Part shown: positions 1 through 64,000 of the stretch, in pieces | How positions within the stretch are numbered: the first letter of the stretch is position 1 | Layout of the letters: the number at the start of each line of letters is the position of its first letter | Assembly (NCBI RefSeq): GCF_006345805.1 | Contig: NW_021832127.1 | Coordinates: forward strand, 177,891-241,890 | Source: Octopus sinensis | Taxonomy: Eukaryota | DNA length: 64,000 nt | Direction: 5' to 3' | The notes under the pieces: generated by a model | What the model was told of the DNA's origin: nothing | The model's database searches: none | The model's input: only the letters and a program-made list of their open reading frames with translations | Translations under genes and position numbers: made by a program

Positions 1-409
1 TTTGGATTTAATTGTGCCCCCGTAGTAAACTTTTAGTTTGTTATTATGAATATAAATAAATTTTATTTTTAATTAAAAATTGTTTAATTAGATGAATTTT
101 TAATAAAAGCACGGTAATCTCGCACACGTGTTATTTTTGTTTAGTTGTACCTGTTTTTATTCCACTTTGTATTAATTTTTTTGTTTAATTGGATTCAGAA
201 GGAATATTTCGTGATGCAGTTTCTTTTAATGATTAAGTTATCTGAAATTGCATCATTTTTGAGATATTTTTTGATTTTATTCCTCTAATCTGCTTCCTTC
301 ACTTTTTTGAGATTTATCGATTTATTTTTTAATCTTCTTTTTTAAATCTCTTTTGAAATTTAATTGATTGATTATTTTATGGAGTGATATTGTATAAAAT
401 AAAGTATTA
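1..409. repeat. T-rich repeat, probably the subterminal region of an rve-integrase element family
   Basis: About 180-290 (ttaattggattcagaaggaata...gatattttttgattttattcc) is clearly similar to about 17590-17700, which lies 3' of an integrase remnant. Confidence 0.4.
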
Positions 410-991
410 TGTCACCGTTCGCTGAATGGACCACGCCGTTGAGTGGACCAAAGGCAGCTTTGGTCGATTTGCGTCCGAATCAGTTTTTGAAATCAACCGA
501 TCTCCCTCAATTATCGCATCTTTGTCGTATTTTCACTTTCGTCTCTTTATCACTTTGTCCGCTTTTACAAGAATGTTGTCATAAGCAACTTTTCGCGCAT
601 TTAAAATTTCCTCTTGCTCTTCATATCCAAGCAAATCATTTCGGTATTTTTCTGGAATGTCTTTAAGGTTTTTCTGGCCCATGAACAAATAAAAAGGAAT
701 CTTCTTAGTTGTCTCATGAACAGTGGAGTTGTAATCAAATACAATGTCTTTAAGAATTACGTCCGAATTTATCACGTGACCCACTTGCAGAATAAATCCA
801 TCTTTTAATCGATTGATTAAATCTATTTCTTTAACGATAACTTTTAAACCTTTCAACTTGGCCCTGGATCCATGGAGCACTTGCTCTGCCGAAAACATGT
901 TTTATTGAATACTTTTCGCATAATTCATCCATAGCGGTATTCTTAAATTCCTCCCCATTGTCCGTGTGCAAAATGACCGGAGGCCCTAATA
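410..991 (-). mobile_element. Ginger-like rve-integrase element, 3' part, interrupted by a Buster hAT
   Basis: Minus strand reads ILHTDNGEEF...FGRASAPWIQGQVE/RFNQSIKRW (D-35-E spacing) then YNSTVHETTKKIPFYLF. 27-nt intron at 823-849 and one further frameshift. Ends in a TGTCAC terminus at 410. Confidence 0.75.
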
Positions 992-3150
992 CAGTGGTTC
1001 TCAAACTTTTTTTCCTTGCGTACCCCTTGCCATCTAAATAATTTTTCGCGTACCCCTTATCGATTTTTAAAAAATTAAGGAAAAAAAAATTTAATTAATG
1101 AGATGGATGGTGTTGTTTATCAATCACTAATCTATCGATTTCTGGATCCTTTGACGAAAGACACACCCGAATATCATGAACAACATTCAGCCTCGCACGA
1201 TGAACTGATTTTAAATTAAACAACGATGAAAATCCTTGTTCGCAGAGATATGTAGTCGGAAACAAAAGCAAAAAATCGATTATATAAAATCCAATATTGT
1301 GATATTTTGATGTCATTTTACACCAAAATTCAATTAATGGTGCAGATTCAAATAAGATTTTTGACTCGTAAGAATTTATTAATTCAATAACTTCTTCTTG
1401 AATATTTGAAGGCAAAACATTAACTTTTACGGAAAAAGGATTGACAAAAAACTTAAGATCTACTTCATTAATTTCAGGTATATATTTTTCAATTTCATTC
1501 TTCAATCCAAGTAAATGGGAAGTTATTTGATGTTTTAAATTTTCTATTTCATTTAATTTTAGATGGAAAATGTTTTCATTCAACTTATCAAACATAGTAA
1601 AATTAGAATTTGTTGTATTATCTATCCACAGTTGGAGCTTCATACGAAAAGACCTACAATATTGCATTATTTCGTAAAAAACCTTGTTTTTTCTAAAAAG
1701 TCAACAATGGTAACTCCCTTAGTTTGTACCGATAAATTCAAAGCATTAATTCGCGAAAAAATGTCCGTTAAATAAGATAGCATTACACCCCAATACATAT
1801 TTGATAACTTTGATAAATATAAATTTTTATTTTCGCGAAGAAAATATTCATAAATTTCATTCTTCAAACTGTGCACTCTGGAAAGAACATTTCCTTTGGA
1901 TAACCATCGAACTTCTGTGTGATATAGTAAAACCTTCTCATCTGAACCAAATTCTTCACAAATTGAATAAAAAATTCGCGAATTTAAAGGACTTTTTTTG
2001 ATATGATTGACAATTTTAATAACATCGTCAAGAACATTTTTAAGTTCAAGAGGCATTGTCTTCACAGCAAGAACATAACGATGCAACATACAGTGAAGAT
2101 GTTTTACATTTGGATTGACAGATTGTACTCTACCTCGGAAACCAGAGTTACATCCAAGCATAGCTGGTGCTCCATCTGTGGTGCATGCACTAAGATTTTG
2201 CCAAAAAGGCCTATCATAAGTAAAAAATCAAAAATGTACCTTCTGTTTCAAAAAAACAATTAACTGCATCGAAAATATCAGAACCTTTTGTGTTTAAAGG
2301 TAAGGAATAGTTGAACAAAAATTCTTCCTTAATATTTTCCATATAAATATATCGCACATAAACGAGTAACTGAGAGCAATTTGCTACATCTGTTGATTCA
2401 TCCAATTGAATTGAAAATTTTTTAAAGGCAGCACTTTTTATTTCAGTAATGACCTAATAATAATTAACCAGAAAATAACTTGTTCTTTTATGTTTTCGGA
2501 TAGATCTCGTATTCTTCTATTGACGGTATCATTTGAACATGGAATTTTTCGAACAATATGCTCCAATTTATTGCCAGGGAAACATTCAAACATGTCCTTA
2601 ATGCACGGTATAATAAGATTCTCGGCAATTGTATGTGGTTTTTTGGCTTTTGCGATCCGATATGAAATCATGTAAGAGAGTTTTGATAGTAAAAAATTAA
2701 TGTCAAAATTGAAAGAATCGTCTATTTTCCGAATATTATCTTTTTTGTTCTTAAAAAAGTCATTTGTTTTCCGATAGTTTCGAAATGATTAGAAACTTGA
2801 TGCCGAGAAAGTAATGAAGGTTTCATGGATTCAGGGCAAAGAATCTTTTGGCAAATAATACACTGCGGATGTGGCACACCGTTTTTAATCACAAAATAAA
2901 ATCCATAGTTGAGATAACTATCGTTGTATTTTCGAATCTTGTTAACAGGTAAACTCATAAGAAAAACTAGTAGCGTGGAGATTTTTTTATTATTAATTAT
3001 TAATTTAATTATGATTTTTATTATAATTAGAATTAATAACTTTTTTATGTTGAAACGAAAATTAAATAGATTTTCAAAAAATTTTCGCGTACCCCCTACA
3101 GAATTTCGCGTACCCCTAGGGGTACGCGTACCCCAGTTTGAGAACCACTG
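992..3150 (-). mobile_element. hAT (Buster-type) transposon with an intron-containing transposase (2958..1095)
   Basis: 16-bp TIR CAGTGGTTCTCAAACT; perfect 8-bp TSD cccTAata (984-991, 3151-3158). BED finger CIIC..HQVSNH, QLDESTD, TDGAPAM, HTEVRWLS, YLCEQGFS. Introns at 2454-2479, 2211-2239, 1654-1682. Two 1-nt homopolymer deletions remain. Confidence 0.95.
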
Positions 3151-3337
3151 CCCTAATAGAACACTTATTGGAATGGACTTACCAATATATAGGGTTTTCG
3201 GATCAATATAATAATTTTTCGAATCAATATAATAATTTTTAAATTCAAAGAATTTTTAAATTCAAAGAAATTCAAAGAAAAAAAGATCAAAAAGAGTAAA
3301 TTATCGTTATTCTTGAATCACTTCAGAATTTGAGCAT

Positions 3338-4450
3338 TTATTCAAATACGTTAACATCTTTCTGTAGATGTAATTGAACATTGCATTGTGAAACTCCTCT
3401 TAGTTTTTTAAATGGTGTTTCATTTATAGAAGAATGAATAGTCGTGTTATATGTAAAAGTGCATCGTTTAATAAATTGGATCCAGTTTTTAGTTGATTCT
3501 TCACTCATCAGCTTTGAAAGATTTCGTGTTAAAGTTTGATTAAATCTTTCCACGGTACCCTGAAACAGATAAATATTGTGTCATTATTTGTGATTGAGGA
3601 TGATTTGGTCTTCCGTAAATATGTTGGATTTTGTTTTTCGTGCAAAAAGAATCGAGATATTTATTCCTAAACTCAGTTCCATTATCTGTTTGTAGAATCT
3701 CGCAAAAGCCGATTTCTGAACAAATTTCTTCGAAAGCCTCAAAAATATCTAAATTCCAATATAAAACATAAATATACTTATTGCAGATTTATTTTTAACT
3801 CCTTTACAAATGGCATACTTACTGTAAACATAAATGACGGTAAATATCCATTTGTATCCATCGTTCGAATCGTTAAATTTTTTAACGTCTATAAGGTCTG
3901 CTTGGAATCGTTCATTTGGTTTTTTGGCAATCACATGGTACTTAGATTCTGAAACCTGCTATATAAGTTTTTTATTTTATACTTTAAGTGGAATGGAAAA
4001 CTTGCATATTGAGCACTCTTTGACGACTCGTTCGATAATTTTACGCATTATTGTGAAATAGGAGTGTAAACATTCCTGTTGCAGTTTACGAATTCCAGAA
4101 TGGCTATTCCGGTGAATAGAATCTGCAATAGTTTGCATCTCACTCTCATTATCCATGCAAATAACTAGTTTGTGCTTTTGAAATCTTTCGTCTTTGAGGT
4201 ATAAGCAGTCATCAATGACAATAAATTTAGTGGATTTTTTAGTTAATTTATATTTTATTTGTCTTGAAGATGTCTGTACAGGTTGGCCATTTAAAATATT
4301 GACTATAGTATGATATTCTGAGATATTTTTTGCAAAACCTATTATTACATATACAGGGGAAAACATTTTAAAGAGGACATGTTGAAAATTGAATAATAAC
4401 GCTAAAAATATTAAATATACCCACACGAGTAACGAATGATTAAACCACAT
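3338..4450 (-). mobile_element. Ginger-like rve integrase gene (HHCC + DD35E); continuous ORF after splicing
   Basis: HRNSH..CSIC zinc motif, QADL, TDNG, VERFN. Removing 3959-3982 (24 nt), 3749-3777 (29 nt) and 3560-3587 (28 nt, AT donor) gives one frame of about 343 codons. Start codon and termini uncertain. Confidence 0.85.
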
Positions 4451-5399
4451 TAATTATGACATCTGACAGCCAATGACCTCGTAAAAATGATTGATTGACA
4501 GGTGACTTGTAGCCAGCATGGGATGCGTAACCACCATGGTACGCGACATAATAATATCAAGTTCAGGTAAAAATAATATCAATAAAATTCCATCATACTT
4601 TTGACAGACGGGGAAGTCTGGATGAGATTAAATACCTACCATAGACTGCATTAATACCATTTAAATTTCAATTCTTTAAAATCAATTTTTATTAAAATAA
4701 ATATTCGAGTCCGTGTTTCAACTTTATAGGTGATAATAAGTTTTCAAAAGTTAGGGGCTCCCCATTTTTGAAAAATCTCTCCAGTACAAAGCCCTTGGAG
4801 AATACACTCAACAGGAGCTTTGCGATATCACAACCACACCCAGTACGGGATTTTCCGTACTATGAGCTCTGACTTGATAGTCATTTTGAAAAGATCAAAA
4901 GTCTTCCTCCCTGTTGAATAATAACTCATTAAGTCTCCGAGATATCTGTGCTTTGCAAGCAGTTTGTGAGCCACAGATTGCATTTGCAACTTCGATGACA
5001 TCCAACGACATTTTGGATTTATTTAACAAAACTTAAGTGGTTTCTTTAATTGAATTCATATGCTCCATTTATTTTATTCAAACAACTACTCCAATAAAAC
5101 GATTACGCTATTGAGGATAGAATTTCTAACTTTATCCAATGGAAATTTGATTTTTCAATAAATTATACTGACTAATATTAAATTATATTTTTATACATAT
5201 AATATTTTCAAAGAGGCACATGGTTTTAGTAATTCGTGTTGTGCATGTATAGAATATCATTTACTTTTGTATTTGATTGCCAACAGCATGCTAAATTATT
5301 ATTGGTTTCTTGATGATTCCATTGACATAATCTTAAAAACTCTTGATCTATTTAAATATTACAGCTAGGTAGTCGAAGGGATTGTGAGGTAGTCAAGGA

Positions 5400-5620
5400 G
5401 CAGGCACAAATCAACAAATGTCTCGCAAGAGCTCACAGAAACTTACTAAGACTTAAGTTGTTTACGTGGTTTATCAAATTTGTTGCAACTGTGATAGACA
5501 GGTGGAACGTGCATCTACATTACAACAAATGCGATATAGGAGAGGTCAAGCTAGAGAGGGGCATCAAGGAGACAGTATGTCTACGCTGGTGTTTGTCCTG
5601 GTAATCTAGCAAAAAGCAGT
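5400..5620 (+). mobile_element. decayed RLE-type (R4/Dong-like) reverse transcriptase fragment
   Basis: RWNVHLHYNKCDIGEVKLERGI-QGDSMSTLVFVL matches the RT GILQGDSLSPLLF region; frameshifted. Confidence 0.6.
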
Positions 5621-6719
5621 TATTAGTATACTAAATAATATAATTGCATATCATCTTGGGTGGTAATTGTTTTAAGAGGAGTTTTATTGGCTTAAAAAAG
5701 ACTACGAGTATCAAAGATGACTCGTGGCCAGATATGAGGCCTAAATCAATGCATTGTCGTTACCCGGGTCTTCAAGTCTAGGCCTGGGACAGATACGGTG
5801 CTACATATTACTAATTTAAAGTAAATCTCTCACGTTGATTTAATAATCTTATTCTTAATAGTGTGACCGTTCTGAGCGAGATGTAAACATGTCGTTTACA
5901 TTTTCCGGCAGGGCTATTTAGGGAATTTTTAATACTTTTGAAATTAAGGCACGATAAAACGTGTTACGGAGTATTTTCTTGGTGATGGAGCCCGCTATTT
6001 GCAGTTAAATCACACCTATCATGTTAAAAAGAATTAGTGTCTAATATTTGAACCAAAATGTATATGTTCTTATTTCTACACAAATTCCTTTAGTCCTAGC
6101 AAATTCTACTTAATCCTTTTGGTTTGTTGATTTACCAAATCCTACTGACCTTTCTTCAACCACCTCATTTTTTTATATTCCTAAGATAATTTTTGGCACA
6201 GTTCAAGTAATATGCCAACTAAAGTCAGAATCGACACACTAACAAGCTTCCTTAATTTCACACGATACGTCTCGTTCTTTTGTTCTATAATATCTGGAGA
6301 CCACAGTTTATAAGCATCCACAGCCTAGGCCTACTCCTCATCCTGCCCTGCTCCCTTCTGTCGTCTTAAAGTAAATCCAAAGAAAGCACAGATTAAGGAA
6401 AATCGGAGAAACTCGACTTCTGCTTGATGTTTTAAAATTTGCATATTAAATCGGTATTTAAAAGAAGAATTTCTGACTGATCTTAACGCCATTTATGCCT
6501 CGTCTGCTAATCATGTTTACTTGCGTTATTATGTAAACTGGCCAATAGTACTATTTGCGGTTTTTACGGGTTTTTTCACTTTTATATTTTAAGTAAAACG
6601 ACTTAAAAGGGATATGAGATCGAGGCCTTCCGAACGGTAATAAATGTTTTTGCAACGTTTTTTCACTTTTCGTCATTGGATAAAATTATATATCTTTGAT
6701 AAGCCTTATAATTCTTTGG

Positions 6720-7500
6720 GTACACTTTATGACAAAATTTTCACTCACTACCCACATAATACGGTTCAATGGTGTGTATTGTCAAAGTTTTATTATCGGT
6801 TATAACATATTTAATTAAGTATATGGTAAAGATGGCGTATATTATGACATTGGACGGGTCTTTGATAAATCCAGACATAAATTCTTGGTATTCTTTTGGT
6901 TTGTTGATTTACCATAGACAATTAGTTCGTAGTAAAGTCATTTTTGACGAAATTTGGTTTTGGATGTCTCTGGTTATTTTTCAATCGTGGGTTAAGAAAG
7001 CATTTTGAATAGATATTTCCCCCAATGACTCAAAAACCCGAATCATTTTCACAGGAACAGTCAATTGATATTCTACGTTTATTTTTATTTCAAAAATTGC
7101 CTCGACGATAAGCTGTCCGTGGAGGTACACCATGGCGGAAACAGAGTACTTAATGTAGGCCAACTAATTTGTTTGATCACTCGACGGGCTATATCAAGAC
7201 TGAGACGTTTCCTCAATAGATGTGTCAGATCACAACCACACAACTCTATCATAACAGTTGTTGGCGTTCTACTAGGACTTATATTTTCAATTGTAAGTCA
7301 AAGTCGTGGAGTTTGATAATATTGACGTGGCTTAGAGTGTTATTTAGGATGGTTATCCAGTTGACTATGTTGTCAGAGATGGTGACGTATATTTTCTTCC
7401 GCGATATTAGTTTAACTGCGACTTTTTATTCTAAGGAAACAATTTTATTGGATCATTTCATAAAATCAACGTCAAATGAACTGGAGATAATCTATCGGGC
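6720..7500 (-). pseudogene. decayed Ser/Thr protein kinase (CAMK/ULK-like N-lobe to subdomain VI)
   Basis: KVAVKLISRKKI...ILNNTLSHVNIIKLHDF...MIELCGCDLTHLLRKRLSLDIARRVIKQI...SAMVYLHGQLIV. In-frame stops, frameshifts and intron-like ~28-nt gaps with damaged splice sites. Confidence 0.6.
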
Positions 7501-7956
7501 AATTCATATCTCCTAATATAACAACTGAATCGTCTCCGAACCTAAAATATCTTAGGCAATGCAAATAAAGGCTGTCTCCACCAATATACTCCAAATTTTT
7601 AAGAAACTCAAGAGTTTGTAATTCATTGGGAACGGAAAAGAGGATGAATCCAGACACTGCCTGGACCCAACTTAAATATTTCAGGTTCTCGATTCGAATA
7701 GTTCTATTTATAGTAATTTGCAATCATTACTCTTTAGGCATTATGTAAAGACTCCCGATTACGACAGAACAACGCTCAAATTGTTTGATGTTCGAATTGG
7801 TGATCGCAATTTTATCATCCACGATTTCACAAACTATTTTTTTGTAAATAAAGACATTTCTAAACTATAAGAGTTGTTGAAAAGGTTCATTTTTATTGCG
7901 AGTCCGTCCATTAATACTTCCCGTTGTTCACATTCCAACTCATTTTCACAATCGTG
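7501..7956 (-). pseudogene. partial genomic duplicate of the Receptor-L-domain gene
   Basis: Near-identical to 14929-15381 (about 11 substitutions plus small indels by manual count). Keeps introns 2 and 3; lacks the start and the 3' end. Confidence 0.9.
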
Positions 7957-8085
7957 CTTTATTTTGTTTGAAGTTTTTTTTAGAAATTCGCATTTAGAAT
8001 GCTTTTGGATCAATTGAAAATTATTGTCGTGCTCATTAAAAATATGCCTGGTTAAAAATATAGATCGATCGATAGAAAATTGATG
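7957..8085. repeat. dispersed ~125-bp repeat, inverted copy at about 14268-14385
   Basis: attttctatcgat..tttttaaccaggc.tatttttaatgagcacgaca.. occurs in both places in opposite orientation, with moderate divergence. Confidence 0.7.
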
Positions 8086-8344
8086 TCGAGTCCATTCACA
8101 TTGTTTATTTTATTCAAAATGCAGAAAATTATTTTTTGTTGGGAAGGTTTTAAGGACCTCATAATTGAGTATATTCTTAATATGTTAGTTTTTTGGTTGG
8201 AATATTTTTGGAGAACCTCATTATTTTGGTCTTGTTCCCCATTATTGGGCAATTATAAGGGAGTAGGATTTTGACAATTTATCTGTACTTTGACAATTTG
8301 AAGTTGGTGTCCAAACACAGACACATACCATTTTATTATTAAGA
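8085..8344 (-). mobile_element. Helitron 5'-end remnant (same family as 20588-25971)
   Basis: A|TCTTAATAATAAAATGGTATG 5' terminus at 8344, then a diverged single copy of the ~95-bp satellite unit. Confidence 0.8.
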
Positions 8345-9049
8345 TGATGTAAAAAAATTAATATGGCTACATTCTCTTGATGAAGTGATGACTTACATCG
8401 AAAAAGAAAAATTAACTACGCAAAAATAAGCTGGAATTTATCGTTACAAAAAAAGTTTATGAAAAAATCATTCTTATTGTTATCGTAAATTTACCTGTAT
8501 TTTAAGTTTATTCATTTTCTACCTCCAATTCTATCTAGTGATGCAGGAAAAAATTATCTCATCTGTCAAATTGAAAATCGGATTTGGTCTAATCTTCAGA
8601 TAGAAACTATTTCATTTAGATGGACATTAAAAAATTGACCTCAGGAAATTGATTGCGTGTGGAAATTGATTTCGACTTTCTTTTTAAAAATAGGAAATTC
8701 AATATACGCTTTATGGCAATGGCGGGTAAGCTCAACATGCAGCGCGGAACTCTCGCCTTAGCAGAGAGAAGAGACTGTCTTTTATTTGATCAATACGATC
8801 TGTCTTTTGATACTGATCGCTTATAAGAGCTCGTAAACCACTTTTTAAGAGTACGTTTCGATTCAGCTTCTTTCCCTTGACAAAAGTTGATGGGAGTTCA
8901 ACTCTCAAGCAATTTTTGCCAAAAAATTGCCTAGCTAAGTCGTCACAGTTTAATTCGAACATGAGAAACTTTTCGACGATCTTAATCATCCTCTAGTGAA
9001 CAAATGCAAAAATGGATTTAATCAAACTTTGATGTCACCACGCAAAGGT

Positions 9050-12000
9050 TTGAGCAAAATCTCACTGGTAACATCAATAACTTAAAAATTCCTATTAAGA
9101 ATAAAAAGCTAGAATGGTCACCATCATAATTGAGTCTTAGCTTTAAGATTCAAGACATACAAATTAAAGACTTTTCTTAGGAGAGATGCAAGTCTTTTTT
9201 AAACGCTCAGATTAGTGGATCTTCTAGACAAGCTTTAGATTTCAAAGGCACATAAAAACTTGATTTTGCAACCGAAACATGGGGACTTTCTCTTTTTGGT
9301 AAAAATGTTGAAGTACAAACTACTGGCAAAATTAAAATGCAAAATGCGCTTGAAATTTCACTTCTAAATATTAAGTTTAATGGAAAAAAATTTAATGCTT
9401 TTACCATCTTTCAACTTCCATTGGAGGTGACTTAATTCGTATGAATAGAGCTCTTCCTTTTATGATCTGCACTTGGCTTAATTTTACTTTGATGTAAAAG
9501 AAGAACAAAACGGGCACGACATTGAGTTGGATTTAAAAAGCTTTTATCTAAAAATGAATGGGTCGTTTAATGTTTATGACAAATTCGAACTCAAAAGAAA
9601 TTGTAATCCTCAAAAAATCGATTAGAAAATTTTCGAAAAAAGAGAAAAAATCGAGAAAACTAACTAAAATACAAAAAGCCCTTGTCATTAAAAAACGCAC
9701 AGAGGTAGAGTTCAATGTAGCTCCCTTTGCTTGTTCTATAAGAACTGAAGATGAACTTTTCCCAAAGTAAACACCAACTTTTACCATTCCATTTTTGATG
9801 CTAATATAATAATCAACTCACTGAATTAAAACATCAAAGAAAATGTGAAGAAACTGCACCTGGCCGATTTGACTTAAACTTACATAAAAAAGCAACAACC
9901 TAACCTTTGGCGTTTGAAATGCAAGGGAATCTAAAACTACAAGGAACAAGAAAAAGTGGACAAATTAAAGGCACTGGTAAACGTGACAATTTTCTGACTC
10001 CTTGAGGAACGATCGACTTGAAGACATCACCGCATCTATACATGGAAAAATTACATATCTGGCTATTGTTTTCCTCGATTCTCTCTCTTATATCAAAAAC
10101 CCTTCTGAAGCACTATCCTCTGCTTTTCTTGGCGACTTAGTCAATTATTCTCTTGATATAGAACTCATTGAAGAAAATGGCAGGCTCGATATTAACTTTG
10201 AAGAGGTAAAAAAAGACCACGAACGTTAAAGGGACCGCCTGACCTGCCAAATCCGTGACCTCAAACACAGCAATCCTGGCCGATCTTACCGGGGAAGAAC
10301 AACAAGGAAAAGTAGCCATTCTTAAAAAGACACAAATCAGGAGAGAGGAATTCAGGACCACTCCGAAACGCTACAAAAATTTAGAAATATAAACGAGAAT
10401 GAATTTGTGAGATGTAAAGTGCAGTTGAGAGAACAACTTTCGGGGGGTCGGGACCACGTGAGGGCCCTCAATCAGAAGATTTTTCATTTTACTTCTCAGG
10501 ACTCTCTTTGGAAGGTAAAGAATAGCCACAAGAGTATGATCAAGCAGCTTAAATTGGATTTTCAAGAACAAATATGATCACTTGAACAGTAATATACTGA
10601 TTATTTGAATCAGTTGAGTATTAAAGTTGATTTGTCTTATTTATAGAATTCCAAACTGGTTAACCTGAAAGAAGAATTTAATTGTTATAAAATATTGACA
10701 CAGACAACTTGAGAATGAAAACAAAGGAACAAACGAAGGTGTTTTTGGATTTTGTTGGCTGATTGTCATTTCTGTTGCTTTTGCAAAGACACGTTGCATG
10801 TTGATCAACTGATGCTTCGCCTGTTTTGCATAAAAAGGGAATTAAGAGAGGAAAGTTTAAGGAAATAGATAGCAGGAAGTCCAAAAGACTAAATCACTCC
10901 CAATGAAAATATAGTCTCCATACCTCATGATCGGGAAGTAAGTGTGGAGCATAGCCATTTAAATAAAAGGGTGTAAAATCTTTAAAAAATAAAAAAGCCG
11001 ATTAATACGGAAAAAAGGAAAGTATAAAAGATGTCATCCCCAGATGGTACCTCCAACTATTTTCAACCATGCTGTTTACACCCTTTTTATTGAGTGACAA
11101 GGAATACAGCATTTATTTTACAAATTAGCCCTAAAAATTTTAAAAATAGTGGGTTGAAGTATGGGAATGCTTTCGTTCTTCTGTAGGCTAAAATAAATTC
11201 CATAATCTTATGAAAGAGATCTACGAAGAAATTCTCCATAAAAGAATCCTTAATTATAGTAACCCTATCTCAAAAAATTTCCAGACTTTCCCCGCCCAAT
11301 AAGCTCAAAAGCCCACCAAAAGAAAATCGACGATAACTTTCAATTCTGATGAATCTGTTCTTTGGCAAGGAATCACTTTCTGGCTTTTAATCACAACTGC
11401 TGAGGACTCTGAAGAGCGTCCGCAGATTAATAAAAACTGCATTGAGCTTATGGCTAATGCCTACAAGGAGATTTAGGCTATAAATTGTGATTGAAGTTCT
11501 TGGCAACCCATTCATGATTTTCCTGAATGAATTTTGTGCAACGTGATGGCGCAACCAAGTGAGTTGATCTTTGGACTCACTCAGCTTTTGAAAACCAGAA
11601 ATCCCTTCTAACTTCTGCATTTTATCAATTTCTTATTCAAGAAACTGTTTTCATGTTTCGACTTGGTCAGGTTTTCGATAAGTAGGAAGAGGATTGGTGT
11701 CAGTAACACAAAAAAGTGAACAAAAACTTCCTCAGTTCTGGAGAGAAACGAGGGCGTCCACGGAAACGAGGGGTTTCAGCCGTCAGCCTCGATGGGGACC
11801 GAAGCTATCAAACCTTCAATAGTAGTATGATCAACCTTTACAATGCAAAACTTCACTCAACAACGAAATAGTTTATATTTTTACTTAGTTATAAAAAAGA
11901 CGACGCGGGTGCTTTTAGCGAAGAAGCTAGAAGAGGTCGTGTTACAACAACTATTAGAAATTTTATAGAAAATCTGATTCTAGCACTTAAATACCTTTTA

Positions 12001-12690
12001 TCTTTAAGTGCTGAAAAATAAACCATTTATGACGCTGTGATCACACTTCAAGGAGAGCTTGAAGAACATAAAGATGGAAGGCTACTGGAGCCTACAGCAA
12101 AAGCTCTAACTGAAGCTTTAGAGATTCCCGAGCACAAAAAAGTTGTAAGAGATTTGCCCTTTTCTCCAAAGTTTCGTCAAAGAAAAATCTTTTTGCAATT
12201 TGGAAGCACGCTCTTTTCAAATTTCAGTAAGAAAAAAGTCTAGTCCTACTCGTGTTAGGAAAGAACAAGAACTATCTCTCAAGCTAAAAGAGAGCGTAGG
12301 CTACAAATAATTTACGAAAAGCTTGCAACTCTCCATGTTCACTCTTTAAGCTTTGGCAATGATGTCATTACTATCAAACGTGAAATTAACTAATTAGGAA
12401 GCCTCCGGAAGCTTCTCCCAATTAATTTGCTCACTTGAAAAAAACGCTGCAAATGCTTTTTAATCCTAGCCAATTTAGAATCTCTAGGCACAGCCCTAAT
12501 TCATCACTTAACCATAACTTCTAGAAAATTTTACAGCTCCTGTTACTACTTTTGAAATATTTTTGCGCAAAGTTGTTTCAGCGAAGCTTGAAGGGAGTTT
12601 GGGTCAGGTGAAGCCATTATACAATCGTCAAATTAGTATTATTGATCCAAGACAGCAATTTTTAATCAATCGATTTATTTTTTTGATTTA
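9050..12690 (+). pseudogene. unidentified decayed long coding block
   Basis: Runs of 70-90 open codons on the + strand separated by single stops or frameshifts, despite high AT. No family motif recognised. Confidence 0.4.
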
Positions 12691-12696
12691 ATTGTA

Positions 12697-13035
12697 AACA
12701 AGAGTCCTTTAAAAACTTAGACTTAAGTGCTATTGACAGTATGGAATCTAGGAAACTGAGTCGATATTTTGAAGAAAAAGTTGAAAATAAAAAAAACCAT
12801 CCTGCTGACCTTTTCGAAGTCAACTATAACAACACGTTTTTTGAACAATACTTTTGGTTATTTGAAAATATAACCAATCTTCAAGACGCCTACAATCAAG
12901 GAGATGATAGTGACACAAATCTTGGAGCAGATTTTTGCTATAACAACTGTCTATTTTGTATACGTAAATTTGTTTTTTTTGAGAATTCTTTAATTAATTA
13001 AAGCAACACTTTTATTTATATAATTTGCACATTAT
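12697..13035. repeat. dispersed repeat; second, internally deleted copy at 16584-16965
   Basis: Shared caagagt.ctttaaaaacttagactta.gtg..att.acagtatggaat and gaattctttaattaatt..aaagcaacacttttatttatataatttgcacatt. Confidence 0.75.
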
Positions 13036-13269
13036 TTCAGTTTTAAATAATTTTTCACGTGCTCTATAATTTTTATAGTTTTGTGGTTCCACTCTTTTTG
13101 CAATTTTAAATAATATTAATACAAATACAGCCGATAGCGTTGTCTTCAGTGGTGGAGATGTTAATATCGGCGAACATTGTTGTTGCCTTTCTAAAGTTTG
13201 GCACACATTTAGCCATTTAACGGCTTTTGAGGAAAGAAATCATAAGCCTTTTATTATATTAATTCAATC

Positions 13270-13850
13270 ATTTGGTCTGATTGATATTAAGCTCAGAGAG
13301 TTTGAGCAGATTGATAAGAACATCCGTCGAATTCTTATGGACAATCATATCCACTTGAAACCGGCAAACATAGAAAGACTTTATTTTTCAAGAAAGGAAT
13401 TCTCGAGAGGTCTCTAGTCAGTTAGTAATAAAGCGTAGAGAATGCTCTTTCAATTTTATTGTGATTTGAAAAATAAGGCAAACAACTGGCTAAGAAGAGC
13501 AGGAATTCTGTTCCGAAGAAAACACATATGGCCACTATCGCAGAATTCTTATTTAGAAAATACAATGATCTGTTCCAATGTCTAAAGAATGTCAAACGTG
13601 ATGTTAATAAGGGCTTCGGGTGGCTAATTCATGGAAACAATTTCCTCCGGACTGAAGCAAGCCTGCGCCTCCTGCTAGACCGAAACTTGTTTTTTTTGAT
13701 AACGGAGAAAACAAATGCAGCTACTTTAACTTATCTGAAAAGACCATTGATCACCTTGTCATCAGATGTGGGCGAATGCTTAACGGCTTTTATCCTAGAC
13801 CCCATAGCGAAGTGGTCAAATGCTTGCATCTGCATCTATTTGATAAATAA
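13270..13850 (+). mobile_element. decayed R4/Dong-like RLE retrotransposon fragment
   Basis: IDKNIRRILMDNHIHLKPANIERLYFSRKEFSRGL, then IDHLVIRCGRM..PRPHSEVVKCLHL (zinc-knuckle/RHN region). Many stops. Confidence 0.7.
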
Positions 13851-14695
13851 AAATAATATTTGTGATTATCCAAGAATTATATTTTTACGTCACAAGGTCA
13901 AAACTATAACCAGTTCCCCCATAAGTAACTTGTTTCGCATGTCACACATTAATCAATCTTAGCTTTCTTTAGGTGATCATGTGAAGAAATTCCAAATTCG
14001 AGAAAAAGGTGGTTGTTGGCTTAAAAAGTTTAACATAGTTTCTCATTGATTTTTAGGAAATAAGTCTGCTTTAAAAACCATGTTTGTTTTGTAAAAAGTA
14101 TTGTCAAGTATTCGATTAATTCTAATTATTCCTCAACTATTATTTCAAGTCAAACTCAATTATTCTTCAAGAAATTAGCCTTGGAATGTTTTAGATGTGT
14201 AAAAACCTGAATAGTAATATAATTTTGTTTTAAGTATCAATTAAAATTTATTACTCGACACCCATTTTCTATCGATCCATATTTTTAACCAGGCGTATTT
14301 TTAATGAGCACGACAAAGATTTTCAATCGATCAAAAGCATTCTAAATGCAAATTACTAAAAAGACTTCAACAAAAAATAAAGCATGTCGTTTCAGCAAAA
14401 AATTGCTGTTAAAGACAATTAATGATTCACCTGAAATCCTAGCTCGAAATCATTAAAGAGGGGAAAAAATGAACTCTAATAATCTAACATTATAAATAAA
14501 AAATGGTAAATGAGAAGTATAAACGGTCGAGAATTATCTACTTTGGTTTTTATGTTGTTGGTCTCAAGGGTGGTTTTTAATTTTACTACAGTTATTGACT
14601 CTTATTTCTGAAGTATTGAAGTTCTATTTTTATAGTCTTTTTAAACTAATTTTAAAATATAACATAAAACTTTGGATAAATGAAACCAAACAAAA

Positions 14696-15593
14696 TTAAC
14701 GAAACCAAAAGAGATAGTTAAATGGGTTCATTAAATGGAAAAGGTAACCCAGTGGAAAAAGAAACCCCAGCTTAAAAAAAGGCCTGCATTTTAATTTAAA
14801 ATCTTTGTTATCAAGTTTGTACGCTTTCTTCAAGTAATAGAATTGCGTACAGTAGACTGTCGGCAAATTGATAAACAGGCCGCCTTTAATCACCTCAAAT
14901 TGTTTAAATCCCAATTTTTTTATTTTCGAATTCATAACTCCTAATATAACAACTGAATCGCCTCCGAACCTAAAATATCTTAGACAATGCAAATACAGGC
15001 TGTCTCCGCCAATATACTCCAAATTTTTAAGAAACTCAAGAGTTTGTAATTCATTCGGAACGGAAAAGAGGATGAATCCAGTCACTGCCTGGACCCAACT
15101 TAAATATTTCAGGTTCTCGATTCGAATAGTTCTATTTATAGTAATTTGCAATCATTACTCTTTAGGCATTATGTAAAGACTCCCGATTACGACAGAACAA
15201 CGCTCAAATTGTTTGATGTTCGAATTGGTGATCGCAATTTTATCATCCACGATTTCACAAACTATTTTTTGTAAAAAGACATTTCTAAACTATAAGAGTT
15301 GTTGAAAAGGTTCATTTTTATTGCGAGTCCACCCATTAATACTTCCCGTTGTCCACATTCCGACTCATTTTCACAATCGTGAATTATTTGTTCTGTGAAA
15401 ATGGTTGTGATCAAAAAACTTTTAGCAAGTGTAGCGCCACATGGATATTCTGTGAACCTAACTCGCTCTTCCCCAGAATCCAGCGTGAATCTTCTTGTTT
15501 TAAAACATTCTATGTATAAATAATAAGTAAATTTCCACCTTGTGAATTGACAATAAAAACCAGTGAGCTTACAATCGCTAAATAACCAAGCAT
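14696..15593 (-). CDS. secreted or surface single Receptor-L-domain protein, 270 aa, 4 exons (15593-15539, 15509-15291, 15261-15159, 15131-14696)
   Basis: The spliced frame is uninterrupted. Signal-like MLGYLAIVSSLVFIVNSQ; L-domain pattern CSVVIGSLYI..LKYLSWVQAVTGFILF..LQTLEFLKNLEYIGGDSLY; hydrophobic C-tail. GT-AG introns of 29, 29 and 27 nt. The 3' exon structure is less certain. Confidence 0.85.
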
Positions 15594-15618
15594 TTTAACG
15601 AACGGCAAATCAATCTCC

Positions 15619-15625
15619 TTTTATA
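15619..15625 (-). promoter_or_regulatory. TATA-like box upstream of the L-domain gene
   Basis: TATAAAA about 26-32 nt before the ATG, enclosed by a TCTCCT/AGGAGA 6-bp inverted repeat. AT-rich context makes chance possible. Confidence 0.35.
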
Positions 15626-16050
15626 ATAATCAGGAGACAGAATCAATAATCAAGAATGATTGAAATAAACACGTATTATCATTTAAAACATTGCTTGATA
15701 ATTAATCTATCATTTCGAACATTGCACGCTAATTAATCTATAATTAATATTGCTTTGACAGACAATTTTAACAAAAATTAAAATCGAAATAAATTTTAGT
15801 CAGACTTAAATAATCAGGAATCCTTAGTTTCCAAACAACTTGTGCATTTCAAAATATTCAGGATATGATTTTTATTTATTTATTTATTTAACAGTAAAAC
15901 ATGATGAACCCTCTTTAACAGTAAATCCAAAAATCACATAAATTCATTAACTTGGATTAAGTTGCATCATTTATAAATGCATGTAAATCGTTTCTTTTGT
16001 AATTTGTACTTAAATAACAATCGACTTTAAGTTTGGCAATTACGAGCTTC

Positions 16051-16330
16051 AAATAGCAACCGCAATAATTGAATTTTCAAATACAAACCTCAAATTGCAA
16101 CTGCAAAAATTAAATTTCAAGTACAAACTTCTAATTGCAACCGCAAAATTCAAATTTCAAGTACAATCTTCTAATTGCAACCGCAAAAATCAACTTTAAG
16201 TACAAACTTCTAATATTTTTTTAACATACAAGTTAATTTCTGGACAGTTAGAAAAGGGCAAAAATCAAATTTCAAGTACAAACTTCTAATTGCAACCGCA
16301 AAAATCAAAATTTCAAGTATAAACTCTTAA
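16051..16330. repeat. ~40-bp minisatellite
   Basis: About 5-6 copies of aattgcaaccgcaaaa(a/t)tcaaatttcaagtacaaacttct, with one interruption. Confidence 0.9.
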
Positions 16331-16687
16331 TTTGCCAATTACAAAAATCAATTTTTCATATAAAAAATTATTAGTTTAAATACATCAAAAATTGTTTTAG
16401 ATGACTGAAAAAACAAGATATCGCCAATATAGTGCTGATACAAAAAATGCGGAAAGTCAAATGAAAAAAAAGTCAAGTCGTCTTTGTTTACTTTATATCG
16501 CATCTTTATAGCAATAATAGCAATTTTTTTCAAATTTGATTTTTTTTCCGCTTTACTTTTTTTCCATTTTTGAAAATTTTTTGTATACAAGAGTTCTTTA
16601 AAAACTTAGACTTAGTGATATTAACAGTATGGAATTTAGAAAACTTCGTATAAGTAAATTTGTTTTTTAAGAATTCTTTAATTAATT

Positions 16688-16930
16688 TCGGCAATCGCCC
16701 TGGAGACCGCCGGAGTTGCAGGAAAGGAGACTGACTCGTTCCTCAAAGAGGTCGGAAAGTCCATCATGGGAGGAGGCTCAAGGACTCGAGAGAGGGCCTC
16801 TGGTTCCGCCAGCGCATCGGCCTGGCCATTGTTTGGGGCAACGCACACTGCGTCCTCGCCGCTGGAACTTAACGATTTTCGGTTGTTAGTGTTTTTGTAA
16901 ATAAAAAAACATTATATAATAAAAAAAAAA
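16688..16930 (+). mobile_element. 5'-truncated CRE-like RLE retrotransposon, 3' end
   Basis: AIALETAGVAGKETDSFLKEVGK...WFRQRIGLAIVWGNAHCV plus an A-rich tail; the empty site is visible at about 12990-13005. Confidence 0.75.
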
Positions 16931-17214
16931 TTAAAGCAACACTTTTATTTATATAATTTGCACATTTCCTGCTTGACTTTCTTTCCTACATGCATGGTGT
17001 TATTAAAAACAATCTTTTTGTAAAGAAAATTTAAAAATAATCGTTTTGTAAAGAAAATTAAAAAAAATAAAAAAAATCGTTATATTGAAAAATATTTGGA
17101 TTATAGACTATATTTGATTCAATTTGTTTCCGATAAGATTAATTAACGTATTTTCTTATTATTAGAACCAAGATCACCTTCCAAAAACATAGAACTAATT
17201 AATCAGGTGATCCT

Positions 17215-17345
17215 TGCTTCGTTGGCGATCCCCACCCCAAGTTGGTAAGGAGCAAATTCTGAGCTGAGGCGGGGGCATACACTCTTCGCTCCCAATTTAG
17301 CAGTCAAGTGGCGGAAGTATTTTCCAATTGCTATAGCCAAGATTA
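17215..17345 (-). mobile_element. CRE-like RT internal fragment
   Basis: AIAIGKYFRHLTAKL..SEFAPYQLGVG parallels PIAVGNVFRRLFAK..ELQPIQLGVG in the 40541 ORF. Confidence 0.65.
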
Positions 17346-17519
17346 ATTGATTTTAAATAACCTTTTTCAATAATCTGGTTATTATTGGATCCTTGCTCTC
17401 TCTAAAGGTGAGAATTACTGACATTCAAAACTGTTTTGTAATAAAAATAAAGTTTTTTTCATTAATTATTATTAATTATCTTAATTTTAAAATGGTAAAC
17501 CTAATACCTAATAAATTAA

Positions 17520-18540
17520 GCCACGTGTGAGCACGCTGTTGATTTACTTTGTGGTGCTCTCTTAATTATTTGCTACACTTTATTTTTTTATCTTAATTGG
17601 ATTCAGAAGGAATAATTCAAGATGTATTTTCTTTTAATGATTTAATTATCTGAAAGTTCATCATTTTTGTGATATTTTTCGATTTTATTCCTTTAATCTC
17701 CTTTTTTTACTTATTTATACTTTTTGTGATATTTTTCGAGTTTGTTCCTTTAATCTCCTTTTTTACTTATTTCTATTTATATTTTTTGTGATATTTTTTG
17801 ATTTTGTTCTTTTAATCTCCTTTTTTACTTCGAAAATTTTGTCTATTTGAATGTTCGGTTATAAATGTTTCTCTGCTAATTAGGATTTGAATTTTTTTTT
17901 ATTAACAAAACAATAAAGACAAATTATGTTATTTAAATTTTTTAATTCTTTTCATAAGTGTCTTCTTAGTAGTTCCATCGTCCATTTCAACTCTGACCAT
18001 ATTATGCGGGAGGATTTCACTTATTGTACAAACTTCTCCGTATGGACTTTCGAATTTCTTGAGTGCAAGTGAAGGATTGGTACCATAGTCTTTTGAATCC
18101 TTACCTACAATTTAGAATAATTTGAGTTTACCTTATCTCCAATTTTAAATGAATGTTTTGACTGATGAACACCCATTTTCCTGTTCATTTTTAGGAAATA
18201 TGGAGATGTCACATCGGTGGGCGGAAAAAAGGAAAATTCTATGTTTTTTGAATCTATTCTATATATTGCGAATTTTAACTAACAATCTGAATTGTCACTC
18301 TTCATCTCACTGTCTTTTTCGGGAATGAAGTTGTTCGATCCTTTAATCCACGATATCTATGAATGGACTTAAAAGACATCATCATGAATAATTAATGGGT
18401 TAGATCCTTTAATACCGCGGTATCTATGAAATGGAGTATCACCTAAAAAGTTTGAAAATGTGACAATTTAACCTGTAGAAGAATGTTTGGTTAAATTGTA
18501 GAAATGTGATCTTTTTATCAATCTTCAGAAGTTATTGTAG
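17520..18540 (-). mobile_element. rve-integrase element, 3' remnant with subterminal ~50-bp repeats
   Basis: YNLTKHSSTG..TPFHRYRG; FKIGDKV..KKFESPYGEVCTISEILPHNMVRVEMDDG. Repeated ttttgtgatattttt..ttt.ttcctttaatctcctttttt units at 17660-17830. Confidence 0.65.
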
Positions 18541-20587
18541 TGGGGTTATCCCCACTAAACTAATTCCAAATAAAGATATTGTGTGAACTAAGATATTATT
18601 TATTAAAATATACTTTGGGAAAGTCCTCCTGTGATTTGGTCTTTTTGCGCTGCATGTTTTATAGGATCGTTGGCTAATTTAATCGCCTCATTTTTCGTTA
18701 TCGATACTCTAGGGCAGGGGTGGCCAACCTTTTTCACCGGCGAGCTACTTTTCATTTTGCGATTTTTTGGAGATCGACTTATATATTTTAATATCAAAAA
18801 TTTTATTTTACAATTAAAAATTAATGCGATTTTTGGCATTGTAATTCACTTGCGATTATTTCAAATTCTGGCTCGTATAAGCTTATTGCTATTCTCATGC
18901 AATCCCCAAGATGGTCATCCGTTAAACGTGTCCTGTATTGAGATTTTATCATTTTCATACTTGAAAATGATGTTTCGGATAAATATGTGCTTCCAAAGCA
19001 TGAAAGAATTCGTTGATACGAATCAACCAAAATTGGATATTTTTCCTGAGACATAAATTTCCACATGTTGACATTTGAATTAATTTTAAAGTGATGTCAT
19101 TTTTTAGATTTATAATTTCTATTTGACTTTTTCTTCGATCAACGTCAAAAATCTTGCTAAATTCTTCTGAAATATTTTCGATGTCTACATCCATGAACGA
19201 GGAGAAACAAAGAAACTGCATAATATAGTAATTTTCTTGAAATCGCTAAATCTGTATTAAACTCGTTCATTATTTTTTCTAGTACCATAGCAAATTCATT
19301 GACATAATGATTTTTATTCACAAGTTGTTTTGTGAATTCATCTTCAATGTTAGGAAAATGGGTAAAATTTTCTTTTCTGATTTGAGATATCCATAATTCC
19401 AACTTCATTATGAAAGCATTTATTGAACTGATCATATCGATAATATATCTATTCTTTACCTGTAATTCTAAATTGAGTTCATTCAGTTTGCTGGTAATAT
19501 CGGTTAGCCAAACAGGATTTTCAAGAAAATGCCAATTCTTGTTGTTTTTTTAGAAAATTCTTTAATGTATGATAATAATTCTCTGAAACGACTGAGAATT
19601 AATCCCTTGCTTAACCATCTTATGTCACAATGTAAAGGTAGATCGCCATAGATTGCATCGACTTGTTCTAGAAAAAGTCGAAATAATCTTCTTTGTAGGG
19701 GCTTGGCTCGGATGGAATTAATAATTTTAACTGTTGTCTCCATAACATAGTTGAAATTTAACATTTTCCCACATAATGCATGTTGGTGAATGATGCAATG
19801 ATATGATAAAAATTTCGGAAAATGTTTATCTTTCCGACAAAATGCAATAAATCCATTTTGATTCCCAATCATTGCAGGGGCTCCATCTGTTGTTATGGAT
19901 ACAAGTTTCTTCATTAACGGTAATAATTCGAATGATAACAAAAACGTTTTGAAAGAATATAAATATTTTCACCAGTTGTTCTTTCTTTCATAGGTATAAT
20001 AGCAAATAACTCTTCCTTGACAGTTAGATCATGGAAGATTAAACGGGAAAATACACATAGTTGGGCGATATCAATAGCATCGTTTGATTCGTCAAACTGT
20101 AGAGAAAAACACGAACATGCGTAAAGATCCTTTTTTAACTGCGAAAGAAGATTTTCAGAAATGCTTTCAGCCCTTCTGACCAGTGTTCCCTCTAAGCGAG
20201 TGGTAGCTATGCGCGCTGGGCACATTGCATTGTGCAGCGTTATAAAGTGACGTGTGCAAAAAATTTTTTGGGGGGGGGAAATTTTACAATTAAAAAACAA
20301 TGGTTAAAAAAATAGGTCTAGTCAATTGGATATTCTCTTCTGTTTTTATTTTGTATCCAAATTTGTATACTCGGTCAAGATCCACTGTATTCCCACTTGT
20401 TAAATAGAACTTGATTCGCATGATCATCTCCAAATGGTCAATCTCAAGTCTATTACGTAGTTTAGTTTTGATACAGTTCATCAACTAAATCCACGTTCAG
20501 CATCAGCACTCGACGCTTGAAATGTGCCACAAATATCCACAAATGTTGCAGTGGCTGAAAATTTTTTCTCCGCGAGTATATAGTAAA

Positions 20588-22647
20588 CTAGCTCGGCAGC
20601 TCGCTTCGCTCACCGCGACGTAGCTCCTGCGGAGGGCCTGTTTCATCAAACAACTATAAGTTTATGTAGATGTATAAAACTACCTGGTTTAATGTAACCC
20701 TATTCTATCGCCTGTTGATAAACGATGTTTGTCGTCCGTCCTTCCTTGGCATATATGAATAAATTTTCTCTTCTGCCTACCCTCGAGCATCCCACATACA
20801 GCTGTCCATGTGAAAAGCACTCACTCTCTAAAAATAACCCAACTACCTTTAATGACTGTCCCTGGGCCTTGTTTATTGTCATTGCACACTTTTTTTTTCA
20901 TTTTTTGTGGTTTATTTTTTTTATATTAATTTTTTCATTTTTCCTTTGTAATTTCCTTTTTTTTCTTTTTTGTTTTTTACTGGCGGAAATGGGGCAGGGG
21001 AGATGCGGCAGGCGGAAATGCGGCAGGCAAGAAAGCGACACACAAAAAAGCGACACACAAAAAAGATTTAATTAATTACCTTATTAAGCTGACCGTTTTT
21101 TCTTCAGCCTCGTTTTTCCTCCTTCGGTTATCTATTTAAAAAATTATTTTTGAATAATAAAAAAGTTTAGGAAAAGAGGCATACCGAAAATAAATTCTAT
21201 CTTTACAAAAAACTCAAGTAAATAGTTAATATTTACGCAAATTCTTCTGATTGCGCTGTCAATTGGTGGTAAATTGTGTTAATGGTTGTGCTAATGTGGT
21301 TTCAACTATCAAAGTGTTTTTCAAAATCTGTTAATTGCACACTCTATTCAAGGTCGTGCGTCAATTGGTGGTAAATTGTGTTAATGATTGTGCTAATGTG
21401 GTTTCAACTATCAAAGTGGTTTTTCAAAATCTGTTAATTGCACACTCTATTCAAAGTCGTGCAATCTGTGATTGCACATTCTGTCAAAGTCAAATATGAT
21501 AATAGCTTTAATTTTGATTCATGGTCGATAATGATATATGCATTTAATTTTAAAGAGAAAAACATAGGATGAATTGAATTTTTTATCGCGAATAATTGGG
21601 AGTTCATCATTGTTAATATTCTCGCTGTCGTTTTCATCAAGGATATTCTTAATACGTGAGATTTTTGCCTTGAAGGTTTTAATGGACCTCATCATGAATG
21701 TCGAGGACATTCGCGTTGTTCATTTTAATCAAAATGCAGAAAATATTTTTGATTTTTTGGGGGAAAGGTTTTAAGGACTTCATCATGTGAGTCGAGGACA
21801 TTGTAGTTGTTCATTTTAATCAAAATGCAGAAAATAATTTTTTGATTTTTTGGGGGAAAGGTTTTAAGGACTTCATCATGTAAGTTGAGGACATTGTAGT
21901 TGTTCATTTTAACCAAAATGCAGAAAATTTTTTTTTAATTTTTTTTGGGGGGAAGGTTTTAAGGACTTCATCATGTAAGTTGAGGACATTGTAGTTGTTC
22001 ATTTTAACCAAAATGCAGAAAATTTTTTTTAATTTTTTTGGGGGGGAAGGTTTTAAGGACTTCATCATGTAAGTCGAGGACGTTGTAGTTGTTCATTTTA
22101 ACCAAAATGCAGAAAATTTTTTTTAATTTTTTTGGGGGGGGAAGGTTTTAAGGACTTCATCATGTAAGTCGAGGACATCGTAGTTGTTCATTTTAACCAA
22201 AATGCAGAAAATTTTTTTTTAATTTTTTTGGGGGGGAAGGTTTTAAGGACCTCATCATGTAAGTCGAGGACATCGTAGTTATTCATTTTAACCAAAATGC
22301 AGAAAATTTTTTTTTAATTTTTTTGGGGGGGAAGGTTTTTAGGACCTCATCATGTAAGTCGAGGACATCGTAGTTGTTCATTTTAACCAAAATGCAGAAA
22401 ATTTTTTTTAATTTTTTTTGGGGGGGAAGGTTTTAAGGACCTCATCATGTAAGTCGAGGACATCGTAGTTGTTCATTTTGACCAAAACGCAGAAAAATTT
22501 TTTTTAATTTTTTTTGGGGGGGAAGGTTTTAAGGACCTCATCATGTAAGTCGAGGACATCGTATTGCCAATTTGAAGTTGGTGTGCACACACAGACAGAC
22601 AGACACACAGACAGACAGACACACACCATACCATTTTATTATTAAGA
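20588..22647 (-). mobile_element. non-autonomous Helitron, copy A
   Basis: 5' TC at 22647; 3' GC-rich hairpin-like stretch and CTAG|T at 20588. PIF1 helicase tail TINKAQGQSL..FSHGQLYVGCSRV; no TSD. Confidence 0.92.
21700..22560. repeat. ~95-bp tandem array inside Helitron A
   Basis: About 9-10 units of gaaggttttaaggacttcatcatgtaagtcgaggacat.gtagttgttcattttaaccaaaatgcagaaaa(T)n aa(T)n(G)n. Confidence 0.95.
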
Positions 22648-23897
22648 CTAGCTCGGCAGCTCGCTTCGCTCACCGCGACCTAGCTCCTGCGGAGGGCCTG
22701 TTTCATCAACAACTATAGTTTATGTAGATGTATAAAACTACCTGGTTTAATGTAACCCTATTCTATCGCCTGTTGATAACGATGTTTGTCGTCCGTCCTT
22801 CCTTGGCATATATGAATAAATTTTCTCTTCTGCCTACCCTCGAGCATCCCACATACAGCTGTCCATGTGAAAAGCACTCACTCTCTAAAAATAACCCAAC
22901 TACCTTTAATGACTGTCCCTGGGCCTGTTTATTGTCATTGCAAAACTCTCCTCAAAGGAATTGCAGCCTTTTAAATCTAAATGGTAATTCATCAGAAATT
23001 ATCGGAATTCGTGGAATATAAACATCCTCACCTCAATACTTACCTGTTAATATCGTCGCCTCTATTACGTTAGCCATCAAATTTTTGATAACTAACCTCG
23101 TACCGTTGCATAATTTAGGTGGCGCAAGATTTCGTAATAAAACCACTGGAACGCCTATCTTTAACCTTAAAAGATGATTCGGCATTCCAGAGGGATCTAA
23201 GGAGTTTAAAAATTCAATCCGGTTAAATTTGTAGAAAATAACAAAAAAAATAAAAAAACAAATAAAAATAAATAATTTAAAAACAAAAGAAATGAAAAAA
23301 CAAAAAAAACTTTAAAAATTTGTAAAAAAGTATAAACAAAAAAAATCTCTGCCGACACGGCAACAACCTGTCTAATTTTTTTAACAGCCAGTTAAGATAA
23401 TGCTTAAGAGTCTTTATAGTCCGGAGATTTAGCTTAGTGACCTTGATTAGACAAACCACTGGCGGAAATGGGGCAGCCGGAGATGCGGCAGGCAGAGTAG
23501 CAGCAGCCAAAAAAGCGACACACAAAAAAGATTTAATTACCTTAAGCTGACCGTTTTTTCTTCAGCTTCATTTTTCCTCCTTCGGTTATCTATTTAAAAA
23601 ATTATTTTTGAATAGTAAAAAATATTAGGAAAAAAGAGGCATACAGAAAATAAATTCTATCTTTACGAAAAACTTCTTTTCTTAAGGTCGTCTTCCCTCT
23701 TTCGGTTATCTATTGAAAAAATTATTTTTGAATAATAAAAAAATTTAGGAAAAGAGGCATACCGAAAAAAAATTCTATCTTCACGAAAAACTTAACTAAA
23801 TAGCTAATATTTTTACGCAAATTCTTCTGATTGCGCTGTCAATTGGTGGTAAATTGTGTTAATGATTGTGCTAATGTGGTTTCAACTATCAAAGTGT

Positions 23898-24463
23898 AAT
23901 TAACAAATAGTTATTAACTAACTAAATTCCCGGCATCGTAAATGGAAACACAGTTTCCACGTACTATGGCCAAGGAAATCCTTTCGAAAAGCCACTTGGA
24001 CTCGCGTGGGTCTCCCCGTTTATGGGAGATCATGCGGCCAAGCTTTTTTAGAAAGGAAAGAGACTTTTCGCCGATGACGCCGGAAGTCTCGACGGCGATG
24101 GGAGTGAACAGATACCGTTCAGAGAGCTCCTTGTACTTTCCAATCTTCATCTTCTCGGTTTTGCGAGAGACTGAGCCAGGCTCGACAGCTGAAGAAGGAA
24201 GGTTGAGCTCCGAGAAAGTGTCTGAACACGTCGCATCCCATAACAGAGACTTGCCGAACTCAAACGGGAAAGTCGATAGGCCGTCGGGTCTTTTTCCGTC
24301 TCCCCTCGCAAGCCCGACGGGTTCGAGGATTGATGGGATCCCAGCGGCCGTGAGCCCCCTCTGAATAACGTCGTTAAGTGCTGCATGGCGTGGTGCGCGC
24401 CCTGCACTGCGACGACAGGAAAGGGGATGTAGACCAAAACGGTCAATGACAGCACCACAACGA
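23898..24463 (-). mobile_element. 5'-truncated CRE-like retrotransposon inserted in Helitron B
   Basis: LVWDATC-type region and FTPIAVETSGVIG..WLFERISLAIVRGN. 8-bp TSD caaagtgt; empty site at about 21310. Confidence 0.9.
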
Positions 24464-24849
24464 CAAAGTGTTTTTCAAAATCAGTTAATTGCACACTCTA
24501 TTCAAGGTCGTGCGTCAATTGGTGGTAAATTGTGTTAATGATTGTGCTAATGTGGTTTTAACTATCAAAGTGGTTTTTCAAAATCTGTTAATTGCACACT
24601 CTATTCAAAGTCGTGCAATCTGTGATTGCACATTCTGTCAAAGTCAAATATGATAATAGCTTTAATTTTGATTCATGGTCGATAATGATATATGCATTTA
24701 ATTTTAAAGAGAAAAACATAGGATGAATTGAATTTCTTTATCGCGAATAATTGGGAGTTCATCATTGTTAATATTCTCGCTGTCGTTTTCATCAAGGATA
24801 TTCTTAATACGTGAGATTTTTGCCTTGAAGGTTTTAATGGACCTCATCA

Positions 24850-25910
24850 TAAATGTCGAGGACATTCGCGTTGTTCATTTTAATCAAAATGCAGAAAATA
24901 ATTTTTTGATTTTTTGGGGGGAAGGTTTTAAGGACTTCATCATGTAAGTCGAGGACATTGTAGTTGTTCATTTTAACCAAAATGCAGAAAATTTTTTTTT
25001 AATTTTTTTGGGGGGAAGGTTTTAAGGACTTCATCATGTAAGTTGAGGACATTGTAGTTGTTCATTTTAACCAAAATGCAGAAAATTTTTTTTTAATTTT
25101 TTTGGGGGGGAAGGTTTTAAGGACTTCATCATGTAAGTCGAGGACATTGTAGTTGTTCATTTTAACCAAAATGCAGAAAATTTTTTTTAAATTTTTTTTG
25201 GGGGGAAGGTTTTAAGGACTTCATCATGTAAGTCGAGGACATTGTAGTTGTTCATTTTAACCAAAATGCAGAAATTTTTTTTAAATTTTTTTTGGGGGGA
25301 AGGTTTTAAGGACTTCATCATGTAAGTCGAGGACATTGTAGTTGTTCATTTTAACCAAAATGCAGAAATTTTTTTTTAATTTTTTTGGGGGGAAGGTTTT
25401 AAGGACTTCATCATGTAAGTCGAGGACATTGTAGTTGTTCATTTTAACCAAAATGCAGAAAATTTTTTTTTAATTTTTTTTGGGGGGAAGGTTTTAAGGA
25501 CTTCATCATGTAAGTCGAGGACATCGTAGTTGTTCATTTTAACCAAAATGCAGAAAATTTTTTTTAAATTTTTTTTGGGGGGGAAGGTTTTAAGGACTTC
25601 ATCATGTAAGTCGAGGACATTGTAGTTGTTCATTTTAACCAAAATGCAGAAAATTTTTTTTTAATTTTTTTGGGGGGAAGGTTTTAAGGACTTCATCATG
25701 TAAGTCGAGGACATTGTAGTTGTTCATTTTAACCAAAATGCAGAAAATTTTTTTTTAATTTTTTTGGGGGGGAAGGTTTTAAGGACTTCATCATGTAAGT
25801 CGAGGACATTGTAGTTGTTCATTTTAACCAAAATGCAGAAATTTTTTTTTTAATTTTTTTGGGGGGAAGGTTTTAAGGACCTCATCATGTAAGTCGAGGA
25901 CATCGTATTG
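24850..25910. repeat. ~95-bp tandem array inside Helitron B
   Basis: About 11-12 units of the same monomer as 21700-22560. Confidence 0.95.
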
Positions 25911-27089
25911 CCAATTTGAAGTTGGTGTGCACACACAGACAGACACACACCATACCATTTTATTATTAAGATTACATCTTCAAATGTTTTCAAAGCACCA
26001 GAGTGCAGTTTTTCTTTTAAAATAAACTTGATATTATACTTTCTACTGCGCAGAAAAAAATTTCGCTGCGCAGCAAGGTGCAAACTGCTGCGCGGCCGCG
26101 CACGCGCGCAGCTTAGAGGGAACACTGCTTCTGACAATTGACTGTTTTGAGAGCTGAAGCTCTTTGATGCAATTTGAAATTTCCTGTTTATTTTTCATAC
26201 CATCAAATAGTGAATCGGCAGCTTCCAAAAAACAAGATTTTAAAATTTCCCCATCAGTGAAAGGTTTTTTGTGTTTTACGAGGAGACGAGTCACTCGCAA
26301 TGATGCAATTGTTGCAGATCTGGACGAATTAATAAACTTTTTCAAAATTGTATGTTGTGAAAAAAAAGATTTTTTTAATTGTTCAACTTTCTCTTCCCGT
26401 AATAAGGAATTTAAAAAAAAGTGTTTGTTGAACTCGGGATGTAAAGAATTAAAATGCCGACAAAGATTTCCCCTTTTTGGAAATGAAATGATTTTATTGC
26501 ATAGCATACATGTGCATTTTTCCATGTGCATCGTAAAAATATAGTCTTTTTCCCATTTGGCATTAAATTTATATGATTTGGACTTTTTGTTACACCTCAT
26601 AACAAGACACGTGAAAAATACTTACTTTAATATTGATAAATATTTTTTTTATAATAATTTAAATACAAAAAAAATAATTAGCAATTTATATATCGAGCGA
26701 TCGACCACGAAACATGCCGCGATCGACCGGTTGGCCACCCCTGCTCTAAGGTGACCACCAATAAATATACAAAAATACTGGGCTAATATCCACTGAAATG
26801 CCGAGTTTTCTCCAGATCCCATTATCGTGCAGCAATTTGTAAGGTCTACAACGGTAAAGGAATCAATTTAATTGTATTTAATTTGTTAGTCCAACAATTT
26901 ATTACAGCTTTCGTTGGGAGTATTCGCATCTTGAATTACTCTGCTATCTGCAGCAAGAATAACCCCTCCAAGATAGGGTATGGTCACCACTGTTGTCATA
27001 CTTATATGATTCTAAGACGAAATTAGAAAATTCAAAGCTACCATTCGAAACATTTTTATCAATTTAGCACGTTGGTATATTCATAAATA

Positions 27090-27420
27090 CAGCGATACAA
27101 ATAAAAAACGGAACAGCCAATTTCTTAATTTCTTTCTATATAATGCTTAATTTCTTTTAATAAAAAATCGAATTTCAAGCTATAATCTTAACTTTTGCCT
27201 TTTATAAAAATCCAAACGTCAAAGATTTTAATATGTATTTAAACCAAATTTTTTTCAAACAAAATAAAAAAGAGAACAATGGTAGTTCAAAATTTAGTAT
27301 GACCCCCCTGAGCATTAATTGCGTCTAAAATTCTGTTCCGCATTGTTCCAACAAGGGATGTCGCATATTCTATTGAAAGATCATTCCAAATATTTTGAAA
27401 GATCATTGTATCACTTTAAT
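27090..27420 (-). mobile_element. Tc1-like 3' remnant
   Basis: IWNDLSIEYATSLVGTMRNRILDAINAQGGHTKF*; TA|CAG.. terminus at 27088-27092. Confidence 0.6.
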
Positions 27421-27989
27421 CGCGCCGTAGGGTTTATAACCACATCAAAGACGGTAGAATATGAAATTGTAGTATGGTTTTAAGAAATAAGATCAAAGAA
27501 AAATTTATTCTCGCAAAATGGAGTTAGGTGGATTTTTTTAAATTTAATTCGTCAAAAAGACTGGAATTTAGGCTAAACATCTGTTTTTAGATCACTATTG
27601 TTCAAAATACAATAATTCAGTTTTGTACTATTGGATTAAAACAACTTTTTAATCAGATTTTATAAATTTTTCAGTTCCATCATTATGTTATAAAGAATAA
27701 AGCCATGTTCTTCATCTTTATTAGTTTAGCCCCCTTACTTATTTAGTTTAATTATTTTTAAATTTTGTGCAAATAAAATTTTTATTGATTATTCAGTTAC
27801 TCGTTAAATTCAGTTAATCGCCATCTTTTGGCTTGGTCCAAAATTTGATAAGTAAACGGGGTTTGACTTTATTCATATTCTAAAATTTTAAACACTTCGC
27901 AGATGTATGAAAAATAGATTATTCTTTACTCAAGATAATGCCATGAAAATAAAACTTTAATGATATGAAATTAGACAAACATAAAGTGG

Positions 27990-29150
27990 TCAGTTTGTTA
28001 GACAAGAGCTTAGAAATTTTTATTATCAAATAAGCCATTGACCTTATCAGGAGAGCTTTTGGAAGTCCCAGGAATCTCCTTCATAGTTGAACCCACTGGG
28101 ATCGATTGGGGAGATGGGAAGAAACAGGACTGTGTCACTGTGTTTTCTTTCAACAGAGGAAACACATTTATTGTAAACCGCCCCTGGATAAATCGCCACA
28201 ATTTTTTAATGCAAAAAGATGCGGAAGTACTTTTCACTTGTGGAGATCCCGTGAGGCCAATACGATGTCATCCTCATAAAATAGGATGAAATCATTATTG
28301 TCGTTAGGGGGCGGAAGATCTTCCAGGAAGAAGTTGAAAAGGACCGAGGATAAAGAGAATCCCTGAGGTACTCTGTTGGGCAGAAGATGATACGTAGACT
28401 TCAGGCCTCCAAGTCAATTTGAGCTTCCCTCGAAATATCTTCTTTGATAGAATTCTCCTTGAGACAAAGTCAAAGACTTTGTTTATAGCGACAGAAAAAA
28501 GGAAACTTTTTAAGTGTTTCGGTTTGCTTGCAAATCTAGTAAGAATGAAATCCGTGAATGTTTTTAAGCATGTAGACGCGGACTTCTCTTTAAACCTACA
28601 TTGAAAAGACTTTTACGGTAAAAATTCTTTTATTCTTCCAAGAACCATAAACCAATCTGAAAGATGCAGAGTCGTTTCTTTATAAATGGATGTGTCCATA
28701 ATGACGGTATCACATTTGGGTTTATCGAAGTATCCAACACCTCTCATCGAAAAAAGAAAAGGTGCTGACCGTTTCTTCTGTTTGAGGGTAGTGTGTTAGA
28801 TTTTTTCTCCTCATTATGTGATATTTTTGCATAGAACTTTATCAGGTTATTCAACCCTTTTGAATATATTCCTCTGCAGATGCAGTTTAATTGCTCTTTG
28901 CCGCGTGCCGAATGGTTTTCCACATTTGTCACATTAATCGATTTCAGTTTACAGTTTTAAGAACCCAATTCAATTTCAAACACTTTAAACTTTTTATTCT
29001 TAATCCGGTATTCAATGTTCTGATATAGATCATCATGTCTGAAGTCATTCGTTGGATTTCTCGAGACGATTTCTTTCCTTGGCCAAGGCAGACCTCCTTC
29101 GACCAGTAGCAGCATGCCGTTGGTATAGCATCCTCTTGCTTCCAGAATTA
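27990..29150 (-). mobile_element. decayed non-LTR retrotransposon RT
   Basis: INKVFDFV..RVPQGFSLSSVLFNFFLEDLP..ILFYEDD, i.e. degenerate KAFD, PQG and YADD boxes. Confidence 0.7.
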
Positions 29151-29243
29151 TCTTTTTAAGTACCTAATAACCGTGTCCAGAGAGTTAAAGTTGATTAGAT
29201 GACAATTCTTTATTTTTATAAAGTTGGAAGAGTATTAACTAAC

Positions 29244-30487
29244 CAGAGGTTTCCAAATGGGGAGGCGCGCCTCCCTAGGGAGGCGTTGACTCGTGTCAAG
29301 GGAGGCGCGAAAAGTATTTCAGAAACATTTTTTAGAAAATTATATCTATGTAAAAAACGTGACTATATTCCGATAATAAAGTTATTAATTTAAAAATTAT
29401 ATTTTTCAAAAATTTATTTAATTTATTAGACAATTAAATAATTTTAACACATGAATAAATTCTTGAGTGGTTGCAAAAGAAAATTCACGAATAATAAAGA
29501 TTTTGACGATGGTTCAAAAAATCAAAATGATTGGAATATAATCAATACCACTCCAAAGACAAGAAAATACTTTCCATCTTACTTATTGTTAGGATTCACA
29601 CGTATCTTTGTTGATTCTATGGAAAAACCCCTCTGTTTGCTTTGCCTCAAAACACTTGCAGCAGATAGTATGAGGCCATGCAAATTAAGAAGACATTTTG
29701 AAACGATGCATTCTGAACATGTCCATAAGTCTGAAGAATTTTTTAAAAGAAAATTAGAAGAGTTTGATAACCAAACGAAATCGTATTATGGAAATCAAAT
29801 AAAAGCATTTATGAAAAAATTGGTATTATGGAAATCAAATATACAAAAAAATATCTATGACATGTTTCCACTTTTAAAACACTTTTGCGCCATAGTGAAC
29901 ATTGAAGCAAACAAAGACATATTTGCTGAACATTTGGATTGTTTGTTGAAGCATTTTGCTCACTATTTTAAAGATCTCGACTGTAAAATGTTCGAATGGA
30001 TACAGAATCCATTTATTGATGAAGAAGATAATCAATTTGCATTGACAACTTTTGAAAAAGAAAAATTGATAGAATTGTCATGCGATACATTATTGAAACA
30101 AAAATTTGAGAGAGAACCGCTAATTTCTTTTTGGTTGAATGTAAGAACGGAATATGAAATTTTGTCGAATAAAGCAATGAAAGTTTTGTTGCCATTTGCT
30201 ACTTCATATTTATGCGAAACTGGATTTTCTGCACTAGCTGCAATTAAATCTAAATATCGAACTCGTTTAGTAGTGACTAATGAGCTAAGAGTAGCACTCT
30301 CTGCGATGACACCAAGATTTGAAAAACTTTGCGCCAAGATGGAAAAAAAATTATCTCATTAACTTTTTGTTTTAAAAAATTGTTTTTGATAAAAATAAAT
30401 TGTATTATATTATGGAATATAAAGGGAGGCGCAAGATTGTACTTTTTCTCTAAGGGAGGCGCGTAAAAAAAAGCTTGGAAACCTCTG
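29244..30487 (+). mobile_element. internally deleted Buster hAT with an open 303-aa ORF (29451..30362)
   Basis: 13-bp TIR CAGAGGTTTCCAA; TSD aacTAac(c). About 99% identical to 35409-37601 but lacks the catalytic middle. Confidence 0.93.
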
Positions 30488-30578
30488 AACTAACCCGAGG
30501 GATTATCAAACCGTGAGATATGAACTATGTGTAAGAACATTAGTAGAATGGCTTACAAGTTGAATTAATAATCAAATA

Positions 30579-33447
30579 TGTCACAGGCGCAGCGAGCGAC
30601 CGAGCGCTAGACGCATGTTATTGCAGAAATTGAGAACATGTTATAGTTGTAGCAGAAATTGAGAACATGTTATCTACTAATCCCGTGGACCTTTTAATTG
30701 TGAATGAAACGAAATTAAAACAACAGGATGATTATTATCTGAATGGCTATTACTCCCTAGATATCAAATGGAAGTCGGGTTCGATAGCTGGAACGGGGAC
30801 TTCTATATTTTACAAATCAACTTTGAGAGTGAAAAATTTGAAAATTGTTTCTGAAGAACTCTGTGAATTTGTCACAATCGATGTTCGACTTGAAAAAACA
30901 TGGATTAAAATTGGAGGGATGTATTCGAAATATCTTTCTAATACCCATCGCTTATCAAGAATTTTTTCGCTGATAAGCACAAGCCTTATCAATACTCCTT
31001 GGAGATTTGAATGCTAAGTGCTCCTCCTTCGGCTGTATGGGGATTAACAGGGATGGTCTCATTCTTAAGAAACTTTCAACATCCTTTGGATTTTCAGTCT
31101 TCACATCCAAAACACCGAATCATTACTCTCCAGGAGGGTGGGACTATTTGGGCTTGGCTTTGGTGTCTTTGCCTGCCCTTAAACTCTTGGAAGAACCGAT
31201 TACTATCAATGACATTGGGAGTGATCATCTGCCGATCTTATATAAACTCAACGTCACCCCGTTGAAGGTTACGCCTACTTTCATACGATACAACCTTACT
31301 CCCATAAACTGGGATCACTACAGAAAATGTTTTGAAATTTATCTGAACAAATTTGCCCCTCAACTTGGGGATAATTCTTCAGGAGAAGATTTGGAAAAGT
31401 CGAGCAATTTTCTTATTGGCTTCATAAAGTCTTATCTAGAAATATACTCTTCCAAAATCACCTCTAACAGTAAGAAAATTCCGTTGACATGCAAAAATGT
31501 CCTTTTAAAGAAAAAACAATGCCTAAGGAACAAACTTTGTCGTTGTGTGGACTTTCACGACCGATCTGTTCTAAAAAACGAAATATTTGCCATTTCCCAG
31601 GAAATAAAAAGGTCAACAATTGCTGCTAAGAATAAAGAATGGAAGGCTGAATGCAATAAACTACATAAAGCAAATCCAAACTTTTGGAAAGTTTTCGGAA
31701 AATTATCCACTTCAAATCCGAGGTAGCAATACCGCAACTGTTAAATCAAGATGGATCCCCTGCTTCTCTTGAAGAAATACCAAATATATTTGGAGACAGT
31801 CTTAAAGGAACTCAGGAGGTCAACCCGGACTTACTGTTATCTGGACCAGCACTGTGTCATATGAAAAAAGAATTGGATGGACTCCTCAGCTCGTTGCCTT
31901 TGTGCACGATAGCTATAACTTGCAAAGACGTGGAGGACGCAATAAAATGCTCGAAGGATAATGCCCCAGGAAGAGACAAGATAACAATGCGATTGTTCAA
32001 AGAAGCACCGAGGGAACTTTATGAATATTTGAGATGTCTTTTCTCCTGTAGTCTTCATCTTGGATACGTCCCCTCCTCCTGGAAATTAACGGAGGTTAGG
32101 ATGATACTGAAGCCAGGAAAACCTCGCTACTTGCCAACAAGCTATAGGCCGATAAGCCTGATTCCTACCATCAGCCGAATCATGGAAAGGATATTGCTGT
32201 GGAGACTCTCGGAACATGTGGAGAGCAAAAATATTTTAAAAAATGCGCAGTGGGGTTTCCGCAGAAATCGCTCTTGTGGGGACTGTCATTATACGGTTAA
32301 TTCGTTAATTATGAAGGCTCTGGATACCAAGGGATCTCTGACGATGGCATGTCTTGACATTTCGAAGGCATTCGACAGTGTATGGCATTTTGGCCTTCTG
32401 AGACATCTGGCGAAGTGTCAGATAGATAGAGAACTGTTTCTATGGCTACAGGACTTCCTCCGCGACAGACGATCAGTGGTTAGCTTACTGAACCATGACT
32501 CGGATGAGCTAAAATTAAAAAGAGGTGTCCCCCAGGGATCAGTACTCAGTCCTCTGTTATTCAACATTGTAATGAGTAATCTACCTTCTCCAAATGATGT
32601 ACGGACGGAAATTCTAATATATGCGGATGATGTGGTCATCCTCGATGTTTCACCGAAACCTGCCTTATCTGAACATCGAATGCTGTCATATATGGAAGAG
32701 GTCGAACATTGGTGCAGAAATAACATGCTGACTGCGCACGTGAGAAGTCTGCCCTGTTGAGAATCACAGAAAGTAGAAATCTTAAAAATTCACCATGTCT
32801 GATTACTAACATACCACGACAACATTCAATAAAATACCTGGATTGCAAATTGAAGAAAATGGTAAATACACTGAATATGCGAAAATTCGGAAAAAGAAAG
32901 CAACAAACGCTCTGTTTTTCCTAAGAAAGTTTAATCTGGAACCAGATACTTTCCTTTATGTTTTTAACACGGTGATCTTACCAGGACTTATATTTGGAAA
33001 AGAGGCATGGTACTTCTCTAGAAAGAGGAGTTCCATTATCGAGAAGTTCGAAAAAACTCGGAGACTGGCGTTAAAAATCGCCTACTCCCAAAGCCCGGAA
33101 TGCCCGATTCCCCCATGGCTCGAGGCTAAAACGCCCACGGTGGGGGAAATCGTTGAAAAAGGCATCAAAAACTACAAACTTTGGTCAACAGTCACTGGGA
33201 CTTACCTGCAAAGGTAATTCTATACTGAGACGTTGGGGTCCCTCTTTTCTTTTTGTTTCGCGGAAGAAGTCGGTAAGCAAGCCTTACCGTTTCATTAATT
33301 ATTACCCCACATACTATTCTTTGTTACCTAAATAAAGTTGTTACCTACCTTACCTGGGTATTTGTCAATTTATAAATTGTTTGATTGATCGCATCTAGAA
33401 ATTGAGTGGTCGCTCGCTGCGCTCCGTCGCTCGCTGCGCCTGTGACA
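30579..33447. mobile_element. TGT..ACA terminal-inverted-repeat element (Ginger-like MITE) enclosing a LINE
   Basis: Perfect 22-bp TIR TGTCACAGGCGCAGCGAGCGAC; 5-bp TSD AAATA (30574-30578, 33448-33452). Confidence 0.8.
30623..33355 (+). mobile_element. APE-RT LINE ORF2, slightly 5'-truncated, three 1-nt frameshifts
   Basis: APE motifs VNETK, GD(L)NAK, SDHLPI; RT motifs YRPISL, DISKAFD, GVPQGSVLSPLLF, YADD; AATAAA and a TACC-like tail. Confidence 0.9.
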
Positions 33448-34539
33448 AAATATAAGCAGCCAGTCTCAAAGCAATTAAATTCCTATAAAAACGAATTTTT
33501 CCCGCCAAGAGTAAAATCTGGAAGAAAAGTCAATTTTGTGAGCTCAATATTCCTCATTTCTATGTGAGATGGATTCGATCAACATACAACTGTCTGGGAC
33601 TCCCTTCGTCCCCCCTGCAATTTTACACTTCTCTTTACTTCAGGCTGCCATTTCAAATCCGAAATTGGGACAGAATTGGGTCCTCAAATGGCTGTACTCG
33701 TTTGCCTTGACAGATCATCAAAACATTCACGTTTAGATTGTTTTATATTTCCAATTAGTTGTACTTGGATTGTCTCCGCTTTATCAATGGGTGGTGTGTA
33801 GGAGGTGAAGTCAACTCCAAATGTCCCGCTTCGTGTATCCATTTCTGGGGATAATTATCCCTCATTGAAGCACAGTTAAGGTACATAGGGAATGATGATG
33901 ATTTGTTGAGTCTTATATTTTGGGCGACTTTGATGAGTCGTTTTTGGTAGTCGAACTGCCTCGGAGTAACTATTTGGGGTGCCTGCATGGACTGTTCATA
34001 CTCTGACACTGCTTGCCGCCCAATTTGTTGAAGAACTCGGGTTATTCGAGTCATTTCCCTCCTCCTGTGCCATGATGCGGCGTATTCTGTCCATTTTTGC
34101 CACTTTTGGATCCTTCATCTGATGGCTGGAGCAGGATTATAAATGGAAAAATTAAAACTGAAAACTCGAAGAGATTCCAAGGACATCTTTAATAATGAAT
34201 ATCCCTGAAGGAATCCATTAAACAAAAATGTTTTGAATGAAAAATTTGCATAGGAAAAATTTTAAAAAAATAATTAAGAAACTAATTGTTATGAAGATCT
34301 CTGATGTCAGAGCACAGACGGACGCTGATTTCCTAAATACGTAAACCAACGGAGTATCATTGACTGTCAATTTTGACATGCAAACAGATCTGATCTGTAT
34401 GTCACAGAAAGTGAGCTCCGTGAAGAAGGCCTCAGTACGAAGACGATCAGAAGAAAGCCAATGTCAAATTAAACTCTGCACTTGATTGAGGAACAAGCAC
34501 TTCGGTGCTTTCTTTTTATCTTCTGGTTAACGATTTTTC

Positions 34540-34770
34540 CTTGTTCTTTGGGTTTTGGATTTTTTAAGGAATAAAGACAATTCAAAAACGCGCATAAACC
34601 TAAGTTTCCAAAGTTTGAAAAGAAATTGATTGAATAGATGAAGGAAATGAAGTCCAAAAATACATTCCAAAAAAGTAAAGAAGCACTTTTTGCGGATGAG
34701 TTACAACTCAATAATTTCAAAAATTCTAATGGATTCTTGAAGATTTCTTAGGCATTGAATATACGAAAAA
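34540..34770 (+). mobile_element. pogo/Tigger CENP-B HTH remnant
   Basis: HKPKFPKFEKKLIE*..FADELQLNNFKNSNGFL resembles KYPELE..FKASNGWL. Confidence 0.5.
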
Positions 34771-34929
34771 TCGAACATTTATTGCCACCATGCAGACTGG
34801 CAGGGACGCCAGATTGGTCAGGTCAATTATCTAAATACAAAACAAATATTTTTCCGACAAAACATTTCATTGCTAATAAGAAAACTTAAAAAGATTATCA
34901 TTAATTAACGTTTTAGTTTAATTAAATCG

Positions 34930-35100
34930 AGATTCTCTCGAAAAAATAAAGAAGTATCTGGAATCAGGTCACCTTGATGATTCCTGAGTTCGGGGAAAGA
35001 GTACGAATACGAAGATATGCCAAAAATTCAGTTTCATGGAGAACAACACCCTCATTACTAAAAATGACTCAAAGTTGCGTTTCTTTTTGCTCAAAGACGC
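34930..35100 (+). mobile_element. rve-element N-terminal remnant
   Basis: Homologous to 63870-64000 on the minus strand (LESGHL..IRRYAKKFSFKENN). Confidence 0.5.
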
Positions 35101-35408
35101 TGGACTTAGGTTAAAATGTATTGAAGTAGTGTATTTGTTTATTTAAATTAAACTCAACACAATCTTAATCAATTTGAATGTTATAAATTGTACAGTTTAT
35201 TGACACTCACCATTTATGGTACCAGACGTACTGATGTGGCTTCTGTGGTATCTTAATGTTTTTATTGTCAGGTAAATTACCAATTTAATTAATTCTTGTC
35301 GAAACGATTCCTTTCGACTAAATCAGTAATAACGTCAATTATTGCTTCTTCACGAAAACGCCAAACTGTTTCCCCGGATAATGGCGATCGAGAACCATTG
35401 CAATAGAT

Positions 35409-37601
35409 CAGAGGTTTCCAAATGGGGAGGCGCGCCTCCTAGGGAGGCGTTGACTCGTGTCAAGGGAGGCGCGAAAAGTATTTCAGAAACATTTTTTAGA
35501 AAATTATATCTATGTAAAAAACGTGACTATATTCCGATAATAAGAGTTATTAATTTAAAAATTATATTTTTTCAAAAATTTATTTAATTTATTAGACAAT
35601 TAAATAATTTTAACACATGAATAAATTCTTGAGTGGTTGCAAAAGAAAATTCACGAATAATAAAGATTTTGACGATGGTTCAAAAAATCAAAATGATTGG
35701 AATATAATCAATACCACTCCAAAGACAAGAAAATACTTTCCATCTTACTTATTGTTAGGATTCACACGTATCTTTGTTGATTCTATGGAAAAACCCCTCT
35801 GTTTGCTTTGCCTCAAAACACTTGCAGCAGATAGTATGAGGCCATGCAAATTAAGAAGACATTTTGAAACGATGCATTCTGAACATGTCCATAAGTCTGA
35901 AGAATTTTTTAAAAGAAAATTAGAAGAGTTTGATAACCAAACGAAATCGTTAAAAAAACTTGTTTCTGTCTCTTCAAATGCTTTACTAGCATCGTACAAA
36001 GTTTCTTACAGGATTGCAAAATGCAAGAAACCGCACAATATCGGAGAAACTCTAGTTTTGCCAGCAGCTATCGATATGGTTGAAGCAATGTTTGGCGAAT
36101 CCTATGCAAAACAATTACAGCAAATACCGCTTGCTGATAACACAGTCGCTAGAAGAATTGATGACATATCTGAAGATCTTTGTGATCAGTTGGTTTCTCG
36201 ACTACGTAACTGTAAATTGCTATACAAGTTGATGAGGGAGCTGACATAAATAAAAATGCACATTTAATTGCATATGTCAGATATGCTGAAGAAAGTACAA
36301 TAATAGAAGATCTATTATTCTGCAAACCATTTCCTGGAAGGAGCACGGCCAATGAAATTTTTAATATAATGATACTTTTTTTGAAGAAAATAACATAGAA
36401 TGGATCAATTGTGTTGGACTTTGTACAGACGGAGCACAGTCAATGTCAGGAAATAAATCTGGTCTTCAAGCTCTTGTAAAAAACAGAGCACCAGAAATTA
36501 TCTGGACGCACTGCATGCTGCACAGATCAGCACTTGTCTCAAAGAATATGAGTCCAGAACTGAACGATATTTTTGCGCAAATTACAAAAGTTATAAACTA
36601 CATAAAACACAGTCCTTTAAGAGCTAAGCTTTTTGCAAAGCTGTGTGAAGATATGGATTCAAAATATACATCGCTTTTATACTATTGTGAGGTACGCTGG
36701 CTATCTCGTGCAAAAGTGATTAGAAGGGTGTTTGAACTCAAAGATCAAGTTGCAGATTTTCTTGATGAAAATGATATTGAAGATGCAAAGTTGTTCAGGG
36801 ATGATGACTTTATTGTCAAATTTGCCTATTTAGTTGACATTTTTGGGAAATTGAGTATATTGAATAAATCAATGCAGGGACCACAACTACATTTATTCTC
36901 TCAAAAGGACAAAATAAAAGCATTTATGAAAAAATTGGTATTATGGAAATCAAATATACAAAAAAATATCTATGACATGTTTCCACTTTTAAACACCTTT
37001 TGCGCCATAGTGAACATTGAAGCAAACAAAGACATATTTGCTGAACATTTGGATTGTTTGTTGAAGCATTTTGCTCACTATTTTAAAGATCTCGACTGTA
37101 AAATGTTCGAATGGATACAGAATCCATTTATTGATGAAGGAGATAATCAATTTGCATTGACAACTTTTGAAAAAGAAAAATTGATAGAATTGTCATGCGA
37201 TACATTATTGAAACAAAAATTTGAGAGAGAACCGCTAATTTCTTTTTGGTTGAATGTAAAAACGGAATATGAAATTTTGTCGAATAAAGCAATGAAAGTT
37301 TTGTTGCCATTTGCTACTTCATATTTATGCGAAACTGGATTTTCTGCACTAGCTGCAATTAATCTAAATATCGAACTCGTTTAGTAGTGACTAATGAGCT
37401 AAGAGTAGCACTCTCTGCGATGACACCAAGATTTGAAAAACTTTGCGCCAAGATGGAAAAAAAATTATCTCATTAACTTTTTGTTTTAAAAATTGTTTTT
37501 GATAAAATAATAATTGTATTATATTATGGAATATAAAGGGAGGCGCAAGATTGTACTTTTTCTCTAAGGGAGGCGCGTAAAAAAAAGCTTGGAAACCTCT
37601 G
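35409..37601 (+). mobile_element. full-length Buster hAT, intronless, 1-nt frameshifts (transposase 35617..~37435)
   Basis: TIR CAGAGGTTTCCAA; perfect TSD caaTAgat. CLLC..HFETMH, QVDEG, TDGAQSM, CEVRWLS, YLCETGFS. Confidence 0.95.
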
Positions 37602-37849
37602 CAATAGATTGTTTTTGTGATATCATTATAAAGTGGTCAAAGTTTGTTTATCAATTTTCTCATTTTTTAAATTGGCCAATTGACCCAACGGAGTCGTATT
37701 CGCGATAACTTGCTTTCTCACGTGAAGATTGAGTTCACATTATTCGACCACTAAAGTCGGCTGCTACATTTTTTAGGCCTGTGTAGGTGGCAGAGAGGGC
37801 AAAAAATGGTGAGGAATGAAGTTGTTTTTAAAACATCGAAAAAAGAATT

Positions 37850-38340
37850 TTATGATTAATCATGAAGCAAAAATTAAAATGTTTGGATTATGACAACTGG
37901 TTGGAGACTCTAGGAAGTGAAAATATTTTTAACTGTGATGAAGTAGCTTTATACATAAACAAATGCCTTCAAAATTTTTTGTTCAATTTAATGATAAATG
38001 CAATAGAATTTAAAAAAATAAAGCGAAGGTTTCCTTTCACTTTTGGCGTAATCCACTTAGTAAAAAGTTAAAAAATAATTTTTATTGCTTTAAAAACTTT
38101 GTGGATGATTAGTGATATTTTTGTGACATGGTTATGGAAAGTAAAACAAGAATGATGAATGAAAACAGAAAAATTGTTTTAATATTGGATAATGCGAACT
38201 GTCACAGAATTGCAGAAGATTCCAATATTCATTTACTTTTTCTTCTAAAAAATACGACTGCTTTGGTTCAACTCTTAGATATGGGATTAATAAAATCATG
38301 TTTAAGAGGAAAAGTTGTTTGGAACAATAGTCCATAAGGG
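37850..38340 (+). mobile_element. pogo/Tigger DDE remnant
   Basis: IFNCDE, IVLILDNANCH, NTTALVQLLDMGLIKS. Confidence 0.7.
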
Positions 38341-38344
38341 AGAC

Positions 38345-39340
38345 GTAATCCATGCGGCCCGGTAAGAATTTTGCAAGCCAGGTTTTGTAGATTGAGTTTA
38401 GACCAGTCGTGAGAATTTTGTTGGTGAGACCACAACGAGGGACGCTGTCAAAAGCCTTATATATTTCGATGAAAACTATGACTGTTCGTTTTGGGGGTCT
38501 CTTCTCATTGAATCCGTCGAGGAAAGTATTTGGAAAGCGTTGTTAAGTGAGATGTTAAGTGCAATGGTTTAAAACTATGTTGGATATGGGAGGTTAGTAA
38601 GTAATTAAATACTCGTGAAAAGATTAGTCTTTCAAGTCTTTTGGCGTTAGAAGCTTAGAATGCCAGACGGTTTGTTTGGTTTGATCCTCCAGAGAGACGG
38701 AATTTCGTTTTTTGCATTAGAATTGTTGTAAATAGAGAAAATGGCATTGATTGCGTTAGAGACAATTCTATTAAATTGGTAGATTGAAATGTTGCCAGGA
38801 CCCGTGGTGGGGGAATTTTACAATGCGAGACTTCGTCTGCAAAAAAGATGGCTTTCTCCGAAATTAGGTAACCTTCCGATCATTTTATTAGATTTTTTGT
38901 GACTTAATGAAGCGTAGTATTTCATCATGGCATTTACCTGCTGAACCGGATTGAGTGGGGTGTTTGAATGAGAAGTATCAGATTCGTGGGATTCTGTCTT
39001 TCAAACATCATTTCCTTGAGGATCTTTCAGATTTTGAAGCTGTTTAATCTGTAGTCAATTGAGGCGATAAATTCAGTCCACTTGGAATCTGCGTGGAGAT
39101 TTATGACAGCGCTAATTTGTTTGTTTATGTTTCTCAGTTCGATAGAGGACTCGACAAAGTGCCTTGTGGACACATCTGTTTCAGTTTGTTGCGAGTCTTT
39201 ATGAGGAAATTTTTTTGTGGCTCTAACTTTGGGGAACTTTTTAATTTTTTCTCGAGGGATGATTTTTTTTAAATTAGAGTGATGTGAGCATTTAGGTAAC
39301 TGACTGCTGCATCTGTCAAGCGAAAGGTGCTGAGTTGAAA
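38345..39340 (-). mobile_element. decayed LINE RT
   Basis: AKRLERLIFSRV..QHSFKPLH..TVIVFIEIYKAFDSVPR. Confidence 0.65.
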
Positions 39341-39649
39341 CCATTTAGAAAATTTTTCTATAACAAGGCGATATTCGTCCCAAGAAGCTCTTTTGTAGCT
39401 AGTGCAAAAAAGCGTTGTCTACATCTTACGGGGGAAAGGTTATAGGTCTTTTGGTAATAAATCATCCAAAAATCGACAAATAAATATTCCCTTTTTATCC
39501 ACACAAAAAGCAGACTTGTCATTAGATGAAAACTCGTTTGAGACAAACACGGATTAAATATAGTGATCCAGTTATTATAGTGTTAGACAATGCACCAGCT
39601 CTCAAAATCGAAGAAGTTCTTTGATTAGAAGAACTTGATGATTTTCATA

Positions 39650-39950
39650 TTCTTCGGTGTGTGAAAACTCGAGGGTCGCACCTCGATTGTTGTCCAGCAC
39701 AACAGACCGCACCTCGATTGTTGTCCAGCACAACAGACCCGATATTGTGGTCCACGATAAGGTCTCCGGGGAGATTTTTCATCGTGGAGGTGGGAATCAC
39801 TTTCCTAGATTGTTTACAGAAAGTGGAAGTAACGAAAAAGAGGAAGTATGTCCTCCTTGCAGACAAACTAGAGGTTATGCATCAGTGTAAAGTCCATGTC
39901 ATCCCGTGTGTGATGGCATGGGATGTTGTCGTATTTTGCAGCAACCATAT
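39650..39950 (+). mobile_element. R4/Dong-like RLE endonuclease remnant
   Basis: HNRPDIVVHDK..FIVEVGIT..KKRKYVLLADKL..IPCVMAWD, with a frameshift. Confidence 0.75.
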
Positions 39951-40499
39951 AATTGATTTTTTTGTTAAATAAAGGAAATTGCTTGGCGAAAATTAAGGCT
40001 TTGCCAAAAAAGCTTTAAATTTGGTATACAGTGCTGGACTTAACAAAAAGTTTGATATACATATTATGCAAAAATAATTTTTTGCTGTAACTCTAAAATT
40101 AAAGAATTATACTTTTTCTACAAAATCAAGCTTAATCTTTTTTAATGAAAAAAGGGTTATTATTTTTCAAGTCAGTCTTTTTAACACTTTTCCATGACTA
40201 AGACACCTATGAAATTGTGATACAGGACGTTATATTCAGTCTCAAAGTCGTCCAAAAATGTTTTTAATTGTTTTTTTCTTCGACTGACAGTGGGCACATT
40301 TTTTCTCAATTTTCTTGACTTCAAGCCTCAAAATTAGGTAAATTTTATTTTTTAGTAGACTGTATAATCGATCGCGCCAAATAAATATAATCATGTTCAT
40401 ACTACCATCATTAAAAAAAACCAAAAATATTACCTCGATTATTTTCGTTTTCAGTTCTCTCTCTTCAATTTTTTTTTTTTACATTTGATTTATTTATTT

Positions 40500-43138
40500 T
40501 TTTTTTCAAAAGGCCAATTTGAAATATATGGAAAGTTAAATTAATCAGAAATTAATCGGCCAGCAAGCCGGATGGAACAGCTGTTCCCACGCACAACGGC
40601 CAACAGGATCCTTTGGATTAGGAATGTAAATTCCCTAGGATCTTTGGAGCGTAATGAACAGAGGTGGCCAAGTTTCTTCAGATGATCAATAGTCTTTGTG
40701 CCAAAGACGCACGAAGTCTCAACAACAATTGGCCAAAACCAAAAGCCGTCTAACAAGCCCTGGTATTTTTCGGATTTTGTATATTCAGCCCTATTAGCAC
40801 GGGACCCGGGCAGAGAGGCGGATTCGTTGATGGCCGACTTAGAGAAGGAATCAACACACGTGGCATCCCAAACTAGTGGTTTACCAGCGTCGAAAGCGAA
40901 CAACGTCGAGCCATCAGGCCTTTTTCCGTCACCACGGTCAAGACCAATTGGCTCAAGGACAGAAGGATACCCTGCCTTTTCGAGGGCATGGAGAATGATC
41001 TTGTTAAGAGCCGAATGACGAGGTATGCGACCTGCGCTTTTCTTGCAGGAAAGGGCATGGAGCCCGTATGTGTCCATCGTTGATCCACACCGGCAGGGGT
41101 GGGGATTACAAATCGGTAGTCCGAGACGAAGGCATATTCCAAAACGGAGGGCATCAGAGTCGAGGCAGGTATCCAAATGGGTCGTGGGAAGGCAGTTAAG
41201 CCAGGAGCCAGAATACGGTTGGCGACTGGCACGGAAGCAAGCTAGTCTGTGCTGGTCCAAGAGACGCTCCAACGAGTCAACGTAATATTCACAAATAATT
41301 TTGTCCCATTCACGTTGGAGAGATCGTTCTGACGGTAAGACGAAATCCTTTTCCTTCCAAAGCAAGAGTGCAGAATTGATATCAGAGTCCAAAGTTGATT
41401 CGGGTGATTTTTCAAGAATCTTATGGACAAGAAGATACAATCCTGAAGAAGATGAAAGGAAAGCGGGAAGAGAAAGGTCGAGCGCGGAGCGAAGCCCCAG
41501 ACCGCCAAAGGATACAGGAAGTTTGGCCTGACACCAACTAACGTCATCAAACTTGACATTAAAAATCTTCTCAGCGGAAGAACGCACCAGAGCGTCGAAA
41601 GAATCCAAGGCAATAGGAATAGAAAAGCAGCGGGAACTCCTTAGGACATAATTGATTTTCGGGATCAGAAGATAATTTTTGAGAATGAAATAAGCAGGGT
41701 GGGGATCAATATCTGCAAGTTTATCACAAAGGGAAGAAAGGGCATTCCTCTTGGAATTAAGAATACGAATGGCGGATTGGTCGTAGATCGGAGCACCCAA
41801 GATTTCGAGATCGGCAGTGGAAGTATGTCTCAGATCGGGCAAAAGGCCTCGAAACTGAGAAAAAATGTTTTGAAAACTAACACGATCGATGTTAACATTT
41901 ACGATTTCAGATTTGAGAGAATTAATTTCGAGACCAATGGATGACAAAGCTGGGATTAGAGATTCCAAGTCCTTTAACAAAATATCGGGCGGACCACCAA
42001 TAGTACAATCATCCAAATACCAAATATTCAGTGGCGACAAATTCTTGCGGGCAATAAAATCCACGGAAAGGGCAAATAATAACGGGCCCAAAGGATCGCC
42101 TTGCTGTACACCACAAGAGGAGGAAATAAAGGAATCACCTGCAGCCAAAAGGCTCGGGTATCCATATGAAAGAAAAACAAATGGCAGCAATGAAGGAATT
42201 CTGTCTTTACAAGCCTCAAGTAGATGCCCTCTATTGAGAGAATTGAACGCATTTTTAACATCCAATTTTAGCAGTAGCCGGGGCTTTTCAGAGAGGTGAG
42301 ACGAATCAATAAAACACCGGGATGCGTGGACCGCGGCCTCGCAGCCGCCAGGCACGCCAACGCCCAACTGAATGGGCTGGAGTTCGTCACTAATAGACGG
42401 AATTACCAGTTTGCACCTGACTTTTGCAAACAAACGGCGGAAAACATTTCCGACGGCAATAGGCCTAATGCCGCCGTCTTTTTTCTCCAAAGCTGTCAGG
42501 TTCGCAGAGAAGAAAAGCAGTCTAGCATGTTCAGATATATCCCCGCAGAGGAATAAGTTACATAGCTTGGTGATAGAATGTGAAAGACAGTTTCCGGCCT
42601 CGGCAGTATCGGAAATGAGGTCGATTAAGTGAATGGGACGGAGACCGTCAACACCACCACTACTATTGCCTCTGAAAGATTTCAAGGCAAACAAAAGTTG
42701 CTGGACAGACGAAGAAGCAATCGAGACCCCCTCTGGAGTTTGGGGACAAAAATTAGGCACATTGCCAGTCGGGTGCTTAGAGCTGAGAATTTTGACTACA
42801 TCCGGAGTAATGGTGCGGACGGAATCGGAAGATGAAAGAATGCGGACCGCAGAACCGACGTCGTGCGCCATTAAGCAGGAGTTGATACGTTTGCGTAACC
42901 GAATGGGGTTGTTTTTGGAAATGGATGAAGTTGTTTTATTAAACTTGCCCGTAAGAGAAGGCAGAATGAAAGATTCTTTCATGAACTTATTTATATTTTC
43001 TTTGATGGAAGAGGAAAGGGATTTGTTCGAGCATGAACCTTGAACTGGGGAAGTGAGGGCAAATACTGCAAAGCAGAACAGTTGTGCAAAAACAGAGATT
43101 AACATTATCTGAGATAAAATAACAAATTTCATCCTCAA
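40500..43138 (-). mobile_element. CRE-like RLE non-LTR retrotransposon, 5'-truncated, uninterrupted 865-codon ORF (RT + CCHC + RLE)
   Basis: GIRPIAVG, LDVKNAFN, GVQQGDPLGP, WYLDD, CRCG..HALSC, KRPDG..WDATC..EKY; A-rich tail near 40490-40510. Confidence 0.93.
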
Positions 43139-43199
43139 ATGTTAACATTTTTGCAAGAAATCTGATTCTCTATATTTTTTGGCGTAATTTCGCTTTTAT

Positions 43200-43400
43200 A
43201 GATTTTAATAACTAGGAACGGGTGTACCTTTCCTAGCAGGAATGGGTTGTAGGTAATAAACATATCATTGAATATAGTTGCAATTTTGTTTATAAGTGAC
43301 TTTGAACCGTACTTAATCAGCTCTGCATTGGTTTGATCCAGCGGGTGGTATTTCTTAAGTTTGCTAGCAGCTTGGGCGACCTTCTCCACCGTAATAGCCC
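43200..43400 (-). mobile_element. RTE-like RT remnant
   Basis: DQTNAELIKYGSKSLINKIATIFNDM. Confidence 0.45.
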
Positions 43401-43684
43401 TGTCAAGGTCTACGGCTGTGCAAGTAAAAATAGAATGTTCTTGGTAATTAAATTGAATTGATTTTCAAAATGATCGGCTATTAGTTCGGTTTGAACAGTG
43501 GGGTCATAAATAATTTTTCCCGTGTCATCGATGAGTTGGAGTTTGCTGTGTTTGCTTCTTTTAAGTAGTCATATGCCCCAAGAATATAATCGATTTGGTG
43601 AGTCATAAGTAGGGTAGCAACAAAGTTGACCTAACAAAATCAAAAATTGATCTCCATGAAGTCAACAAAATCATTTTTATTTTT

Positions 43685-44495
43685 GATGATATAAAATGTC
43701 AATTCCAGAAAAATGTTAACTGAGGTCAATAAGGAGAAGAACTGATGGCGATCCTGTTTCCCCTCACTATTTTGTTGACTTTTTTGATGATATAAAATGT
43801 CAATTCCAGAAAAATGTTAACTAAGATCAATAAGAAGAACTGATGGCGATCCTGTTTCCCCTCACTATTGCTTGGGACACGTTCTGGAGGAGCCATCTCG
43901 TCTCCAGAGGATTGTGTGTTCTCAAGGTCTTGAGACGTCCAATACACTTGAGGAAGCACAACGACTCCTTCCAAATAGATCCCAGGGTTTCGACAGCAAC
44001 CGGCCGGAAAACGTAACGATTGGTGAGCCCATCATATTTCTTCTTCTTGATGTCCTCTGCTTTATCCGCAGCTGTGCCGGCATTGCAGGCACTTTCCAAC
44101 ATTTTTGTCTTGGACAAGGAGTCGGAACATGTTGAATCCCATACGAGAGGCTTTCCCTCCAAAAACGGAAAGATAGTCATCCCGTCTGGGCGTTTTCCAT
44201 CTCCTCGGTCCAATCCAGGTGGTTCCAGCACTGATGGGAATCCGATTGAATCGAGAGCTCTTCTTATAACGTCGTTGAGAGCTGAATGCCTCGGGAATCT
44301 ACCAGCGCTTTTTCGACAGGAAAGAGGGTGAAGTCCAAATTGATCAATCGATGCACCACAGCGGCATTTGTGTGGTTCACAAACTTTGAGACCGATACGT
44401 AGACAGATACCAACTCGCAGTGTGTCAGAATCCAAGAGAGTCCCCAAGCTTCCGATCGGGAAGGCTTCCAAAAAAGAGGAAAGTTCACCAAAATG
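43685..44495 (-). mobile_element. 5'-truncated CRE-like element with a tandem duplicate of its last ~85 bp
   Basis: CRCG..HPLSC, KRPDG, WDSTC, AVETLG. 43685-43770 repeats 43786-43870. Confidence 0.85.
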
Positions 44496-44569
44496 TAGAC
44501 CTAAAAAGAAGTTTTTCAGACAATTTTTAGGCAATAATTTTTTCTAGAAACATGAATTATATAGAATCA

Positions 44570-44800
44570 CATAATATTTAACGTTTTTAGTTTCAAAATT
44601 CCGGTCTTTGTTCAATTTTTTTACGAACTGAAAACGAGCGCTCTACGGAACACGTAGTTGCCTGACACTGGAGTAAATGAAACTTTTTCAAATGCAAAAA
44701 AATTCCATCTCCGTTAATAATTTTACAAATTTCATTCGTGTTCAATCTCTTCTCGATGTATTCATTTATTTTACATGCATCTTCTTTTAAATCGATTTCT
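44570..44800 (-). mobile_element. hAT-like transposase C-terminal remnant
   Basis: QATTCSVERSFS..KDRNFETKNVKY. Confidence 0.5.
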
Positions 44801-45079
44801 CAGAAAATTGTAAGCATTTTGGATAGAAAAGTTCCCTGACTCAATTTCACTAAGAACATCGACGAATGAGGGTAATCAAAATTTATTGGGAAATTCTTGG
44901 ATAATTCTCGAGGCCATTGCTTATCCCGAGGACTTCTCGTCTTTTCGCAATCAGTTGCCCATTCTATTCTACAAAAAAAGAATTCTGATAAAGTAAACCC
45001 ATGAGATTATTTCGAATCGTCCATACGGATTGATAACCGAGGAAAAGAATCCATTCTGCCCTCTCTGGGTGGTCTAAGA

Positions 45080-47402
45080 CAGGGGTCGGCAAAAGCAGGC
45101 TCGCGAGCCTTTGAAGGCTCTTTAACTCTTACGGTAGGCTCTTTCAATTTTTAACTATTTTTTTTGTTTTGTTAATAACAAAAAATCTTTGCACGTTTAA
45201 CATTTATTTTTTGTGGTACATCGATTTATGCCTAGCAATAAAAAAATTAATTAAAACATCGATATATCGCGACATATTCAATCAAAATGAACTGAAACTT
45301 TTTCATTCACGTCTAATTCAGAACAACTACCGAAATGTCTCATTTGCCAGGAAACTTTGAATCAAAATAAAAAGTCAAATTTAAAGAGACACTTTAATAC
45401 AAAACACTCAAATTTCGCAAAAAAATATCCAATTGGTGATTCCCGAAAGAAAGCTGTAGAAGAACTTGCAAAGAATAATCAGATTGAGAATTCCGCTTTT
45501 AAATATTGGTATCATAATGCCAGGACTGCAAATATTGCCAGTTTTTTGATAAACCACGAGATCGCAAAAAGGGGAAACCATTTACCGATGGCGAATTTAT
45601 AAAGGCATGTTTCATTAAAACCTCTGAAGAACTTTTTCACGATTTTTCAAATAAGGCAGAAATCGTGAATAAGATAATGAATATACCTTTATCTGCGAAA
45701 ATAGTAGCCGACAGGACTTTTAAGATGTCTTCGAATGTATCTGTTTAACAAGTTTCTGACATGAAATTGTCTAATTCAATTTCAATAGCAATAGATGAAT
45801 CATGTGATATAAATGACATTTCACAAGTATCATTGTTCATGTCATACTTAGGTGTCTCTGTCTGTTCGTTATGTGTTTCGAGGTTTCCTGAGGCAAGAAC
45901 TTTTGGCATTATTGCCTCTAAAGGGTCAAACCCGTGGTGAAGATCTTGTTGGCGCAGTCGTAGAATATTTTGAAACAAATTATATTCCTCTTAATAAAAT
46001 CGTTTCAATTTCAACTGACGGTGCTGCAAGCATGCTGGGATCGAGAAAGGGATTTATAACTTTAATTAAAAGGAGAATTGATCATGAAGTGATTACTCTA
46101 CATTGTATTATCCACCAAGAAGTACTACCTGCGCAAACATTTCCGAAGGAAATTTTAGAAGTGATGGAATTGGTCATAAAGATTACTAACTTCATTATAT
46201 CAAGAGTAATATATTATTTATTATATATTTAAGGGACTTGATCATCGGCTATTTAAAGAGTTGTTAAACGAAACCAACAACGAGTATATTGATCTACTTC
46301 AATACAACAAAGTTCGCTGGCTTTCGAGAGGGAACGTTTTCAATCGGTTTGCTTCTTGTATGGAAGAAGTCAAACTTTTTTTAAATGAGAAAAAAATTCA
46401 TTATGACGAATTAAGTGATGACCAATGGCTGCAGAAATTCTATTTTATGGTTGACATAACATCAGAATTAAACAAACTTAATTCAAAATTGCAAAGGAGT
46501 GGAAATATTGCATTTTTCATGTATGAGGAAGTGATATTATTAGAAAAAAAATTAATTCTGTTTGAAGAGGATATAGAACAAAATATTTTACATTTTCCTA
46601 AATTACGCCAATATTTGAAAGAAAATGATCGAACTATAAATAAAACTTATTTTAAAAATGCTCTTTTGTATATGAAGGAATCTTTCAATGACAGGTTAAA
46701 AATGAATGTTTAAATATAAAAAGGTTTAAGGATTTTAGAAAAGAAAAAGCAACACTATCGTTCGTTATAAACCCTCTACGTGCTAAAGTCAGCAATTTAA
46801 ATTTATTGCCATTTGAGATCAACGCAGCTGAGTTCGAAATGCAGCTATTGGACTTGACATGTAAGGAACTATGGGCATCAAAATTTATTCGCCTTTCAGA
46901 ATTACTTGAAACAGAAACATTGTCTGGTAAAATTAAAAATGATATTAATGTTATACAAAAGAAACCTGAAGATGTGATTTTCGAAACTTGGAATTCTCTT
47001 CCAGATTCTTATTATGAATTAAAAAAATTTGCATACGGAATTTTGACAATATTCGGGTCCACATGTGTGAACAAAGTTTTTCTCATATAAATTATATATA
47101 TAATCGAAATTAAGGAACAAAATTACAGATTCGAATTTGGAATCTAACCTCAGATTAAAATTAACGACTTACGACCCAGACATTAGCCAACTCTCCAAAG
47201 AAATGAGGAATCACATTTCTCATTAATGCGTCTAATTAATTTAATTTTTTAAAATGAATTCTTAATTATTTTTTAAATTAATGTCTATTTAATTGTATGA
47301 ATTTAAATTTTTGACAAGTGGTAAAAGGTGGCTCTTCAATTTTTCGAAATTTCCAAAAATGTTCAAAATTGGCTCTTCTCCAAAAGTATTTGCCGACCCC
47401 TG
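45080..47402 (+). mobile_element. hAT (SPIN/GTF2IRD2-like) transposon, decayed, with two tiny introns
   Basis: 14-bp TIR CAGGGGTCGGCAAA; perfect TSD gtcTAaga. AIDES, TDGAASM, KVRWLS. Introns at 46206-46233 and 46695-46723; also true stops and frameshifts. Confidence 0.93.
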
Positions 47403-47845
47403 GTCTAAGAGAAAAAAGTGTTCAGAGTCGATGGACAAATCTAAAAATTCAATATTATATTAATAAAATTATGAATTCCATCTTTTAACAATATATTTAA
47501 ATCGGATATACAGCAACATAAGAGATGCTAACTTCCGATAGAGATTATCATTTTTCCTATAGCTAAAGAGACCGAGTGGACAATTCGGAGAACTAACTTA
47601 AATTCGTTATTACAAAAGTTTTGAGAAAAGCTCTTAGTTTACCCTTCTTCAGTTCTTCAACTTTCGCTTAATGCGGATTTATGTGTGAACACACAGAAGA
47701 ATCGGCTAAAACCATTCCTCCTGATTGGTGGATAGAAATAACTCTGCTATTAGCCTGTCAAGATTCCCCCTGATTAGAACTAGCGCACAAATGAAACATT
47801 AAAATTAGGTCATTTACTAAAATTATTATAGCACATCCCGTAATA

Positions 47846-49068
47846 CAGTCCCGTCCAAATGTTAGAGGCACCTTATTTTTTCCCTAAAAAGGCACTTATT
47901 TATTAATTTTCGAAAGATTTTAAAGAATAAATTAGGTTTTTAAAGGAAATTAAACATTTCCAAAGTTTTTATAAATATTCGACCGATAGTATTCTCAAAC
48001 TTGAAAACAAAAAATAATTGGTCGCTCATATGTTAGAGGCACTTATGTAAAAAGCAATAATTCTATAATTTATTATTATTAATTCTAATAAAAAATTCAA
48101 ATGCCTCGTGCATCAGCTTATAACAGGTTTCTCGTCATCGAAAAATTAAAATGTGGCGAATCTCAGGTGAAAATATCCAAAGATTTGGGAATCTCTCGTT
48201 GTGCCATTCAAAAAATTAAAAAGCGATTTTTACACGGATATTTATATAACGATATGCCAAAAAAGGGAAGGAACAAAAAATTAACCAAAAATGATGAACG
48301 CTATCTTATCAGAATGTCAAAATTACACCCAAAAATAACCGCCAACGATCTTCTTATATGCTGTAACTTTTCCGGAAAAGTGATTCTTTCGACAATTAAA
48401 CGAATTTTGAGACGCAACAATTTATTCGGACGCATTGCAGTGAAAAAACCAAAATTGACTGCATCTCAGGTTGATAAAAGATATACATGGTGTCTTACTA
48501 AAATTCCGTGGAATCAAGACGACTGGAATTTAGTGATATTTTTTGATGAATGCCGGATTCAGTTAAATCAGATGTCTAGGCAATATATAAGAAGACCCCC
48601 TGGATCAAAATTACAGAAAGAATATTCAATTGAAACTGTGAAATTCCCTTTATCAATTACGATATGGGGAGCATTTAAAAGCAATGGGCAAAGATCAATT
48701 GTCCCTTGCTGAAAAACAGTCGACTCCGCCGAATATCAACGCGTTATAAAAGAAGGATTTGAAAATTTTTATGAAGAAAATTATTTTCTTCAACAAGATG
48801 GAGCAACATGTCATACATCAAAATCCACTAGAGCGTTTATGGCCGAAAACAACATAAAACTCATGGAAAAATGGCCAAGTCAATCTCCTGACTTAAATAT
48901 AATTGAAAATCTATGGGCAATTTTAAAAAAAGAAGTTAAAAAATGTGGAGCATCAACGATTCAAGAATTATGGAATGAAACAAAGAAGATTTTTTATTCA
49001 ATAGTTTGTTATTAACAAAAAACTTTTTCCAAAAAATTACAAACAAGTGCCTTTTTTAGGAAAAAAAT
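47846..49068 (+). mobile_element. Tc1-like element with DD35E spacing, nonsense at 48710, right end truncated
   Basis: TA|CAGTCCCGTCCAAATGTTAGAGGCAC left end with inner repeat at about 48030. Paired-like HTH ORF 48101; QQD-35aa-E (WPSQSPDLNIIE). Partial inverted copy of the left end at 49043-49068. Confidence 0.85.
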
Positions 49069-50059
49069 GTCTCAACGTAATTAAAAATCAGTCCATTGTG
49101 CGCAACTCAGTATTGAGGATGATATTTATGTATCTTTTTTATCAAAGGATCCATAAATAAAAAGATAATATTTGATAAAAAAACACTATCCAGCTGAATA
49201 ATTTTTTACCCTATTTTTTTAAAATCGATAAAGAGTACGCCAAAAATTGTCCAATTTGGCATTTCTTCGACACTTTCTGAATTTGTGACTGATTTGTTTG
49301 TCACCATAGACTTGTTTTAGTAAAGAACTGTGAATGCTTCTAGTCTGTCTTTTTTATTTTCGAAAAGCTGTTCGTCAATAACTAACAGCTTTTCAATTAA
49401 CGCGTATGAAAAGTAGAATAAAATAAAACTACATTTCGACACGATTTTTTTCAGTACTTAATTAAATTTTTCTTCTTCATCTGATACTAAATCATAAAAG
49501 TGTTTAGATTGAGAGCTCTCCACTTATAGAAGCATCCCATCAATGTAAAAGACAGGAAAGTAGTATTTTTCTTGATTACTAGTCCGAAGAGTCGACTTAT
49601 GTTGGTTTGGTAAGTAAATATTAGACTGTGGTCTACATGTAAATACAATAATGTCGAATATCTTAATTGATATAGCCGGAGTACTTTTTGGGCTGCTGTA
49701 TACTTTATTATTTGACAATGATTGACATGAGGAAAAAAGATATACAAACAGTTAATTAAATTAATTATCGCAACTAATAATTTGAAAATCAAAATTCGCC
49801 AGTGGCTGCACCGCGAATAGCAAGCGAGTTACCTCGCAAGATTACTATCGATAGCCTCTTGTACAACCAGCTGATTAATGATTAACATTGATTTCAGCTT
49901 CATAGTTTCAACTCCAGCTCGGTTTTAATCTTAGCTCGTGGCATAAAGTTTATTTATAATTCTAATAAAAAGAAATCCTTAAAGAAATTTGGTAAAATCT
50001 TGGATTAATTCGCTTCTATCGTCAGAAAAAATTTTCGCATAATTGTATAATTTTTTTTA

Positions 50060-50365
50060 ATTTATTTTTAATGAAATGAAATCGGAAACTAGTAGAGCTA
50101 TATCGGACCTTGGGGTCATTCCGACGAAAACGCATTGCGGATCGAGAGGCAGATCCCGCGTAGAATAGAGATCGAGACGCGCTGGAAAAGTTAACTCGCC
50201 TCCCTCCGGTCATGGGTCTTTAAGACAATTTTATCGCCGAGAATACGCAACAACCTCTCGGTCTCCTTATCGACCACGTCAGTGGTCTCAAAAGCAAGAG
50301 GGACGAACTTTTAAGCGTCAGAAAGGAGTACGTATTTTGACCTCTTCCTCTCCTCCGCAAGTGCC
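50060..50365 (-). mobile_element. CRE-like 3' fragment
   Basis: EERKRSKY..FVPLAFETT..HDRREAS*LFQRVSISILRG. Confidence 0.75.
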
Positions 50366-50399
50366 CAAGCGTATCCATTTTCAATAGAATTGAGCACGT

Positions 50400-51530
50400 A
50401 TCCATTTTCAATAGTATATGGCGCCAATTGAAGAATTTGATGCATTGTGAACTCTTATTCACGAAGGATTTCTTTCAGTCGTGAATGGCATGGGGCATTG
50501 TCAATTATAACTACGGCCCTGGAGTTGTTTATTTCATAGGCCTTGCGAAGACAGTTCCTGGCAAACTCTTTTGCACATCAGACTTAAAAGAGCATTGTTG
50601 TATTTCATAATGAATAATCCCATGTACTTAAATAGCTCCAATTACATGGATATTTGGACCTTTTGAAGTCGATGCAATAGACGATACACGTGATCTAACT
50701 TTTGACCAATCTTTTGAGTAATTAATTAATTTATTTTTTGAACGACGAATATACAAGTTGAAATTTGTTTCATCAGCAAACAATATTGTTCGAAACTCTC
50801 CTTGATATTCAAGAAGTTTTCTCGCAAATTCAGCTCTTTGTAATTTGACCTCTGGACAATTGGCTCTCTGAGGTTTCATTCGACAGTTTTTCACTGTGTA
50901 AAGCATACCATGTATATGTTTACGTATGCTTTCGGTTGACAAATGTAAACCGTAACGTTCTAACAATTTTCAGACAATTCTTTCATTTCGGATCCAATAA
51001 TAGCCTGTCAAGCTTTTTACAGCCAAAGTTTTCGCTAAACTTTTTCAATCCCCTCCACATTCATATACGACACAAATTTGCTTTCTTTTTTCCAAAGCCT
51101 GTGATCCATCAAAAAATTTGATTAAATGCAGCATATTTCATAATAAAGCAGCAAATTCAATGTTGACTTTAAAATTAAGTTCAATTTTGACTTTGAAATT
51201 ATAAATTACGCCAATTATAAAATTGAACTTGACAATTATAAAACTGAAGTTGTAAATTATAAAATTGAACTTGGCGATTATAAAACTGAAGTTTTCAATT
51301 ATAAATAAAATTAAACTTGCCAATTATGAAATTGGGCCTGTAAATTATAAAATTGAAGTTGTTGTGGTATAATACTCGGACTGATATTTATCCAATATTT
51401 AGAAAACAGCATGTCTTTTAACTTTGATAGTGTCAATAATGGATTATTATCGACCAAACCAAGAATGTATTGCTTGTGTAAATCATTCAATTTGGAAGAA
51501 TAATCTCCACCACGAGGTTTTGCTCTCAAT
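50400..51530 (-). mobile_element. IS630/Tc1-like transposase remnants (two pieces)
   Basis: KPRGG..LVDNNPLLTL (51311-51529); ILFADETNFNL..KGPNIHVIGAI (50628-50966); IDNAPCH..LAPY downstream. Confidence 0.7.
51190..51365. repeat. 21-bp minisatellite
   Basis: About 7 units of aattataaaa(c/t)tgaa(c/g)ttg.. between the two IS630-like pieces. Confidence 0.85.
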
Positions 51531-51754
51531 ATTTTCAGATTTTCTCCATTGACAAAGTATTTGCCTTATGGAGGATTGAGCCATATTAAGATAGTCACTT
51601 ATTTCTTTGTTAGATTTTCCATTACTTGAATGTTCAACAATTGGTTTTTTGTTTGAAAAAGATATAGTATTTTTTTGTCCATATATAGCTTTAACTCAAA
51701 CACAGAATTCTCCGAAAAACGTTAGTTCTTGCTTATATGCGAGAATTAACACTG

Positions 51755-52250
51755 ATGTTTGGTGCCTTAACACTAATGCTGATGCATTAACACTAATCTT
51801 TGGTGCTTTAACACTAATGCTTGATGCATTAACACTAATCCTGCCTCGTTTAAGATGTGACCTGTGCGGACACCTTTGCACCGGGAACCGTTACTCAGTC
51901 TGCGTCATGTCCTGACTTCGCGTCTCGCCGGGCCGAGGAAAACAAATGGAGGCAATACCCGTCGCTTCCTGACGCTTACCACTTTGTCCCAATCGCTGTG
52001 GAGACGAGCGGCGTGATTAAGCCCGAGGAGATGAGGATTCTTTCGTCGATCGGGAAGCTCATTGGAAATAAGACAAATAACTCCCGGGAAACCAGCTGGC
52101 TGTCGATAGCAATCTTGCGAGGTAACTCGCTTGATATCCGCGGTGCGGGAATCCTGATTTTCAAACTATCAGTTGCGATAAAAAAAAAGCTAATAAACTT
52201 CATTTTTACACACTAATGCTTGATGCGTTAACACCAATGCTTGTGCTTTC
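51755..52250. repeat. ~20-bp minisatellite interrupted by a CRE-like fragment (51840-52209, +)
   Basis: ttaacactaatgcttgatgca units on both sides. The insert encodes HFVPIAVETSGVI..LSIAILRGN and is flanked by acactaat. Confidence 0.8.
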
Positions 52251-52289
52251 AACGTTAAAACTTTGAAAACCTTATAAAATTATTGAGTT

Positions 52290-52510
52290 ATGGCCAATTA
52301 ATTTATGGTATACAAAATTTATACAATGCTGATGAAACCGGGATATTTTATAAATTTGTGTGCAAAAAACCTAACCCTGAATATATATTACTTTAGGATA
52401 GTTTTCCTTGTTACTTTGCACAAATTACACTGGACTGAGAAAATGAAGCCTCTTATGATTGGGAGATATAAAACTTCTAGATGTTTAAAGTTTAAAGAAC
52501 TTTGAGACAA
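52290..52510 (+). mobile_element. pogo/Tigger remnant
   Basis: YNADETGIFYK..KPLMIGRYKTSRCLK. Confidence 0.6.
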
Positions 52511-54084
52511 CTCCATCTCATGTCAAGACAAATGGAATAATCTTTGCTTTTGCTTCATACAGAACCGACAATTCGCTTGCAAACAGGTTGTATTTGTAAA
52601 ATTTCTCTACTTCAACTGGCTTTAAACGATCTTGTGAGATAATGCCCACTTCGATTAAATTTATTTCTTTTTTCCTCTTGTCAGACACAAAATGTCAGGT
52701 TTTTTGAATTGTACTTTCATTTTAATCATAATTAACGTTTCAACTCTGATTTCGACACGTTGGGTCCACATTATTGACATATCCTAATATCTTTTCAATT
52801 TCCTGCTTTTTCTAATTCCATACATTCGACCAAAGTGAAGATGGATAAACTTAATCACTTCATTATGTCTTGGGAAAAAATCAGAACGCTCAAATCATTT
52901 GTGTTGAACTTGTAAGCTTTTTCGACTTAAATTCAACTATGGAAAATGCGAAATTGCGAATGTAAACACTTTCTTACTTTTAGGCAAAATTTTATCGATC
53001 CCACGACACACGCACTTACTTAGACTGTAGAGAGGATGTATGGAAATGCAAAAAGGCGCATTAAAGTACAAAAAGGCACCGCGCGCCACTTTATGGGATC
53101 ATACTTTGATTCTAGAAACAATTAAAACAAATTTTTTAGAATTTCCTTGAAGAAGACAAGTAAGCAGGTTGAACAACGCATTTTACGAGCTCCTATTATT
53201 TTTTCTCGCTAAATTATACCGTAATAACATATATAAACTATAAATAACAGATTAATTGGATGCAAATTCAAGCATTTAAAAAATGAATCACTCACTAGGT
53301 TGCAACATTTGAAACATTTATTAAATTATTTTGATAATGAAATTATTTAAATCTGTATGGTACCTATAACCACTTATACGAATTAATTAACAAAAAAATT
53401 CATTAATTCAATTCAGCATTAAAAAGTGCCATGTAGTTAACCTAGCAATACCAGTTTTTTAAATAAAGAACAAATAATTTTTTTAATCCACACATCTACG
53501 ATGCTAAAAAGCTTGACGAGTGACGTCGTCATCAATGAACACTCACTGCGGAACCGGAGCGTCTATCTTGGATCCAAAGGACACGAAAAAAGAAAAAAAA
53601 AGTAAAGATAATTCCTTGGCTCTATCTATCTATAGTTAAAAATTAATTAACTTATTTTGACTTAAAAATAAAAGTGTGTGTCCTGCCTTTGAAAGTCATA
53701 AAGTACTATGGCTCCGTGAAAAAGGCTCTATTATTATGAAAAAAGGATACTAAATGGAATAATTTCAAGCTTATTCCGAATTGATTTTCTATGACCACCT
53801 CTTCAGAACTGTTGTGGCTTTATCTGCTACAGATCTTAGATTTTTCACATCCTTATACTCTAAATCAATGTAATCAGCGTATATTAGCTCCACAAAATTG
53901 TTATTTAAATAAGTAGTTTTCAGCCTTTTCACTTGTCGCCCTTTTAGAACTTTCATCACCCAACCAAATATTTCACCGCCCCAAAATTTTTGTTGTGACG
54001 TATTAATATAAAAATTTATAAAAATTCGATTAATAGCTAATTTTTTTCATAAAGAAATAAAAAGCGACAAAAATTTGCAAAAAT

Positions 54085-54420
54085 TAATTTAACTAATGTG
54101 CTTCTTTAAACTGATGTTTGCTTGATAGAGCTTCAGAATCTGCTTTTATATTTGTCAGATTGAGATTGAGTCGAATATCTCCACGATCACATATATTTAA
54201 CGTGTTTATCTCCATAGTTAGAATATGCTTTAATTGGCTAAATCCTTTTTCGACCAAATAGGAAGAAGGAAAACAATAACATCGGAGTTTTTTCATTTCA
54301 AAGACTAGAACTAGGAAATTTGCTAATAATAATTCTGTAGTATCAGTTTCTAATTTTCTCAAAAATAAAAGCTCTTCTTGGATAACCGATGCTTTAAAAT
54401 GTCTATTGTAACCTTTAAGT
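54085..54420 (-). mobile_element. Buster-type hAT C-terminal remnant
   Basis: FPSSYLVEKGFS..RGDIRL..KHQFKEAH*. Confidence 0.7.
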
Positions 54421-54619
54421 AATTAATTGTACTGACATAACACATAAAACTGATTGATTATCTGGAACTAGCGATACAGCAATTTGAAATGAAAATTTAA
54501 TTACTCTCAACTTACCACACAATACGCCCTAAATTCTTTATCAGTTCTTTTACGAACTGTATCATTACTGAGATACTGAGAGACAGGGTTTTTATAATCT
54601 ACTAAAATTCGTCTTTGAA

Positions 54620-55080
54620 GGGCAAGACGTGGATATTTCAAAAATTAAAAAATCCAGACTATAAAAGAAAACTGAAAATTTCATTCTTATTGATGGAAAG
54701 CTATATCTGCTTAACAAGCACAAAAGAAAGGAATGTCATTGCTCCAAAATTCATGAAACAAACCATTGTCGGCATAATGCTCTGAATGCACTTTGCTGAA
54801 GGAGATTTTTTGTAATCAAGCGAAACATAATTCTTCAAATCGTATGTGAGTGCAATATATGCAAGTTTGCTACCCCACTGAAACAGTGTGACGTTTCAAG
54901 CCATTTACATAATGTAAGGTTTAAGTCGATTTAATTGATCATAAAAGGTTTAAAGTTTATTAGTTATTCTCTTATCAAAATGATCATTTTTCTTGGTTAA
55001 TGTCTGTAGTAGACATATATTCAAAATATGCATGTTAAAGATAGTAAGGGAATAGTTAGAAGGGTTCACTCTAAACGCCT
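54620..55080 (+). mobile_element. rve-integrase N-terminal remnant
   Basis: FILIDGKLY..HETNH..CNICKFATPLKQ..VVDIYSKYA; homologous to 3749-4450. Confidence 0.7.
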
Positions 55081-55899
55081 TAAAAAGATACTTGAAAATA
55101 ATTAGTTAATGTTTTCTTTGAAAAAAGTAAAGATCATTCCCTGGCCTTACTTACTATTAGCTAAAAATAAATTCTTTATTTGAAAATAAAGTGTGTTTCC
55201 TATCTGTGCGGAGCTATAAAATACTATGACTCTGCGGAAAAGGCTATATTGATTTTCCTTTGAAAAATATTTGATTATCTTATTTTTAACAAGGATTGGC
55301 ATTGATGACAGCTTTCATGGTTTCAGTCTCGACTCGGTTTCATTTTCGGTTTGCGACAATCTCTGAAAGATCTTTCTCTAGCATATTTTTTAACAAAATT
55401 TTAAAAGAAGAAATAATAATATTTTCAGCAAGTGTATGGGGATAACCATGTTTGGCAATTAATTCTGCTATTTGATAGGAAGAGACCAATCCCTATATAA
55501 ATTACATGAAAAATAAAAACTTTGAGATTAAAGTGTTTCCTTAATAAAATTATTCTTCAAATTTGCTTCATTATTGTAATTTTTCCTCAGTTTAACAAAA
55601 TAGTCAATTGATTCTCCCATCTTATTAGAATGTTTTGTTCGAATTTGATTACGTAACAAAAAAAGTTTCATTGCTTCGTTTGAGAATATTACTCGTCATA
55701 TTAGACAAAATGGTTTGCTGGAGTCTTCATTAAAAAAATACAAATCCAAATTTAAGAAAGTCTTGATTTTATCGTTGAATTTTACGGTTAAAATTTATGT
55801 ATAACGTCTAAAGTTTTTGTCACGTGTATACAAATAGATTTGACGTTTAAAAATATCGGGTAATATTTCCCACGTTAAGAACTACCGATATAAATGATG

Positions 55900-56950
55900 G
55901 AATTCCCTCATCCCGGCTTCAAAATGGATTACAAAGAGAACTGGCAAACGAAAGTCCTCTCACAGTACCAATCCTGGTGGTAAATTTATCAGAATGGTCT
56001 ATCTCCACTTTCACTACAAGGCTCATATCAGCTAGAAAAAAACGCACAATCCTCAAAGAGTCCCCATCAATAATATCCTCGAGAACCCGCAACATTTTAT
56101 CCCTACAGATAGACTCAAACGCTTTTGATATGTCAACTCCCATTTCCTATACTTCTGACATATGACGTAAGCCACCGATGACTCCATACTATATCAGCGG
56201 ATGAACTTCTCGGTATGAATCCGCTTTGACTTGGCGAAGAGTATTGATCAACTAATTTTAATATGCGATTCAATGTTATAATTGACCGAGTTTTTTTACA
56301 GCGTCTTTAAAAGGGCGATTGGCTTGAGATTTTCAATTGGACCTGCAGGTTTGCCGGGTTTTTGCAAAGTGAGTAGAATTACCATTGCAAGTTTAATTGG
56401 ACAATGAGTCCTGAATATCTCATTGAATATAAAGGTTATCCCTTTTGCAAGCTTGGTCGGTGCGTATTTCAACAGCTCTCAGCAAATATTATCATGGTTA
56501 TTCAGTCAAAGCATTGCTCTACGAATCTCGGGATTTGTGAACATATTGTTCAGTAAACAAAGTTATCCTTCGAATTGTGAGAGCGGTAAAGTGTCCTCCC
56601 GATTGAACTAATCGCAAAAGTGTCGGGCTATAAGTTCAGCCGAGCGATTAGCGTTCAATACAAAATTACCAAACTCATCTTGAATTTTTAGATTGGTTTT
56701 AGCCGACCCACGTTTGAGTAAGCGCATAGATATAAACATTTTCCATCTGAATGTAACCTCTCCATTTCTATTATGCGTCCAAGAAGTCCGACAAGGATTT
56801 GCATCTGAATGTTGCTTTTGATTTCGTGTTGGATTTTGTTCCTCAGCTTATTTAATTCGGATTTCTGTTTAGGATCATAAGTTTTCACTTGAAATCTTAA
56901 CTCTCGACGACGTATAAACAATTCATTGATTGCCGAGTTGTATGCTCCTT
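55900..56950 (-). mobile_element. decayed RTE-like RT
   Basis: VDISKAFESICRDKMLRVL..FTTRIGTVRG. Confidence 0.6.
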
Positions 56951-56979
56951 TATACCTTTTTCAGTGAAGTATTGTGAAT

Positions 56980-58140
56980 CAAAATCGATCCATCGTTAAT
57001 TTTTTAAAAATATAAAATCCACTTAATATCTCTGGACCAAACAAAAAAATGCCATCTTCCAGCGCATTAATTGTAGAAACTAGTTTTTTAGTTGATTGGA
57101 ATTTTGCAACTTCATCATATAATGCGTCATCATTTTCTATACCAGAGATTTCGCCTGATATAACTTCATTGACAATTTCTTCGATTTGTTCTACATTTAT
57201 TTGATTACATTTTTTGAACATCATCTGTAAGTTGCTCATTAGTTTTATTCCGAAAAGTCTTGATCGTTTCTATAGTACCATTCATCCAAGCATCTTCAAT
57301 TGCTAACAAAACATTTCTCATATTTATATTTGATAGACCTTAAAAGATTATTTCATCTACTGTGAATAGCATTTAATATTAATTCTTCGCCTTCAAAAAA
57401 GCGTATAAATTTAACCAATTCATGTGAGTAAAATGTTTTTAATGAGCGAACTATTCCCAGATCAGGCGGCTAAAGCAACGGAGTAGTATTTTTAAACAGA
57501 TATAAAAATTTATATTAGAAATCATCTGCCTTATGGAATCCTGCATTATCTAAAATATTTCTTTTATTATCTTTCATTTATTCATTTATTACATACAACC
57601 ATGCATTAAAAATATGACTTTTCATCCAAGCATTTTTAAAGACATATATAATACATTATGCTGTTCAATATTAAATTTTTTCAAGCAACGAGGAGATTGT
57701 ATTTTCAATTAGCAAAAGTTTCATTTTCTCACCAATTGGATATGTACATAGAAAAACGCTAATTCTTTCTTTATTTTTTGACATCAACACAAGTATAAGT
57801 TAATTCTATGGTAGATTGTAGTAATAGTCCTGAAACTACTAAATTATAATTTCTTAATCTATATAAATTTAGGAATATTTAATTATTACTTTTGAAATAA
57901 AGTAAAAACAACCTTTTCGAAAAATGAATGTTTATCACTATTACCGGGTTCTCTGAAGATCTCAGTCCCTTTACATCCATAAAAATTATATATATCTCAC
58001 TTGATTCTAGAAACAGTCCATTTGCTTGTCTTGAATTTTTTTAATATGTCCCTTTCAGATATATTTTTATTTTTTAAAGGCTTCGCAATCTCTAATTTGT
58101 CTTTGACAGAAATTCTTTTCAGCATATCAACAGAAACACG
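56980..58140 (-). mobile_element. decayed pogo/Tigger element
   Basis: AWMKSHIF, NTTPLL*PPDLGIVRSLK and a C-terminal acidic region. Confidence 0.55.
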
Positions 58141-58399
58141 TTATTATTATTTATTATAAAATAACATTCAAAAATTAAAACTAAAAAATATATATAATCT
58201 AAAATGCCCCATAACTAAGTTTATCTTTCAAAAGAGAAACAAAAACTCCTAGTAAAAATTCAAACCCGAGGGTGCCCATGTCCGGGGTCGCCCTATAAGA
58301 GGGTGCACTGTACCGGCTAATACTATTACTGTCCGAATCCCGTCATTATGGCATGGGCTTTGCTATACACATCTCACTTGTGGATCAGTTACTTAATGT

Positions 58400-58720
58400 A
58401 TGGAGGATAACAGATCGAATTTGCTATATCAACGTAATACAAAATCGTTATGACTTTCATAAACGTGTATGCACCCCACACGGGAAGATTATCGACTTGT
58501 ATGGCTGAACTTGATGATTTTTATATGAGTTTTTAGAAGAATACTCCTAACTCTGCTCGTCAGAAATAATTTTGTTGCTTAGGACTGGAATTTAAAACCA
58601 GGAATTGAACGCAGGGGTGAATGCTATATTGGTAATCACGGAAAGGGGCATCGAAAAGAATAACATAATATTAAATGAATAAGTTAAATAAAAAGGGACT
58701 GTTGATCGTATACCTGATTC
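58400..58720 (+). mobile_element. APE endonuclease remnant (RTE-like)
   Basis: RICYI..TFINVYAPHTG..LDDFY. Confidence 0.55.
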
Positions 58721-58729
58721 TGGAAGATC

Positions 58730-59770
58730 CAAAAGCTCTCTAACTCAGATATTTGTAAACTTGTCAACATTGTGAAAGAAAATCCAAAAAAAACACTGGC
58801 CAACCTGAAAGAAGAAGTCTTTGATTTTACAGGAAAAGTTGTCTGCAAAAAACAATAAGCAATTATCTACATGAAAATCATTACAAAGCATGTGTGTGTA
58901 AAAGAAAACCTTTTTTATCAAAAAAAATAGTGAAAAACAATACGAGCTTTCAATAATCTTTTCTGCAATAAGCAATGAAACGTGGAGAACTGTTATATAG
59001 AGTGACGAGGCTTCCTTTGAAATTTTTTCATCTAAAAAAAGAACATTTTGCTTTAGAAAAAAAATAAAGCCTTAAATTATGCCCATTTAACGCCAACTTT
59101 GAAGTTTGGTGGTGGAAGAATTATGGTATGGGGTTGTATCTCCTATCAAGGAAAGGGGAATTTGGTTATAGTAAATGAAAAATAAATTCTGCTGTATATA
59201 TCAACATTTTAATAAATAATTTGTGGAAATCGGCAGATAAAATGGGCTAAATCGTTTTATTTTCCAACAAGATTTCGCCCCCTGTCATAATTCACGGAGA
59301 ACAAAACAATTTTTGGATGAGAAAAAAATTGAATTATTAAATTGGGCACCGCAATCACCAGATTTGAACCCAATTGAACATGTGTGGAGCTACATAAAGG
59401 AAGAATTGAGTAAAAAAATGCTGCATAGTAAAAAGGATTTATGCAAAAATATTATAAAAATTTGGGACGAAATACCAATGGAATTAGTGAGAAAATTAAC
59501 TGAAAACATGGCAAGAAGAAGCATTGAGCTTTATAAGGCACATGGAGGACACATTAATAATTAATCATTTGACTTTTTGTCTAATCCGGTTTTTTTTTAC
59601 ACAGAAAAAATTTAATATAGTCAGTTTAGCTGTACAAAAAGATTATTGAAAAATTATAAAAAGAAAAGTTACGAAGATTATCATTATAAATTAAATAAAA
59701 GTCTAAAATTAAAAACAGAATATCAAAAAAATTAAGCATTCGAAAATCCGGTTTTTTATTACATGGGGTG
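58730..59770 (+). mobile_element. Tc1 (DD34E) element, decayed, right end present
   Basis: SDEASF, GGGRIMVWG, QQD-34aa-E (WAPQSPDLNPIE), GGH end. Repeated aatccggtttttt motif and a ...GGGGTG|TA end. Confidence 0.85.
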
Positions 59771-60469
59771 TAGAAGTTTCGTGGAAAAACATTAGAAATT
59801 CTAGTTAATCCCCATTTTATTTAACAAAATCATTAAATTAGCATTTAAAATTTATAATAAATGTCTATTAAACCAATTTATTTATAATTTTATTATATAT
59901 CAATAAATCGTGCGCAATAATAATTAAATTTAAATTCTAAATTTTTTGATTTTTTTCAAATGCATCATGGAATTTTTTGTATGCCTAAACAAACAACTAA
60001 GTAATCTAAATGGAATCTATATTTTGGATAGACGAATATTTTTAATTATTGTACTAAAAGAAAGTACTTTTTTATTTTTCTATTTTTGTCTAAGTTTCTC
60101 TGATATGAATATTTCACTTTAGTTAATAGCAATTGAATTACAGTTCTACTCAAAAATAATTAGCTTTCAGTAATTTTATTTAACAAGTGTTTAAAATTAA
60201 TTCAATACTGTTTCATTATTTTTAATCAATCCAAAAGCAGCAGTTGCAAAACACTTTTAGTGATCATTTTAAATGTAATAGTTTTTTTCGAAGATAGATA
60301 AAATTATCGAGATGAATTTATGTAAAGCTTTGACTAACGATAAAGCGTTGAAAATCTATTTTAGTTAAACAAAATTTAATTGGCAACAAAAACGTGAAAA
60401 TATATTTTTCTGTATAAAATTAAATTTACTAAGCAGTTTTTAAAAGATTTGTAATAACGAATAACTCCA

Positions 60470-60630
60470 AATAGTACTCAGGGTCTAGCAAAGTTCCTGC
60501 TGCTAGAGAGGGATAGGCGTTAATCAAAGCGCCCGTACGTGGAGATGCTCTGACAAAAGGCAAGCAAGCCGAAGTTGGTCTCCGTGAGACACTAAGTCCC
60601 GAAAAGACTGAGAGCTGCTGGCTTCCGCCC
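60470..60630 (-). mobile_element. CRE-like internal fragment
   Basis: DQLRLACL..TGALINAYPSLAAGTLLD parallels DQHRLAC..SGSWLNCLPTTHLDTCLD. Confidence 0.55.
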
Positions 60631-60671
60631 ACTGCGCATTGAAAAAATTGAAAAATATATACTGGTTAATT

Positions 60672-61254
60672 TTTTTTTTGAGTTTTTATCTTTCATTGTC
60701 AAAAAGTAAAGATGGGGAATAAGTTATACACGAATTAAAAAGAGCCTGGAGGTCAGCTCAGAGTCGCCGCACTGCGTATCGAGTGGCAGTTTCCGCGGAG
60801 CACCGCGACCGAGATTCGCTGGAAGAGCCAGCTCGTCTCCCTCCGGTCGTTGGTCTTCCTGGCAATTCTCCTGGCAATGTCGGCATGAAGGCGAGTCGCA
60901 GACCTGCCGACAATTCCAGATGTTTCGAAGGCGAGGGGGACAAACTCGCAAGAGTCCGAAATATTTCCATACTTCGACCTCTTAGCCTCCTCAGCCTGAG
61001 CACTGGCAGAACCCGGGTTAGTGATGGACTTGAGTAACACCGACGCGGAGAACGAGTCAACACAAGTTGCATCCCAAATCAGGGACTTGCCTTCCCTGAA
61101 AGGGAAGGTAGTCATCCCGTCAGAACGCTTTCCATCACTCCGACAGACACCGACTGGCTCTAGAGTGGAGGGGAAACCAGCCGACTCTAGTGCCTTTTTC
61201 ACGACGTCATTGAGGTGAGTGTGGCGAGGAATTCTGCCAGCACTCTTCGAATTC
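60672..61254 (-). mobile_element. 5'-truncated CRE-like retrotransposon
   Basis: KRSDG..WDATC..KRSKY..FVPLAFETSG..WLFQRISVAVLRGN; poly-A tail; 12-bp TSD tactggttaatt (60660-60671, 61255-61266). Confidence 0.9.
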
Positions 61255-61431
61255 TACTGGTTAATTAGATAGCGACCAGCAGCAAAGATAGATAAAGCGT
61301 ATCTCTGACCAACGCCAAGCCAAGCTGATTCGCGCTTATCTATTTTTTTGCTGATATTAACGACCCGATTTACGAGAAGTCCGCTTTGAAAAGCCAGTGG
61401 GTTTGTCACCCACTTTAAAGGTCTCAAAAAC

Positions 61432-63048
61432 GACTGCCTCAAAGCAGAAATTATTTTCAACCGATACTGTTGTTTTTGATAAAATAAAGGAGGAGATAAA
61501 AATGGGCGATCAACTGACTTATTCAGCGACTCCCAAAAAATTAAAATTAGAAACCAAGTTTGTTAATTTATTATTATCCTGAATCACTTTAGATCAGAGT
61601 TGCAAACTTTGGCTGGCGAAATTCTTTGCTGAACAGAACTGGCATGCCGGATATAGGAGTTCACGTAGTCACCAGGATTTGAGCATTAACTTCATTCTTA
61701 GTTGCCAGACGTAATGGTGTGGGTTCTGTTGTATCGAAGTGTGTTTATTTGCAGGTAGATTATCAATTTTATTAATTTTAATTGAAACAAATTCGTCCGA
61801 CTAAACCAGTAATAACATCTATTAATGCCTCTTTCATAAGAAAACAATAAATTCTAGATCTTATCGATTTTCGACACGAAATGGAAATTATTCCTGAGTA
61901 ATTTGGTAATCAAATTAATAAAATTATTGTTTTATTAAATTATTTTTTAAAATTTACTATGGTAAAATGTGCTTGTACTTAATCAGCCAATACGATTCGC
62001 GGAATCGTAGATGACATGTCTTCTTTTATCGGGGGAAATATATTTTTCATACTGATAATGGCAAGGAGTTTAAAAATTCTGACCACGTTACCGGACGACC
62101 TCGAACTACGTGAATACATTGGCAAGTTGAACAGTATCTTTGTTTGAGCTCAATAAAATTAACCAATCTTTATAATGATGGGCCTTATCCACGAATCCAT
62201 CAAATAAAAATTTTAGAAACTATAAAACACGCATTAAAAAATACCGAGAGACTACAATAAAATCGTTCAATCAATTCACAACGTTAAAATGAACGTAGTA
62301 CCTTTGATTTAACTTGCTTTTGGTTTAGTTCTAAATATATAGAAAGTCTTTGATATATTGCGAAGCGACACACACTGGCGACCAGGATAACTTTTAAACT
62401 AATTTTTAAGAATATCTTGAGGTGTTTGTCATGTCCGTTTTTACTGATAAAAAGAAATCGAATCCCATGGGCCTTTTTGCAGAATCAAATATTAAAAACA
62501 CTATTGTGGATGCAGGAATGTTGTCTCTAAGGTTGGATAACGTCACAAGAAATAGTATTAACACTGATCCTACAGTTGGTAATCTTGCTGCCCCAACCAA
62601 CCTTTACTCCTTCAATTGTGTCTCCGAGTCACAGATTGTTTATGCCACAAAGCAAAGATTGGGGAGAATACTTAGAGGTGGCTGGAATCTCATCCTTGAA
62701 AAGTTTAACACAAAATTCGCTAAAAGTACGACCCTTAGCGGACTGGAAATATGATCAAAAGCCCGATACGGAAGCAAGTAAAAATTTCCAATTTCAAAAA
62801 GTGCTTTGAAGACTGCCTCAAAGCAGAAATTATTTTCAACCGATACTGTTGTTTTTGATAAAATAAAGGAGGAGATAAAAATGGGCGATCAACTGACTTA
62901 TTCAGCGACTCCCAAAAAATTAAAATTAGAAACCAAGTTTGTTAATTTATTATTATCCTGAATCACTTTAGATCAGAGTTGCAAACTTTGGCTGGCGAAA
63001 TTCTTTGCTGAACAGAACTGGCATGCCGGATATAGGAGTTCACGTAGT
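61432..63048. repeat. identical 238-bp direct repeats (61432-61669, 62811-63048)
   Basis: Base-for-base match from gactgcctcaaagc to ggagttcacgtagt. The spacer holds an rve remnant (FHTDNGKEFKN near 62050). Confidence 0.9.
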
Positions 63049-63065
63049 ATTATATGTCAATTATA

Positions 63066-64000
63066 TGTCACCGTCCAGATAGGTCGGGGCGCCAGATCGG
63101 TTATGTATAAAATTTTTAATAAAACTACCTTTCGGAAGTTATTTTCTTTTTCTGTTCATTCTTTTGTTGATTTTAATATTATTTTTGCCAAAATATTGAA
63201 GTTACTGAGTTCATAAAAAACAACATCCAGTCATTTCCGGATAATTACCGTATTGATTTTGCATTTTATTTAAAAACGCTTTAACCAAGGTTAGCCAAAC
63301 AATTCTCAACAATAAAGTTTATTAAAAATCCATTTTTAATTTTAAAAATGTTGTAAATTTCTATTTTTATCATTAAAACTCTAAAATACAATCCGGCCTA
63401 CGGCCGGATGATTCAATGTGAATATTTTTCCCTATGCGGCCTTCGGCCGCGTCGAATTTGTAACAATGGCACAATTATTTCACAATTAAGTAAATATGAC
63501 ACGAGAAAAAACACAGAACGAACCCCATGAATATTTGCAGGTAAAGTTTATTTACTCTGCTAATATGTATCCTTTGATCTTTTTCATCCTCTTCATTAAT
63601 TATCGTTACGAGTTCTCGATCCCTATTTTTCACAATATATTTTTGTGCAGATATCTCGTCGTATAATGGGTATTTTCTATAACCCGGGTTTGCATCCCCA
63701 TCATAGCGTATTAAAATTTCATCGCCACTTTCAACTTCGTCATTGCTATTTTCTTCACGCATGTTTTATAGCATCCAAAATTTCCATTTGATGCACTCGT
63801 GGAGCCTAATTTAAATAAACAAATATACTACTTCAATGAATTTTAACTTAAGTTCAGTGTCTTCGATACAAAAAAACGCAACTTTGAGCCATTTTTAGAA
63901 ATGTAGGTGTTGTTCTCCTTGAAACTAAATTTTTTGGCATATCTCCGTATTCTTGCCCTTTCTTCCGAACTCAAGGAATCATAAAGGTGGCCTGATTCCA
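63066..64000 (-). mobile_element. internally deleted rve/Ginger-like element running off the window
   Basis: N-terminal piece at 63870-64000 joined to C-terminal VESGDEILIRYDGDANP..RIHISRV; TGTCACCGT terminus at 63066, as at 410. Confidence 0.6.

Follow-up and report, generated by a model that had tools for sequence, protein, structure and literature searches.

Putative ultra-short introns in hAT-Buster transposase and integrase genes on a contig deposited as Octopus sinensis

Introns in transposase genes are in themselves already known. The P element, Ac, Tol2 and CACTA transposases (PMC4158355 for CACTA) contain host-type spliceosomal introns that are replicated along with the DNA element and have to be spliced out for transposase to be made. 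The putative introns that we describe here resemble them in these respects, but at 24–29 nt they fall under the usual animal minimum, and the genes that they interrupt, Buster-type hAT and integrase genes, have single-exon relatives. In a comparison of 51 animal genomes, myxobolids and Dicyema japonicum were alone in having introns shorter than 30 nt (PMC13644364); the latter lives in O. sinensis and has a genome of 36.7% GC and 49% repeats (PMC6736024). Like ours, those introns are <30 nt, AT-rich and several per gene, with the same reduced signals (5’ GT plus A or T, 3’ AG). The papers describing them (PMC13644364; PMC6736024) concern host genes, whereas ours lie in transposon genes, and our literature search found no description of transposon genes with such ultra-short introns.

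With hAT-Buster/SPIN elements and the domesticated ZBED5, FAM200 and SCAND3, our hAT elements share an 8-bp target-site duplication (TSD), a CAGTGGTTCTCAA-type terminal inverted repeat (TIR) and a homologous transposase that is colinear with theirs from end to end at 40–51% identity. In the known members and their database relatives the coding sequence is uninterrupted, whereas here three introns interrupt family A and three or more family C. The integrase genes match Ginger elements, which are integrase-encoding cut-and-paste DNA transposons, in being stand-alone H2C2 plus DDE retroviral-type integrase genes without adjacent gag or RT; they differ in a short C-terminus and in having no convincing TIRs or TSD (searched around integrase 1), and membership is not established. 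Work on introners (PMC9860276, PMC12130899) likewise concerns recent intron gain, but introners are multi-copy elements that turn into introns, while here unique introns lie inside transposons.

Short insertions in hAT-Buster and integrase genes

The window, meaning the whole stretch of DNA analysed, lies at the end of an unplaced contig of Octopus sinensis assembly GCA_006345805.1 (record VCDQ01009226.1) and takes up the final 64 kb of its 242 kb; it has about 17% G and about 33% each of A and T. Its features are listed in Table 1.

Table 1. Coordinates of elements, genes and short insertions in the window
Feature	Position	Strand	Description
Integrase fragment 2	410-991	-	5’-truncated, frameshifted, split by hAT A; ~25 more bases at 3159-3185
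Integrase 2 intron	823-849	-	27 nt, GT-AG, junction ..QGQVE/RFNQ.., in-frame TAA
hAT-Buster (SPIN-like) element A	992-3150	-	2159 bp, inserted into integrase fragment 2
hAT A intron 3	1654-1682	-	29 nt, GT-AG, junction ..FLEKTR/SFRMKLQLW..
hAT A intron 2	2211-2239	-	29 nt, GT-AG, junction ..FFETEG/LFWQNL..
hAT A intron 1	2454-2479	-	26 nt, GT-AG, junction ..KEQV/ITEIK.., no alignment gap
Integrase gene 1	3338-4366	-	stand-alone retroviral-type; H2C2 zinc finger and rve core
Integrase 1 intron 3	3560-3587	-	28 nt, AT-AG, junction ..PQSQ/GTVERFNQ..
Integrase 1 intron 2	3749-3777	-	29 nt, GT-AG, junction ..NKSAI/NIFEAF..
Integrase 1 intron 1	3959-3982	-	24 nt, GT-AG, after ..CKFSIPLK, with in-frame stops
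Receptor L domain gene fragment	7480-8060	-	non-transposon; tiny GT-AG introns 7704-7730 (27 nt), 7834-7865 (32 nt)
Paralogous receptor-L piece	14929-15392		96% identical; introns 27 nt (15132-15158), 29 nt
hAT-Buster copy D	18824-20303	-	decayed; frameshifts only, no tiny introns
hAT-Buster family F	35409-37601	+	two 1-nt frameshifts, no tiny introns
Non-LTR retrotransposon ORF	40544-43141	-	866 aa, uninterrupted
hAT-Buster family C coding region	45303-47223	+	~30% identical to family A
hAT C intron, newly found	45827-45851	+	25 nt, GT-AG, junction ..DINDISQ/VSLSVRYV..
hAT C intron	46206-46233	+	28 nt, GT-AG, junction ..NFIISR/GLDHRLF..
hAT C intron	46695-46723	+	29 nt, GT-AG, junction ..ESFNDR/FKDFRK..
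Tc1/mariner transposase	48101-49060	+	single frame, one in-frame TGA, no tiny intron

The first-pass annotation of this DNA had listed nine short AT-rich insertions, eight running GT..AG and one (3560-3587) AT..AG, whose removal would restore conserved motifs. All nine proved to be where it placed them, with the lengths and ends it gave; their AT content is 75–93%, and after removal the proteins align to intronless homologues without gaps at the junctions. The extra indel claimed at 2211-2239 is also real, one base having to be restored in a T-run. That the insertions lie in four copies holds, but these copies are not all unrelated: they fall into two superfamilies, hAT-Buster with two families and the integrases with two lineages. 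We found a tenth insertion, missing from the earlier list, in hAT C (45827-45851), and its excision gives exactly the spacing of the DES..Q....VRY motif seen in homologues.

hAT A is bounded by perfect 15-nt TIRs, CAGTGGTTCTCAAAC (two matches in the TIR search vs 0.12 expected), and by the TSD ccctaata at 984-991 and 3151-3158. With its three introns removed it encodes a protein of 593 aa that matches Buster/ZBED5-like proteins at 51% identity across 99% of its length, all junctions being gap-free. The window copy has lost one nucleotide from the T-run that immediately follows intron 2 and another near 2775, the latter loss being private to it by comparison with a second copy (L005, 7861-8728). 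The second copy is an internal-deletion derivative with its own TSD, ~99% identical in the shared part, and it has intron 1 at the same site, 25 nt long. There the Gnomon model (L005, 8185-8568) enters the intron and stops, bearing out the warning that ORF-based annotation miscalls such elements. The hAT C copy is decayed, disrupted by a nonsense codon and two frameshifts, one of which is C-terminal; without 46206-46233 and 46695-46723 a 415-aa frame opens that is colinear with homologues. None of the six hAT intron positions is shared by families A and C.

Removal of its three introns turns integrase gene 1 into one uninterrupted, intact ORF of 315 aa, with Pfam matches to rve (6.8e-13), rve_3 and Integrase_H2C2, colinear with an intronless homologue. 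Its ..PLK intron site is common to paralogues 44–51% identical, and the inserts there are unrelated in sequence (24 nt; L004, 23 nt; L003, 22 nt); a 35%-identical relative at 54593-55032 is without this intron. The integrase 2 intron lies four codons from the intron 3 position of integrase 1. Since the boundaries of 3560-3587 cannot be slid, the AT donor of the latter probably arose by G>A mutation of the donor in the window copy. Only five database relatives of integrase 1 were found, the closest being that of a microsporidian, also a parasite, with a single 786-nt exon. Because the second hAT A copy has the same first intron and the integrase site is common to paralogues, we take the introns to be inherited parts of their elements.

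Boundaries of the ten insertions were set solely by protein colinearity, which holds with intronless homologues at every one of the ten junctions. Lengths range from 24 to 29 nt. If retained, each insertion causes a premature stop or a frameshift, and both of those with a length divisible by three contain in-frame stops. From base composition, any given terminal dinucleotide is expected by chance at ~5–6%; because the boundaries were fixed by colinearity and yet AG is found in 10/10 and GT in 9/10, chance is not a credible source of these ends. We consider it likely, judging from sequence, that the ten segments are ultra-short (<30 nt) spliceosomal introns of U2 type in hAT-Buster and integrase genes, and that they are spliced. 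No intron-bearing copy here is demonstrably functional: integrase 1 alone is free of disabling mutations, yet it has the AT donor, and all the others are disabled.

Origin of the window DNA

The insertions had been said to match host-gene introns in size, and we did find introns of the same class in non-transposon genes of this genome. Five introns, of 24, 49, 27, 28 and 26 nt, interrupt an APN1/EndoIV-like gene (L005, 15964-16999) whose spliced product matches positions 3-248 of 249 of PF01261 (E 8.8e-55); RPP30 (L004, 20548-21269; PF01876, E 3.7e-35) has two, of 23 and 24 nt. Within the window, the receptor L domain fragment scores 33.3 bits on PF01030 when spliced (E 5.6e-8) vs 20.9 bits unspliced.

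Chromosomes hold 86% of the O. sinensis assembly (PMC10700109). Seven relatives of the window’s Tc1 and LINE families were located, all on contigs of 49–669 kb, and none on chromosome-scale scaffolds or in other octopus species. Two related contigs of the same assembly carry housekeeping genes with 23–28-nt introns, and we saw no octopus-like feature in the window (no tRNA-derived SINE, tRNA or long-intron gene). The organism behind this DNA is almost certainly not O. sinensis but a tiny-intron animal. Because of those housekeeping genes and the lack of octopus-like features, it is most likely a dicyemid mesozoan (Dicyema, a renal parasite of O. sinensis) present as contaminant contigs, the case for which is circumstantial. 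In the protein searches, Dicyema read sets yielded no near-identical ORFs; perhaps the contaminant belongs to a different dicyemid species, or perhaps the Dicyema data are not indexed.

Alternative readings and probable intron gain

Could the segments instead be filler DNA, small chance insertions or sequences of the kind that ciliates eliminate, lying in dead copies? Most copies are pseudogenes, and in their AT-richness the segments resemble the non-coding DNA around them, but the frequencies of their ends, a narrow size range equal to that of the host’s introns, and diverged paralogues occupied at the same site with conserved ends and diverged sequence make this extremely improbable. A standard genetic code (a TAA stop, and exons without in-frame TAA or TAG) and the absence of TA..TA boundaries also speak against it. 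It is possible, though we doubt it, that the integrase genes are a host family derived from integrases and bearing ordinary host introns, which would leave only the hAT introns as transposon introns. An intact stand-alone ORF without convincing TIRs or TSD, an intron position kept among diverged paralogues and the handful of database relatives fit a host family; the paralogues, however, are decayed, truncated and embedded in other repeats, as seen in the hAT A insertion that splits integrase 2 and in the frameshift of the L003 copy, and the donor site of integrase 1 is mutated.

The contig was submitted under the name O. sinensis and came through RefSeq annotation, and the sole non-transposon sequence within the window is a duplicated gene fragment, as might be seen if this were real octopus DNA that had received its elements and the receptor-L fragment by horizontal transfer from a dicyemid parasite. 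We regard that as highly unlikely, given the lack of octopus-type features, the confinement of all located relatives of the transposon families to unplaced contigs, the housekeeping genes on two of those contigs, and a transposase that requires removal of 25-nt introns and so would not be expressible in octopus. Nor need the introns have been gained in this host: they may already have been in the transposon lineages, as longer introns that later shrank with the host’s, or have come from another tiny-intron host. hAT/SPIN-type elements transfer horizontally, the closest integrase homologue is in another parasite, and the ..PLK intron is older than the 44–51% divergence of the paralogues, so that at least this one is old. 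Prior presence is nevertheless unlikely: all close hAT homologues are uninterrupted and gap-free across the six positions, which differ between hAT A and C, the microsporidian integrase is single-exon, and an integrase relative in the same genome is without the ..PLK intron.

We therefore favor lineage-specific gain as a probable part of the best explanation, because intron positions differ by family, the closest homologues elsewhere are intronless (top hAT homologues are uninterrupted ORFs of 592–602 aa, for example one of 598 aa on a 3959-nt contig, P0001), and other elements here are intronless. The proposal that this genome inserts its tiny introns into resident transposons thus stands as regards gain; no particular process is evident, and we detected no similarity beyond chance when the introns were compared with one another or with their own flanking sequence. 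The introns would have been gained after the element families diverged and then copied together with the element by DNA-based transposition, and the host spliceosome would have to excise them before functional transposase or integrase could be made. The further suggestion in the first-pass annotation, that transposase expression is thereby tied to host splicing, is a hypothesis, and so would be any regulatory role such as tissue-specific splicing. Given a non-octopus, probably dicyemid origin, these would be clean cases of intron gain in transposons.

Tiny introns are not general among mobile elements here. We found none in hAT families F/E and D, the L003 hAT, the Tc1 element or the LINEs; for retrotransposons this would be expected of elements that copy via RNA. 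Family F also has a 99%-identical internal-deletion derivative at 29244-30487, and the first 203 aa of the Tc1/mariner transposase are an NCBI protein of ‘Octopus sinensis’. The 866-aa non-LTR ORF combines a reverse transcriptase with a C-terminal CCHC/PD-D/ExK-like endonuclease.

Probable tiny introns in transposase and integrase genes

Ten insertions of 24–29 nt interrupt transposase and integrase genes in the window. The first-pass annotation had listed nine of them, spread over four element copies, as tiny introns, and all nine were borne out in coordinates, length and ends. We found a tenth, 45827-45851 (+; 25 nt, GT-AG), in hAT C, where its excision brings back the exact DES..Q....VRY motif spacing. 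Although the boundaries were set only from protein colinearity with homologues, nine of the ten insertions begin with GT and all ten end in AG (the odd one, 3560-3587, is AT-AG), and these ends and the narrow size range are far beyond chance. The junction context was A/G or AG/G at eight of ten, and alignments with uninterrupted homologues (A1, A3 and A4) had zero gaps at any intron junction. Because retention of any one intron causes a frameshift or a premature stop (both introns with a length divisible by three contain in-frame stops), transposase and integrase could be made from these genes only once the host spliceosome had excised them. Judged by their ends, frame restoration, size and conserved position, the insertions have the properties of U2-type spliceosomal introns. 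Ciliate internal eliminated sequences, and a ciliate code, do not fit: the boundaries are GT..AG rather than TA..TA, the exons are open in the standard code and TAA stops translation. Most of the 170 candidates from a scan for 18–40-nt GT..AG segments linking open frames were false, and homologue-guided junctions were used instead. Protein searches returned no spliced proteins near-identical to these transposon products.

Element A (hAT A) is a complete hAT transposon of the Buster group, with 15-nt perfect terminal inverted repeats (TIRs; CAGTGGTTCTCAAAC) and an 8-bp target-site duplication (TSD; ccctaata), inserted in a truncated integrase gene (integrase 2). Removal of the three segments proposed for it gave a colinear 593-aa protein that aligned with proteins of the Buster/ZBED5 type along 99% of its length (51% identity and E 3e-193 for the best match) and was ungapped at all three junctions in a 15-sequence alignment. 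The element carries two private 1-nt deletions: one at 2211-2239, where an extra indel had been noted and is indeed present, and another near 2775, whose private status follows from a second family A copy on contig L005. All invariant columns of A1 are kept in element A, among them conserved acidic positions and the ..TYLCEqGFS.. motif at the C terminus. Since the spliced protein had no match in the local Pfam copy, its family assignment rests on the homologues, which carry PF14291, PF27073, PF05699 and PF27046. hAT C is a separate Buster family at ~45.3–47.2 kb; with the two previously annotated segments removed, it gave a 415-aa frame colinear with its homologues.

Integrase 1 is a complete gene directly upstream of integrase 2, on the same strand. 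Excision of its three segments, as predicted, left a single uninterrupted 315-aa ORF colinear with its relatives and carrying the Pfam domains rve, rve_3 and Integrase_H2C2; removal of 823-849 likewise restored QVE/RFNQ in integrase 2. Integrase 1, of the retroviral type with H2C2 and a DDE core, appears to be a sole gene, with stops upstream of its ATG and no reverse transcriptase nearby. A TIR search of 3152-5400 detected only weak AT-rich inverted repeats (74–76%), none convincing as TIRs, and we found one full copy only. Lacking detectable terminal repeats, it is at most a candidate Ginger transposon and could instead be a member of a host gene family. Since the boundaries of the AT-AG intron cannot slide, a G-to-A donor mutation is the simplest reading of its AT. 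This is the third intron of integrase 1, the only intron-bearing copy that we saw undamaged.

In the databases, integrase 1 is closest, at 46% identity, to a stand-alone gene of the microsporidian Dictyocoela muelleri (L009 227-1012), a single 786-nt exon annotated as 'Gag-Pol'. Relatives are rare, with only five in 5.8 billion proteins, and the presence of this integrase lineage in two unrelated parasites may reflect horizontal transfer.

Inheritance and probable gain of the introns

Where comparable copies exist, the tiny introns are part of the elements themselves. The second hAT A copy is an 868-bp derivative that arose by internal deletion and is bordered by an 8-bp duplication of its own (ATTTAGAG). 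Over the common part it is ~99% identical to element A, and in it intron 1, 1 nt shorter, occupies the same position. At this identity the family is young and has transposed recently while bearing intron 1. Two paralogues with only 44–51% protein identity have introns of 23 and 22 nt at the very site, after ..CKFSIPLK, where integrase 1 has its first; the intron sequences of the three paralogues are unrelated, with GT and AG retained. At 35% identity, a remoter relative within the window is uninterrupted at this site. Positional conservation thus covers two of the ten introns, each of the other eight being known from one copy.

The first-pass annotation had also proposed that the introns were gained within this lineage. 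The comparisons partly support this. The top hAT homologues outside this genome are uninterrupted ORFs of 592–602 aa on contigs of 2–4 kb. One of them, P0001, occupies 1008-2804 of a 3959-nt contig; P0124, on an unrelated, gene-dense Logan contig, also has an uninterrupted ORF. The nearest integrase outside this genome, that of D. muelleri, is likewise a single exon. All six intron sites of hAT A and hAT C differ. Tiny introns were absent from family F, copy D, the L003 hAT and a Tc1 element; family F is also young, its derivative E being 99% identical. Retrotransposon ORFs were uninterrupted too, as expected of elements copied via spliced RNA. Taken together, these patterns are most simply read as independent, family-specific gains within this lineage. 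The part of the proposal that may not hold concerns the ..PLK intron, which may be old and predate the lineage.

As to mechanism, no pair among 18 introns scored above 11 in similarity, a value that shuffled controls also reached as their maximum, and neither intron-to-intron nor intron-to-flank similarity exceeded shuffled controls. This absence of likeness argues against introner-like spread, the introns sharing no common sequence, and against a recent tandem-duplication origin, intron-flank similarity being at chance level.

Introns in DNA-transposon genes are themselves well known from the P element, Ac, Tol2 and CACTA. Ultra-short introns are known from the host genes of Dicyema, whereas those described here lie in transposon genes. 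In the literature we found no report of ultra-short introns in transposons, and no description of several independent ones in Buster-type hAT or integrase genes with intronless relatives. Because the relatives are single-exon, the ancestral state is unambiguous and each of these introns would be a clean case of gain; just two animal lineages have introns below 30 nt, this being one of them. We consider it an even bet that this lineage, known for intron shrinkage, also makes new ultra-short introns, with ten or more gains here that would be unambiguous given an intronless ancestral state of these genes. A genome-wide survey could show how often, at which sites and by what mechanism introns are gained.

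In such genomes, ORF-based annotation calls intron-bearing, possibly active transposon families dead. Miscalling of this kind had been anticipated, and a concrete case is the NCBI gene model at L005 8185-8568, on the hAT A derivative, which runs into the tiny intron and ends there. By contrast, the model spans for two host genes, an APN1-like gene and RPP30, indicate that the annotation did recognize some tiny introns.

Source of the DNA

The window covers positions 177891-241890, the final stretch, of VCDQ01009226.1, an unplaced contig 241,890 bp long in assembly GCA_006345805.1, deposited and annotated by RefSeq as Octopus sinensis. Its intact retrotransposon ORF has five named relatives (48–82% identity), all 'Octopus sinensis' proteins on contigs of 49–669 kb; no named relatives of this retrotransposon were found on chromosome-scale scaffolds or in other octopus species. 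Stretches of ~20 kb surrounding these relatives were examined, and two of the five contain housekeeping genes with tiny introns: an APN1/endonuclease-IV-like gene with five introns, whose spliced product spans the Pfam model end to end, and RPP30 with two. The window itself holds a receptor-L-domain gene fragment whose Pfam score rises on splicing; a 468-bp piece of it, including a 27-nt intron, is duplicated 7.4 kb away at 96% identity, and the second intron is 32 nt in one copy and 29 nt in the other, the exons still in frame. These host introns (23, 24, 24, 26, 27, 27, 28, 29/32 and 49 nt) match the transposon introns in length and composition. Octopus genes have long introns.

A survey of 51 animal genomes (2026) found introns below 30 nt only in myxobolid myxozoans and Dicyema japonicum, with splice signals reduced to GTa and AG in both (PMC13644364). 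D. japonicum, which inhabits the O. sinensis kidney, has a 67.5-Mb genome with 36.7% GC and 49% repeats; the authors of that genome noted that parasite and host cells are not fully separable (PMC6736024). The tiny-intron housekeeping genes fit this dicyemid profile (PMC13644364; PMC6736024). The window contig and six other located contigs are all unplaced (49–669 kb), though repeat-rich octopus contigs can be unplaced as well, and chromosomes account for ~86% of the O. sinensis assembly (PMC10700109). Because housekeeping genes with tiny introns occur on unplaced contigs, and introns below 30 nt are restricted to Dicyema and myxobolids, we strongly suspect that the window contig and its siblings are dicyemid DNA contaminating the O. 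sinensis assembly. A microsporidian source, suggested by the best integrase match, was rejected, given two to five introns per housekeeping gene, animal-type transposons and the receptor-L domain. Alternatively, the contig could be genuinely octopus, its intron-bearing hAT, integrase and receptor-L fragment having been acquired from the dicyemid that parasitizes the kidney. In that case, introns of parasite size would label the sequences as horizontally transferred from parasite to host; on the evidence, contamination is far more likely, and we regard such a transfer as very improbable.

A more consequential by-product of this analysis is that the O. sinensis reference apparently includes contigs and gene models of a dicyemid, and work on the gene content of cephalopods, on their transposons or on horizontal transfer can be led astray by these. 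We found no earlier report of dicyemid contamination of this assembly. Duplicated BUSCOs make up 5.2% in O. sinensis versus 0.4–0.5% in other octopuses (PMC10700109), a value that may partly reflect foreign contigs. Several Gnomon models named 'uncharacterized protein LOC... [Octopus sinensis]' (P0121, P0122, P0128, P0129, P0154, P0170 and P0173) would be mislabelled if the contigs are dicyemid.

Other content of the window

The window is AT-rich, with a GC content of 29–42%, and nearly all of it derives from mobile elements. Five or more hAT-Buster copies are present, along with two integrase genes of the retroviral type, several pieces of non-LTR retrotransposons, fragments of Helitron helicases and two Tc1/mariner elements; there is also a 94–95-nt satellite. 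Pfam searches of stop-free segments outside the elements gave almost only transposon domains and the receptor L domain. Rfam had no matches in the window or in three other loci, and a tRNA scan of the window found none. Only one of 22 window ORFs, the Tc1 N-terminal ORF, exactly matches a recorded protein, and this match placed the window on VCDQ01009226.1.

Features of the window and of related contigs
Feature	Location	Strand	Details
Integrase 2 (fragment)	410-991	-	intron 823-849
hAT A	992-3150	-	introns 2454-2479, 2211-2239, 1654-1682
Integrase 1	3338-4366	-	introns 3959-3982 (..PLK), 3749-3777, 3560-3587
Receptor-L-domain gene fragment	7480-8060 (duplicated piece 7501-7968)		introns 27, 32 nt; Pfam 20.9 to 33.3 bits on splicing
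Receptor-L duplicate	14929-15392		
hAT copy D	18824-20303		
Pif1 helicase fragments	20703-20897, 22766-22951, 23036-23311	-	Helitron-type
Satellite, 94–95 nt	21672-22563		9.4 copies; 94–96% matches
Satellite, 94–95 nt	24827-25907		11.4 copies; 94–96% matches
hAT E	29244-30487		internal-deletion derivative of hAT F
hAT F	35409-37601		
Non-LTR element	40544-43141	-	C-terminal CCHC and PD-D/ExK-like endonuclease
Non-LTR fragments	23917-24474, 43830-44543, 51854-52213, 60756-61253		same family
hAT C	45303-47223	+	introns 45827-45851, 46206-46233, 46695-46723
Tc1/mariner	48101-49060	+	in-frame TGA after residue 203
Integrase relative	54593-55032		no intron at ..PLK site
RPP30 gene	L004		introns 23, 24 nt; Pfam E 3.7e-35
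APN1/endonuclease-IV-like gene	L005		introns 24, 49, 27, 28, 26 nt; Pfam E 8.8e-55

hAT E is non-autonomous, and with hAT F it represents a second young Buster family, without tiny introns. The non-LTR family may still be active, since one copy has an intact 866-aa ORF. The satellite arrays are flanked by the Helitron-type helicase fragments, and the block at 20.6–22.6 kb recurs whole at 22.6–25.9 kb. The Tc1/mariner element lies in one frame apart from its TGA, and the corresponding NCBI protein comprises the N-terminal HTH part only.
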